DNA of 64,000 nucleotides from Ophelia neglecta (taxonomy: Eukaryota): positions 10,292,001 through 10,356,000 of the forward strand of contig OZ260665.1 in the NCBI GenBank assembly GCA_965285935.1. Direction: 5' to 3'. Shown piece after piece: positions 1 to 64,000 of this stretch. The notes under the pieces were generated by a model. The model was not told the DNA's origin and searched no databases. It saw only the letters and a list, made by a program, of their open reading frames with translations. The position numbers and the translations under genes were made by a program. The number at the start of each line of letters is the position of its first letter. Positions within the stretch are counted from its first letter, which is position 1.

Positions 1-2729
1 GGACCGATCGGAAAAACAAGATGGCGGCCATGATTCATCAGGCAAGGTTTGTATGTCTCGCGAAATCTCTCAAACAGATAGAGGGATTATTCTGAAACTT
101 CATTGAAGCTATCAACGGGACACTGCGCACTGACCAGCCACCTCGCGAGACTTCAGCACTGCCCTGTGTTTAAACATTGAACATCTCGTTCGAAATCTCG
201 CTATGGTTTTGGAGTCTGAGATTTGGCCCTTATTTGGCCTGTCAGGGGGTAGCAGTATCGGGCCTGAATATAGCTGTTTCGCGCCATATGATAGCACTTC
301 ATTTGGTACGGGGTTTGTAGAGGAGGGCTTGCTCTCTATTTTCCTATTTAGACTGTCAAAATCGGTTGTTTTTGGGTAAAGATATAGCAAATTTTGTACA
401 TTATATATCAGAGAACATGAGCAAATGTGAATTATGCATTACTTTTCTAAGTTGGATCGATTTTTTCCACAAAGCAAATATGCACATTGATCATTGTCAT
501 CATGTAGCAATGATGTGAAGCCATCACCACTTGTGGATTTTTAGTGTACCCAGGGGGTTTGGCACCCCCCAGGGCCAAATCTCGCTAGGGTAAATTAGGC
601 ATTGGCTATTATGCTGGAAACAGCCATATTTAAATGCCAGTGCATGTTTTTTTCTATTAAGTGGAACATGAAGTTATTTTATTTATATTTTATAGCTGGA
701 CATCATTCATAGAGGCTATGGTTGGGTGGGGGTGGGTGGTGGTGGGCTGAAAGTGGGGATTTTTTTTTTGGGGGGGGGGGGGGGTTGGAGATGCGGCCAT
801 CTTTAAATGGCTATGATTTTTTGGTAGGATTTTTTGCAATAAGTTGATCATAGCATGAAGTTTTATATAAGCGTCACTAATGGTTGAAGAGGAGTTAATA
901 AACTATGATGAGGAAGGGAGGGGGGGGGGGGGCTAAGAAAAAATAATTTTCATATATTAGTTGGAATAAACCATGACCCTGCCTCTAACTGGGGCTGGGC
1001 TTTTTTTATCATTGCATAACCCATTTTGGCAATTATGTAATTATAACCCCCCCCCCACACACACACACACCCACCCCCACCCAGGGTTACAGCTGATCAC
1101 TACATAATGCCCCAAATTTGTTATTTATTCTTGGTACTGATACCTGAAAATGCTTTTATTATTAGAAAAACATTTTATTTAATGTGAACACACCTTAACA
1201 CCTTAACACTGTGCGTATGGCAGGGTGTGTGTGCAGGTGTGTGTGTGTGTGGGGGGGGGGGGGCATCATTCAATTTATGATTTTTGAAAACTCTCCAAAT
1301 TTGGCGAAGAGGAAACCTTGTTTGTTGTTGCTCCCTGTCCTGAGATTAGTTTATATTTTCTATTGGATTTGCGTAGATTTATTGGGGGCAGTGTATCTGC
1401 ATATGATTTAAATAACATTTTGTGCACATTTTATTCATTCACCTTTTTTCCAGATTCAGTCATAAGAAAACCGCTCCTTTAGCACTCTTCATAGTAAGTA
1501 GCAGATATTGGTATAGCCAAAGGCTGTGTCATATATTCATACAAAGTGCAGTCATTGCTTTTTCAAGTGAGCATGGGGAGGTATTTAAAGTTGATGGCTT
1601 TCTTTGTTACTTTGATTTTTGCCACCTGCTCTGTGGTAATTCAATCACCTAGTAGTCAGAGAAGCCAAGTTGCAAAATATCAGGAAGTTAAGAAAACAGC
1701 CCATCTGAAAAATTCTGCTTGATAAAGATCATCGCTGGTTACTGAATCACCTTCTCTCAGAGTTTAATGGCTGTGTTTCTTTCATATATCAAGGTATTGA
1801 CCTTTTTTGAGTGCTGTTCATGCTTTGATGTTTAATGAAAAACAAGGCAAACATAAACAAAGGAAAGAATTAGATCAGGCAAAGGAATAAAGTGATGAGC
1901 AAGTATTGAGTAATGAAGCAAATTCTGGGAGCCAGAATTTCAAAGATTTATATTCAATGGCCATATGTCTGAATAAATACATCTCAGACAAAGGAAAATA
2001 TAATTTAGAGAAATATTCAAAGAAGCCAACACTGTTAGAATCTTTGAATTTCTCTGATTTGATGACAGATATTAACCCAGTTATATGGAATTTCATGAAC
2101 ATTATTACCATGAGTAAGTCACAACTATCCAAACTAACTTTCAAAGGTGTTGATTGGAATTCACACTTAACTCTATTTGATGGCATTAAAGACTCTGCTT
2201 TTAGGAGCAGAGAATTTTCCAGGCGTGTTTTCATGGTTTACTCTTTAATGTATAACATGCGAGAGTAATACAGCTACCCTCTGCATGAGGTTTGTGCAGA
2301 TTTGATACATGCTTATAGTGGCAGCTATGAACTTATCTCTACCCTGAACCAGTTAGGTGTCTGTGCCTCGTCACAAACCCATTCCCGGTTTATGAAATGT
2401 GTTTTGCAAAATGAGAAAGCTTTAGGCGCCCCTTTAAGTAAGTTAGAGCCTAACACATTCACAACAGTGTCTGTTGACAATGTTGATAAACTTTCTCCCA
2501 GGGCTAGCATTAAATCATCTTAGCCAAATAGGGGTTGGAATGCCACTAGTATTTCGGCCGCTTAGCCAAAACCTTTTGGTCTCAAGCTGGACAGGGAAGA
2601 GACATTGTCTGCATCTCAACAAGTAAGTCATCCTGAGGCAAATTTGCTATTGAACACCAGACAAGCCTCCACTGCTACCCACGATACAACTATAGATAGA
2701 CAACTTCAGCCAAATTACCAGACTGTTCG

Positions 2730-3225
2730 TGTTTACCCAGATGGGTACTGTTTCTTTCGTGGCCTCGCAACTGCTGGTTCGGCTGATCTTCTGTCATGTA
2801 ACAGGGAAGCAACTGGATGGCCCACAAATACTGTTCTTGCTGAATTTGAATCTTTATCTAAAAAGATTAAAGAAATAATTGCCCAATGTATCATTTTGAA
2901 TAATGAGAGTTTAAATGAATCCCATGAATTAATTAAAAATCTTCTTCTGGAAGATGGCAATAATCAATTTTATGACAATTTCCTTGACCGTGCTGCTAAT
3001 GCTACTTATGCTGGCCTGCTTGAGCTGCTGGCAACCAGCTACATCTTGGGTTGCCCAGTTCATCTGTTCAAAACTGATGATAAGTCTAGATTAGCCAAGA
3101 TACATTCATTTTCATGCCCTATGGCTCTCAGACCACCAAATCATGAGCTCAGTTTTCTTTACACCCCTGAGAAGATTGAAGAGCATACTGGCATTTAGAA
3201 ACAAGGGCATTTGACTTGCTAGTCA
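2730..3225 (+). other. OTU-like cysteine protease domain remnant
   Basis: VYPDGYCFFRGLA (D-x-x-C box), YAGLLELLATSYILGCPVHLF, and a GH(F)DLL His box at ~3205-3222 recoverable with a 1-nt frameshift. Confidence 0.65.
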
Positions 3226-5729
3226 CCCGAAGTGATTTGGATAGACCAATATCCTTTATTGAACATGAGAAACCTTCCCTTTTTGATTTTTGGCAATTAC
3301 AAAATGGAAGAACTGATATATCATTTTCCAATTATCTAGAATTTTGTTTACCTCTTCCTCTTTGTGCCCCTGAAGCCTCGTCACTGCCCACACATGATGC
3401 CTCCTCACTGCCCAGTCAGTTACAAAACCCTATTGTTCTTCAGAATATATCCACAACAGAGACTGCCTCTGCTACTTGTATGGATAATGCAAGTGTTAGG
3501 TTTGATGTGTCCTGCTGTGATAGAGATCATGATTATGCTACACCAGGAAATTTTTCATCTGAATTTGAAGAACAAATTATACATAAAACATGTATAGTTG
3601 AACCTAGCATGCCCCTCTCCACTGACCACTCTTACTCCAACTGTGTTGATTCATCCACACCAATTATGCCTATTGACATGGACAATCGCAGCGGTCAATT
3701 GCCTGCAACATTCTACAAAGAAACTTGTGATGAGTCAGATGCTTTTGCTCAGTTTGTTTCAAAAGTTGAAAAGTACATATTGCAGCGTGACGTATCAGCA
3801 GAAAGCAGTGACTCTGGTGTACAGGTGCCTTTTACAGGCCTCATAGCCACATTGTATTTGGAAGATCAAACGCCTGTTGAAAAGTCCAATATTGTGTATA
3901 TGGAAATACTAAATTCTCCTGCTGACAATCGTGATACTATGAGACATGTCATTGATCAATTAGATCACCAGTTCATTAAGAGTGGTTTGTTTAAACATTT
4001 AGTTGTAGCAGGTGATGGTAAAACTTTTTTTGATGGTATTTTAATTCAATAAAAATGGAGTATGGAGATGATTTAAATTGGCTATTGCCTTTTATAGGCG
4101 ACTTTCATACAATTACATGCAGGCACTGAATAAAATTTATTGGGATGCGGGTTAAGCAGACATAGCTAAAGTCCTTATACACGGTGCAACACTGACATCT
4201 GTGAAGGCCTGCAGCAACCATCGCAGAAACCATGATTTTCTTTTGGGAAGCATTCTTCCAAAACCAGTTAAATGAGTTTTTCTTATGGAGGAAAGAGCAA
4301 GACAGGTCAAATTTTAGTTTCAAAGTGTGCCAAGGCGCTTCTAGACCAACATCCATCAAAATACAGTGACATATCCAAATTTGTAAGCCAGCAGTCCATT
4401 ATGATGCTACAGCTCCGAGGCTTCGCCAATGATTTCAAAAAATTTCGATCTCTAATGTCCCAGCAAAACAAATCTTTTCTCTTTTGGGATAGGTTCATCC
4501 ATCGTGACTGTTTGGTGTATATCGGAATGTGGATAGCTGTTCATAGTGGTAATTGGAACTTACGAATGAGCTGTCTGAAACAAATGTTACCACTCTTTAT
4601 GATAGCAGATAGACCGAACTACAGTAGAATCATCCCAAAACATCTCGTAGACATGACTATTTGGCCTCAGTATATCATGTCTAATTTTGAAGAAGGTGGC
4701 TTCTCAGTTAGCCTCAAAGGAACCCCTTACTCTTCATTGGCTTTGAATGTCATGAGAGTACAATTAATTTGAATTTTAAGGCTGCCCTGTCAAAAGGGGA
4801 CAAATCACAGGTTGCTTCATTGGTCACCTTCCTACCCTTTCGTGCCAAATTACTTGAAAATTTTATATACCAACTTTCACATAATTACCGGAGAAGTGAA
4901 CTTAGAGACGCTGAAGAAAGTTTCATCAAAATCTGTGCTGAAAATATTTTTTGTTATCAAGCCAAAATTGCTTCTTCAGGAGTTTTTTCAACCAATTGTG
5001 AAGAAGAAAAATTGAAACATATTTTTACTGGCAAACCTGCAGATCTTGCAGTGTCTGGTGATCTTTTGAATTTTTATGCTAACGGGGTGAAAAAGGCTGT
5101 TGATTTTATATCCGCAACATACATAAAACCATCCACAGTAAAACCAAAATTGTCATGTTCAAATTTAAAAACCTTTGCCCCAGTCAACTGTGTTAAAGCG
5201 AAGAATATTCACGTCTGAACAAAGACAATAAGCTTCTGATGACATGATTCAAGAACCTAGTATCTCACTCCCATTCTTCTAATACTGCCATAGATCAGGT
5301 TGGCCAACTTCTAGAGCTTCCAAGAGCAATTTCTCTTCAAAACGGTTTACCCTTGAAAAGATCCAAGGCATTTGCTACAAAATTTTATGAAACTAGATTT
5401 TCAGAATTAACCACATCCCTTTTCTCTGACTCTTTAGAACCGAACCATGGGCTGCAATGTGCTATTTTTGGATGCAATGTTTTTGATTCATTCTCCTCCT
5501 TTAGGTTCTTATGTATCATTTGCTCATTATGCACAATTTCTTTTGAGGAGGTGGGTCTCTGATTACTTCAAACTAAGTTTTAGTCAAGTGCATGTTTTGT
5601 TTGATGACCCAAACAGAAATGGTATTTCTCCCAAAGATATTGAACGGCAAAGAAGGACAGGTGATACTGTAAAAGTAAGTTCTCCCGCGTTATATCTGGA
5701 AATAACATCCGAAACGCCATTACCCACTA

Positions 5730-6414
5730 TTATTATCACTTACGAGGGCATTACCTGTAGGATAGCTCTATTTTACATGGGCGGTAAAACAGCATAACCG
5801 TTGACTGGTGACGTCAGAGCCAGTCCGCTAATGAGAGGCAGTCCGTTTTCATTAGCGGACTGGAGATTCCCATTTCTTATATACATGTTCATTAGTGACG
5901 TTAAGCCGGGTGTTTCGATTATAATGATTAACCTTTAAATGCATTTATTAATATATATTACCAGGAAATAGCTAAATTACAAGATTTGACTACAAATATG
6001 TATATAAAATGTTTATTTTGATCATATTGTTTTTTGAGAAAATTGGATGAATATTGCGTAGCAGGACAAAAGTCGGCATATACATATCTCAAGCATAAGT
6101 AGTATTACCTAGCAGTCTTCTGGTGCCTATCACTGCTATAGAATACATATACTACTCGATAGGATACACAAAGCGGGGGCTATATTTCTTTCACGTGGAC
6201 ACCGGAACGTCATTTAAGAAAGTGATAATAATAGTAATAACATGATTTTGACGGGCGTTACGCTACTTCAGTGTCCCTCCATAAATTATTAGCAGCCCTT
6301 CATAGTCATAGCACCCTCGGCTACGCCTCGGTCGCTATGACTATGGCGGGCTGCTAATAATTTATGTCGGGCCACTGATATAGCGTAACGGCCTGCAAAA
6401 TCATGTTATTGGTA
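5730..6414. mobile_element. Non-autonomous insertion with 14-bp asymmetric inverted repeat and 175-bp terminal hairpin
   Basis: Flanked by TA; removal rejoins PLPT-SGWADFLDNSSNK in frame; TATTATTATCACTT 5728-5741 inverted at 6220-6233; imperfect palindrome 6236-6410. Confidence 0.75.
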
Positions 6415-7333
6415 TAGTGGTTGGGCTGATTTCCTAGATAACAGTAGTAACAAACCCTCCCTTACATCATTTCTTTGCCAATACATCAAGGAGAAGGGCA
6501 GCCAATTCTGTCAAGGAAACCAAAGTATTGTGGTGTCTGGTGGTTTTCTACACAGTTGTCGGGACAAAGCATACATGATTTCTTTATCAGGCACTGCTGA
6601 ATTGCCTCACCTGACTTCCAATCATGAAGAAACTGATTCACGTGGCTTCATGTAAACTACAGTAAATTCAGAAATATTTTAGTTTTTTCACCTGACACAG
6701 ATGTCTATCACATTGGATCCCCATTAATGAATTTATTCCGTGAAGCAAAAGTCACGATTCAACTGAATAACAAATTTGGACATGACAAGTACTTAAACCG
6801 GAACAAGTTATGTGACTGTGTGCTAAATGACCCTGACCTTACCTGTATCAAACAATTCAGCCAACGATTGAAATATCAACAATTGATTTTTATTACATCT
6901 GGATGTGACTACACTTCATTCTTTCATGGTGTTGGGAAAGCAACCTTTATGAAGCGTGCTTTTCAATATGCAGACTTCATTTTCAATTGTAAATTAGCCC
7001 ATGACTGCAGTTCTGTTGCTTCTAGCTGTCTGATTCCAAATGTTCCGGCTGTGTGTGCTCTGTGTTCAGATGTGCCAGGGTCGTCTCTTTGTGTTAGTTG
7101 CAACTCTGAGTTTGAACTGTCTCTGCAATCCTTTTATAGATTGATAGGCTGCATGTACTTTCACGTGTATATTACTGCTTTCTCAGAGGACTCCCCCGTT
7201 ACCCATATTTCACTGCATTTGTATCGCCTCTACTAAATAATAACCTGGCCTCATCTACTGCTCACTCTCTGTGGCTTCAAGAAATCCGAATATAGAGTTG
7301 GGAGCACAGCTCCCATGAGGACAGTTGTCTTCC

Positions 7334-7677
7334 CCCGGGGGGGGTACTCCCATTATCCGGCATACTGGGTATGTGCGGCCGAGAAGGGTCGTTTTTCCTC
7401 AAAACTTCCCTAAACCAAGGGTACCTAATAAAGGGTATGGTTTCTAGAAAAAAATTCATCCTGTTGGGCATGATTCTGAATTGCCTAGGGCAGTGAATAA
7501 CCTGTATTCCATTCCACGAGGTTACATGTATGTCATAACAAAGTGCCAAGTTTGAAGTCAAAATGTCCCTAAATCAAGGGTAGGTTTGAAGTCATAATGT
7601 CCCTAATTCAAGGGTAGGGTTTGCCAGGTACCAGCCGCACACCCCCACCCAAAAATAATGGGAGTACCCCCCCCGGG
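7334..7677. mobile_element. MITE with 8-bp target-site duplication
   Basis: TIR CCCGGGGGGG(G)TACTCCCATTA at both ends; TGTCTTCC duplicated at 7326-7333 and 7678-7685. Confidence 0.9.
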
Positions 7678-7972
7678 TGTCTTCCCTGAAGTCCTTAGAT
7701 TACACTGGTTTAGATCAGTTTGGGTTCTCCTTTTCTGGCAGCAGGCTTGTGCTAATGATGTCTGAGAATCATATTTTTAATCTATGTGTCTTACTAGTAT
7801 TGGATAAAATAGATACACGAATACAATCAGCCAGACACTGCTTATTTGAACAATGCTTTTGTCAAGAAATGCATGAACAAGATGGCGATTTCTCCCTTTG
7901 TAAAGTTTAAATATGAGGAAGCATCATTAATTATGATATTTTAAAATATGAATGTTCTTTCCTTTGTGTTAG

Positions 7973-8327
7973 GTATCAGGGTGTGCTCAGGCAGCCACGG
8001 ATGGTTGTCATCAGCGGGGGAATCAATGACAGGTCCCTTTCCACACAGCAGGCCCTGCAGGGCCTTGCTAGTCTGGTTCAGAGTGCCTGTCAAGCCTTCC
8101 CCTTGTCTGCTCTCTGCTTTCCCAAGCTGACCTTCAGCCCTGACCTGCTCTACCATGAGAAGGTGATTCTGTTGGCCATCAACAGGTACCTAGATGGATG
8201 TCAAGGTGTGAGGGTACTCCCCGCCCTCCCCCAGAGCCAGTTCCACACGACCAAGGACCATGTGCACTGGACAGAGGAAACGGCCAACCGCCTCCTTGTT
8301 CACTGGCTGACTTGTGTCAGGTTTTAA
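7973..8327 (+). pseudogene. Isolated exon encoding the C-terminal half of an SGNH/GDSL hydrolase-like domain
   Basis: VVISGGINDR (GxND block III) and KDHVHW (DxxH block V); acceptor tttgtgttag at 7972; GC-richer than flanks; GDS block not found. Confidence 0.5.
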
Positions 8328-9380
8328 ATATTTTATTTTTCAGGTATACAAATTGCTCTTTAAAGAGCTAAGTATGTTGAAGGTATGACTTGATTTATTA
8401 TAAATATAGGGTAACACATTTAATAAAGCATTTCAAAATCTCTAATTTGTAAGCATTTTTATGGATGAACTACATGTCCCCAGCCATGTATGTTTTGTGA
8501 AAGTCTTTGTTTTTGCCTATGTTTACTGTGCCTTGACAGTAAATGGAAAATAGGGGAAATGAAATTTGTGTAACACATGTATAATCAACCTTCAATTTAG
8601 GATAATCATGCAATATGACTTTCCAGTACGGTACTTTATTGTTTACTGTAAGTTCAAAACACCAGTAATTGGCTAGAAATCCCCTTTAGGTTGCTGAGAA
8701 ATTTTCTTTCAAAAAAATGTAAAAATTGAGTTGAATATTAAAAACATCCTTTAAAATGTTCATTTTTTTCTAGCACTCAAAATTTTTCAATCTAAGTGAC
8801 AAATATTCCACAATTTTAAACAAGCATGACTTATTTCTTCCTTTCAATAACTCTTACAGCCAAAAACAAAGACTTTCATCTAATATTTTAATGTATGATA
8901 TTAAAGATGATAATATTGGGTGGGGGGCATGATCATGGATAGGTTGCAATGATTTAATTGGCTTATTACACTTTTCTATGGTTATGTGGGAGCAAAAAAG
9001 CTGCAAAATAAAATCCTTTCTTTAAACTTAAACTTTCGATTTGTTAATGATTAGAACAATTGGCATTGGCTTTAAGGCATTCATAAAAATCATGTTTTGT
9101 TTCAATAGTATTCTGTAAAACACTTCAATGTCACAGCCCTTTAATAGTATTTGCAGTGTTGGCACTATTGAGCATTCTTTAAACTTAATAATATAAAATG
9201 GCCTGGAGACCGCTGAGAACAGGCAAATGTTTAATGATGTTATCAAATAAAAATCTATGATGTTGATGTTTTCGCTTGTTGTGTGACTTTGTAAAAAAAG
9301 GGATATTTTTCATTCTTCCTTTACTAATTGGAAAACTATATTGACCCTGACTGCCTATTTTGAATAAATAAATCTTTATA

Positions 9381-9558
9381 CAGTGAAACCTGGTCTAAAG
9401 GGCACCTGGAAATTAGGGGCCCCTGATAATTAGGGACAGCTACATTAGAACCCAACAAATCGTTTTATATGTAAAATAACCTTGAAATTAGGGGCACCTT
9501 AGAAAACAGGGCACTTTAACACAGTCCCTTGCCTGTCCCTAATTTCCAAGTTTCTCTG
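9381..9558. mobile_element. Tc1/mariner-type MITE (degenerate)
   Basis: TA|CAGTGAAACCTG left end, CAAGTTTCTCTG right end, internal aattagggg repeats. Confidence 0.55.
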
Positions 9559-10365
9559 TTCTTGGCTGATTACTAGATAATTGCCCTGAGTGTATATAGA
9601 TCTAGTCAGTGTAAAGACATTTTGTATGTTGTACACCAGAATAATTTGTAGGGTTTAATGACAGTACTTGCTTGCTTTGGAATAATTTTGTGCCAGGGAA
9701 TGGTGGCAATTCTGCTGTGAGGTACATTAAGGAGTAGGTCATAATTTATCATTTTGGGCAGCAAATTTAAAACCCCTTCTGCATTCACAAATATAGCCAG
9801 ACTTCATGGTTAAGTTACAGTATACATTTTGAGAGTTTTATCCTCTTATGGTAAAAATGATTACGCTGGATTAAATTTGCCCTTTTGCAAAATAATTACA
9901 AGCCACCTGTTTTTTTTTAACTTTGTGGATAGACAAAAAGGCCCTCAATATGCATTAAAGGATGATCAATTTTTGCTAGATTCACAAATTTAAACATGCA
10001 CGAGAATACAAACTAGGCCTTTTTTTGGCCGAAGTAATCTAATTAGCACAACTTTTTGGTTTGAAACGAAGAGGCCAAACTAGGGCCAATAAGGGGGCAG
10101 TGGCTAAGAACCACCCCGGACCTTCCATAGTAAATGACCACAAGCCCCTTAAAATATTTGATAGCCTTTATCAGTATTATAAATTATTTTCGATGGCTAT
10201 ATATATTAATTAAAAGTGACAATAGTTTATTCATTCCATTGAAAAACAAAATATTCTTTGACGCGAGCACTGATCTACAGAAAAACGCTTTTATAAGTTT
10301 CTAAGGTTCCCACCTCCAATACTGAAATAAGTAAACAAACCGAACTGAACTTGGCCTTGCCCACA

Positions 10366-10520
10366 TCCACTCTAACAGGGTGGCCTCTCCTCTGCTGAGT
10401 GCTCTGTAGAAGGCGCGGTCAAACCCGGTCTCGCATATCCGATGCTGCCACAAGCTGCATCTATCACACTGGAGGGCCTCCTGTCTCGGTCGAAAGTTCT
10501 GGTCGCACACTACACACTTG
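10366..10520 (-). pseudogene. PHD-finger fragment, probably transposon derived
   Basis: CVVC..RPRQEALQCDRCSLWQHRIC..G pattern; terminal Cys pair missing. Confidence 0.6.
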
Positions 10521-11316
10521 TGGTCATCAATGTCGATAGAAGACTGAATGACCAACCCTCAGAATCTACCTCTATAATACCCCCAAGAAAGATGATCAAA
10601 GTTTATGTTGATTCTCCAACCGCCACACCTGCTTCATCTAAATGCAATTTAATCACTGTTACCGAGTATCTAAGGAGTTGATGGATTGATATTATGTGCT
10701 CATTTGTTTCACAGCTTACAGGCACGGAGTCGCACCTCTGTATTTGTTTGCGTTGAGCGCCGGGATCAAAAGACTTCTAGCACCGAGGCGATAAAAACTC
10801 AGTGTGCCTGGATCAACGGATCTCTTTCATGTTGCATTATTTGATGTTTCATCTTCCCAAGTGTTCACTTTTCCGAATACAACTTGCAATTCACTTAAAC
10901 TAGGCTGGGCAGTGTAATCAGATCATGATAATTGATTGATGACTACGCCTTGTGAGCATACAGTGATAATTAGCTTATTGTTTTGGATTGTAGCTGTTAT
11001 AAAGATTTTTGGTAAATTTAATTTGTTTTAATTGTCAAAGACTGTGATAATTTGTAGTTTTTATTAATGCCTAGTTACACCAAATCATACCAAATAGAAA
11101 GGTAATTATTAGGGTGCGAGGACATTCTCTCATTTTTCCGACCGCTTCGCTGGTATAAACAATTAACGACAACTGGAGGGTGAATTTTTTTTATTTCTTT
11201 AGTTTCTTTCTTTATTATGTTCAAATCCCCTTTCGGCATGATGTTCTTCTGGGTCCTGTAATATAAGATTCAAAATCGCACAAGACAATCTGAAACACCC
11301 AGGCTAGCTGATACAG

Positions 11317-11430
11317 GTGGGGCGAGCTGGTACCTGTAGGTGGGGCGACCTGGTCTATGTGAATGGGGCGAGTTGGTAGTAAGTAGGGCGAGGTGGTTGG
11401 GGCGAGTTAGTAGTTGGGGCGAGTCGACTA
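11317..11430. repeat. Short tandem GGGGCGAG(T/C)TGG repeats
   Basis: About six ggggcga units seen directly. Confidence 0.7.
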
Positions 11431-11914
11431 TAAATCCACAACATTATGCCCCTCCTGACTTACCTAACTACTAAGTTGGATCGATTTTTTCCACAAGGCC
11501 CCCAGCAACCAAATTTTCACAGGTTATTCATTAGGACTTGTATTTTCATTTAATATCAAAAGCTAGAGTACCCCGCCATAACTTTTTTTATCTAGAGTGA
11601 AAATAGTGAAAATAAGTGAACAAAAATACTGGTCCTCGCGGACGTCTTCTTTGTGTTCGTGGGGCCATTAGTATAACCCAGAAGCTGAAACTAAGTATTT
11701 TTTTTGTTGAATATGAAAGCAGATATATATGACTTTGTATTCTACAAAAAAAGTTATGAAAATAATAATAACTACTCGGCACAGGCCCCATTTTACGGGA
11801 AAAGGTTTCAGGCATTTTTTCGCGAAGCCATGACACCTTTTTCTGACGTCAGACCGTGGCCCGATGTTCAATGTTTTTGTAACACATTTGAGGTGGCGGG
11901 TCAGTGCGGGTTAG

Positions 11915-13125
11915 TATTTTAAACACTAATAGGAAACCTGTGAGATAGGCATATAAAATGTTTTAAACACTAATAGGAAATCATTCACAAGGAATCCAGT
12001 GGTGTCCTTGAATTTCACCTCGGGTTTATTTTTTTCATATTGTTTTCGGACCGATCTGAAAAACAAGAAGGCCGCCACGATTCATCAGGCAAGGTTTGTA
12101 CGTCGCGCGAAATCTCTCGAACGGATGCAGGGATTATTCCGAAAGTTCATGGAAGTCATCAATGGGATATTGCGGTGAGCTGAAAAGGTTTTGGGCGAGA
12201 TCGGATAAACAAGATGGCCGCCGAGGGCAATTGTTTAGAAATGCATTAACATGGGATCTTTTGGAAGCTTAACGGTGTGAGATAGCCACATAATATGTAT
12301 TGAACACTAAAAGGAAATCATATACAAGAAATCCAGTGGTGTCCTTGAATTTCACCTTGGGTTTATTTTTCAAGGTCAAATCTTAACGGTGAGAGCTAGG
12401 CATATACAATGTTTTGAACACTAATAGGACACGTGTGAGATAGGCACATAATATGTATTGAACACTAATAGGAAATCATATACAAGGAATCCAGTGGTGT
12501 CCTTGAATTTCAGCTTGGGTTTATTTTTCATGGTCAAATCTTAACAGTGAGAGATAGGCATATAAAATGTTTTAAACACTAATAGGAAATCATACACAAG
12601 GAATCCAGTGGTGTCCTTGAATTTCACCTTGGGTTTATTTTTCAAGGTCAAATCTTAACGGTGAGAGATAGGCATATACAATGTTTTGAACACTAATAGG
12701 AAACATGTGAGATAGGCACATAATATGTATTGAACACTAATAGGAAATCATATACAAGGAATCCAGTGGTGTCATTGAATTTCACTTTGGGTTTATTTTT
12801 CAAGGTCAAATCTTAACGTTGAGAGATAGGCATATACAATGTTTTGAACACTAATAGGACACGTGTGAGATAGGCACATAATATGTGTTGAACACTAATC
12901 AGAAATCATATACAAGGAATCCAGTGGTGACCTTGAATTTCAGCTTGGGTTTATTTTTCATGGTCAAATCTTAACAGTGAGATATAGGCATATAAAATGT
13001 TTTGAACACTAATAGGAAACATGTGAGATAGGCACATAATATGTATTGAACACTAATAGGAAATCATACACAAGGAATACAGTGGTGTCCTTGAATTTCA
13101 CCTTGGGTTTATTTTTCAAGGTCAT
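11915..13125. repeat. 158-bp satellite array (one 114-bp unit) with associated CAAGATGGCCGCC-type segment
   Basis: ca(a/t)ggtca anchor at 12371, 12529, 12643, 12801, 12959, 13117; segment 12048-12172 is also present at 1-127. Confidence 0.85.
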
Positions 13126-13509
13126 TTACTTTTTAAAAAGTTCTACATAATTGTACCATACAATTTCCATCGCTTTCACTTTCGCTGTCATTTTCAACGA
13201 TAAATCTGCTTCTGACCAATTCTCCACAAAATCTTTTGTCCACAAATTAACTTCTTGGCGGACTTCTGTCCCATTCGAGTTCTATCTAGTTTCTAAAAGC
13301 TCCCTTTCTGATTTCTCTTTACCCTTTCCCTGGTCTGGACCTGGACCTTAAACAGGTCCAGAAAAAGGACCCTCTTAACCAGCTTGGACCTGAATACAGG
13401 TCTAGCAAGCTCCTTACACAGGGAACATTCAAAATAATGTCCACTCTTTTTAACAAATGTAAGGAACTTTGTCCAAAACTGACTACCATAATTTTCCTCC
13501 TATCATTGG

Positions 13510-13842
13510 GGTTCGCAACTTATCCTGCGCCAGCCTCATCCCGCGCAAGTCTTATCCTGCGCGCAACTTATCCCGCGCACGACGTATCCCGCGCAAGCCT
13601 CATCCCGCGCAAGCCTTACCCCCCCTCAAGCCTTATCCTGACTATTCTGCGCGCAACTTATCCTGCTAATAGTTATGCACATGATGGCGCGACTTATCTA
13701 GTGCAAGCCTTATTCATCGCAAACCTTATTTAGCGCAAGCCTTATCCCGCGCGCAACTTATGCCGCGCAAGCCTTTTCCCGCGCGCAACTCAACCCGCGC
13801 AAGCCTTTCCCCGCGCGCCACTTATCTAGCACAAGCCTTATC
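13510..13842. repeat. Degenerate minisatellite (cttatcccgcgcaagc-type)
   Basis: Repeated 16-17-nt motif seen directly; explains the repetitive ORFs 13437-13733 and 13469-13669. Confidence 0.8.
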
Positions 13843-13989
13843 CAAGTCACGAACTTGCATGTTGTGGATGGTAACAATTTATACTCTCTATACTATCTTC
13901 ATGTTTTTTCACAAGTAAATTTTATACTTACCCGTACAGTTGCCGCACCCACTTTGCAGAACCACTCTTAACAGTGTCCTCTCCCATGT

Positions 13990-14410
13990 TGTGCGCTCTG
14001 TAGAAGGCGCGGTTGAAACCGGTCTCGCATGTCCGATGCTGCCAAAAGTTGCAGCTGTTCACACTAATGTGCCTCCTGTCTTGGTCTATCTTCCTGGTCC
14101 CACACTACACACTTGTTTTTATCCATGTCGTTAGAGGACTGAATAAACAACCCTCAGAATCTACCTCTATATATACCCCACCCCTATGAAAGATGATCAT
14201 CATTGCCACACCTGCTGCATCTAAATGTAATTTAATCCCTGTTGCCGAGTATCTAAAGATTTGGTGGATTGATATTGTGCGCTCATTTTTTTCACAACTT
14301 ACTGTCTCGGAGTCGCACCTTTGTTTGCGCTAAGCGCCAGGACCAATAGCCTTCTAGAACCTAGGCAATACAAACTCAGTGTGCCTGTATCGACAGTCCT
14401 CTTCCATGTT
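13990..14410 (-). repeat. Second, more degenerate copy of the PHD-containing segment (~10398-10860)
   Basis: Shared blocks such as ctctgtagaaggcgcgg, aaccctcagaatctacctctata, ccgagtatctaa, aaactcagtgtgcctg. Confidence 0.75.
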
Positions 14411-14867
14411 GAATCGTTTGATGATTTACTTTTGGGAGTAAAATCGCAATTCACTGCCTTAACTCCCGGGGGGGGGGGGGGGGGGGCACTCAGTGCTTGC
14501 CTAATATACCCATGTGCGTACAAAAAAAACGATGATAGGGGTATGTTTTTCCTTACAAAACGCGGTCCGCGCGGACATGTTAATAGGGGTTTGCCTGAAC
14601 AAGTTCTACGTGTTTGAGTTTTGTGACAAATATAATATTGATGGTTGTATCATTTGCCTGGACTTTGAGAAGGCCTTTGATAGTTAATCGATTATTAATT
14701 GATTTATGTATAACTTCTGAGGGTTTTGTTCTAATCACAATTATGACAATGTTTAGCGTCTATAAAAGAGGAGCTCGCTTTATTATAAATAATTTCGATC
14801 GCATCTGGATCTTGTCAAATAATCAGTGATACATAATACAAGAAATTATTTTACCAACATTTATATA

Positions 14868-15046
14868 CTGTGAAACCTGTCTTAAAGACCACCTCTATAA
14901 TCAGACCACCTGCCTATTCAGACCAATAATTTAAGAACCCAGTTGAACACTTACAATGTAAAAATAGCCTGTCTATACAGACCACATCCCTTTTCAGACC
15001 AGTATTTGCCAGTTCCTTATGTGGTCTTAATTCACAGGTTTCACTG
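14868..15046. mobile_element. Tc1/mariner-type MITE (copy 1)
   Basis: TA|CTGTGAAACCTG...CAGGTTTCACTG|TA. Confidence 0.75.
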
Positions 15047-16797
15047 TATATGCAAATAACCACTAATAAGAAATGTTCGCGATGTAAGATCCATGGCCAT
15101 TTCGGGATCTGATGATAAAAAGAGAAGTAGTGATCGCTTTCTGCTGTAGAATTTACTGATTTTACACGATTATACAGCTAAAATTAGCCTATATCAATTT
15201 GAATTACTATTCTATTTCAATAAACCAATGATATATATCCTATGTACAAGGAGCGGTACTTCGCGATATTTACTTACCCTTACCCATACCATGTACAAGG
15301 CATTCATTCATAGGTAAAGACTTCTTCGTTAATCCGATTTGAATACCTTCATTGATGATATATTTTGAAATGGAATTAAGATATATCACAAATTGAAGGA
15401 CTTGAAGTATTTACCTCTCTACATTTCTAGGCCATTGAAGTCATTTGTATTCGAAAGCTCTTAAAGGCGGTACTCTTGAATCAATTTCTTTGGCCAATGT
15501 CATATAAAAGACCAACATATAAGTATTTACCCGAAAGTGTACTGTCGAAGCGCGATTTTAAGGTAAATGTTTGCCAAGCATAATATAAACCCCTTATATC
15601 CAAACGTCTATAGGGTAGCAAAAGAGATACAAATTTCGCCGGGTTATATTGTCAACCTGGACATTTTTATTTGTAAGAATAACTAAAATAATAGGCTCAT
15701 ATAAGAAATATTCTTTCCTTTCACAACAGCATTCTATTCTTTACCAAGCTTGGACAATTCTGGAGAGGAAATCAATTCCTAATTACCTACTTCCTATCAT
15801 AGTATATAAATTTCCTTCTACCTGATTCCTATCATAGCTAGTCGCTTCCTATCTGCTTACTTCCTATAATAGATTCCTATCTATCTCCTTTCAATTCCTT
15901 CTTAATATGTGCATAGCGTCAGTCGAACTATAATGAATTCATTAAAGATCAAACATAAAGTGGAGTTTATCCAATTTGAATAGCAAGGATTTCGCAATGA
16001 AAAGAAAGCGCATTAAATGCGTGATGTGCTTCAAATCATTTGCACTTCTCGTATTCCAGGCCATTGTAGCTATTTGCATTGAAAACTGCTTGTAAATCTT
16101 CACTTGAAGGTAGTGGTGGTCCTCTGTCCAAATAATGACTTATCTCGCTTTTATATAATGCTGACATATATGTGTTTACATATATATTTACACGCTAAAG
16201 TAAACACTACGCACCTGGCGTGTATTCTGTGAATATTTATTAAGCTGAAGTTAAACCAACATGTCAAAACTTCTATAGGATAGAAATAAATACTTTGAAA
16301 TACAAGTAATTGTAAACCAGAATAGTTTTGCTCTTAAAAATATGTTTTCGTATGTAGTTATGAAGGCAAAATTCGCCGGTTGCAAGTCGCAATAATATCC
16401 ATGTGAAGATAACCTAGTTAGGCCAAACCTATCACAGAAGTCAATTACTATCCAGATATATGGTAGTACATCAATTTCTATCTACTTACTTTCTCACACA
16501 ATAAATTAATTCACATGAACCTACGTTCTATCCTAGTAAATCAGTTGCTAGCTACTTAGCTCCTATCATAGTAAATCAAGCCCTAACAATCTAAACCCTG
16601 TTATAGGAAAACAAAACATATTTATTCAATAATTCCTGTCTGCTCGTAAATGTATCCTGGACAAGGAAATCAGCGACATTTTCCCTTAGTCGAAACATAC
16701 ATGCTTTACAGTATGACTCTAAGTGAGCAACTGTTTACATACAGCAGGCAAATTCACTTCATTTGACTTCAGACCTGCGAGAATCAACTACATCAAA

Positions 16798-19700
16798 ATG
16801 TCTGCCTTAGGCTTCTGTCTAATGGTCTGTTTCTACTGGACGTTTGTTAGCGTTAACTGTGAATTAGATTCTACAATTCAAGGAAATACGTTCCATGGCG
16901 AATTAAAGGACATCAGAGGCAGAATGCAAATCATGGAGGCAGAAAATAAAGATCTGAGAGACGAAGTCACAGAAATCAGAACCACTATGATAAAGTTGAA
17001 GGACACGTTACTGAGTGAGTAATACTCTTTTGTAAAGTCCGGGTTCGAATCTATATGAACGCCCTTCATTCCAATAATGTATAGATATTATAAACTGTAA
17101 CCACGACAGTGCTTCCTTTTTCATACATATTGACTACCAATCGTCCCACTTTGTTGTAGAACAATTGCCTAATCGGCCAAAGGATATTCCCGACCTGGAT
17201 TTTGGTAAGAAAACGTAACAGTAAAATATAGTTATGTGTATGTATGTATATATAAACATATATATACTCCTGAAGTGCCTGATGAATTTAATAGATATTA
17301 TGCTATGTTTTAAAATGATAGACTGGTTTTTATTTAACAGGCCCGCTGCTCAGAGACTCCAGGGAAGTGACGAAAAAAAGCTACGGTAAAATTAACATAT
17401 CAAACATTCAGCAAATATTATTAGCCAGAAGGATATCAGTCTGTTTAATGTTTTTAATTCTTAATTATCCCCTTCGTGTATATTTGTGTACCACATGGCC
17501 TAGAAACACACCATTTGACATGGCGGGGGAGGGGTGAGGGGGGAGGCTTATGTGGCCTTTGTGCGATCAAGGTGAATTAATGTTCACGCTATGTGCTACA
17601 TCGAAATCTGTTTAGGCAGAGTTCTAGGCCAAGTTTGTTTGTGTTGTAAGAGCAAGGAGACGTAACTTAAACATAATATAAAAAATATATATTTTTGACA
17701 AGTTAGAAATGATGTATTGTTTTCAAAAAACGGATAGACACTCACTACCCATTTTAAGGTGTGTCATTTTTCTATGGTGCCTGCATTTGTCTATGAATGG
17801 ATTCATATCGTAGGCCAAAGAAATGAACAAACATTAAGGCAACTAAATGTTTATCCGACCAAACATATATACGAGTCAATACGCTGTTGACAGCCGTGGC
17901 CTAACGTAGATCCCCTATAGAATTACCATTCCTTAAATCATTTAGGTAGAATCTATTTGCGCTGCTAGTCACGCTTAACATACATGGGAGAAAAACACAG
18001 TTGTGATATAACGTTACATGCTAAATAGTATAGACACGCGAGACGCATTGCAAAGTTAAGAGCTTGTGGCGTCAAAAACCTTGTAAGATGACATCTTTTG
18101 ACATTATTATTCTGTAGCATTCAATTCTCTTTGTTCGATACTGCATCCATAATTTTCATAAACATGTCTATTATATGGTTCAATATCATTTCGACAGCTC
18201 TGATATCTGGGAGTGAACACAATGTGCCAGACGCGTCTTTGACCGCTTCCGCTGTGCATGAAAGCTTAGAAATATACGCCCCTAAATGTTCGAGAATTGG
18301 TGTAACAAGGCCAGGTTGTCATTCTCACCATGCATGGGTTGCAGATAAATCGCAGAAAGAAATGTGGATCCAGGTACAGTAATAAAACAGCCATGGTCGC
18401 TGTAGTTATACAGGAGAAGGTTCTGGTATCTACGCTGAATAAAACTAAATATAACTTGCTCAACTTGGACATCACATCTTGACTTCACCTTCCAATGGTG
18501 TCACAAGCTAACTTTAATCTAGCCAGAAAGAAATGTGGATCCAGGTACAGTAATAAAACAGCCATGGTCGTAACAGCCATGGTCGCTGTGTATATACAGG
18601 AGAATGTTCTGGTATCTACGCTGAATAAAACTAAATATAACTTGCTCAACCAATCAACATGACTTGCACAAACAACTGCAGATAACGCAGTCACGTCCAG
18701 TCCATTGATGAAAACGTACATCGATGTGTTTAAAACACTGGGCAATATGATATATTTTGTCATTTGTTGTAGGTCGACCTAGGAAACACTCACATTATTC
18801 AGGCCGTAGCAACTCAAGGCAGAAGTGTCTTCCATCAGTATGTGACATCATACAAGCTAGCTTCTTTTGATGGCCAACTGGTCTTTTATCAGGATGGAAA
18901 GGTATTTACTAAGGCGAAAAGCAAAATGAACATAAAAGCCACCAAGCGGGTTTGGTTAATAAAAGCAACTGTAAAAAATTTCGCGCGCACTTTATTATCG
19001 TGACTTTCGCGAACACAAGAAACGATTGAAGGGCGTGACATCACGGGTCGATCTGGTATATATTCTCAAATGGGCAGACTCGGCTATCTGTCATATCTGA
19101 GAGCCTCGGTCGAGCGAGCATCGCAGAGGCAACTCCCAATAGAAATCAACTTTAACGAGATATTACAATAATCGGTTGGAAAGGCCTCAATAAATCCACT
19201 GATGACTCAACTTTGATCCAAATACACAATGGTTGACGGTCAAATGCTCTTAGTGCCTCGACAACTTGGCAAACGCTGTAACGGATGAAAATGGCGGACA
19301 ACTTGTTAGTTGTCCAAATGGTATAGAATAGCGCGGCAAACCATCCTTTAATAGGTATTTTCCTTAGTTGACCACCATCATAAAATATTATAGGAATTAA
19401 GACATCAGCAGCAAGCTTTTAATAACCCTGTTTAGGTCAATTTCCACATGTATTATAATATATACTAGGTCATAACACTATTTTTATTTCTAATTGTACA
19501 GACTTGTTAACAACATTCACACAAGACACACGGTTCAGTTCAGGCATGCGTACAGCTCTGTACAGCTAAATTTTTCCTCTATGAAGGGTGTACTAAAACG
19601 GAAGACAGCAATCATATAAATTATCCAAAAGGACTGATAAAAGGACTGATATGTTATTTGTAATACATCTGTAGATTTAAAACATACTTATACTTGGTAA

Positions 19701-20111
19701 AGCTCGGTTTCAATATTTGGTATGACCCATCCCGATGTCGCTGTAGAAAGTTCTAACCATATTGTCTAATAATAGGCCATGAAAACAAGATACGTCCCGT
19801 CCATCACCACCTGACCTCAAACATGGTATTTGGTTTGTAGGGCAAATATTTAGTACCACAAAAATTCATGTTCTGTACTATTTTAAAAGACGTGCTTTCT
19901 TGGTTCATCAAATGATGTAACATTGATCATGCAACACTGAACTATCTGGACAACTTTTCAGGTGTTTGGAGCTAATTCTGACCGGCAGACTGTGGTGAAA
20001 CACGCCCTGAGTCCGACAATGAAGGCTCAGAGGGTTCGACTCTATGTGTTGTATTACAACAAGGTTCCTTCCATGAAATGGGAGCTTTATGGTTATCCGT
20101 GCACATGTTAG
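16798..20111 (+). CDS. Gene A1: secreted coiled-coil + discoidin (F5/8 type C) protein, 238 aa, intact
   Basis: Exons 16798-17014, 17341-17385, 18198-18373, 18773-18901, 19962-20111 (717 nt, GT-AG, phases 1,1,0,0). Hydrophobic leader MSALGFCLMVCFYWTFVSVNC; heptad region; motifs LTAS, AW, WIQVDLG, VATQGR, YVTSYKL, FGANSD, MKWELYG. Confidence 0.9.
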
Positions 20112-21778
20112 GCGTGTAAATATGAAATCAATACTGCTTTACAATACTTAACTATATTTGAAATATATTACGGTCTTTATATAAAACCTCACCTTATATC
20201 AATTATGCTAACCTAATATTCAATCAGAGCACCAAGAATGACTCAATTGTGCCAAAAACTGATTATTCTCATCTTTTAGGTCACGGAGCTGGATTCTTTT
20301 ATTATTGGAAATCCAACAATCCGTTACGGCAATTTTTCTAATTCAATCATATATGAACATTCACAACTGATTTCACGTTATATCAAAGTTTATATAATTG
20401 ATTTTAAACCAGGATGGAGTTCCGTAGTCACAGAGAACACTTATAGATAATTATCTAAAATAGAATATAACCGGAAATTTTTTTCGAGTATGATGTCTGC
20501 TGTAATGCATGTTTTTACCCAAACGCACCATTAACCAATAACATTAGCCTTGATTGCTACCCATTTAAGATATGAAAATAGTTTATTTCAAATCGAAGTT
20601 AACAACTTAGCAAGTAAATTTAGGTTGCACCAAGACGAAAAATGAGTTAAATTCAATAGATATCTAATTTAAGTATAATGTATTGTAAAAGTAATAGGGC
20701 AGAGTTCCTATATGAGGTAACTGCCGCAATAAAAAATGTTTTGTGAATATTTAATACTTGTTTTCATTACCGCCATTTCTACCAATCTATGATTCATATA
20801 ACTACATCTTATGTCTTGGGTGGTGGTTGGATTGTCTGATAATTGTGTGCAACTCATTTGGTGGACATTTCTTTTTGCCAATGCGGAAACATATTAATAG
20901 TTCTATTGTTGCTTCACATATTATATTATAAATGTACAAAGGGGTAGATGAACATGGATATATGTCCTACAAAATAAATGAGATATATTCAATTTGAAAA
21001 CGAACAAAACAAAAAGAACACTACAAAAAGTATCGCATAACAAGGAGGACGAACTCGGAGCAGGTTAAAGAAAACTCTGAGTTTAGAGTTTAAAAATTAG
21101 AAGGTTACAGTATTCGGATGGAGTGGATCAAGAGATCTCTGGTCTCTTCCTAAAAACAATGTGAAAAATTCCACACAAACAACACAGATTTGTGAAGAAA
21201 GGAATTTCAGAGAGGGGTGAGTGCTAATGGTCTATGTTTTTCTGTGACTGCCTGTTAGAATGCATTGGGGCTACGTGCCTAAAGGGTCTTGTGGTACGAG
21301 ATACGAGGGAAATACACAGAAGGTAAGCAGATACAAAACAAAAATAGTTTGAGTTGCTTTGGGACAGAGTAAGAGAGAGGGTTTTGCTACCAACATATTA
21401 ACTGAAACATTTCATTTATAAATCTGATCCCTAGCACAAAGCTTATCCATACATCTACATATAAAGTATCTCGAATCTTCCATTGTGGGTTTAACAGTTA
21501 ACCTTTCCATGTTAATTGGAGGCGGATAAATCACTGTTTGAGCGAGATTACTTATCGGTCCTTGGAGGTCTCTTTGTAATCGAATTCTGATTATTTTCTA
21601 TAAAGGATTCACTTTATGTGTTTTGATCAAATAGGGAAGGGCCAACCATTGAATCGGTCCGAATACTACCGGATCATTAACTGCAAACATCCGCTTATAT
21701 GATATAAGTTCGATCAAACAATATGAACACGTTTATTTTCGCTATGAGTTTTATTGCTTCTTCTATCTTATTTCGTAA

Positions 21779-21906
21779 GTCAATCCAGGCACCACATACA
21801 GAAACCAGAGAGTAGCAACTCATTGCAGGTATGTCTATTCCCAGTTATGACATAATACAACCTCACTTCTGATGATTTACCGCTCGCCTACTATGAAAAT
21901 GGAGAG
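21779..21906 (+). pseudogene. Relic discoidin exon 4 (orphan pseudo-exon)
   Basis: VNPGTTYRNQRVATHCRYVYSQ...LAYYENGE resembles VDLGSTHRIQRVATQGR...VYYQNGQ; 128 vs 129 nt; splice sites lost. Confidence 0.7.
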
Positions 21907-24177
21907 GGATATTTTATACAACCACGCACGGTACATAGATTAAGTTGTGTTAATATGAAAGGTGAGCGGTAATTCCATGAAGAAGAGTATGTTATACCCA
22001 AAGCTTTTTAAAGTGAGACTCGACCATAAATAGATAATTAAAGGAACATTACATTGATGATATTGAACAACAAACTATTTATCATATCATCAATACTGAA
22101 CCTGAAAATTAGATAACTGTTGGTAACAAGAGTCAGAGTACTATACTAGCTGGTTTCCGAGAATCCATTTACAATAGAGTAGTGTTGTATAATTAGATTT
22201 GGATGTTTGAGGTTTAACGATATATTAAAAAATAATACAGTTAACTTGAATCACGTCAAGACATTGACGTTGAAGTCGTTACTAAGCATATGGCTTGACA
22301 AATACTTTAATTGTTGTTTTTGTTATATCTTATCCCATTTGACATTTGTTCTAACTAAGTGTACTCTAAATCCCTGATCCGCGAGCATTTCGTGCAGGCA
22401 CAGAAGGCAAAGTGATAAATCTGTAATAATTCCAGCCACACCATTGACATGTGTGTAGTAGTATAAGTAGTATGTGCAGTAGTATAAGAGATGAATTTAA
22501 ATTACTTATCTGTCCTTGTCATAAATACCACGATTTATGACCCATTTCACGTTCAACGGTGCTTCTGGATATTTGCTTAGCTCCATACGAAGACTTATGA
22601 ATTCAGTAAGTAGATAAAAGTTCTTTGTAAGTCCAATTCGAATAACTTTTTTTTTGCACGCATGACGCATTAACTTTGTTAAGTACATAGAATTATTTAC
22701 CATGCACCGTCTGCAGGTCGCCGGAGCCATTTATTAAGGAAATTGTGATACATTTTCACTTGACGGTAGTGGAGGTCCTTTATGAATTGATTTCTTTGTC
22801 CAGCTTTATATATAAGGCATTAAAGGGGCCGGTGTGTTGCTCGAGGGGAAGCCCCATATACTAGTATTCAAGGTTGTCCGGTAACGCTTTCGCCAACTCA
22901 TACATAGTAATGTTTTTCAGTGCCTGAATTGAAATTTATTGGGTCCATATTCGTTTGACCATTACCTGAGGACTTCAAAATCGGTAGGCCACGATGCGTA
23001 CAACTGGCGCAAAAGTACCGACAATGCTTTGGGAAAAAATATAATATACTGGTTAAATCCAATATCAGAACCCAATGTTAATTGCTGAAGTGAAGCCAGA
23101 AGGCAAAACCACGAAACTTTCCTGTTGCAAACATTTTTACATGTTCTTTTCATTGTACAATATTATATTTAATTCCTTTAAGCAACTTATATATTGCTTT
23201 CAAACAATGATATATGAATAACTGAGTACCTGTCAATGTCAGCTTAGCTCCTCCATTTTAAGTGGCATAGGCAGTGGACGAAAACTGTTTGTTTGCCTTT
23301 AGTGTGTGTTTTATGGTGACCTATTACCTCCACTTGGAGTGAAAAATAATACCCACGAGCCTATTATATGGAGTCTATTGACCTAATTGAGTACTTCTAT
23401 ATATTTACTTAGCTCCATGCCAAGCTCATTACTACTGTCGTTCATAGCAAAAAACGGTCTTGAGCGATCTCTAAATCTGTTTTTGCTATATGTCAAGTTC
23501 ATAAAGGTAGTCTATAGGAAAACACTTTTTGTTCAGGTTAACTTAACGGTCGTGGGACATCTCTTTGTAAAGGAATGTCTGTACAGGTTTTGATCAATAT
23601 AAAAAAGCCTACATTGTGGCCTCTTCCCTGAATACCATGAATAACTTCAATGCCAAGTTTGTTAATCTCGTTCTAAACAAACTTCTCATTGTGAAGTTTT
23701 ACTTTTACGAGCTCTCCTTTGGAATAGATTCGAATTATACTTAATACCCATAAAGGAATCGCTGTAAGGTTTTGATAATAAAGAAGAGCCGGCACTTTTC
23801 AGGAAAGAAAATTAAGTGTTTAACACGTCCAATGTAAACTCGAAAAGTCTCGATTTCTAAATAATAGCAATAGATACTTTCCTTAAAACTAATCAGAATT
23901 TTTCGGAAACATTTAAATTTTCCGGTTATTACAAAATAAACAAATCTCCGTGGAATTGCCTGCTTAACCTACATTGTTGTATTTTCAACAAGACACCTCT
24001 AAACCGTGACAATGTTCAATGTTGTAAAGTATACTGAAATAAAATTCTTGAACATTTCATGGTGGTGTACATTTCTTGATTTACAGTATGATATCACCAG
24101 GTAGCAACGCGGCCGCCAAACAACAAACACGTTGAACTCATTTCGCTTCAGACCAGTGAGACTGATCACCAGCAAGC

Positions 24178-26904
24178 ATGTCTTCCTTTAGCGTCTGTCT
24201 GTTGGTCTGTTTCTATTGCACTCTTGTCAACATTCATTGCGAGTTTGGCTCCAACTTTGAAAAAAGAGTAATGCATGAAGATGAAAAGACAATCGGTGAA
24301 AGAATTGACCCGCTGAATATAGAACTGATGGACGCAATCATTGGAATGCACAAAATAACTAAACAGTTAGAGGCTGCTTTACTGAGTAAGTTAGGTTCAT
24401 TTTTCAATCCTTGGTTGAAGTTGGTATCCAGTATAGTTGTATAATACACACACAGTGTATGTCTTGTCAATATTTGGTCCTCCTATATTCTTTACATTTA
24501 TTATAACTTTTCCATTTTATTGCATGTTGGTTGCGAAACTCCGATTTGACAAAAGGTCTAGCCGACCTAGACCTCATTATAAATAAATTGATTAAGAAAT
24601 ATGGCGTCGGTATATATTTGTTCAATTCCTGAATTTCATAGTAATAATACGTACTTAACATGCTATGCGCAAACTAATTGACTGTATTGTATCTAACAGG
24701 ACAGTCCAGGGAAGTGACGAACAAAAGCCACGGTAAAAATAATATTTTAAACATTCAACAAATGGTAGTTGGTTTAAGGACATCAATCCACGATGTGTAT
24801 CATTCTTTGATAGCTCCTTTTCATGCATATGAAAGCAACACGATGCCTAAGTATAATTTAAAAGGCAATGCGCAATTTTTGCTTCTTAGATTCTTTTTTG
24901 TCCACATGACAAGTTTGTTATTTTGTATGTTATGAACCTATGGTATTAAGCCATTTTTATTATCAGGCAAATGCCATTTGAAATGGGGCATAGGGGGGCT
25001 GAGGGGATACAATCTATCCTCTCATACACATGAATGATTCATACTAGGTCTGTGCTATAAACAAATATTGTTTGAAGGGACTCCACCGCTAACATTAATA
25101 TTGCTTTCCCTTATGGTGCCTGAGATCGTCTATGATTTAGTTTAAAACATGAGCAGCTATAAGTACATACACTATAAGAAAGTAAATATTTACCTAGCCA
25201 GACAAGTAGACATCTAAAGGCATTATCAAACAAGACTACAATATTGGGATATCAAAACCACCATGAAAGGTATATTTGTCACGCTAGACATGCTCCTCAT
25301 ATAAGCACCAAATCGTCTTCTCAATATAGCTTCTGAATATTCAACACATCTGCCATATTGTTAAATCTTGATTCTGGAATAATACTTAACAGCAAGAAAA
25401 TCATTATGTCACAAACATTGAAACATAGCCAAAATTTTAATTAGGTCATAGTTTTACAAGCCTTCTACGCTAGGTTCAGCTTTTTGCTATATCGTATAAA
25501 CCATGGTTACTACTTTGATAAATAAAAGCTTTCAACTGAATAAGATGTATTGATTTATTCCTTCGCAGCCTTGATTTCTGGGACTGAACACCGCGTGCCT
25601 GATGATGCCTTGACGGCGTCTAGCATGTGGGATAACCGGAAAGATTGTGGCCCTCAGTGCTCAAGGCTCGGTGTCCCGAAACCTACAGGTTGTCTTAGCT
25701 ACGCATGGCTTGCAAATAGACTGATCAAAGATTTGTGGATACAGGTAGAAAACAAACAGCGGGTTGCCTAAAAGAAAAAGTAGACAAAATATAAAGTACG
25801 GCTATTTTCATGGTATTTCGACTGTCTTTAGGTTTGGCCATAAAACACGAAAGTGGAAGTTGAGATCGACCAGTCCAGTGTAAATTCTGCTCAATTTGTC
25901 AGCAACCAGATAGAATATAGGCAAAACAAGATAACTCTTTGTGTAACATACTATTTACCAAAGTGTTTCACAATGAATATATGATTTCAGTAATGTTTGA
26001 ATTCATTTAATTCGGCGTTATAAGCTAAATCCTAAGAAGCGTAATGCAAAGTCCACATTGTATTTCACATAAATATAGTTTAAAATAATAAGCATGCATA
26101 CAGTAGCCAGATGTTCAAGGATCTACCATTCATTCTGTTCGAAGATTTCAGCGGTTCTTATATAAACTGCACAGTTCTTCCGTTTCCACATGGTTTCGGT
26201 TTGCTTTAATTGATTATTCTAAATAAATAACTTTGCTTTTTTTCTGCCCGAGTATTCACTTTCGTTGTTTTTAGCTGATTAGAGATATTTTGTCAAGTAT
26301 TATTTATATTTTAATTTTTGCAGGTTGATCTTGGCTCAACACACATAATCCAGAGAGTTGCAACCCAAGGCAGAGATATCGGTGACCAGTTTGTGAAATC
26401 ATACAAACTGGCGTATCTCGATGAAAAGCTTGTCTACTATCAGAATGGACAGGTAACTTATATAATCGCAAGTTTAATCACTAAACGTGTTTGGCTTAAA
26501 TTGGTCAAACGGGCTGAACAGGTTACCATGGATGCGATCCAATAATATTAGCAAATATTGCCTTTCAACATACAGTTGTCGCTAATGTTGACTTAGAAAT
26601 TCCAGATATGTTCGCAATCTAATTTGTCCACCACATATATCTCAGATAGTGGCTGCCTGTGCTTTGACTTTAACCAATGCTTGAAGCGGGACTCGACCGT
26701 GCCGACTGTACTTGTAAACCTTAAACACATGACCCTTCAATTTGTTAGGTTTTCCCTGCAAATTCAGTCCCGGAGGCTGTTGTGATACACACACTGACTC
26801 CCACAATGAAGGCTCGAACGGTTCGACTCTACGTATTGAATTACAACAATAACCCTTCTTTGAGATGGGAGCTCTATGGTTACCAGTGCACGTGCACGTG
26901 CTAG
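24178..26904 (+). CDS. Gene B1: secreted coiled-coil + discoidin protein, 233 aa, intact
   Basis: Exons 24178-24385, 24700-24732, 25569-25744, 26324-26452, 26749-26904 (702 nt); same intron phases as A1; ends WELYGYQCTCTC*. Confidence 0.9.
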
Positions 26905-27722
26905 GTGCGTACGCATGCGAATAATAGTTTCTAAAACGCTTAACAAAATTTAAAATCTTATACTATTATAGTTAGCCACTGACAGATATTACCCTGCATA
27001 TTTGAAATTAAGATAGCAGATACTAAGCGGTGTGAATACTGAGATACTTTCTCTTTATTACTGACGCATTCGGAGACAATTCTTTTCGTCCTTTCAGCTA
27101 CCGGTAGTGGTCGTCCATTTACAAGGAATCAACTATTACTGTTTTGAAAGCTTACATCAATAATATAATAGTGCTATTGAATAAATAAGTTCTATATTTG
27201 ATATAGTAGCTAACCCCACTGATCATGAGTGGTGTGTTTTACCGTGACCCAGCCAGATGTAGTAAATTCCCTATGACTCATTGCCCAACATTGTATTTAT
27301 CGCAAAACGTGAAGAAAATAAAGTCCTTAGTTCGAACCAAAAATTAAGAACAAACAGAAATTGGGTTATTTCTTCAGAATCTAACTTTAAATAAAAAGCG
27401 CCCAAAATTGCACGTAACAGGAAAAATAATATAATTATAGCTCCTGTCCGAAGTCAACGGTAAATATTACCAATATATTGATTGCTATGTCATAAGCTTT
27501 AAGTATACAAGAAAATAGATAACAATGCATTTAATGTGTAATGGATTATTAATTGATTTATGTCTTACTTCTGAGGGTTTTTTTTCTAATCACAATTTTG
27601 ACAATGTTTATCATCTATAAAAGAGGGACTCGCTTTATTATAAATAATTTTGATCGCGTCTGGTTCTTGTTAAATATTCAGTGATGCATAATACATGAAA
27701 TTATTTGGCCAACATTTATATA

Positions 27723-27901
27723 CTGTGAAACCTGTCTTAAAGACCACCTCTATAATCAGACCACCTGTCTATTCAGACCAATAATTTAAGAACCCAGTTG
27801 AACACTTACAATGTAAAAATAGCCTGTCTATACAGACCACCTCCCTTTTCAGACATGTATTTGCCAGTTCCTTATGTGGTCTTAATTCACAGGTTTCACT
27901 G
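27723..27901. mobile_element. Tc1/mariner-type MITE (copy 2)
   Basis: Near-identical to 14868-15046. Confidence 0.75.
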
Positions 27902-29635
27902 TATACGCAAATAACCACTAATAAGAAATGTTCGCGATGTAAGATCCATGGCCATTTCGGGATCTGATGATAAAAAGAGAAGTAGTGATCGCTTTCTGCT
28001 GTAGAATTTACTGATTTTACACGATTATACAGCCTACATTAGCCTATATCAATTTGAATTACTATTTTATTTCAATAAACCAATGATATATGTCCTATGT
28101 ACAAGGAGCGGTACTTCGCGAAATTTACTTACCCTTACCCATGCCATGTACAAGGCATTCATTCATAGGTCAAGACTCTTGTATGTCTTCGTTAATCCGA
28201 TTTGAATACCTTCATTGATGATATATTTTGAAATAGAATAAAGATATATCACAAATTGAAGGACTTGAAGTATTTACCTCTCTACATTTCTAGGCCATTG
28301 TATTCAAAAGCTGTTTAAGGCGGTACTCTTGAATCAATTTCTTTGGCCAATGTCATATAAAAGGCCAACATAGAAGTATTTACCCGATAGTGTAATGTCG
28401 AAGCGCGATTTTAAGGTAAATGTTTGCCAAGCATAATATAAACCCCTCATATCCAAACGTCTATAGGGTAGCAAAAGAGATACAATTTTCGCCGGGTTAT
28501 ATTGTCAACCTGGACATTTTTATTTGTAAGAATAACTAAAATAATAGGCTCATATTAGAAAATATTCTTTCTTTTCACAACAGCATTCTATATAATTCTG
28601 GAGAGGAAATCAATTCCTAATTACCTACTTCCTATCATAGCATATAAATTTCCTTCTACCTGATTCCTATCATAGCTAGTCGCTTCCTAACTGCTTACTT
28701 CCTATAATAGATTCCTATCTATCTCCTTTCAATTCCTTCTTAATATGTACATAGCGTCAGTCGAACTATAATGAATTCATTAAAGATCAAACATAAAGTG
28801 GAGTTTATCCAATTTGAATAGCAAGGATTTCGCAATGAAAAGAAAGCGCATTAAATGCGTGATGTGCTTCAAATCATTTGCACTTCTCGTATTCCAGGCC
28901 ATTGTAGCTATTTGCATTGAAAACTGCTTGTAAATCTTCACTTGAAGGTAGTGGTGGTCCTCTGTCCAAATAATGACTTATCTCGCTTTTATATAATGCT
29001 GACATATATGTGTTTACATATATATTTAAACGCTAAAGTAAACACTACGCACCTGGCGTGTATTCTGTGAATATTTATTAAGCTGAAGTTAAACCAACAT
29101 GTCAAAACTTCTATAGGATAGAAATAAATACTTTGAAATACAAGTAATTGTAAACCAGAATAGTTTTGCTCTTAAAAATATGTTTTCGTATGTAGTTATG
29201 AAGGCAACATTCGCCGGTTGCAAGTCGCAATAATATCCATGTGAAGATAACCTAGTTAGGCCAAACCTATCACAGAAGTCAATTACTATCCAGATATATG
29301 GTAGTACATCAATTTCTATCTACTTACTTTCTCACACAATAAATCAATTCACATGAACCTACTTTCTATCCTAGTACATCAGTTGCTAGCTATTTAGCTC
29401 CTATCATAGTAAATCAAGCCCTAACAATCTTAACCCTGTTATAGGAAAACAAAACATATTTATTCAATAATTCCTGTCTGCTCGTAAATGTATCCTGGAC
29501 AAGGAAATCAGCGACATTTTCCCTTAGTCGAAACATACATGCTTTACAGTATGACTCTAAGTGAGCAACTGTTTATATACAGCAGGCAAAGTCACTTCAT
29601 TTGACTTCAGACCTGCCAGAATCAACTACATCAAA

Positions 29636-32600
29636 ATGTCTGCCTTAGGCTTCTGTCTACTGGTCTGTTTCTACTGGACGCTTGTTAGCGTTAACTGTGA
29701 ATTAGATTCTACAAATCAAGGATATACGCTCCATGGCGAAGTAAAGGACATCAGAGGAAGTGACAGAAATCAGAACCACTATGATAAAGTTGAAGGACTC
29801 GTTACTGAGTGAGTAATACTCTTTTGTAAAGTCCGGGTTTCGAATCTATATGAACGCCCTTTATTCCAATAATGTATAGATATTATAAACTGTTGCCACG
29901 ACAGTGCTTCCTTCTTCATCCATGTTGACTACCAATCGTCCCACTTTGTTGTAGAACAATTGCCTAATCGGCCAAAGGATATTCCCGTCCTGGATTTTGG
30001 TAAGAAAACGTAGCAATAAATTATAGTCATATATACTCCTGAATTGCCTGATGAAGTTAATAGATATTATGCTATGGTTCAAACTGATAGATTCGTTTGT
30101 ATTTTACAGAACCGCTGCTCAGAGACTCCAGGGAAGTGACGAAAAAAAGCTACGGTAAAATTAACACATCAAACATTCAGCAAATATTATTAGCCAGAAG
30201 GATATCAGTCCGTTTAATGTTTTTAATTCTTAATTATCCCCTTCGTGTATATTTATTTACCACATGGCCTACAAACATACCATTTGATATGGCGGGGGAG
30301 GGGGCGAGGGGGAGGCTTATGTGGCCTTTGTGCGATCAAGGTGTATTAATTTTCACGCTATTTGCTACAACGAAATCTGTTTAGGCAGAGTTCTAGGCCA
30401 AGTTTGTTTGTGTTGTAAGAGAAAGGAGAGGTAACTTAAACATAATATAAAAAATATATATTTTTGACAAGTTAGAAATGATGTATTGTTTTCAAAAATC
30501 GGATAGACAATCACTACCAATTTTAAGGTGTGTCATTTTTCTATGGTGCCTGCATTTGTCTATGAATGGACTCATATCGTAGGCCAAACAAATGAACAAA
30601 CATTAAGGCAACTAAATGTTTATCCGACCAAACATATATACGAGTCAATACGCTGTTGACAGCCGTGGCCTAACGTATATTCACTATAGAATTACCATTC
30701 GTTAAATCATTTAGGTAGAATCTATTTGCGCTGCTAGTCACGCTTAACATACATGGGAGAAAAACACAGTTGTACTATAACGTTACATGCTAAATAGTAT
30801 AGACACGCGAGACGCATTGCAAAGTTAAGAGCTTTTGGCGTCAAAAACCTTGTAAGATGACATCTTTTGACATTATTATTCTGTAGCATTCAATTCTCTT
30901 TGTTCGATACTGCATCCATAATTTTCATAAACAACTCTATTATATGGTTCAATATCATTTCGACAGCTCTGATATCTGGGAGTGAACACAATGTGCCAGA
31001 CGCGTCTTTGACCGCTTCCGCTGTGCTTGTAAGCTCAAATTATACGCCCCTAAATGTTCCAGAATTGGGGTAACAAGGCCAGGTTGTCATCCTGACCACG
31101 CATGGGTTGCAGACAAATCGCAGAAAGAAATGTGGATCCAGGTACAGTAATAAAAAAGCCATGGTCGTAACAGCCATGGTCGCTGTGGATATGCAGGAGA
31201 AGGTTCTGGTATCTACGCTGAATAAAACTAAATATAACTTGCACAACCAATCAACATGACTTGCACATACAACTGCAGATAACGCAGTCACGTCCAGTCC
31301 ATTGATGAAAACGTACATCGATGTGTTTAAAACACTGGGCAATATGATATATGTTGTCATTTGTTTTAGGTCGACCTAGGAAACACTCACATTATTCAGG
31401 CCGTAGCAACTCAAGGCAGAAGTTTCTACCATCAGTATGTGACATCATACAAGCTAGCTTCTTTTGATGGCCAACTGGTCTTTTATCGGGATGGAAAGGT
31501 ATTTACTTAAGCGAAAAGCAAAATGGACATATAAAAGCCACTGAGCGGGTTTGGTTACTAAAAGCAACAAACCCATGTCACTCCACACCTCCAAACCCTA
31601 TGATGATGCAGATGACTTATTTCGTGAATTCTATAAAACCCATCCACCCGTACCATTCTCCACAAGATAATCAATATCCATGTATTGTCAAAATGCTATC
31701 GTATTTATTAGCAGCCCGTACCGTCCATCGAAAATGGCTCATATTAATAGAACGGCGGAGCATCCGATCCCAGTGGTGAGCCTTCCATTGTAATCTTGCG
31801 AATGGCAAAAGAATGAAATATTCAAAGTCGGTTTCACAAACTATTTCTATGTGAGCCACAATTATGAATACCATGGTGCGCTTAATCGAACCGGAATGTA
31901 TTCAGTTGTGAAGTTCTAAGGTGTGGGTCACCTTAACAAGTGAGAAATCTGCGTTAAAACAATGTTGTCTGTAACCAATTGCAGACGAACTGCTCCCGAT
32001 GCGGTCACACTAAACATCGAAATCCCCGAAACCCACCGAAACCGACCTACAACTAGTGATATTTGCGGCATATAAAAACCCGTGTATACTACACACTAGC
32101 ATACACTAGTTTTCCAATCATTTGAGATATCTTTTTTGGCATTATAACGACACTTTTGTATCATTATTATCGAGACACGAGTGCTGCCCCCTGTTGTCTA
32201 TTAGGACACACGGTTCAGGAATGCGCGCAAATCTATAGAGTTGATTTCTCCCACTATGAAGTGTTAACATAATCGAAAGACAGCAATCATATAATTTATC
32301 CAAAAGATAAAAGGACTGATATGATATTTGTAGTTTCCGCCTTGGCATCCCTATCTTGACATTAATACTTGGTTAAGCTCGGTTTCAATGTTTAGTATGA
32401 CCCCTCCGCCATGGTAATAAGTAGTATATGCTGCGTCGTACCGATACTTTCTAGTTTGTGTTGTGTATGTATCATTGTTGGCTTGTAAAGTTTGTTTGTG
32501 TTATAAAGTGTCATCGTACATGTCGGTAGATTCTCGGTGTTGGTCAATTATACAAGTTACTGGCGCTCCCGATGCCGCTATAGAAAGCACTAGCCGGGTT

Positions 32601-32942
32601 GTATAATAATAGATCATTAAAGCAAGATACATCCCGTCCATTACCACCTAACCTCAAACATTGGTTTTTAGGGCAAATATTTAGTGCCACAAAAATTCAT
32701 GTTCTGTACTATTTTAAAAGACGTGCTTTCTTGGTTCATCAAATGATGTAACATTGATCATGCAACACTGAACTATCTGGTCAACTTGTCAGGTGTTTGG
32801 AGCCAATTCTGACCGGCAGACTGTGGTTAAACACGCCCTGAGTCCGACAATGAAAGCTCAGAGGGTTCGACTCTATGTGTTGTATTACTACCAGCACCCT
32901 TCAATGAAATGGGAGCTTTATGGTTATCCGTGCACATGTTAG
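29636..32942 (+). pseudogene. Gene A2: frameshifted paralog of A1
   Basis: Exons 29636-29808 (44-nt deletion), 30110-30154, 30967-31141 (1-nt deletion), 31370-31498, 32793-32942; spliced frame reaches TGA at ~30983. Confidence 0.85.
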
Positions 32943-34497
32943 GTGTGTAAGTATGAAATCAATACTGCTTTACAACACTAAACTGTGTTTAAAATATATT
33001 ACGGTCTTTCTATAAAACCTCACCTTATATCAATTATGCTAACCTAATATTCAATCAGAGTACAAGAATTACTCAATTGTGCCAAAAACTAATTATTCTC
33101 ATCTTTTAGGTCACGGAGCTGGATTCTTTTATTATTGGAAATCCAACAATCCGTTACGGCAATTTTTCAAAATCAATCATAAATGAACATTCACAACTGA
33201 TTTCACGATATATCAAAGTCTATATGATTAATTTTAAACCAGGATGGAGTTCCGAAGTCTCAGAAGACACTTAAAGATAATTATCTTAAATAGAAACAAC
33301 ATAACCCGAATTTTTTTCGAGTATGATCTCTGCTGTAATGCCTGTTTATACACAAGCACACAATTAACCAATTAATATTAGCTTTGATTGCTACCTAATT
33401 TAAGATATGAAAATAATTTATTTCAAATCGAAGTTAACCACTTAGCAATTAAATTTAAGTTGCACCAAGAAGAAAAATGAGTTAAATTCAATAGATTGAA
33501 TGATTTAAGTATACATGCATTGTAAAACTAATAGGGCAGAGTTCCTATCTGAGGTAACTGGCGCAATAATAAAATGTGTTGTGGATATTTAATACTTGTT
33601 TTCATTACCGCCATTTTTACCAATCTATGATTCATATAACTACATCTTATGTCTTGGGTGGTGGTTTGATTGTTTTATAATTGTGTGCAACTCAATTGGT
33701 GGACATTCCTTTTTGCCAATGCAAAAACATATTAATAGTTTTATTGTTGCTTTACATATTATATTATATATGTACAAAAGGGAATTGAACATGGATATAT
33801 GTCCTACAAAATAAATGAGATATATTCAATTTGAAAAGGAACAAAAACACCTAAAAGAAAAAAAGAACACTATAAAATTATCGCCTAACAAGGAGGACGA
33901 ACTCGGAGCAAGTTAAAAAAAACTGAAGCTGAGTTTAGAGTTTAAGAATTAGAAGGTTACATTATTCGGATGGAGTTGATCAAGAGATCCCTGGCCTCTT
34001 CCCAAAAACATTGTGAACTGCACCATGTTACAATTTTGTCAATAATAAAATTCCACACAAACTAAACAGATTCGTGAAGAAATGAATTTCAAACAGGGGT
34101 GAATCTTGCTAATGGTCTATTTATTTTCTGTGACTGCCTGGTAGAATGCATTTGGGCTACGTGCTTAATCCATATACCTACATATAAAGAATCTCGAATC
34201 TGCCATTTTGGGTTTTACAGTTAACCTTCCATGTTTATTGGAGGAGGATAAATCACTGTTTGAGCAAGATTACTTATTGGTCCTTGGAGGTCTCTTTGTA
34301 ATCGAATTCTGATTATTTTCTATAAAGGATCCACTTTATGTGTTTTGATCAAATGGGGAAGGGCCAGCCATTGAATCGGTCCGAATACTACCGGATCATT
34401 AACTGCAAACATCCGCTTATATGATGTAAGTTCAATCAAACAATATGAACACGTTTATTTTCGCTATGAGTTTGATTGCTTCTATCTTATTTCGTAA

Positions 34498-34625
34498 GTC
34501 AATCAAGGCACCACATACAGAAACCAGAGAGTAGCAACTCATTGCAGGTATGTCTATTCCCAGTTATGACATAATACAACCTCAGTTCTGATGATTTACC
34601 GCTCGCCTACTATGAAAATGGAGAG
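34498..34625 (+). pseudogene. Relic discoidin exon 4 (duplicate of 21779-21906)
   Basis: Near-identical copy in the second duplication unit. Confidence 0.7.
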
Positions 34626-36884
34626 GGATATTTTATACCACCACGCACGGTACATAGATTTAGTTGTGTTAATATGAAAGGTGAGCGGTGAAGAAGAGTA
34701 TCTTATACCCAAAGCTTTTTAAAGTGAGACTCGACCATAAAAAGATAATTAAAGGAACATAACATTGATGATAATGAACAATAAACTATTTTATTTATCA
34801 TATCATCAATAATGAACCGGAAAATTAGATTACTGTGAGTAACATGTGTAAGAGTACTAAACTAGCTGGTTTCCGAGAATCCATTTACAATAGAGTAGTG
34901 TTGTATAATTAGATTTGGATGTTTGAGGTTTAACGGTATAGCTATTGAATATGAAGACAGTTAACTTGAAGCAATTCAAGACATTGACGTTGAAGTCGTT
35001 ATTAAGCATATGGCTAGACAAATACTTTAATTGTTTTTTTTTTTAAATCTTATCCCATTGGGTATTTTTTTATTCTAGCAGGCACAGAAAGTGCTAAATC
35101 TGTAATAATTCCAGCCATACCATTGACATGTGTGCAGTAGTATAAGTAGGATGTGCAGTAGTATAAGAGATCAATTTAAATTAATTTCTTTCTTTGTCAT
35201 GAATATCACGATTTATGACCCATTGCCCGTTGAACAATGCATCTCGATATTTGCTTAGCTCCATACAAAGACTTATGAATTCAGTAAAAAGTTCTTTGTA
35301 TGCCTTTAAGTGCCGTGAGTCCTATTCGAATAACTAGTTTTTTTGCAACGAAATGAAAATATATGAGGCAATAACTTTGTTAAGTACATAGAATTATTTA
35401 CCTCTCACCGTCTGCAGGTCGTTGGAGCCACTTGTGAAGGAAATTGTGATACATTTTCACTTGACGGGAGTGGCGGTCCTTTTTTTAATTAATTTCTTTG
35501 TCCAGCTTTATATACAATGCATTAAAGGGATCGGTGTGTTGCTCGAGGGGAAGCCCCATATAGTAGTATTCAAGATTGTCCGGTACCGCCTTCGTCATCT
35601 CATACATAGTAATGTTTTTCAGTGCCTGAATTGACATTTATTGGGTCCATATTCGTTTGACCATTACCTGAGGACTTTAAAATGGGTAGTCCACGATGCG
35701 TACAACTGTCGCAAAAGTACCGACAATGCTTTGGTAAAAAATATAATATACTGGTTAAATCCAATATTAGAACCCAATGTTAACTGCTGAAGTGAAGCCA
35801 GAAGGCAAAACCACGAAACTTTCCTGTTGCAAACATTTTTACATGTTCTTTTCATTGTACAATATTATATTTAATTCCTTTAAGCAACTTATATATTGCT
35901 TTCAAGCAATGATATATGAATAACTGAGTACCTGTCATTGTCAGCTTAGCTCCTCCATTTTAAGTGACATAGGCAGTGGACGAAAACTGTTTGTTTGCCT
36001 TTGATGGGTGTTTTATGGTGACCTATTACCTCCACTTGGAGTGAAAAATGATACCCACGAGGCTATAATATGGAGTCTATTGACCTAATGGATTACTTAT
36101 ATATATTTACTTAGCTCCATGCCAAGCTCATTACTACTGTCGTTCATAGCAGAAACGGTCTTGAGGGATCTCTGAATCTGTTTTTGCTATATGTCAAGTT
36201 CATAAAGGTATTCTAAAGGAAAACACTCTTTGTTCAGGTTAACTTAACGGTCGTGGGACATCTCTTTGTAAAGGAATGACTGTATAGGTTTTGATCAATA
36301 TAGAAAAGCCTACACTGTGGCGTCTTACCTGGAAAACACGAACAACTTCAATGCCAAGTTTGTTAATCTCGTTCTAAACAAACCCTTTTGTGATTTTTTT
36401 CTTTTACGAGCTCTCCTTTGGAATAGATTCGAATCATACTTATTACCCATAAAGGAATCGCTGTAAGGTTTTGATAATAAAGTAGAGCTGGCACTTTTCG
36501 GGAAAGAAAATTAAGTGTTTAACACGTCAAATGTAAACTCGACAACTCTCGATTTCTAAATAATAGCAATAGATACTTACCTTAAAACTAATCAGAAATT
36601 TTCGGAAGCAGGAAACATTTAAAAAATTCCGGTAATTACAAAATAAACAAATCTCCGTGGAATTGCCTGCTTAACCTACTTTGTTGTATTTTCAACAAGA
36701 CACCTCTAAACCGTGACAATGTTCAATGTTGTAAAGTATACTGAAATAAAATTCTTGAACATTTCATGGTGGTGTACATTTCTTGATTTACAGTATGATA
36801 TCACCAGGTAGCAACTCGGCCGCCAGGTGACAGGCACGTTGAACTCATTTCGCTTCAGACCTGTGAGACTGATCACCAGCAAGC

Positions 36885-39783
36885 ATGTCTTCCTTTAGGT
36901 TCTGTCTGTTGGTCTGTTTCTATTGCACTCTTGTCAACATTCATTGCGAGTTTGGCTCCAACTTTGAAAAAAGAGTAATGCATGAAGATGAAAAGACAAT
37001 CGGTGAAAGAATTGACCCGCTGAATATAGAACTGATGGACGCAATCATTGGAATGCACAAAATGATTAAACAGTTAGAGACTGCTTTACTGAGTAAGTTA
37101 GGTTCATTTTTCAATCCTTGGTTGAAGTTGGTATCCAGTATGGTTGTATAATACACACACGGTGTATGTCATGTCAATATTTGGTCCTTCTATATTCTTT
37201 ACATTTATTATAACTTTTCCATCTTATTGCATGTTGGTTGCGAAACTCCAATTTGACAAAAGGTCTAGCCGACCTTGACCTCATTATAAATAAATAGATT
37301 AAGAAATATGGCGTCGGTATATATTTGTTCATTTCCTGAATTTAATAATAATAATACGTACTTAACATGCTATGCTCAAACTAATTGACTGTATTGTATC
37401 CAACAGGAGAGTACAGGGGAGTGACAAACAAAAGCCACGGTAAAAATAACATTTTAAACATTCAACAGATGGTACTTGGTTTAAGAGCATTAATCCACGA
37501 TGTTGATCATACTTTGATAGCTCCTTTTCAGGCATATGAAAGCAACACGATGTCTAAGTATAATTTAAAAGGTCATGAGCAATTTTTGCTTCTTAGATTC
37601 TTTTTTGTCCACATGACAAGTTTGTTCTTTTATTTACATAATATTTTGTATGTTATGAACCTATGGTATTAAGCCATTTTTATTATTAGGCATATGCCAT
37701 TTGAAATGGGGCATAGGGGGGCTGAGGGGGATACAATCTATCCTCTCATACACATGAATGATTTATACTTGGTCTGTGCTATAAACAAATATTGTTTGAA
37801 GGGAATCCACCGCTAACATTAATATTGTATTCCCTTGATGGTGCCTGAGATCGTCTATGATTTAGTTTGAAGCATGAGCAGCTATTAGTAAACGAACAAT
37901 AAGAAAGTAAATATTCACCGAGCCAGACAAGTAGACGTCTAAAGGCAAAATCAAATAAGACTACAATATTGGGACGTCCTCAAAACCGCCATGAAGAGTA
38001 TATTTGTCACGCTAGACACGTTCCTCATATATGCACCAAATTGTCTTCTCAATATAGCTTCTGAATATTCAACACATCTGCCATATTGTTAAATCTTGAT
38101 TTTGGAATAATACTTAACAGCAAAAAAATCATCATGTCACAAACATTGAAACATAGCCAAGTTCATTTTCAAAGAGGTGAAGTTTGGTAACATAGCCAAG
38201 TTTTAAGGTCAAAGAGTTACAAACTAATTTTAATTAGGTCAAAGTTTTACAAGCCTTCTACGCTAGGCTCAGCAGTTTTGCTATATCGTATAAACCATGG
38301 TTACTACTTTGATAAATAAAAGCTTTCTACTCAATAAGATGTATTGATTTATTCATTGCAGCCTTGATTTCTGGGACTGAACACCGTGTGCCTGATGAGG
38401 CCTTGACGGCGTCTAACAGTTACCAGAAAGATTGTGGCCCACAGTGCTCAAGGCTCGGTGTCCCGAAACCTAGAGGTTGTCTTAGCTACGCATGGGTTGC
38501 TAATAGACAGATCAAAGATTTGTGGATCCAGGTAGAAAACAAATAGCGGGTTGCCTAAAAGAAAAATTAGACAAAATCTAAAGTACTGCTATTTTCATGG
38601 TATTTCGACTGTCTTTAGGTTTGACCATGAAACACGCAATTGGAAGATGAGGGCGACAAGTCCAGTGTAAATTTTGCTCAATTTGTCATCAACCAGATAG
38701 AATAAAGGCATATATGAATGGATATTGACCCAACTCACAAAGACAAAAAGTTATACATGGGTGCTGTTTGAGTTAACATAATGTACCGGTAAAACAAGAT
38801 AACTCTGTGTGGCATTCTGTTTTCCAAAGTGTTTCACGATTAATATACCATTACAGTAATGTTTGAAATCATTTAATTTAGCATTAGAAGCTAAATTCTA
38901 AGGAGCGTAATGTAAGGTCCACCTTATATTTTAAAATAACATCATGCATGCTGTAGCCTGATGTTCAATGATCGACCTTTGAATTGATCCGAAGATTTCG
39001 GCTATATAAACTGCACAGTTCTTCCGAGTCCACATGGTTTCGGATTAATTTAATTGATTATTCTAAATAAATTATTTTGCTTTATTTCTGCCCGAATATT
39101 CACTCCCGTTGTTTTTACATGCTAAGGGTTATGTTGTCAAGTAATATTTATATTTTGATTTTTTGCTGTGCGTGGTGTTCATACGATCTTATTACTTCAT
39201 AGGTTGATCTTGGTTCAACACACAGAATCCAGAGAGTTGCAACCCAAGGCAGAGATATCGATGGCCAGTTTGTGAAATCATACAAACTGGCGTATGGCGA
39301 TGAAAATGTTGTCTACTATCAGAATGGACAGGTAACTTAAATAATCGCTAGTTTAATCACTAAACGTGTTTGGCTTAAATTGGTCAAACGGGCTGAACAA
39401 GTTACCATGGATGCGATCCAATAATATTAGCAAATATTGCCTTTCAACATACAGTTGTCGCTAATGTTGACTTAGAGATTCCAGATATGTTCGCAATCTA
39501 ATTTGTCCACCACATATATCTCAGATAGTGGCTGCCTGTGCTTTGACTTTAACCAATGCTTGAAGCGGGACTCGACCGTGCCGACAGTATTTATAAACCT
39601 TAAACACATGGCCCTTCAATTTGTTAGGTTTTCCATGCAAATTCAGTCCCGGACGCTGTTGTGATTCACACACTGACTCCCACAATGAAGGCTCGAAAGG
39701 TTCGACTCTATGTTTTGAATTTCCAATATCACCCTTCTTTGAGATGGGAGCTCTATGGTTACCAGTGCACGTGCACGTGCTAG
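36885..39783 (+). CDS. Gene B2: secreted coiled-coil + discoidin protein, 231 aa, intact
   Basis: Exons 36885-37092, 37407-37439, 38362-38531 (6 nt shorter than B1, in frame), 39203-39331, 39628-39783 (696 nt). Confidence 0.9.
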
Positions 39784-40597
39784 GTGCGTACGCATGCGAA
39801 TAATAGTTTCTAAAACGCTTAACAAAATTTAAAATCTTATACTATTATAGTTAGCCACTGACAGATATTACTCTGCATATTTGAAATTAAGATTAAGAAA
39901 CGGTATGAATACTGAGATACTTTCTCTATATTACTGACGCATTCGGAGACAATTCTTTTTGTCCTTTCAGCTACCGGTAGTGGTCGTCCATTACAAGGAA
40001 TAAACTATTACTGTTTTGAAAGCTTACATCAATAATATAATAGTGCTATTGAATAAATAAGTTCTATATTTGATATAAAGTAGCATTAACCCCACTGATC
40101 ATGAGTGGTGTATTTTACGGTGGTCCAGCCAGAAGTAGTAATTTCCCTATGACTCATTGCCCAACATTGTATTGATAGCAAAACGTGAAGAAAATAAAGT
40201 CCTTAGTTCGAACCAAAAATTAAGAACAAACAGAAATTGGGTTATTTCTTCAGAATCTAACTTTAAATAAAAAGCACCCGAAATTGCACGTAACAGGAAA
40301 AATAATATAACTTTAGCTCCAGTCCGAAGTCAACGGTAAATGTTACCAATATATTGATTGCTATGTCATAAGCTAAAAGTATACAAGAAAGTTGATAACA
40401 ATGCATTAAATGTGTAATCGATTATTAATTGATACATGTATAACTTCTTAGAGTTTTGTTCTAATCACAATTTTGACAATGTTTATCGTCTATAAAAGAG
40501 GGACTCGCTTTATTATAAATAATTTCGATCGCATCTGGTTCTTGTCAAATATTCAGTGATGCATAACACACGAAATTATTTTACCAACATTTATATA

Positions 40598-40776
40598 CTG
40601 TGAAACCTGTCTTGAAGACCACCTCTATAATCAGACCACCTGTCTATTCAGACCAATAATTTAAGAACCCAGTTGAACACTTACAATGTAAAAATAGCCT
40701 GTCTATACAGACCACCTCCCTTTTCAGACCAGTATTTGCCAGTTCCTTAGGTGGTCTTAATTCACAGGTTTCACTG
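40598..40776. mobile_element. Tc1/mariner-type MITE (copy 3)
   Basis: Near-identical to 14868-15046. Confidence 0.75.
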
Positions 40777-41499
40777 TTTATGCAAATAACCACTAATAAG
40801 AAATGTTGCCGATGTAAGATCCATGATCATTTTCTAGAGGATCTGATGATAAATAGAGAAGTAGTGAGCGCTTTCTGCTGTAGAATTTACTGATTTTACA
40901 CGATTATACAGCCTATATTAGCCTTTATCAATTTGAATTACTCACTGATACATACCCTATGTGCATAGAGCGATACTTAGCGATATTTACTTACCCTTAC
41001 CCATACCATGTACAAGGCATTCATTCATAGGTCAAGACTCTTGTATGTCTTCGTTAATCCGATTTGAATACCTTCATTGATGATATATTTTGAAATAGAA
41101 TAAAGATATATCACAAATTGAAGGACTTGAAGTATTTACCTCTCTACATTTCTAGGCCATTGAAGCCATTTGTATTCAAAAGCTCTTTAAGGCGGTACTC
41201 TTGAATCAATTTCTTTCGCCAATGTCATATAAAAGGCCAACATAGAAGTATTTACCCGATAGTGTAATGTCGAAGCGCGAGTTTAAGGTAAATGTTTGCC
41301 AAGCATAATATAAACCCCTCCTATCCAAACGTCTATAGGGTAGCAAAAGAAATACAATTTTCGCCGGGTTATATTGTCAACTTGGACATTTTTATTTGTA
41401 AGAATAACTAAAATAATAGGCTCATATTAGAAAATATTCTTTCTTTTCACAACAGCATTCTATTCTTTACCAAGCTAGGACAATTCTGGAGAGGAAATA

Positions 41500-41885
41500 A
41501 ATTCCTAATTACCTACTTCCTATCATAGTATATAAATTTCCTTCTACCTGATTCCTATCATAGCTAGTCGCTTCCTATCTGCTTACTTCCTATCATAGAA
41601 AATCAATTCTTGTCTTTCTCCTTTCTGTCTGAAACAATTCCTTACTACCTAATTTCTATCATATTACATCAGTCCCAATATCCTGCTACCTTTCATAGTA
41701 AATCTTATCAAAGTAGATCAACGCCCAGCTACCTACTTCCTATCATAGTAAATCGATTCCTGACTACCTAATTTCTATCATATTAAATCATTTCCCATCA
41801 TCCTACTACCTTTCATAGTATATACTTCTTATCAAAGTAAATCAACTCCTTACTACCTACTTCCTATAAAGTAAATCAACGCCTG
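41500..41885. repeat. Degenerate tandem repeat (ctacctacttcctatcatagtaaatcaa-like) upstream of A/C-type genes
   Basis: Related arrays at ~15770-15900, ~16430-16580, ~28610-28740, ~29270-29420. Confidence 0.6.
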
Positions 41886-42066
41886 TTTAATTAATTCCTA
41901 ACAGGTCGTGATTGCAATCTGGAAACCAAGTCTACAAACTTTTCCTGCATGTACATGCAACATTTCATGCTTTACATTATAAAATCTAGTTAGCAACTTA
42001 GTTTACACAGAGCAGACACGTTCACTTCATTTGACTTGCGACCAGTGAACCTATACACAACCCAAA

Positions 42067-45000
42067 ATGTTTCGCTTAGGCTGCTGTCTAATTGTCTCTT
42101 TCCATTGCATTATACTTAATGTCCACTGCGAATTAGACTCAACCATCAAAAGAAATATATTGCATGCAGGACTCCGGGAAGTCAGTGACAGAGTGCAGAC
42201 CGTCGAAGCAAACAATGAAGATCTGAGGGACGAAGTCACAGAAATCCGTACCAGAATGAGAAAGTTAGAGGATGCTCTACTGAGTGAGTTCATGTCCCTT
42301 ACAAGATCTAAGTTAGAATCCTATAATGTGCTCCTTATTCTAATATTCCAGCTATTATATTACCGTTGGAATTAACGTTTATTTTCCTTAAAACATGTTG
42401 GTAGCATTTCATTCTATTTGATGTTATAGAACAATTGCCTAATCGACCAAAAGTTCTGCAAGAAGTGGATTTTGGTAAGAAATTGCAATTTTTAAAATAT
42501 AGACATAAATAATATGTATTTATATATAGGCGAGTAATGCTATCTGTAGATTTGCGTACCCATGGTAAACATTGATTATAATGGTTTATATTCTGTGAAA
42601 AATAGGAAATCTGCTCAGAGATTCCAGAGAAAAGACAAAAAGAAGCTACGGTAAAAACCTTCAAGTATTCAGCAAACTTTAATGCACGATTGTAAGCAAA
42701 CATTTGTCTTTCTCAAATGTAAATACCCTTCATCGTACTTCTTTAGATATATACTCTCGGATAGGAATGGATTCTTTCGGTAGAAGTCAACAAGCAAATT
42801 GTAATGTAACTTGATACCAACAAGCATATATGCCAATATCACTGCATTTAACCAATGTATATGAGATTAGAGTAGGTTGACAAACATTCAAACGACTTAG
42901 GTGGCGGGTTCATTGCCATGCGAAATTTATCTAGTTCTTTTCAAACAAATAAAACATTGCGATGATATTATTTACTTTCCCACAAATCCTCTTAATGCTA
43001 CCTATTCAGGAGAAATTCGACTTAAAAGCCAATGTCCCAGCTTTACATACAAACCATTGGAACCTAGCCAATTACGCCCGGGTGCACACATTGTACTTAA
43101 GTAAAGGCTATCGTTTCGCAATTGCTGTAACTGAGTCGAAGTCATAAATCTTGTAAAATGGCCATAAAACTATGTTACTGTAACTTAACCAAGATAATCG
43201 GTTACAAATGTTACAACCTAGTGAAAGTGGTGTAACAACAATCCTTATGACATTGCCGATAACATTGCGATGACATTGCCGATGACATTGCCGATGCCAT
43301 TGCGCCACAAGCTTTGTTCATCGGATCCCAATGACTGTAACCTAGTTGGAAATATCCTGTTCCAATCCTTTGAACCAAACTTAGTTCATGGTGTCACAAG
43401 CTAACTTTAATCTAGCCAGATTATAGGCTGCTACAATGACGGCCTTATTAACTTCGCCTCTGTCTGTTATATAACAACCAGTACCCTTCATTGAAATTGC
43501 AGTTTTATGCTATCCGTATGTAGGTATGAACTAGGCAGTACTAACCTTAGTTATAAAACGGAGTTGTGCTGTACGTAGTTGTGTGGATATGAACTGAGTA
43601 GTACTACACGTAGTTGTTTGGATATGAACTGAGTAGTACTACACATAGTTGTGTGGATATGAACTGATTAGTACTACACGTATTTATTTAGATATGAACG
43701 GAGTAGTTCTATACGTAGTTGTGTTGGTATGTACTGTTCAATAGTATTACAAACTTTTACATAGTAAGTCTTCAACTCCTAATTCTAATTGGAGCAGTGG
43801 ACACATATATGGGTTTAAATTGGTTTAGAGTTTAAATCATGTAATCAGATCTCGGCCACAGCATTGGCTGATTGCTAAAGTAAGAGTTTGAAACAGAAGC
43901 GTTGTAGAATTGAATTAGTATGTCTGCATGTTCCAAAGCCGCCGAATGATAAAACCGTTCAAAACACAAACTTGTGTTTAGCATTATACGATTTTGCTCC
44001 CCAAATACCACTAAATACCACTGTTCTGATGACGTAAAACTGTACATCATATATTTTCTCTTTTGGTAAAAATTGAGGGAAGAGGGTACATTCAACATAA
44101 CTTTTCCCAATTATCAGTATCATGCACACTGTTGTAATCGATGTACATAAAATGGAGAAACCTATTTATTTCTTCTATGACAGCCTTGATTTCTGGTACT
44201 GACCACTATGTGGCTGATTCGGCTTTAACTGCGTCCAATGTGTATGCAAACAGAGCCGATTGTGGCCCACGGTGCTCGAGGTTGGGTGTACCAAAACCCA
44301 AGGGATGTGGGAGCTACTCGTGGATAGGACAGGTACCTGCAGGGGAATGGTGGATACAGGTAAAACAAATAAAAGGAAGAATCATATGTTCACAAAAGAA
44401 ATTTGAATTTTTAAGAGACATATAAAACGATTTTGTGAAACTTTATTAAAAATAAGGGATTAAAACAAGAGTCATGGGTGCATTTGTCCCTACTTATTTC
44501 GTTTTTAGACCACGATTTAAGCCCCCAGCACCCACCACCCCAAACCATCCCCTTAACCCCAACCCTTCCCCAAACACTCTCATCGTACCTATATAATTCA
44601 AATATGCTTCTTTTTCATGGTATTTTGTGTTGATACTTTTATTTGTTTTAGGCTGATCTCGGGAAATTCATGACAATTGACAGCGTAGCCACCCAAGGGA
44701 GAGGAGATCTTCCGTACTCCCAATATGTGACTTCATATAAACTGGCTTCCTACGACGGGAATGAGCTTCGCTACTATTTGGATCAAATATCTGAGCACCA
44801 TAAGGTTATATTGAATCATTTATTTAACGACCATTCTGTGTTGGCCTGCGGTTGGGATGTTTAGACTGGTCTTATTTCTGCAGCAATTTGCATCTTTTCT
44901 GCTGAAATTAGCCGGTCCAGTTTCCTATATCGCCGATTGTGCGGGCAAATCCAAAAACCTGGTGACAAAACTGTCGGCTTATGCTCTGCGAGCTGTCAGT

Positions 45001-45897
45001 ATGGAGCCTACCAATACACCCCGCTGATGTAGCCGATGATTTCTGGTTTTTTTTTTTTGTATTATCAATACTGATGACACGTGTGAGCGCACGTGGGGGC
45101 GGCAAGGTTTACTGGCCTCGGTTAGGTGTTCCGAACTTATTGCCAATTCGTGGGATTATTTAGTTCGGCGTGATAAATTACTTTCGGCAGATCACAGCAT
45201 GTTGAAAAAATCCAGAAAAAAAAACCTCAATCGCTATCTTGCCCTGAACAATGAACTGTGGCCGTATTGAAGTACAAATTGTTGTTCAGCAGAATGCACT
45301 GGGCGTTTTATTATGATGTATTAACGGCCTACCGCTGCAGCACCTTCGAGCGCTTTAAAATGTGGATTGAGGTGCCTTCACTAGGATTTAAATTTAGAAG
45401 ATTCAGGCGATAATCGGGCATTCCGGTATGTTTGCTCGGCCCATTCTTAACGGTATCTTAAATGCCAATCGTGAAATTGCGGCTTCTTTAACAGAGACTA
45501 CAAACTCGGGGCTGTGATAGGATCCGCTAAAATAGGAAAGGAAATACCACAATTTAAAAATAATAGTTCTAGCAAAGGCACCCTTAGGTAAAAAAAATAC
45601 TTGTCCCAACGGCTATTGCAGGGGAACTCGCTAATAATTATTTTCTAGATGTTTATTTTAATAAATACATAGTTTGATGAGCAAATATCTCAATTGTTTT
45701 GCAAAATGCACATGAAGATTAATAAGGCTTTCCTATGATTATTTCAGGTATTTGGTGGTAATTCGGACATGAACACTGTGGTCAAACACACCCTTCGTCC
45801 CACAATGAAAGCTCGTAGGGTTCGACTGTATGTGGTATACTACCACTGGTATCCATCCTTGAGATGGGAGCTGTATGGTCATCAAGGCGACTGTTAA
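42067..45897 (+). CDS. Gene C1: secreted coiled-coil + discoidin protein, 246 aa, intact
   Basis: Exons 42067-42283, 42606-42650, 44184-44359, 44652-44804, 45748-45897 (741 nt); WWIQADLG, VATQGR, FGGNSD, LRWELYGHQGDC*. Confidence 0.9.
43555..43735. repeat. 35-bp intronic minisatellite
   Basis: gtagttgtgtggatatgaactgagtagtactacac repeated about five times. Confidence 0.8.
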
Positions 45898-48559
45898 ACA
45901 TATAAAATAGCTGAATTACAATGCAATTCTATTTTAATGTTAATTTGACCATTGTGTCACTTTGAATCAAATTCGAACTTTTACTTTCGAGATGTCGATT
46001 TACTGAACTTAAAAGAAAGTATATATTGATGTTTTGGATTATTGGTACATAATTCTTTTGCAAAATCGCATTATTAAATGAAGAAAGTTGGCCACATCTA
46101 GTATCTGTTGGTCATATGTGCATTGGACTTTCCAATACATACGGTTACTAAGTGGTATGGACATATATATTTAGACCTACGCCTGTTATTAATGTATTGA
46201 ATTCTTCCAAATTTTAACACATTATAACATATTAATACAGTTATATTATTTTACAGATTGAATACATCTTATGTCAATTTTTGTTTTAAAAACCAGAAAA
46301 TCTACAAAAAAATGCAAAATTTAATTGAAAATATTCTATTTACGGATGTTTGCTTGTGACTCCTCCGGCGTCTTATCATGGTGATACCTACATCTCTTGA
46401 TGAAGGGGGATTTGGCACTTGGCCTAGCAGCAGCCTTGCATCGCTCGCACAATTTGGCTCGGAGTTGATTTGCGAGAATCATCTCATTCAGTTTGGGTTA
46501 AGCAAGGGGCCCTTGTATCCTCAATAGACTTCACCTCCACCAAAAGAGAGAACAGTGATTGGGATATTTCTGTTTTGAACAAGGAAAAAAGTTTATTGTG
46601 CAACTCAGCTCCGTAACGTTGCTGGGGCAGGGCCAACGCATGTAATCACATGAAAACTATTGTATTTTCCATCGTTTGGCTTTCCTTTTTATCTACTTAT
46701 GGGGCAGGGCCCAGATGCTTTATATTGTCTTTGACTGATAAAAGATTATCCCCTAAGAAAGCAGTTAGCATTTGAAAGAGATCTCAAAAACTCCTTAAAT
46801 AACCTAGTAATTACTGTTCGAAATATGGTCGAGAGGCCATGTAGCAGTGGCGGATCCAGGATTTCAGAAAGGGAGTGGGGGGGGGGGGCAAATTTTCCAA
46901 GGCTGACAAAGGCAAATCTCTAGATTGTCCCCGTTACCAACCCACTGAAACCACTTTGCGTGGGTCAAGGGGGGCGAGGCCACTGATGCAGCCTAATTTT
47001 CAAATTTTAAAGTTTATAATTAGCATGAGGCAATGAGATAAGGCGATAATTCAATAACTTGAAGCAAAACAATGAATCACAAAGGAGTTATTCTACAACC
47101 AGATTTATAATAATCAAGTAATACGTGTTAAAGTACCATGAGTTAGCTGATTTACAGCTCACTTATTCTATCTTCACAAAATTTGGTAATAGTTTTAAAC
47201 TAAAATAGCCTGGTGACGCATTGGTTTTCTTCAAGTTATTCAAGTGGGGGCATCATGTAAGTGCCTCACATCAATAATAAACAAAATTCGACAGTTGCAA
47301 ACTTGTTTAACTTATTTTTCCATCGGGACCTTAATACGCAGAAATAAGGAAGTCCAACCCGCGACTAAGTCGGTGCATTATCACTGATTTGTTTTTCTGT
47401 CTCTTATCCACTCAAGTTTTCTTTGGTAGTCAACACCATAAGTTTGGAACCTCGGTGCGTTATAGCACACGAGAGTTTCAAAACAAGTGCCTAGGCTGTG
47501 TCCACATACATCAAATGCGTTCTGGTAACAAAAGGGTCAATCAGTTGACCTTGAAACACACTATCTGAAGGTTAAAGTACATATCTCAGATGGTTTGTTT
47601 ACAAGCGTATTTACAGCACAGCTAGTACGTTTGTATTCTGTCAGCCTGAATATCAGGTCAAAAATGAAAATATACTTTACTTACGTTATATAACAATTTT
47701 GTCATATTTTAACTATTGTGTTGAGGTCTGGAGTTCTGCTGCTAGATATTTACTCGATTTCCTGTTTAAACTACAGAAAAAGGTTGTACGTTTTTTAACC
47801 TTTTTTTTTCAAATTTACGGATCATACCGGGCCGATTTTTAAGCAATGTCGCCTTTTAGAACTAGACAATATTTAACAATTTAGAATCTCATTATTCATG
47901 TTTAAATTATCTAAAAATATGTTACCTCCTGTTGTTTGGTAGGAAATGTTTAAATTAAATAGTGACATAAATTGCTACTGTACTAGACGTAGTTTACCCG
48001 ATGTTTATATTTCATGCAGTGCGAAATTATGCTTGATACCAGCATACATTGCAGTTATAGTAGTTACCATGTTTTTAAGCTGCTGGCCTCGCCATGTGGT
48101 CATGCTGGCCTTGCCATGTGGTCATGCTTGGCTAGCCATGTGAACATGCTCTGTTGTTGTTTTGGTCTTTATCTACATAGACACCCAGCATGCATTATAT
48201 CCAATGATGTTAATTTGTATACTAGTGCTGACCAATAGGGTGTCAATGCTTTACTTGTTTTTTTAAGTGTTGCCGTATGGGAATTTGCACTGTTTAAAAT
48301 CAAAAGCTCACAAGATTCTGATCAGGAAGGATGTGTTATAGGACATTCTAGCTAAGGTTTGTCAAGCCAATTTGTATTTGCAGTGTTGAGAAGGTCCAAT
48401 TGTTTAACACTGTACTGTGACAGTCGTGCATGTTATTTTGGCTGTATTTAAATCAAATGGTTGGTCTTGCTTATAGATCAGTATTGAATAGCCACATCCC
48501 CGAGGCTCTCGTCCGGCCTAAGACATTCTAATTCTAGCTATGATGTTTTTGTAATGTTA

Positions 48560-49030
48560 GTTGAGGGTTAGCTTATAATGTGTGTCCTGGAAATGTTAAA
48601 TCGTATTGAAATATATGTTGGAACAGAATGATAGATTTGTACAATTAAGACTTTAAGTCAGCATGAACTTCAGCTGGCCAAATGGATTTATATGACGGTG
48701 ATAAAATGAGGAGGATTATAAATAGTGTTTTAATGAGAATTATGGTAGATAGTGTATAAATGAGTGTGACTATAAATAGAATATGCTTGCAGTGATTATT
48801 GTGTGAAAGTTATGGTTTGTTTGTTTACAGGTGTCCGAGCAAATATAATATACGGTTACAGTAGTACAAAACTACATGTGCCAAGTTGTATACTTTCTCT
48901 TACCCAGAGAACAATGAGATTTCAAGTTGTGAATACATGGAACAGTATTTCTGATAAGGTGGCTTCAAACATTAGCGTGTCAATTTTAAATCTAACAGTA
49001 ACAGATAGTTGTTGTCTTTATAATATGGTG
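48560..49030 (+). mobile_element. Degenerate 3' remnant of a CR1/L2-type LINE
   Basis: LHVPSC..LTQRTMRFQVVNTWNSISDKV resembles the C-terminus of LINE ORF2; limits approximate. Confidence 0.45.
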
Positions 49031-49709
49031 TAGAATACTTCTTTCGTGAAGTATATTGAATCTGTTTGGCATTGTAATTCTTGAGGGCTGCAATAATGGA
49101 CTTATTATAACAATTTTTGTTTTCTTTTTTATTCATAAGCCCATGCCATACACTAGTTGAAATGAATCTAATATGAGTCTGATGATGGAACACATGCACA
49201 TTTGATGCTCAGTTCCCTTTGGCATTGTTAATTTATATATTTCATAGTTTCAAAATGTATAAATGTACATGTACTTACATGCATGTTGTATTTAATAATC
49301 AATGCCAATAAATTAATTTTGAATTAAAATTGAATTGTAATTGAAAAATAATTGTTAGATATTTAACAATTAATTTTCATGGTTGTACGTTATTATATTA
49401 CTCGAAGAAATGCTTTTTGCATTGATTAGCATTACGGCATTAAAAGGCAGGAACGGATATACAGAGTAATCTACAGTCCAACAAGTGTCAGCACCTGATA
49501 ACTAACCACATCGACTTTTGGGTCAGAGAGGTCAAACTAGTATGTAATATCATCATTGGCCATATAATTCACACTCAAATTTATAGTTTCTGAACTGATA
49601 GGCAAGTCCAAAATCGTATATAAAATGTCTTGCAGAGTGGCTGCCAGGTTATTAAGAAAAGAGCAATTTTACATATTTTCCCACGTAATCAAATCAACCA
49701 GAGAAAAAT

Positions 49710-52700
49710 TCATCTCTGTTTGATGACAAGATGTATTCCGTCCTTGGCCTTCATAACTAGTTCTGGCAGTTGCTGGGGTTTTTTGTCTGGGTCTGCCTCA
49801 AGAATGAATCTATGAACATAAAGAAGGTTGTTACATTATTTTTTCTAAACGAAAATAAAACTTCGAATCATTAACAAGATAAGGTCATAAAAATAAGTAA
49901 ACCAAGTATGATAGCACAGCCTACTAAGCTTCCCAGCCAGGGCCCGGTGTTTGAAAGCGGTTTAATGTTTAACTCGGATTGAAATTGGGATAAAAGTATC
50001 GAATTCGTCTTAACTTCTAAAAAGTCGGATTTGTTTTTTAAAACCAGCCATTTTGGCCTTCAAACTTTATTCTGGTCAATGGCTAGGTTCCTGAAACACT
50101 GATTAACGCGGGTCTCTGGTAATCGTAATAGGCCAATCTCAAAACTCGATACTGCTTCCAGAAACCGGGGCCAGATGATTTGAGCATAGGTAAAGAAACT
50201 TTGTTCTACTTATCGATATGCTTTATCAGGGTTCGCCTTTATGCCGTCCCAGTATCTTTTTTATGCATAAAAATTATTTGGACGCAACTTAAATTACAAC
50301 TTTATATGCTGGGACGCAACATTTTTACGAAATATACATTATCTAACCCATTTTAAAAATGCCAGCGCGAACTCTGCCTTATTCTATTATTATTTCATTT
50401 ACGAAGCTTCCTTCGTGTGTCTCACCTGTGAAGAATCCTCGCAATTACCGTCTTCAGTTCGTTCATTGCGAAGTTTTGTCCGATACAACTCCTTTAATTA
50501 AAAGAAAGGAAATAAATGTTTTTTATTCAATAATTTAATTCAGTTTATTGTTCACCTAATCTGTATATAGTAGTATAATAGGTAAGTATAAAATGGTGCT
50601 GAAGGGTAATAAATAAAACATCACAATAGGCTGTACAATACCTGGGCAGGCAGAATCCACCGGTTTGTACGTCCTTCAAATGTCAAAAGTGCAGGAGGTC
50701 AACGATTATTTAATATTTGAACCACTCACTTATTTCTAAATCAACCATGGTTCAAGTATAAAGTACAAGGTATTAAGTATTAAATAAAGTGTGTGTTTAC
50801 CTTGATCCCGCGGAGAAAGGGAGAAATGCATGGGAGTCCATTTTCTTAGTATTTTCAAATGAAAATCTCTCTGGTTTATACTCCTAAAATTATCATATGG
50901 TAATTAGACACATATTTGAAGACAGAATTTTGAATTTTACGCAGAAAGTGTCAGTTAAAAACTAGGGTCAGTGAACAGTAAGAACACGAGTCGACAGGTC
51001 CATGAAACCCTTTATTCATGTAAATGTGGTTTTCTTTATTATTGTGACAAATGAATTTATACCAAATGGTCATCGCCCCAGACAAGTGGATTATGATGGA
51101 GACTCCATATATGTATAGTGATAATGGTTCCTGGTTCCAGGGTGACTCCATCCATCTCCAGAGGGCTATTGAGCTCTCGACCTATGTACGGTACGGCGGG
51201 TGTGTGTCTAAGGGACTCCTTAATACACATAGTCAGGTACGGAAGTTGACTCAAGTCATTCCTGTTCAAAACATCATCACAACCATTATGATTTTCGTAA
51301 GGAAAGTGACACTGCGGAAAGGACTTTTTATAATGAAAACTAACAGTAAAGTCAATTTATATATAACACACATATTATTTTTTCTCACCAGATATAGAAC
51401 TCACCACTCAATATAGTCTAATTCCCTGTCCACCAATAAATTGTCGACCTCCTGTCTGGCCTTGAACTGAAAGTCCGGATGACATGCCAAGTGGTACAGA
51501 CACCAGCTTATAGCGCTGGCCGTCGTGTCATGTCCTGTGTGGATGGAAATTATCATACAATTAACTTCCCAACGTGCATCTTGAAATCCTAAATTTCGAT
51601 AGCCTTCACTTTTTGTTTCCAGATGCGATGTGATTCAAAATTCAGACAATTTATAAACAAATGCATTAACCTACACAACTGAACTGAACTGAACTGAACT
51701 TTTATTCCACCAAATTAATAATAACATGCACAAAATATATATATATTCCAACCATTATGCTACACAAAGACAATTATTAACAAAATAAGTATTTACATTC
51801 GAGAGATTAGTTTGGTTGGGAGACCCCCACTAAGTCCCAATGGACGCTACCATGAGGGCCACCCAGAAAAAAAAACACATATATCTGCTCTGCTCTGTGA
51901 ATGCTACCTTGAGAGTGTTGCAAACAATAAGAATGACTGTTTAACGACTGATATATACGTGACTCCTTGGCCACCCTTCTCCTTATTCTAATGCAAACCT
52001 TCGAAAAGGAAAGTATCAATCTCCTGTCTGATCTCCACGTCTGCTAGTCCCTTGCCGTCCTCGTCTTGAGCAAGAAGCAGTATGTCCAGAAAGTCCATGG
52101 CTCGCTTGGGGCCGTTTTCTGATATTACCGTCTCTTTCTAATTATATAAAAGATATAATACAGTGAACCCATCATTATGTACCAATCATGAAAAGTAGTA
52201 CCTAGCCAAAGTAATGTACCAGTCATACGTCCATTCATCCCTTTAAGGTCAAATCAATTTATATTTTAACCCGGTATACAAGTAGTATACGGGCTTAGCA
52301 ACTTGTATGCCCTGAAGCTGAAGGCTGAAGAGCATGATGTTACAGTTTGAACATATATCTATACTACTAGCAGCCCATGAAAAAGCTCACCACTGTAACC
52401 ACGACAGATGGCTTTTATACGAGCTTGTACACCCAAGGTAGCCAGCTAATCAGATACAAGAATACCCTATAGGTATATTTTAAAATATGAAATATTGTTG
52501 TATTTTCAATAGGTCGACACTCACTAGTTCAGCTTTTCTCCGTTCCATAAGGCCCCAGGCCACCTGGTGAGCATATCTACATCCTTCAGTCCACTTTTTC
52601 CCATTTGCAGTCATTTGGTAAATAGTGTCAAAGTACAGCAAAGGATTGCTGTCGAAGATATGCGCGTTGGGATGCAATGAGCACAGAGTGTAAATGTCAC

Positions 52701-55073
52701 ATGGGACTGTAGTGTGCTGCTTTGGAATAGAGGCCATGATTCTGACTGCAACAATTTCACATCAATAAGCATAGAATAGTATGAATACTTACCATGCTCG
52801 TGCCATTGCAAGCTTCGATAGAAGTCCCACTGTCTGTGCATATTGGTGGCTCGACCTTTAAGTGTAAATACCCCGATTCATTTTTGTACTCAACAAATAG
52901 ATTAATCATATTGTCTGTAGGGCGCTTGGTGCAAAATCACATGTCACCTGTACAATCTTGTTCAGACGTGAATTAACTGGAAACGTTTCCCATTCAAAAA
53001 GTGTTATGAAACTGGTATAAACATTGGTTACCAAAGTGTTCAATAAAATAGCAGTGCAAAATATTAATTATTTTTCTTGAAGGCGCGTTTGGTATTCTTG
53101 TCGTTCAGGAGAGGTACAATACCCTTGATATCCTTGTCGTTGTACATCGTCCGGGAACGAAAAGGCACATCTAAGCATGACATTGAGTGTACACAGTCCG
53201 ACAGGAGCTGAGATCTCTACAGATCCTTTTGGATTAGTCTGCGGATCACTAGCAATGGAAAGCTTTTCCTGAAAATTTAATCACTTTATTTATTAAGTCA
53301 AGGGGCGTAGTCAGACCTAGTCAGGCCGTACGTTCTATAGGATTGGTCTCCATTGAAAATTTTATGGCGGACTTTGAAGATTGAGAATTAAAAAAATCCC
53401 GATCAAAGTGTGGTCTCGAGCGTTCGATTAGCTAAGCCATTGATTGTCTCACACTATTAACACAGATTTCATTACCTTGCTTATTGATACAAATTTCACT
53501 GAACCGACTGTCGACGGCATTTCTGTATATTACCAAAGGTCCTATATCCGACTTATAGAATACCATTTATTGGCAAGTTGTTTGATGATCTGTTTTAAAG
53601 AATTTCGGGTAAATTCGAAATATGTCTTACCATCAAGATATCAGTTGCCTCGGTATTTATTTTGATGTAGGGTTTGAGTACGTCAAAGTGGAAGGCCGGA
53701 GTGATCAGTCGTCGGTGAACCAGGTAGGCCCCGCACTGAGCAACAGACCATACCCTAGGTCAAATCATGTCTCACAGTTATACCATTAGGGTTAAAGTTC
53801 TATGATTATGCTATATGGCATTCAGGGCTGGCGCGTGGATCGCGTATTTGGTTGTAGACAACTGTTGGCGCTTGTAATTAATTCGTACTCCACAAATAAC
53901 CACACATATAAAACGCCTTTGAATACATGTTGCCCTTGTTATCCTATATCCTAGTCTTAGTGTTCCGGGAGTATCTTTGCCCATTAGTTCCATTCCTGAC
54001 TGTCTAACATACTTTACGAGTATACAAAGCAGGCCATACAAACTTTAGTATTGTCTTCTAGGTTTTTTAATGGGTCAACACTAGCTCCAATATATATGTA
54101 CGTTATGTACTGGTCAAATCTCATACGATGTACTGTGTGGTGTTTGAGGAATTTATCGCTCACAACCTAAATCCGTTGTAATGCAACTTAAGCATACCGG
54201 TTGCTAAGTTATGTTAACCGTAAAATATGCCTTGGTGACTGATAAGCAAAAGTTGCATAAAACCCGATTCGATGTGTTAGCATTAAAATACCCATTACTC
54301 CAACTTCGCTTAACATATCCTACGATTCACAACTAAAGAAGATACATGTGTTGCTCATTATATAAAGAATGTGGCAACTTTAAAAAAATGTAAAGACTTT
54401 CTGAATCAAGAAAATATCTATTATATTGCCTACAATACATATGATGTAAATATAAATCAAACCTAGCCAATCCAACAACAAAGAGTATCCTCCCTTCCCT
54501 GAGAAGGGTTTTGGTGCTGAAGAAGTCATAACCCGTTTGATGGTAGAGGGGTGACACATCGTCACGGTCGGTCTGAATGGTCCAATCCAGGTGCTGTACG
54601 CCTTTTTGAACTGGATGCAGTTTGATAAGTTCCATACCAGGCTCTGTTCCCCGTCAAGTGGTACCTATTTTTAATTCAGAATAAGGGACACGGAAATGTG
54701 AAACAATTTGAACTGAATTATTGCCTCAGAAATATCAGTGAAATATATCATTACTGCAAATTTTTTTAAGAGTCGAAACTTGATAACATATATTTCAAAG
54801 TGTTCTTAGTATATTGTTTTTAAAGATTAAAACCTACGAACTCCAAATCATTCGCAACTGAAGATAAATATAATACTGATTAATATATATGTGAGCCAGT
54901 ACCTGTAGCATATTTCCTACTATTCGCATTCTTTTAGGACCAGGTATCAGGTCAACCTGTCTGCCAATTCTTCGGATATTCCACAACCATCTCACCCAGC
55001 CAGAGAGTATGATACAGGAGGGTATCAAGAAAGCCACAGCGACAGCGTATACCACTGTGTTCGTGATCATCAT
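49710..55073 (-). pseudogene. CYP4: Cytochrome P450, CYP4 clan; 12 coding exons with one frameshift in exon 3 (recent pseudogene, null allele or assembly error)
   Basis: Exons 55073-54903, 54664-54463, 53754-53631, 53268-53123, 52855-52793, 52648-52525, 52137-51999, 51534-51405, 51261-51063, 50883-50801, 50491-50426, 49809-49710. N-terminal anchor + PGP; [16 protein letters not shown]; DFLDILL; [13 protein letters not shown]; KESLR; PERF; FSAGSRSCIG heme motif. Confidence 0.9.
49941..50171. mobile_element. PIF/Harbinger-type MITE in the last CYP4 intron
   Basis: CAG|GGCCCGGT...ACCGGGGC|CAG: short TIR and 3-bp CWG duplication. Confidence 0.5.
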
Positions 55074-55214
55074 TAGCTATGAATTGCAATAAATAATGAT
55101 GATCAAAAATGTTAATCAGGTTAATATCAGTATACACACAAATCAGCTAAACATTATCAAAACACAGAAGATAGAACTTATATGTATTATTTTTGGTAGC
55201 CTTCTCTTGGACGT

Positions 55215-55312
55215 CATTGCTAGTTGTTGTATCATTGGTAGTTGTTGTATCATTGTTAGTGATTGTATCCCTGGTAGTGATTGTATCATTGGTAGTGATT
55301 GTATCATTGTTA
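55215..55312. repeat. 18-bp tandem repeat (gtagtgattgtatcattg)
   Basis: About five units; explains overlapping repetitive ORFs at 55096-55476. Confidence 0.85.
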
Positions 55313-56561
55313 GGCAGTAAAATAGTGATACAATATGTACAAATCTTGGCAAAATGGAGTAGTATAAGTTGGTTAAACAAGCCAGCTGTGTGAATATTAT
55401 TTCCTGCAGATGAAAGAAGTACCTGAACAGGATCACCGGAGGGCCAGGCACAAATCCGCCACTGCCCAAAGTTCAAAGATTTGAGATTTTGCTAGATCAA
55501 GTTAAATCTAGATAATCGTGGGTCAAGGTCGCCTGTTGTAACAATGACGTCATTGGATGACGCGAGACCCTCGTGAAGGGCTGGGCTCTGCACGTGCTGT
55601 GCCTGACCTCCTGCCTGGCAGTGCTAGCGTATCTGTTTGATTAAAACGGTGTGGAACATATATTTACATTTTGCCCCTCAGATCTCATGCGGTATTATCA
55701 GCTACCTTCGACTAGACCCCAGTCTTAAATTGTCATTTTGTTCGGTTTTACAGAGTATTAAAGCGTCGATTATAACATTCTCTTAACATTTCTGACCCGA
55801 TTCCACCATGCAGTTTAGTGGTTTTCTATGGTTCACTGATAGATACATGAAATAATTTCTATACCATTATTGTGTGCGTTCCAATTAATGTCCTTTAACC
55901 TGCTGTTCGGCCGCCTTCTCAATAAAGAGTGTAGGCCTAGATCGTTATCAACACTTATTATCTACCACAAACATAGGCCAAGACGCACAGGCAAAAGGGA
56001 CACCCCGCTACTTTTCCTCAGACTATTTTGATTCAATGATGATCGGAAGGTCAGGGTCGTTCAGGGTCGTTCTGGAGGGTGAGCGCGGGCCTTTTTGATG
56101 TTGGAAAACATATCGCTTTTAGCATTTAATTTCTATTCTATGCGAGTCATAAATTGGTCTGGAAGAGCACAGTTGATGGCAGATGTATGGCCAATATGTC
56201 GGTCGATCAGAAAGTTTCTTCATTTCAATTAAACTACAAACGCTAGCAATTTATTTTAATGTGTCTCACCTAATTTAAAACCGACAATGTCAGATGAGGC
56301 AAACTGTGCACCCTTTTGAGGAGGCCACAAGCGCTCCATCCCATCATCCCCTTCATAGAATGTAATACTTAGGCCTACTTCCTAAGGCGGTTCAATGGGG
56401 TCCGACGCTGGCTAACTATTTATGCATGAACCTTTTACACAGTGTATTTGTGTGTGTGTGTTCATTATACCTTGAGGGTCAGCAGTATATTTAAATGGAT
56501 AAATAGTTGGTTAAACTTTACCTTAAGACGGTTGACTGGAATTATTATCGACTGTCTGCGA

Positions 56562-59500
56562 ATTTACATGGCTGTGGCCGAAAGAAAGACAGCCACGATG
56601 GGTGAAGGTAGTGTACTGCACACACGTTTATTGTCGTGTTTGATTGGCTAATAATACAGGTCACATAGGGCAAACAAATGATATTATACTGCACGCTAGG
56701 TGTCGGTGAACACAACCAACTGCTTCGAGATTGAAGTAGTTATACTATGATTAGCATTTAAGTAGTTCCGAATACTACATCTCTCTTCTTTACAAAAAAA
56801 AAAGAAAAGTTTGATGGATCGCCTCATAGGCATATGGCTAGGCTTACACTGCCTATATCTGTGTCTGTTTTAAACTGCAAAATTATTGCATCTAAATGAT
56901 TGTCAATTGGAACAGTCTAGCAAAATACTAACACTATAAATGTTCTAACTGTAATACACTTAACATCTTAATTAATTCCGGCAGAGGTTACTAGCACATG
57001 CCGGTCAACTAAATAAAACTAAACACAATCATCTCTGTCCGAGATGTCACTGGCACACATAATCAGAATACCTGGAGGGCATCTTTACACATCTCCCACT
57101 GGATGTTACACGTTGTTCCTTCCGGGGGGAAGGCACGTTGACAGATGTTCGATTAGGTTCTCCCTTGATGTGTGCTCGGGAAAGAGTATCTGCTATACTC
57201 AAATACTTGCCAGGCACAAACTTCACATTCAGATTGTACCTCTGTAGGGTCATCATCATCCTTTGTAATCTGGGTGGAGCTTTGGCAATGGGTTTCTTGA
57301 GGATTGACTCCAGCGGACGATGATCAGAGTGCACCTCGACCTCCTTGCCATATATATATATTGGTAGAATTTCTCACATGCAAAGCAAATGGCCAGCATT
57401 TCCTTCTCTATTTGTGAGTAGTTCTCTTCGGCACTTGTGAGTGCTCTTGAAGCGTAAGCAATGGGACGACCCTGCTGTAGTAGACAGGACCCCAGGCCAT
57501 TCTGTGAGGCATCGGTCTGGATGGTCACCGTCTTGGTGACGTCATAAAACTGCAAACAGACGTCTCGTTCTAGTGCTGCTTTGATCTGGCTCAGCGCTTC
57601 TTCTTGTTCATGCTCCCATTTCCATTCAGAGTCATCTTTGAGAAGGTTCCTAAGAGGAGCAGTAATGGCTGACTCATTGGGAATGTACGATGCCAGATAT
57701 TGTACCATGCCAAGGAGACGCTTCAGGGCCACTGCATTTTCCGGCTTCGGCATCTAGCCAATGGCTTCGACCTTTGCTGGATCTGGTCTAAGTCCATCAG
57801 TAGTCACCAGATTTCCCATGTAGCTGACTTCTGGGACTCTAAACTGTATCTTCCCAGGGTTGAAACGCACATCTTTCTCCCTAGCTCTCTCCATCAGCTT
57901 GTGTATTATGCCATCATGTTCGGCGTCATTCTTTGCTGCGATGATGATGTCATCAACTATAACTTCCACCCCGGGATTATCTCCAAATGCCTCCTCATTA
58001 CGTTTCTGCATAACTTCGCTTGCTGAGCTTATGCCAAAAGGCATCCTGAGGAAGCGCTTTCTCCCCCATGGTGTGTGGAAGGTACACATATATGATGAGT
58101 TTTCCGTGAGCTTCACGTGCCAGTACCCATCCTTCATGTCGATGACAGTGAATATTTTCTTGCCCGCAAGCCTGCTCTGAACATCAGCTGGGGTAGCTAT
58201 TTCATATCTCTCACGCTTAATAGCCTTGTTGAGTGGCTTTGGATCCAGGCAGACCCTGAGAGTTCCATTCTTCTTCTCAGTGATTACAAGATTGTGGACC
58301 CAATCTGTAGGTTTGTCCACGCTGGCTATGATCCCTCTCTGCTCCAGCTTGTGCAAGGTATTCTTGAGCTGCTCATACCTGGCATAAGGTACCTTACGGG
58401 CTCGCTGAATGACAGGTGGTATGCTGCTATCCACCTCAATGTTGTATGGCTCCTGGTATTCACCAGTCCCATTGAATACATCCTTATACTGATGAAGCAA
58501 GCTCTCCTTGGTTAACAGCTGCTGTGACGTTACCTTGTTCACTCCGACTCGCTGCACCAGGTTCATCAATTCACATGCTCTACTGCCTAAGATAGTGATA
58601 TCTGAAGCACCGGTGACATAAAATTGTATGTCTTGCTTACAATTGGTCAGTGGGTTTGTGACTGATAAGTCCACACAGCCTAGTGGCTTAATTTGTGCAT
58701 TCCCAAAAGCTGTCAGGATAACGCCTGTTTTGTTCAACTGCTTGTTAGGACATAATTTCTTGAATACTCCCAATGGGAGGATGTTGGCATCTGCCCCTGT
58801 GTCCAGCTTAAATGACACCATTTGATTGTTGATCCTTAGCTTGGATTGCCATTCTGTCACATAGTCTATGACACCAATAAATAAGTCATCACACTGGTCA
58901 TCATCAACGCCGTCTTGAGGATTGTTCTGGACTACATGAACTTGTCTTCTGAACCCTCCTCCTTTACAGACTGCCGCAAAGTGATTCCATCCAGAGCATT
59001 TTGTACATTGCTTCTTAAAAGCTGGGCACTGCTTAGTTGGGTGTACTTTGCCACAAAACAAACAGGCTTTTGTTTTACTGGAACTCATTTGCGTGGCATG
59101 AGGGAGTGTGGGAGGCTGTTTCTTGGCTTTATTCTTAGACTTTTGTTTTGAAATGGCACCTACCGGAAGTGTGTTTCCGGTTGCCATGGCCTGCGCTTGC
59201 TTTTTACTGGTCTCAGCAGCCCTGCAGATGTCTAAGGCTTTGGCCAGAGTTAAATCAGTTTCACGGAGCATCCTTTCCCTGACTAAGTCCTGGCAGACCC
59301 CAAAAACAACCTTTGCTAGCTTGACTTCTTAGATCTGTCACCCACTGATCGATTGTTTCTGCCTCTTTTTGATTTCTGGACCAAAATTGGTATCTCTCAA
59401 ATACCACATTTTTTCTTGGTTCGCAATAATCTTTAAATTTTTTCAACACTACCTTGTAGTCGCTTTGATCCTCGCCTTCTCCGTATGTTAACGTCTTGTG

Positions 59501-59958
59501 TATTTCTTGCGCCTCTGGCCCAGCAGTGTGCAGGAGAATCGCCGCCTGTGTAGCCTTGGGTTTATCAGCTAACTCACACGCTGTGAAATACACGGTAAAC
59601 AGTTGCTCGAATCTCCGCCATGACTCAGCAACATTACCTGACACAAAGTTCATCGGCTCCGGGGGCTTGAAAACATTCATTCTGACAGGATCAGTGGTCC
59701 GCTTCTGACACCATGTCGTGTTTGTGGGCTATTTACATGGCTGTGGCCGAAAGAAAGACAGCCACGATGGGTGAAGGTAGTGTACTGCACACACGTTTAT
59801 TGTCGTGTTTGATTGGCTAATAATACAGGTCACATAGGGCAAACAAATGATATTATACTGCACGCTAGGTGTCGCTAGTTATCGGTGAACACAACAAACT
59901 GCTTCGAGATTGAAGTAGTTATACTATGATTAGCATTTAAGTAGTTCCGAATACTACA
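56562..59958 (-). mobile_element. Ty3/Gypsy LTR retrotransposon, internally deleted (no integrase)
   Basis: LTRs 59714-59958 and 56562-56779; PBS TGGTGTCAGAAGCG (59713-59700; tRNA-Leu-like); PPT AAAGAAGAGAGA next to 56779; gag, zinc knuckles, protease, RT, RNase H. Confidence 0.92.
57047..59680 (-). pseudogene. Disrupted gag-pol of the Gypsy element
   Basis: Gag from 59680 with a deletion near 59310; CLFCGKVH..C and CTKC..NHFAAVC knuckles; KLDTGA; VIVDDII; stop at 57754-57756; TDASQNGLG..YSQIEKEMLA; frameshift at a TA run ~57350; SDHRPL; integrase core absent. Confidence 0.88.
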
Positions 59959-61135
59959 CACCTAACGTTGTAGTTCACTGGTCAATAGTTTAGGTAAATG
60001 TTCTTTAGGCCTATAACACTATGGGAAATGGTCAAACAGGTAGCTCCAGCAGGAGTACTAGAACTACTTTAAACGTTGCTTGTAGATAGATGCTTGTGGG
60101 CTTTGTAGGCTTCCTTATTAAAGAGGTGTGTGTGTTTGGGGGGGGGGGTATTCCTTGAGGGGAGGGGGTGGTTAGGTGCATGGGGACTGTGATGATCTGT
60201 GGTCGACGCAAAAATCATGTTAACCTTGAAATCAAATTGTGATTTTAGCCTATGAGAATCGTGGAACAAGAATTGACCGACCACGTGTTCTTTGTTCAGA
60301 TCAATGGCCAATCTGCCCACAAAAGTTCAAAAGTTAATATTAACTCAAGGGAACCGTTGGCATTTTCCCTGAAATTTGGATACTGACACTTAACCAGTCG
60401 CCGCCCCCGCCACGCCACCCCCCCCCAGCCGCACACAAAAAAAAAGCTAATGGGCAAATAAAGTAGCATGCATGTAGTATTCAATCCCCGTCCCCCGCCG
60501 ACCACAGGAGCTTGTCGTTGGATCTGTCGATATCAATAAGAAAGTAAACGACACGGCCGGCTTTTACCTTATCATGTGTTATGTACCATTATTTGCAGCA
60601 CCGACATCCCTATGAGAGGAACGTAGCAAATTTGGCATACCGCTAGGGGGCGTGAGCGGGGTCATATTAAGATAGAGTGCCAAGCTGAAATATATGTGGT
60701 TGCCCTGGTAACGACCTGGTCAGACTTAGAATGCCTTTGTCCCGTTGCCCTATACCTATCTGAATGGACATGCTGTAATCATTCATGTAGGGCAGGCGAT
60801 GATCAAACCATCGGTTACCAAGGAAACATACACATTTTTTAGATTATGTCTTCGATTGCTTGTGATGCAAGGCTGCTGCTAGGCCAAGTGACAAATCCCC
60901 CTCCATCAGGAGATGTAGGTATCACCATGATGCTGACCGTAAAGCCTTGGCGATAAGACTCCGGATGAGTCACAAGCAAACATCAGTAAATAGAATATTT
61001 TCAATTAAATTTTGCATTTTAAAATAAAAATTGACATAAGATGTATTCAATGTGTATGATAATATACCTCGATTGATAGGTTATTATGTATAACAATTTG
61101 GAAGAATTCAATACATTAATAACAGCTTTAGGTCT

Positions 61136-61550
61136 GATTAATTGAAATGATTGAATGTTTTTTTTATTTTGCAAATAAATTTACACGGACGCTAGCAATA
61201 GCCTCTGGGCCGTAGGTGTAAGACGCCTAATACCATTACATCTAGATACTTTTAAACAAAATACATAAACATGGCTCCTTATATTAGTTTAGTAGCAGCA
61301 TCTTATAGTTATTTAGGGGGTCTAGGTTCAACTTCAATCATTTTGTTATGAATTGAGTATAGCTTGTAAGGGGCTGCCTGCTACATGATATTTGTTCTCC
61401 TGGGGCCGAGATGAATGGCATTACTCTCTCTTGCATAGTAAGGATGAACCTCGTGATTTATTTGCAAGGATGAGATAATATTTACTGGACATTCTTTAAG
61501 CAATATTTTATGTAACAATTTTACTCCTTGTAAAGCATACAGATCGGAGA
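61136..61550 (-). mobile_element. 5'-truncated LINE insertion specific to the inverted arm
   Basis: Absent at the matching C1 position (~46167); ORF2-like LSDLYALQGVKLLHK..NHEVHPY; A-rich/(tcaa)n tail; GTCT on both sides. Confidence 0.65.
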
Positions 61551-61842
61551 GTCTAAATATATATGTCCATACCACTTAAGTAACCGTATTGGAGAGTCCA
61601 ATGCGCATATGACCATAACATACTAGATGTGGCCAACTTTCTTCAATTTTCATCCAATATACATAAAGCGATTTTGCAAAAGGATTATGTACCAATAATC
61701 CAAAACATCAATATATACTTTCTTTTTAATTCAGTAAATCGACATATCTGAATCAAAAGTTCGAATTTGAATCAAACTGACACAATGGTCAAATTTAAAA
61801 TATTAAAATAGAATTGCATTGTAATTCAGATATTTTATATGA

Positions 61843-63728
61843 TTAACAGTCGCCTTGATGACCATACAGCTCCCATCTCAAGCACGGACACCAGTTGTAG
61901 TACACCACATACAGTCGAACCCTACGAGCTTTCATTGTGGGACGAAGTGTCTGTCTGACCATAGAGTTCATGTCCGAATTACCACCAAATACCGGAAATA
62001 ATCATAGGAAAGCCTTATTAATGTTCATGTGCATTTTGCAAAACAAGTTAGATATTTGCTCATCAAACTATGTATTTATTAAAATAAACAGCTAGAAAAT
62101 AATTATTAGCGAGTTCCCCTGCAATAGCCGTTGGGACAAGTGTTGTTATTTTTTTTACTTAAGGGTGCCTTTGCTAGAACTATTAGTTTTAAATTGAGGT
62201 ATTTCCTATCCAATTTTACTGGATTCTACCATTAAGAATAGGCCAAGCAAAGCGCTGGAAGGTGCTGCAGCGGTAGGGCTTTAATACAGCATAATAAAAA
62301 ACCCAACACATCCTGCTTTACAACAATTTGTACTACAATACGGCCACAGTTCATGGTGCAGGCCAAGATAGCGATTGGCGAGGGTTTTGCTGGATTACTA
62401 TATTGCCAGAAAAAAAACTGTTCAGCAAGCTGTGATCTGCCGGAAGTAGTTTATCACGCCGAACCAAATAATCCCACGAATTGGCAATAATTTCGGAACA
62501 GCTAACCGAGGCCGGTTAACCATGTCGCCCTCACGTGCGCTCACACGTGTCAACAGTATTTATAATGCATAAAAACAACCCAGAAACCATCGGCTACATC
62601 AGCGGGGTGTCTTGGTAGGCTCCATACTGACAGCCAGCAAAGTATAAGCCGATAGTTTTGTCACCAGGTTTTTGGATTTGTCCGCGCAATCGGCGATATA
62701 GGATACTGGACCTGCTAATTTCAGCAGAACAGATGCAGATTGCTGTAGAAATGAGACCAGTCTAAATATCCCAACCGCAGGCCAACACAGAATGGTCGTT
62801 AAATGAATGTTTCAAGATAACCTTATGTCGCTCAGATATTTGATCCAAATAGTAGCGAAGCTCATTTCCGTCGTAGGAAGCTAGTTTGTATGAAGTCACA
62901 TATTGGGAGAAAGGGAGATCTCCTCTCCCTTGGGTGGCTATGCTGTCAATTGTCATGAATTTCCCGAGATCAGCCTAAAACAAATAAAGTTTCAACAAAA
63001 AATACCATGAAAAAAAAGCAAATTTGAATTATATAGGTGCGATGAGAGTGTTTGGGAAAGTTTGGGGTTAAGGGGATGGTTTGGGGCGGTGGGGGCTGGG
63101 GGATTAAATCATGGTCTAAAAACGTAATAAGTAGGGACAAATGCACCCATGACCCTTGTTTTAATCCCTATATTTTTAATTATGACGCGATGACTTGGAC
63201 TCAATTACAACAATTGCGAAACGATAGCCTTCGCTTAAGTACCATGTGTGCACCCCGGCGAATTTGGCTAGGTTCCAATGGTTTGTATGTAAAGCTGGGA
63301 CATTGGCTTTTAAGTCGAATTTCTCCTGAATAGGTAGCATTTAGAGGATTTGTGGGAAAGTAAATAATATCATCGCAATGTTTTATTTGTTTGAAAATAA
63401 CTAGATAAATTTCGCATGGCAATGAACCCGCCACCTAAGTCGTTTGAATGTTTGTCAACCTACTCTAATCTCATATACATTGGTTAAATGCAGTGATATT
63501 GGCATATATGCTTGTTGGTATTAAGTTACATTAAATTTGCTTGTTGACTTCTACCGAAAGAATCCATTCCTATCCGAGGGCATATATCTAAAGAAGTACA
63601 ATGAAGGGTATTTACATTTGAGAAAGACAAATGTTTGCTTACAATCGTGCATTAAAGTTTGCTGAATACTTGAAGGTTTTTACCGTAGCTTCTTTTCGTC
63701 TTTTCTCTGGAATCTCTGAGCAGATTTC
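61843..63728 (-). pseudogene. Gene C2: inverted paralog of C1 lacking exon 3
   Basis: Exon 2 63728-63684, exon 4 62974-62822, exon 5 61992-61843; ~1.3-kb deletion (C1 ~43146-44445) removes exon 3; exon-5 acceptor AG mutated to CG; exon 1 lies beyond the window. Confidence 0.85.
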
Positions 63729-64000
63729 CTATTTTTCACAGAATATAAACCATTATAATCAATGTTTACCATGGGTACGCAAATCTACAGTTAGCATTAC
63801 TCGCCTATATATAAATACATATTATTTATGTCTATATTTTAAAAATTGCAATTTCTTACCCAAATCCACTTCTTGTAGAATTTTTGGTCGATTAGGCAAT
63901 TGTTCTATAACATCAAATAGAATGAAATGCTACCAACATGTTTTTAGGAAAATGAACGTTAATTCCAACGGTTATAATATAACTGAAATATTAGAATAAG

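What the first reader, a model, noticed from the sequence alone, without database searches (positions are those of the whole stretch)
18198..45897. Amino-acid changes between recent paralogs concentrate in the predicted ligand-binding loops
Seen: loop after LTAS: A1 AVHESLEIY / A2 AVLVSSN.Y, B1 SMWDNRKD / B2 NSYQKD (2-aa indel), C1 NVYANRAD. Before AW: SHH/PDH. After TQGR: SVFHQ/SFYHQ, DIGDQ/DIDGQ, DLPYSQ/DLPFSQ. Last loop: YNKVP/YYQHP, YNNNP/FQYHP, YHWYP/YNWCP. In A1 vs A2 exon 5 all three replacements are in consecutive codons of that loop and the other four differences are synonymous. Known: the equivalent loops form the binding face in factor V/VIII C2, lactadherin, neuropilin b1 and DDR. 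Inference: diversifying selection on binding specificity, resembling hypervariable regions on a discoidin scaffold. A2 and C2 are pseudogenes, so some of their changes may be neutral.
Basis: partly seen in the sequence, partly recalled or inferred. Interest (0 to 1): 0.8.

Follow-up and report, generated by a model that had tools for sequence, protein, structure and literature searches.

The report
Fast-evolving binding loops in discoidin paralogs
A young cluster of duplicated invertebrate genes for small secreted discoidin-domain proteins has changed mainly in the loops that bind ligand in related proteins, which suggests but does not prove selection for new binding specificities.

Summary
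The window holds a tandem and inverted cluster of genes for secreted proteins with a signal peptide, a coiled-coil stalk and one F5/8-type-C (discoidin) domain. A1, B1, B2 and C1 are intact. A2 and C2 are pseudogenes.

In seven of eight recent pairs, replacements pile up in four short loops (hypergeometric P from 1e-8 to 8e-3). Purely synonymous codon changes do not (7 of 38 in loops, the share expected).

By HMMER alignment, the loops correspond to factor VIII C2 residues F2196-F2200, Q2213-R2215, S2250-T2253 and W2313-Q2316. These contact membrane and form one antibody epitope, so they lie on one face.

Loop replacement rates are about 3 times noncoding divergence and about 2 times gene-wide dS. 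On recent branches omega for the loops is 2.2 (P=8.5e-5). M2a and M8 site models are significant, and five of the six M2a sites lie in the four loops and the sixth in the adjacent fifth loop.

The omega>1 signal rests on multi-hit codons. It disappears when those codons are masked or when the loops get their own rate.

This matches the known pattern of bivalve coiled-coil C1q families, on a new scaffold. No RNA or ligand evidence was available.

The parts
16798..20111 (+). Gene A1, intact, 253 aa. Exons: 16798-17014 (signal peptide and coiled coil), 17160-17204, 17341-17385, 18198-18373 (LTAS exon), 18773-18901 (TQGR exon), 19962-20111 (last exon).
   Evidence: Open spliced frame with GT-AG at every junction. 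The exons match consecutive parts of PF00754.
18251..18277 (+). A1 loop 1 (spike 1, alignment columns 18-26). The other A1 loops are loop 2 at 18305-18331, loop 3 at 18824-18835 and loop 4 at 20052-20069.
   Evidence: Mapped to factor VIII F2196-F2200, Q2213-R2215, S2250-T2253 and W2313-Q2316. A1 against A2 shows 14 mismatches and 1 gap in these 84 nt, against 4.4 expected from noncoding DNA.
24178..26904 (+). Gene B1, intact, 233 aa. Exons: 24178-24385, 24700-24732, 25569-25744, 26324-26452, 26749-26904. Loops: 25622-25648, 25676-25702, 26375-26386, 26839-26856.
29636..32942 (+). A2, pseudogene copy of A1. Exons: 29636-29808 (44-nt deletion), 29955-29999, 30110-30154, 30967-31141 (1-nt deletion in loop 1, near 31038), 31370-31498, 32793-32942.
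   Evidence: The conceptual reading has 3 stops. The deletions show in the alignments and are present in short-read contigs.
36885..39783 (+). Gene B2, intact, 231 aa. Exons: 36885-37092, 37407-37439, 38362-38531, 39203-39331, 39628-39783. Loop 4 at 39718-39735 carries 5 nucleotide changes in 4 codons on the B2 branch.
42067..45897 (+). Gene C1, intact, 261 aa. Exons: 42067-42283, 42430-42474, 42606-42650, 44184-44359, 44652-44804, 45748-45897.
61843..64000 (-). C2, inverted pseudogene copy of C1. The TQGR exon is at 62974-62822 and the last exon at 61992-61843. The LTAS exon is deleted, the acceptor of the last exon is CG, and exon 1 lies just beyond the window (L031 267-46).
14670..41599 (.). 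Segmental duplication. The unit 14670-28711 (A1 and B1) is repeated at 27524-41599 (A2 and B2). Noncoding divergence is 5.7%.

Best explanation
The region is a young, still-turning-over cluster of genes for small secreted proteins. Each has a signal peptide, a coiled-coil stalk of about 45 residues (probably for oligomerisation) and one discoidin (F5/8 type C) domain. This is a lectin-like recognition architecture. After recent duplications (about 6% noncoding divergence and 5-10% synonymous divergence in the window's A, B and C pairs), the beta-sandwich scaffold stayed under purifying selection. Replacements, often several nucleotides in neighbouring codons, accumulated in the four to five loops at one end of the domain, which bind ligand in solved relatives. 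The most likely cause is positive, diversifying selection for new binding specificities among paralogs. Shown here: the gene models, the concentration of replacements, the homology of the loops to known binding spikes, and a loop replacement rate above two neutral yardsticks. Inferred: secretion, oligomerisation, ligand binding by these loops, and selection as the cause.
For: A1, B1, B2 and C1 have intact spliced frames. Replacements are concentrated in the loops with P from 1e-8 to 8e-3 in 7 of 8 pairs, while purely synonymous codons are not (7 of 38 in loops, matching the 18% share of codons). The scaffold pN is 0.004 in A1-A2 although A2 is now dead, so A2 was constrained until recently. 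Loop pN is 0.19-0.22 against 0.057 for noncoding DNA. Resampling noncoding segments of the same sizes gives P=0.003 for A and 0.014 for B. At the codon level P=5.6e-5 and 8e-4. A branch-by-partition GY94 model gives omega for the loops of 2.2 on recent branches (LRT 15.5, P=8.5e-5), and 2.25 with intact genes only (P=4e-4). M2a against M1a gives P=9e-4 (11 sequences) and 0.006 (9 sequences). M8 against M7 gives P=1e-4, and M8 against M8a gives P=0.001. The flagged sites are columns 23, 42 (39 in the smaller set), 51, 77, 80 and 143. These correspond to factor VIII M2199, R2215 or S2216, N2224, S2250, T2253 and H2315. Those residues are, or adjoin, membrane or BO2C11-epitope contact residues (PMC9643838, PMC11808648). 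The dead copy C2 shows no loop excess. No donor sequence for the derived loop-4 versions of A1 or B2 exists elsewhere in the genome.
Against: Over the whole family tree omega for the loops is 1.02. Masking the codon columns that have two or more nucleotide differences within a clade gives omega for the loops of 0.96. With a loop-specific rate multiplier (estimated at 1.4-1.7), omega is 1.36-1.44 and omega=1 is not rejected. Clusters of 5 or more mismatches in 15 nt are as frequent per kilobase in noncoding DNA as in exons. On the B2 branch two synonymous changes sit next to the loop-4 cluster, giving 7 changes in 24 nt. In B1-B2 the loops at the opposite end also changed. The very youngest duplicates (D1/D1', D3/D3') differ at 3 replacements, none of them in loops. 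The codon models were my own implementation, not PAML or HyPhy. There is no RNA, protein or ligand evidence.
Confidence: 0.55

Rival explanations
1. The loops are simply unconstrained and the scaffold is constrained. Replacements then concentrate in the loops by default. The apparent excess over neutral comes from clustered, multi-nucleotide mutations and a somewhat higher local mutation rate, not from selection.
For: Family-wide omega for the loops is 1.02. Omega is 0.96 once multi-hit codons are masked. Omega=1 is not rejected when the loops have their own rate. Noncoding triplets carry 1.7 times more double hits than independent mutation predicts, and mismatch clusters are common in noncoding DNA. 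Pseudogenes are frequent in the family.
Against: Neutral loops should diverge like noncoding DNA (5.7%), not at 19-22%. Resampling noncoding DNA, which carries the same clustered mutations, still gives P=0.003 and 0.014. Purely synonymous codon changes show no excess in loops, so there is no independent sign of a hot spot. The excess recurs in the same four or five short segments in three gene lineages (A, B, D).
Confidence: 0.27
2. Short gene-conversion or templated patches, copied from other paralogs or alleles, replaced the loop segments. This would produce clustered multi-nucleotide differences, with or without selection keeping them.
For: Changes come in tight clusters that sometimes include synonymous changes, for example 7 changes in 24 nt on the B2 branch and 6 in 15 nt between A1 and A2. 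A PHI test on the whole family gives P=0.03.
Against: No other place in the 762-Mb assembly holds the derived A1 or B2 loop-4 20-mers, even allowing 2 mismatches above the control level. Exon-by-exon trees keep the same recent clades. PHI is not significant in the subsets that hold the recent pairs (P=0.37-0.38).
Confidence: 0.1
3. The pattern is an artefact of assembly errors, wrong exon models or misalignment in gap-rich loops.
For: The gene models have no RNA support. Loop 1 and loop 2 contain small indels, and the cysteine of A is offset by one column.
Against: Short-read contigs reproduce the A2 exons and both deletions exactly. All junctions are GT-AG and all frames are open. Loops 3 and 4 of the A and B pairs align without gaps and show the same pattern.
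Confidence: 0.03

Closest known systems
Bivalve secreted C1q-like type II proteins (signal peptide, coiled coil, globular C1q), as described for Crassostrea virginica (PMC6835236)
   Same: Both have a small secreted architecture with a coiled-coil stalk and one jelly-roll recognition domain. Both expand by tandem duplication. In both, most sites are under purifying selection and about 5-10% of sites show episodic positive selection.
   Different: The recognition domain here is a discoidin (PF00754), not C1q. This family is small (about 13 copies on one chromosome) rather than hundreds. Here the fast sites can be mapped onto a well-characterised binding face.
C2 domains of coagulation factors VIII and V, and lactadherin C2 (PDB 1d7p, 1czs, 3bn6)
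   Same: The fold is the same: the model of relative P0015 matches factor VIII C2 at TM 0.86-0.89 and rmsd about 2 A. The conserved motifs TASS, AW, W-QVD, TQGR and R-E-GC-like are shared. The variable loops here align with the membrane-binding spikes.
   Different: Those domains bind phosphatidylserine through hydrophobic spike tips and sit inside large multidomain proteins. Here the spike residues are polar or aromatic and the ligand is unknown. The N-terminal cysteine of the canonical N-to-C disulfide is absent, and there is an extra cysteine pair between spikes 1 and 2.
Discobody, an engineered factor VIII C2 domain with randomised loops that binds integrin (PDB 4pt6, hit 50)
   Same: Both use the discoidin spikes as antibody-like variable loops on a fixed scaffold.
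   Different: The discobody was engineered in vitro. Here the variation is germline and lies between natural paralogs.
Dictyostelium discoidin II (PDB 2vm9)
   Same: It is the best solved-structure match to the TQGR exon and the last exon. Its loop-4 region, YNNHISLRWELY, is almost the same as YNNNPSLRWELY in B1.
   Different: Discoidin II carries an added H-type lectin domain and has no coiled-coil stalk. It is a very distant organism, so the similarity reflects conservation of the domain.
Oyster sperm bindin F-lectin repeats (Moy et al. 2008 PNAS; recalled from memory, listed in the references of PMC8878817)
   Same: A structurally related beta-sandwich lectin fold with positive selection on its binding face and multi-copy diversification.
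   Different: That domain is an F-type lectin, and the context is a reproductive protein with polymorphic repeat numbers. I did not test this comparison here.

Membership tests
F5/8 type C (discoidin) domain, Pfam PF00754 | Match to the family profile across the domain | tested here: met
   Single exons match consecutive parts of the profile: positions 38-74 (E=8e-6, 26.4 bits), 45-82 and 87-126. Each exon alone is just under the 28.2-bit cut-off. The joined protein was not scanned. The exons hit discoidin II, factor V/VIII, lactadherin, DDR and neuropilin chains. Relatives P0015 and P0017 hit them at E of 1e-17 to 1e-43.
F5/8 type C (discoidin) domain, Pfam PF00754 | Eight-stranded beta-sandwich with protruding loops at one end | tested here: inconclusive
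   The AF2 model of database relative P0015, with the window exons as alignment rows, has pLDDT 91.7 and matches factor VIII C2 at TM 0.86-0.89. The window proteins themselves could not be folded because joined models are not accepted.
F5/8 type C (discoidin) domain, Pfam PF00754 | Disulfide linking a cysteine at the domain start to one at its end | tested here: not met
   The residue before ALISG is S-Y-A or S-H-A with no cysteine, whereas relative P0011 has C-Y-G-E-Q-LISG. C-terminal cysteines (CTC, CTCTC, GDC) are present. This is a variant within the fold and does not exclude membership.
Families of secreted recognition proteins under diversifying selection (FREP, C1qDC or lectin type) | Signal peptide, oligomerising stalk and a single recognition domain | tested here: inconclusive
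   The N-terminus is hydrophobic and is followed by a heptad-like charged helix with weak hits to coiled-coil families. I did not run a dedicated signal-peptide or coiled-coil predictor.
Families of secreted recognition proteins under diversifying selection (FREP, C1qDC or lectin type) | Sites with dN/dS>1 located on the binding surface | tested here: inconclusive
   Met under standard models. Not met when multi-hit codons are masked or when the loops have their own rate.
Families of secreted recognition proteins under diversifying selection (FREP, C1qDC or lectin type) | Expression in immune or secretory tissue and binding to non-self ligands | not testable with these tools
   No RNA run holds the locus. 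Only three DNA-type runs of one sample were found.

The most novel reading that the evidence does not exclude
The family is a natural counterpart of engineered 'discobodies'. It would be a germline repertoire in which the four or five spikes of a discoidin domain act as CDR-like hypervariable loops, diversified by short multi-nucleotide patch events that preferentially hit or are preferentially kept in the loops, giving each new paralog a new specificity within a few percent of neutral divergence.
Probability: 0.15. Interest if true: 0.8.

Novelty: new variant of a known kind. Interest (0 to 1): 0.45.

Why it matters
Expanded families of secreted lectin-like proteins with fast-evolving binding sites are a main way in which invertebrates broaden recognition without antibodies. 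So far this is documented for fibrinogen-related, C1q, C-type and F-type lectin scaffolds.

Here the same pattern appears on a discoidin scaffold, in a small, tractable cluster with three intact young paralogs (B1, B2, B3), two further intact genes (A1, C1) and internal pseudogene controls. The binding face of this fold is well mapped by factor VIII, lactadherin, neuropilin and DDR structures, so the fast sites make direct predictions for loop-swap experiments.

The case also shows how strongly omega>1 calls on young paralogs depend on multi-nucleotide changes.

Tried and rejected
- **Single-sequence AF2 of P0015** failed with pLDDT 34. It was replaced by an alignment-based model.
- **The LTAS exon alone** found no solved structure at E of 1 or less, so its loops were mapped through relative P0017.
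- **The representative search** with the B1 LTAS exon gave only 23 hits. Most were exon-sized ORFs, and no full-length annotated orthologue was found.
- **One look-up of a related ORF (P0001)** returned a 1.1-kb contig holding only that exon, so orthologue-based codon analysis was dropped.
- **No RNA run was found**, so splice junctions and expression stay unverified.
- **Gene conversion from an extant paralog** was tested by a genome-wide pattern search for two derived loops. No donor was found.
- **A family-wide partition model** did not show omega>1 for the loops.
I redid the step by coordinates.
- **Literature searches** found no paper on positive selection in discoidin loops of an invertebrate multigene family.
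- **The organism is not identified.** The nearest Atlas cluster to relative P0011 is mostly echinoderm, which is only a hint.
Full report
**What is there**

The window is G000:C8:10292001-10356000 of a 762-Mb animal genome. A self-comparison shows a segmental duplication: 14670-28711 is repeated at 27524-41599 at 92-95% identity. It also shows an inverted pair, 42334-46442 against 64000-60864. Each unit carries genes of one family.

From open frames, conserved blocks and splice sites I built the following models:
- A1: 6 exons, 253 aa.
- B1: 5 exons, 233 aa.
- B2: 5 exons, 231 aa.
- C1: 6 exons, 261 aa.

All have GT-AG at every junction and no internal stop. Each protein has a hydrophobic N-terminus, a charged heptad-like helix, one or two 33-45-nt mini-exons, and a discoidin domain split over three exons. 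I call these exons L (LTAS), T (TQGR) and Z (last).

Searches were made exon by exon, by reference. Joining was done only inside scripts, for frame checks and codon alignment.

Single exons match consecutive parts of PF00754 and hit solved discoidin domains.

**Pseudogenes**

A2 has a 44-nt deletion in exon 1 and a 1-nt deletion inside loop 1. Together these give three stops before the frame is restored. Short-read contigs from the same sample reproduce both deletions exactly, so they are not assembly slips.

C2 lacks the L exon, and the acceptor of its last exon reads CG.

**Further family members**

Genome searches and fetched loci add:
- B3, just past the window on the minus strand, with all five exons.
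- A lone C-like exon 1.
- D1, D2, D3 and two near-identical duplicates (D1', D3') at 3.63 and 3.93 Mb.
- E at 6.75 Mb.
- A fragment at 3.53 Mb.

The genome holds at least 150 more distant discoidin exons. This agrees with earlier notes from this scan on other discoidin expansions.

**The observation**

I defined four loops by their conserved flanking motifs: columns 18-26, 36-44, 76-81 and 140-145.

Replaced codons that fall in these loops:

| Pair | In loops / replaced | P |
|---|---|---|
| A1-A2 | 11 / 12 | 1e-8 |
| B1-B2 | 11 / 21 | 6e-5 |
| B1-B3 | 10 / 18 | 8.1e-5 |
| B2-B3 | 8 / 16 | 0.0014 |
| D1-D3 | 11 / 25 | 8.2e-4 |
| D2-D3 | 9 / 23 | 0.0083 |
| D1-D2 | 13 / 22 | 2.4e-6 |
| C1-C2 | 3 / 10 | 0.098 |

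Purely synonymous codon differences are not concentrated in loops. Over four independent pairs, 7 of 38 lie in loops, which equals the loops' 18% share of codons.

**Are these the binding loops?**

HMMER aligns the Z exon of B1 without gaps to factor VIII C2. This puts Y-N-N-N opposite W2313-V-H-Q2316. It aligns the T exon to lactadherin C2, putting D-I-G-D opposite D80-F81-G-H. The L exon was mapped through relative P0017, which shares the GPQC and GC-AW cysteine pattern and aligns without gaps to factor VIII 2178-2229.

The loops therefore correspond to F2196-F2200, Q2213-R2215, S2250-T2253 and W2313-Q2316. The stretch after AW (columns 47-54) corresponds to R2220-K2227.

Published work names M2199-F2200, L2251-L2252 and W2313-H2315 as needed for membrane binding, with Q2213 and R2215 at the membrane (PMC9643838). 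The epitope of the single antibody BO2C11 is listed as S2250-T2253, F2196-F2200, R2215, R2220, Q2222-V2223 and H2315-Q2316 (PMC11808648). All five loops therefore lie on one face.

A confident AF2 model of relative P0015, with the window exons as alignment rows, has pLDDT 91.7. Its spike 1-3 equivalents lie in non-strand segments, and spike 4 forms a beta-hairpin tip whose turn is at columns 143-145. It matches factor VIII C2 at TM 0.86-0.89.

**Is it more than relaxed constraint?**

Noncoding divergence between the two A-B units is 5.7%. Gene-wide pS is 0.08-0.09.

Loop pN is 0.185 in A1-A2 and 0.218 in B1-B2. Scaffold pN is 0.004 and 0.039. The near-absence of scaffold replacements in A1-A2 means A2 was constrained until recently.

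I drew sets of noncoding segments of the same sizes as the loops, which keeps the natural clustering of mutations. This gives P=0.003 for A and 0.014 for B. Counting each codon only once gives P=5.6e-5 and 8e-4 against noncoding triplets.

With my own GY94 likelihood code:

| Test | Result |
|---|---|
| Omega, loops, recent branches (four loops) | 2.2, LRT 15.5, P=8.5e-5 |
| Omega, factor VIII contact-equivalent columns | 2.5, P=1.8e-5 |
| Omega, loops, intact genes only | 2.25, P=4e-4 |
| M2a against M1a | P=9e-4 (11 sequences), 0.006 (9 sequences) |
| M8 against M7 | P=1e-4 |
| M8 against M8a | P=0.0013 |

Sites with posterior probability above 0.5 are columns 23, 42 (39 in the smaller set), 51, 77, 80 and 143. 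These correspond to factor VIII M2199, R2215 or S2216, N2224, S2250, T2253 and H2315.

The dead copy C2 shows no loop excess, with omega for the loops about 0.8.

**Why the selection claim is not settled**

- Over the whole family tree omega for the loops is 1.02. Saturation on long branches may contribute to this.
- Masking the 20 codon columns that have two or more nucleotide differences within a clade brings omega for the loops on recent branches to 0.96. This test is harsh, because truly selected sites would be the ones masked. It does show that the signal rests on multi-hit codons.
- Giving the loops their own rate multiplier (estimated at 1.4-1.7) yields omega of 1.36-1.44, not different from 1.
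- Noncoding triplets carry 1.7 times more double hits than independence predicts. Clusters of 5 or more mismatches in 15 nt are as common per kilobase in noncoding DNA as in exons.
- On the B2 branch, loop 4 shows TAC AAC AAT TAC changed to TTC CAA TAT CAC, with two synonymous changes just upstream. That is seven changes in 24 nt on a branch of about 2.5% divergence. It looks like one or a few complex events.
- In B1-B2 the loops at the far end of the domain also changed (pN 0.16).
- The three replacements in the youngest duplicates (D1/D1', D3/D3') are not in loops.

**Gene conversion**

Exon-wise trees keep the same recent clades. PHI gives P=0.03 for the whole set and is not significant for the subsets holding the recent pairs. 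The derived loop-4 20-mers of A1 and B2 have no other copy in the assembly, even allowing 2 mismatches beyond control level. Conversion from an extant paralog is therefore unlikely. An allelic or lost donor cannot be excluded.

**Verdict**

Diversifying selection is the best single explanation. For neutrality to hold, four or five separate short segments that coincide with the binding face in three gene lineages would all have to be mutation hot spots, and purely synonymous changes give no sign of that.

The formal omega>1 evidence is nonetheless model-dependent. The pattern matches what is known for bivalve coiled-coil C1q families (PMC6835236). The scaffold and the small undescribed family are new. 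The organism is unidentified; the nearest Atlas cluster to relative P0011 is mostly echinoderm.

Noticed in passing
window 18338-18464 and 18524-18650: The A1 intron just after the LTAS exon holds a tandem duplication of about 186 bp that A2 has only once (31121-31247 matches both copies).
   Followed up: partly
window 18969-19730 against 31568-32567: The intron between the TQGR exon and the last exon of A1 and A2 is not homologous over about 0.8-1 kb. This suggests different insertions in the two copies.
   Followed up: no
window 12265-13124: A block of overlapping direct repeats at 92-96% identity, offset by about 160-270 bp. It looks like a short satellite or tandem array upstream of the duplicated unit.
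   Followed up: no
L039 4954-5085 and 8359-8571 (G000:C8, about 3.53 Mb): A stray A-like last exon whose homology stops exactly before codon 142, the first hypervariable codon of loop 4. A lone B-like exon 1 (91.5% identical to B1) lies 3 kb away. Contigs from this copy showed up as loose ends at 32888.
   Followed up: partly
L031 8227-8006 (just beyond the window end): A lone C-like exon 1 (85% identical to C1) with no discoidin exons downstream, lying next to the intact B3 gene.
   Followed up: no
L034 652-861: Exon 1 of D2 has an in-frame stop inside the signal peptide (MSSLG*CLL), so D2 may be another pseudogene although its discoidin exons are open.
   Followed up: no
window 30308-31026: Short-read contigs show a second haplotype with 11-12 differences in 719 bp of A2 intron (about 1.6%), and none inside the A2 LTAS exon. 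The sampled individual is highly heterozygous.
   Followed up: no
window 56562-56779 and 59731-59958: A 220-bp direct repeat at 95% identity in a GC-richer stretch (43-45%) between C1 and C2. I did not examine it.
   Followed up: no
window 39700-39735: On the B2 branch there are seven nucleotide changes within 24 nt. Two are synonymous (columns 137, 138) and five are replacement changes (columns 141-144). No donor exists elsewhere in the assembly. This may be a single complex mutational event.
   Followed up: partly

Follow-up and report, generated by a model that had tools for sequence, protein, structure and literature searches.

A cluster of unannotated five-exon genes in Ophelia neglecta for small, predicted secreted proteins with a heptad stalk and a single discoidin domain

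Introduction

Does a stretch of Ophelia neglecta DNA that carries repeated sets of short, exon-like reading frames hold a gene family in its own right, and what would the proteins of such a family do? An original prediction had read, in the 64,000-nucleotide stretch analysed here (the window), a hidden cluster of secreted proteins that join a coiled coil to a single discoidin domain. Discoidin domains are well known and are almost always found within large multidomain proteins. The main example of a small secreted protein that has a single discoidin domain and acts as an oligomer is retinoschisin. We consider it probable that the cluster is a real, separately transcribed, small multigene family of secreted discoidin proteins of ~230-245 residues, oligomerised by coiled coils and serving in extracellular adhesion or recognition.

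Six paralogous loci share one five-exon plan

Six-frame self-comparison together with tblastn recovered six collinear sets of exon-like open reading frames, and no more, between positions 16798 and 63728 of the window, which is without any N. The loci and the duplications that hold them are as follows.

16798-20111, + strand: A1, intact, 238 codons; exons 16798-17014, 17341-17385, 18198-18373, 18773-18901 and 19962-20111 (stop included)
24178-26904, + strand: B1, intact, 233 codons; exons 24178-24385, 24700-24732, 25569-25744, 26324-26452 and 26749-26904
29636-32942, + strand: A2, broken copy of A1 with homologues of all five exons; exon identity to A1 93.5-97.7%
36885-39783, + strand: B2, intact, 231 codons; exons 36885-37092, 37407-37439, 38362-38531, 39203-39331 and 39628-39783
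42067-45897, + strand: C1, intact, 246 codons; exons 42067-42283, 42606-42650, 44184-44359, 44652-44804 (weak donor GTTATA) and 45748-45897
61843-63728, - strand: C2, broken inverted copy of C1 that keeps the micro-exon, exon 4 and exon 5, 93-98% identical to C1
14670-41599: tandem duplication with a period of ~12.85 kb (blastn self-comparison; identity 90-95%) and one A and one B gene per unit; copy 1 at 14670-27520, copy 2 at 27524-40410, start of a partial third copy at 40415-41599
42334-46176, + strand: left arm of an inverted duplication (C1 unit), 89-97% identical to 61551-64000 on the - strand
61551-64000, - strand: right arm of the inverted duplication (C2 unit; blastn self-comparison), continuing past the window end

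Reading of the boundaries in A1, B1, B2 and C1 gave one common five-exon plan, with GT-AG introns in phases 1,1,0,0. Exon 1 is 208-217 nt long and is followed by a micro-exon of 33 or 45 nt (11 or 15 codons) whose product has a net charge of +2 to +4; exons 3, 4 and 5 measure 170-176 nt, 129-153 nt and 147-153 nt plus the stop. The weakest boundary in the set is the GTTATA donor of exon 4 in C1 and C2. At exon 3, 14 unrelated database fragments share the first and last residues of similarity, and in 13 of them a valine comes next after the match, as a GT donor would read.

The two remaining copies are damaged. In A2 the frame is broken twice, by an indel in exon 1 and by another in exon 3. C2 has lost exon 3 through a deletion of ~1.3 kb that is still present in C1, and its exon 1 would fall past base 64000, outside the window. 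Six members, one plan, and a division into four intact and two broken copies are what had been predicted; the predicted ends of the cluster also proved exact, 16798 being the ATG of A1 and 63728 the start of the C2 micro-exon. As judged from the self-comparison, the cluster originated by the 12.85-kb tandem duplication, which copied A and B together, and by the inverted duplication that relates C1 and C2. The family grows and decays through local duplication, with two of six copies already broken.

Every unit has its own ATG and its own stop, the latter directly 3' of the domain at a homologous position. Each is therefore a gene in itself rather than part of one long gene. In B1, B2 and C1, in-frame stops occur a few codons 5' of the ATG, and the spacing between units is 2.2-5 kb. 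Together the results confirm that the six loci are paralogs with one five-exon structure, so far absent from annotation, whose small and presumably secreted products have a stalk and a single discoidin domain. Searches of protein databases returned no transcript, peptide or full-length protein of this family; that the family is expressed we infer from the intact frames, the conserved splice sites and dN/dS.

Exons 3-5 match one discoidin domain

Searches were made with single exons, or with alignments in which the exons stood as separate rows; in the translations a leading TTG or GTG appears as M, and the first column was ignored. In A1, B1 and C1, exon 4 matches positions 39-74 of the Pfam family PF00754 with 19.2-24.3 bits and exon 5 matches positions 87-127 with 16.7-22.6 bits. 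The two matches are collinear, and their rough sum per gene under this exon-by-exon scoring, 35.9-46.7 bits, lies above the curated cutoff of 28.2 bits, in agreement with the predicted domain. Exon 3 alone has no Pfam match, but aligns with nectin repeats (E value 1e-9) just upstream of where exon 4 does. Sequence comparison thereby confirms that exons 3-5 tile one putative F5/8 type C (discoidin) domain.

Among named proteins, echinoderm nectin comes closest; its discoidin repeats show 39-57% identity, with E values of 3e-11 to 8e-7, exon by exon. Nectin and its echinoderm kin were the best named matches among 1.84 billion representatives. Our reference was Pl-nectin of Paracentrotus lividus (UniProt Q70JA0; P0004/P0034), whose kin in S. 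purpuratus, Diadema and Anneissia are multi-discoidin proteins. Exons 3, 4 and 5 of B1 are collinear with nectin repeat 6, at residues 836-882, 883-912 and 935-978. No full-length close relative and no named family were found for the A, B and C proteins in database searches; the original prediction had not recognised a named family either.

Discoidin domains are distorted beta-barrels of eight strands, with loops ('spikes') at one end. The fold was examined by proxy, on the Owenia fusiformis protein P0027, with the window's exons as alignment rows that tile P0027 at 33-47% identity. A profile built from this alignment matched PDB entries for the C domains of FVIII and FV, neuropilin b1/b2, lactadherin, discoidin-2 and retinoschisin. 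The model of P0027 has a pLDDT of 87.9; FVIII C2, lactadherin C2 and neuropilin b1 head the list of its fold matches, with a TM score of up to 0.87 against neuropilin b1 and FVIII C2; these values describe the proxy, not the window's own domain. An R-G-D tripeptide occurs in C1 and C2, within a loop predicted to lie at the surface.

The classical discoidin disulfide joins the start and the end of the domain, as C63-C219 does in retinoschisin (RS1), and it is also found in factor V (PMC4728063). Such a bond is absent here: no copy has a cysteine in its micro-exon or within the opening 25 residues of exon 3, and the C-terminal cysteines sit at least 2 residues past the conserved Y-G rather than directly after the G. 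This end-to-end bond is not universal in discoidin domains, since nectin repeats are likewise without it. What the family does have is a cysteine pair of its own, C-x(10-11)-C, in exon 3, and a C-terminal tail with one to three cysteines.

A predicted leader and heptad stalk precede the domain

The product of exon 1 is predicted to consist of a hydrophobic leader and a heptad helix of ~45 residues, about six heptads. The strongest hydrophobic 12-mer falls within residues 1-17, and the leader is presumably cleaved. In the helix, 10-11 of the 12-13 heptad a/d sites are hydrophobic, against 33-43% hydrophobic residues overall, and N50, which occupies a core heptad position, is invariant in all four intact copies. 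AlphaFold predicts one continuous helix at residues 2-71 of the exon-1 product (pLDDT 82; 86-93 in the heptad part). The heptad helix is free of cysteine, and a basic linker of 11-15 residues joins it to the domain. Hydrophobicity, heptads, the AlphaFold helix, and the Pfam and nectin matches thus agree with the anatomy that had been proposed, namely a signal peptide, a heptad stalk, a basic micro-exon and a three-exon discoidin domain. For the A, B and C proteins, the signal peptide, the coiled coil and the oligomer state are predictions.

Substitution patterns and conserved upstream blocks

Comparisons of A, B and C paralogs give dN/dS of 0.29-0.36 at dS ~1; by this measure the deep paralogs are under purifying selection. 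Between B1 and B2, dN/dS is 1.01, with 33 non-synonymous and 9 synonymous changes, a value that fits relaxed constraint and diversification equally well. Their divergence is 5.7% in exons and 7.4% in introns. Gaps are distributed differently, with one in-frame gap in the exons against 12 gap events in the introns; the exons have zero frame-breaking gaps, and at the rate seen in introns one would have expected about four gap events.

Several B1/B2 differences and the in-frame indel lie in segments that align with the membrane-binding loops of FVIII C2. Differences outside strands (14/73) outnumber those in strands (6/62), a weak enrichment that is not significant (p = 0.15), and we therefore do not claim diversifying selection.

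Upstream of the genes we found a further conserved element.

16690-16797, + strand: promoter-proximal and 5'UTR conserved blocks of A1, with equivalents upstream of 24178, 29636, 36885 and 42067

Over the five upstream regions of the A, B and C paralogs, 81 of 210 columns are invariant. These blocks have been kept although synonymous sites between the same paralogs are near saturation.

Comparison with known proteins

The architecture had been taken for lineage-specific. However, uncharacterised proteins of the annelid Owenia fusiformis, CAH1791241.1 (P0027, 217 aa), P0169 (231 aa) and P0021, have the same order of parts: a signal peptide, a helix of 25-35 residues (27-56 in the P0027 model) and one discoidin domain. 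As in A, B and C, the domain opens with an L-I/V-S/T-G motif, and identity over the head is 33-47%. Unlike A, B and C, the Owenia proteins retain the canonical cysteine ahead of the domain and the closing G-C; cysteines lie on either side of their helix, and the C-x(10-11)-C pair is absent. Similarity between the stalks is not significant (BLASTP E 0.21). Since the Owenia proteins are uncharacterised, they give the A, B and C proteins no functional anchor.

Nectin resembles the family in being secreted (which for A, B and C is a prediction) and in its discoidin subtype, and its repeats likewise do without the classical end-to-end disulfide (PMC10057474). It has six tandem domains in 984 residues, no coiled-coil stalk, and is thought to dimerise via a single cysteine, whereas the A, B and C proteins have one domain, a heptad stalk, a basic micro-exon linker and a cysteine tail. 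Secreted nectin, with its six discoidin domains, is the one confirmed adhesive or cohesive protein in sea-urchin tube feet, and discoidin domains recur in temporary adhesives across several phyla (PMC10057474).

RS1 (224 aa) is of similar size and likewise combines a signal peptide, a lone discoidin domain and a short, cysteine-containing C-terminal segment. Its octamer relies on cysteines flanking the single domain, and this multivalency is needed for galactose binding (PMC4728063). RS1 forms this octameric ring through C59-C223 disulfides, and its N-terminal oligomerising segment, the Rs1 domain, is short and not a heptad helix; the counterpart in A, B and C is a heptad helix, for which oligomerisation is predicted. 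RS1 retains the C63-C219 end-to-end bond, which A, B and C are without. A cysteine of the C59 type before the domain is absent in A, B and C, and a C-terminal cysteine tail is present. The similarity to RS1 is at the level of the domain only, lies below that to the FVIII and FV C domains, and gives no evidence of orthology.

The C domains of FV and FVIII, lactadherin C2, neuropilin b1 and the Dictyostelium discoidins belong to the same domain family, as judged from the profile and the proxy-model fold. Variable segments of the paralogs line up with loops of FVIII C2 that are mentioned in the titles of PDB entries (L2251/L2252; W2313-H2315). The FV/FVIII, lactadherin and neuropilin domains sit in large multidomain proteins, however, and the Dictyostelium discoidins pair theirs with an H-type lectin domain; the ligands of these domains, phosphatidylserine, VEGF tails and GalNAc, are not transferable to the A, B and C family.

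By analogy, the layout also recalls collectins, ficolins and the coiled-coil C1q and FReD lectins of molluscs, which share a leader, a stalk, a C-terminal head and expansion by local duplication. In lophotrochozoans, expanded families of FReD and C1q lectins are described as combining a signal peptide, a coiled coil and a globular head (PMC8878817), and the comparison with collectins, ficolins and C1q made at the outset was a reasonable one. In the A, B and C proteins a predicted helix likewise stands before the head, which follows after the 11-15-residue linker. The C-type lectin, FReD and gC1q heads are unrelated to discoidin, and the analogy is one of design, not homology. In open-access text we found no described lectin that combines a coiled coil with a discoidin domain.

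Discussion

The most likely function of the family, judging from its sequences, would be that of a multivalent extracellular binding protein, oligomerised by its coiled coil, in adhesion or recognition. Heptad helices would pair or bundle in parallel, giving each particle two or more discoidin heads. An extracellular ligand, be it a glycan, a lipid or a protein, would be bound by the variable loops that each head carries at one end of its barrel, and multivalency would raise avidity, as in retinoschisin, collectins and the coiled-coil C1q and FReD lectins. The C-terminal cysteines may link one chain to another, since the start of the domain offers them no partner. A likely role in this marine invertebrate would be extracellular adhesion or recognition.

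It is possible, if on balance somewhat unlikely, that the proteins are matrix or adhesive components like nectin, which cross-link an extracellular coat, mucus or temporary adhesive rather than sense microbes. The nearest named proteins are indeed echinoderm nectins and related multi-discoidin proteins, nectin is adhesive in tube feet, temporary adhesives of several phyla contain discoidin domains (PMC10057474), and the R-G-D of C1 and C2 is predicted to lie in a surface loop. However, single exons share only ~40-57% identity with nectin repeats, one domain with a stalk is a different architecture from six domains, and a lone R-G-D could be chance beside the conserved G-R of the domain.

A role in immune recognition had been suggested for the family as candidate lectins, which goes beyond the evidence, the nearest named relative being sea-urchin nectin, an extracellular matrix and adhesive protein. 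We hold it rather doubtful that these are diversifying immune pattern-recognition lectins, the discoidin counterpart of the coiled-coil C1q and FReD proteins, in which duplication together with positive selection on the binding loops would generate diversity of recognition. Their design is that of secreted lophotrochozoan lectin families with a coiled coil in place of collagen (PMC8878817), the copies arose by local duplication and show birth and death, and B1 and B2 combine dN/dS ~1 with differences and an indel in segments aligned with FVIII C2 loops. Yet the excess of differences in loops falls short of significance (p = 0.15), neutral drift yields a dN/dS of 1, the window has six copies only, and there are no known glycan-binding residues to compare. 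A fuller version seems unlikely as well: that these are uncharacterised coiled-coil-stalked discoidin lectins in which the intradomain disulfide has been swapped for a loop-bridging cysteine pair and a free tail, with diversifying loops, acting as multimeric pattern-recognition receptors. A venom or toxin was also considered and was set aside, as no match supports it.

Might the cluster, once functional, now be decaying, its copies unexpressed and on the way to becoming pseudogenes? Two of the six are broken, B1/B2 dN/dS is ~1 with exon divergence (5.7%) near that of introns (7.4%), and databases yielded no annotated or transcript-derived product. We nevertheless think this improbable, as four copies retain all splice sites (ten), start, stop and frame through 231-246 codons, the B1/B2 exons lack any frame-breaking gap where about four gap events would be expected, and the upstream blocks are conserved among paralogs with saturated silent sites. 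That the units are exons of one long nectin-type multi-discoidin gene has next to no probability and was rejected: the nearest relatives are multi-repeat discoidin proteins and five units run head to tail on one strand, but this reading is contradicted by the start and stop codons, each unit having its own ATG and hydrophobic leader (with stops just upstream in B1, B2 and C1) and ending at a homologous position, 2.2-5 kb from the next, with conserved upstream blocks.

The design of a stalk with a recognition head is already known; its stalk-plus-discoidin version is uncharacterised. A family that sets one discoidin head on a stalk of coiled coil would bring a further head type to the design that invertebrates use in expanded lectin families, and would offer a compact and tractable model for how discoidin loops gain new specificities. 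The cluster also illustrates how such genes escape current annotation, since public protein collections hold only single-exon fragments of relatives. Its practical value is moderate: what it offers is a set of candidate proteins for adhesion or recognition in a marine invertebrate, not a new principle.

Elsewhere in the window, a 278-aa open reading frame at 3216-4052 had no relative in the databases searched, and an Rfam search gave no match. The window also contains a retrotransposon open reading frame, with 60-72% identity to ENA contigs and ~45% identity to named matches from scallop, fishes and oysters.

Six copies of a five-exon gene

Six series of exon-like pieces, each in collinear order, emerge from six-frame self-comparison and tblastn with candidate exon ORFs. 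They span 16798 to 63728 in a window that has 0 N and a G+C content of 33-45%. Four copies are intact and two are broken:

16798-20111, + strand, A1, intact
24178-26904, + strand, B1, intact
29636-32942, + strand, A2, broken
36885-39783, + strand, B2, intact
42067-45897, + strand, C1, intact
61843-63728, - strand, C2, broken

The same searches found no seventh copy in the rest of the window, bar a weak exon-5-like stretch in intron 2 of C1 (43452-43511, + strand; 40-45% identity over 20 residues, E about 0.04-0.06), which may be the relic of an older copy. Exon bounds were read base by base in A1, B1, B2 and C1 and follow one common plan, with predicted products of 238 (A1), 233 (B1), 231 (B2) and 246 (C1) residues. 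All introns are GT-AG, and their donors mostly read GTGAGT, GTAAGT or GTAAAA. Of all boundaries, the exon-4 donor GTTATA of C1 and C2 is the least secure. All searches used the exons singly, or an alignment that gave every exon a row to itself.

Table. Common exon plan of the intact copies.
Exon 1: 208 or 217 nt; start codon, leader and stalk; end phase 1
Exon 2: 33 nt (B) or 45 nt (A, C); basic micro-exon; end phase 1
Exon 3: 170-176 nt; first part of the discoidin domain; end phase 0
Exon 4: 129 nt (153 in C1); middle of the discoidin domain; end phase 0
Exon 5: 147-153 nt plus stop; end of the discoidin domain and cysteine tail; no end phase

Intron 3 of A1 carries at 18338-18560 a local tandem copy of ~186 bp, comprising the 3' end of exon 3 and its donor, whereas A2 has this stretch once. 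For exon 3 of A1 to keep its frame, the first of the duplicated donors must be used.

Three exons form a single discoidin domain

The Pfam check was made exon by exon against PF00754, the F5/8 type C (discoidin) domain. Exon 4 of A1, B1 and C1 covers positions 39-74 and exon 5 positions 87-127; each exon alone falls below the cutoff of 28.2 bits, and the collinear matches sum to 36-47 bits. Likewise, exons 3, 4 and 5 of B1 align in order with residues 836-882, 883-912 and 935-978 of Paracentrotus lividus nectin (Q70JA0), which form its repeat 6. Their matches to further nectin repeats have 39-57% identity and E values of 3e-11 to 8e-7. Together, the collinear matches to PF00754 and to nectin repeat 6 bear out the original prediction that three exons build one F5/8 type C domain, and the six-copy cluster and its anatomy are confirmed as they had been described.

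Exons 3-5 also tile the single domain of P0027, an uncharacterised Owenia fusiformis protein (CAH1791241.1, 217 aa), at 33-47% identity. Among solved structures, the profile of P0027 and the exons matches factor VIII/V C domains, neuropilin b1/b2, lactadherin C2, discoidin-2 and retinoschisin. A model of P0027 with the window exons in the alignment (pLDDT 87.9), which is a proxy from a protein other than the window's own, places a helix at residues 27-56, and its barrel fits onto factor VIII C2, lactadherin C2 and neuropilin b1 (target TM 0.77-0.87).

Exon 4 of C1 (44652-44804) and of C2 (62822-62974) encodes an R-G-D tripeptide in a loop that aligns with the L2251/L2252 spike of factor VIII C2. 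It could be an integrin-binding motif, or a chance occurrence beside a conserved G-R.

Each copy is a separate gene

The exons could be read as parts of one long nectin-like gene; exons of one longer multi-domain gene were named in the original prediction as an outcome that would refute it. This is not so. All units open with an ATG of their own and a hydrophobic leader. In B1, B2 and C1, in-frame stops lie a few codons 5' of the ATG, and exon 5 ends in a terminal stop at the homologous place in every unit. In the 100 bases 5' of each ATG, blocks are kept among A, B and C (81 of 210 columns invariant), and silent sites between the three are near saturation, with dS about 1. The separate starts and stops and the conserved upstream blocks thus rule out the single long gene.

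A leader, a heptad stalk and a basic linker precede the domain

The strongest hydrophobic 12-residue window of each product lies inside residues 1-17. From about residue 28 the stalk keeps one heptad register, in which 10-11 of the 12-13 a/d positions are hydrophobic, against 33-43% of residues overall; charged residues make up 36-42% of the stalk. AlphaFold models of the four exon-1 products show a single helix over residues 2-71, with a mean pLDDT of 82 and 86-93 in the heptad part, and Pfam returns weak coiled-coil-type matches alone (bZIP, FlaC). Two residues are invariant, asparagine N50 (A1 numbering) at a core position and cysteine C21 at the end of the leader; by the -3/-1 rule, the signal peptide would be cleaved after C21.

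The micro-exon encodes 11 or 15 residues with a net charge of +2 to +4. In C1 (42606-42650) this basic linker contains K-x-K-R, where A1 has K-K; the motif is absent from B1 and B2. One may speculate that the C1 motif, which is not conserved, is a convertase site separating stalk from head.

The cysteine pattern is specific to the family

The classical domain-start cysteine is missing, since the micro-exon and the first 25 residues of exon 3 contain no cysteine. C-terminal cysteines number one in C1, two in A1 and three in B1 and B2, and lie away from the place where G-C usually stands. Exon 3 contributes a C-x(10-11)-C pair, which most close fragments have too, whereas nectin and the Owenia proteins lack it. 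One more cysteine occurs in B and C. In retinoschisin, the C110-C142 bond joins two loops (PMC4728063), and by analogy the exon-3 pair probably bridges two loops as well. The tail cysteines would be free for inter-chain bonds.

The cluster grew by tandem and inverted duplication

Blastn self-comparison reveals tandemly duplicated units that recur about every 12.85 kb at 90-95% identity, each holding one A and one B gene, and an inverted duplication that relates C1 to C2:

14670-27520, first tandem unit
27524-40410, second tandem unit
40415-41599, partial start of a third unit
42334-46176 against 64000-61551, inverted duplication, 89-97% identity

A2 retains homologues of all five exons, with two frame-breaking indels, one each in exon 1 and exon 3. 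C2 lacks ~1.3 kb of C1, exon 3 included, and its exon 1 would fall past base 64000.

The A, B and C genes differ from one another at a dN/dS of 0.29-0.36, a sign that purifying selection has acted on a protein over the long term. The young pair B1/B2 has a dN/dS of 1.01, with 33 non-synonymous and 9 synonymous changes; divergence is 5.7% in exons and 7.4% in introns, and gaps amount to one in-frame event in exons versus 12 events in introns. Four short segments, which vary more than any others across the whole set of paralogs, contain several of these differences as well as the in-frame gap; two of the four align with the factor VIII C2 loops L2251/L2252 and W2313-H2315 named in PDB entry titles. 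Split without bias on the proxy model, the B1/B2 differences were not significantly enriched outside strands (14 of 73 non-strand versus 6 of 62 strand columns, p = 0.15). Judged from these sequences, the pattern would be compatible with diversifying selection and with relaxed constraint alike, and the data do not separate the two.

Relatives and possible function

A search of 1.84 billion representative proteins with the exon-3 profile returned only 33 proteins at E <= 0.001, mostly short ORF fragments of unannotated contigs. When 14 fragments were aligned with the window's stop-to-stop ORFs, similarity started at A-L-I-S-G and stopped at W-I-Q; 13 of the 14 have a valine directly afterwards, equivalent to reading through a GT donor, and then diverge completely. 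The common start, end and valine therefore show that both bounds of exon 3 are common to relatives elsewhere.

The best named relatives are echinoderm multi-discoidin proteins, namely P. lividus nectin, S. purpuratus proteins annotated as Notch-like or lactadherin, and proteins of Diadema and the crinoid Anneissia. Nectin, a secreted protein of 984 residues with six discoidin domains, is the only sea-urchin tube-foot protein with a confirmed adhesive/cohesive role (PMC10057474). In the profile search for full-length relatives, set to 120-380 residues, the only finds were Owenia paralogs, coral proteins with a factor V-like annotation and unnamed fragments. The Owenia proteins P0027, P0169 (231 aa) and P0021 resemble the window genes in having a leader, a helix, a single discoidin domain and the same opening motif, but they retain the canonical cysteines and their stalk has no detectable similarity. 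As to described orthologs, for which the original prediction had proposed a search, the full-length search yielded no named family, and what stands is single-exon similarity to nectin and the matching architecture in Owenia. A search of the open-access literature turned up no described family that combines coiled coil and discoidin.

By analogy, the nearest characterised protein in working design is retinoschisin, whose 224 residues comprise a leader, a short segment for oligomerisation, a single discoidin domain and a C-terminal cysteine. Its octamer is required for galactose binding (PMC4728063). The expanded FReD and C1q lectin families of lophotrochozoans share the design of leader, coiled coil and head (PMC8878817). 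In the window genes the discoidin head sits on a predicted coiled-coil stalk and lacks the classical disulfide; this is no new principle. To judge by the relatives, the DNA is from a marine invertebrate, with no sign of human origin. A recognition or lectin function, as originally predicted, is plausible, and a role in adhesion or matrix is no less probable than one in immune recognition.

Other elements in the window

A cytochrome P450 gene or fragment lies between C1 and C2 on the - strand (51060-55076), a span in which no heme-binding exon was detected:

51991-52137, 51404-51634 and 51060-51356, - strand, consecutive exon ORFs matching PF00067 positions 235-378 in order
54837-55076, 54383-54664 and 53598-53759, - strand, likely N-terminal exons, identified by eye

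An LTR retrotransposon of the Ty3/gypsy group ('K02A2.6-like'; 56430-59961, - strand), with terminal direct repeats 97-100% identical, lies inserted between the C1 arm and the C2 arm of the inverted duplication. It has protease, reverse transcriptase and RNase H domains; one stop breaks its pol frame, and an integrase domain was not detected in the element, so this copy is incomplete.

At 2300-8330 (+ strand) a run of long ORFs of 73-278 aa gives only weak OTU-like protease and DUF6589 matches, and its 278-aa ORF has no relative among 5.8 billion proteins; the run may be a large gene in fragments, either transposon-like or orphan. A PHD-finger-like ORF at 10301-10555 (- strand), within 10301-10849, has a diverged copy 3.6 kb off at 13931-14427, with about 79% DNA identity. 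The sequence immediately before the tandemly duplicated block (12268-13124 and 13519-13843) contains a 158-bp satellite, with some 5 copies at 91-94% identity, and adjoining 16/32-bp microsatellite-like arrays.
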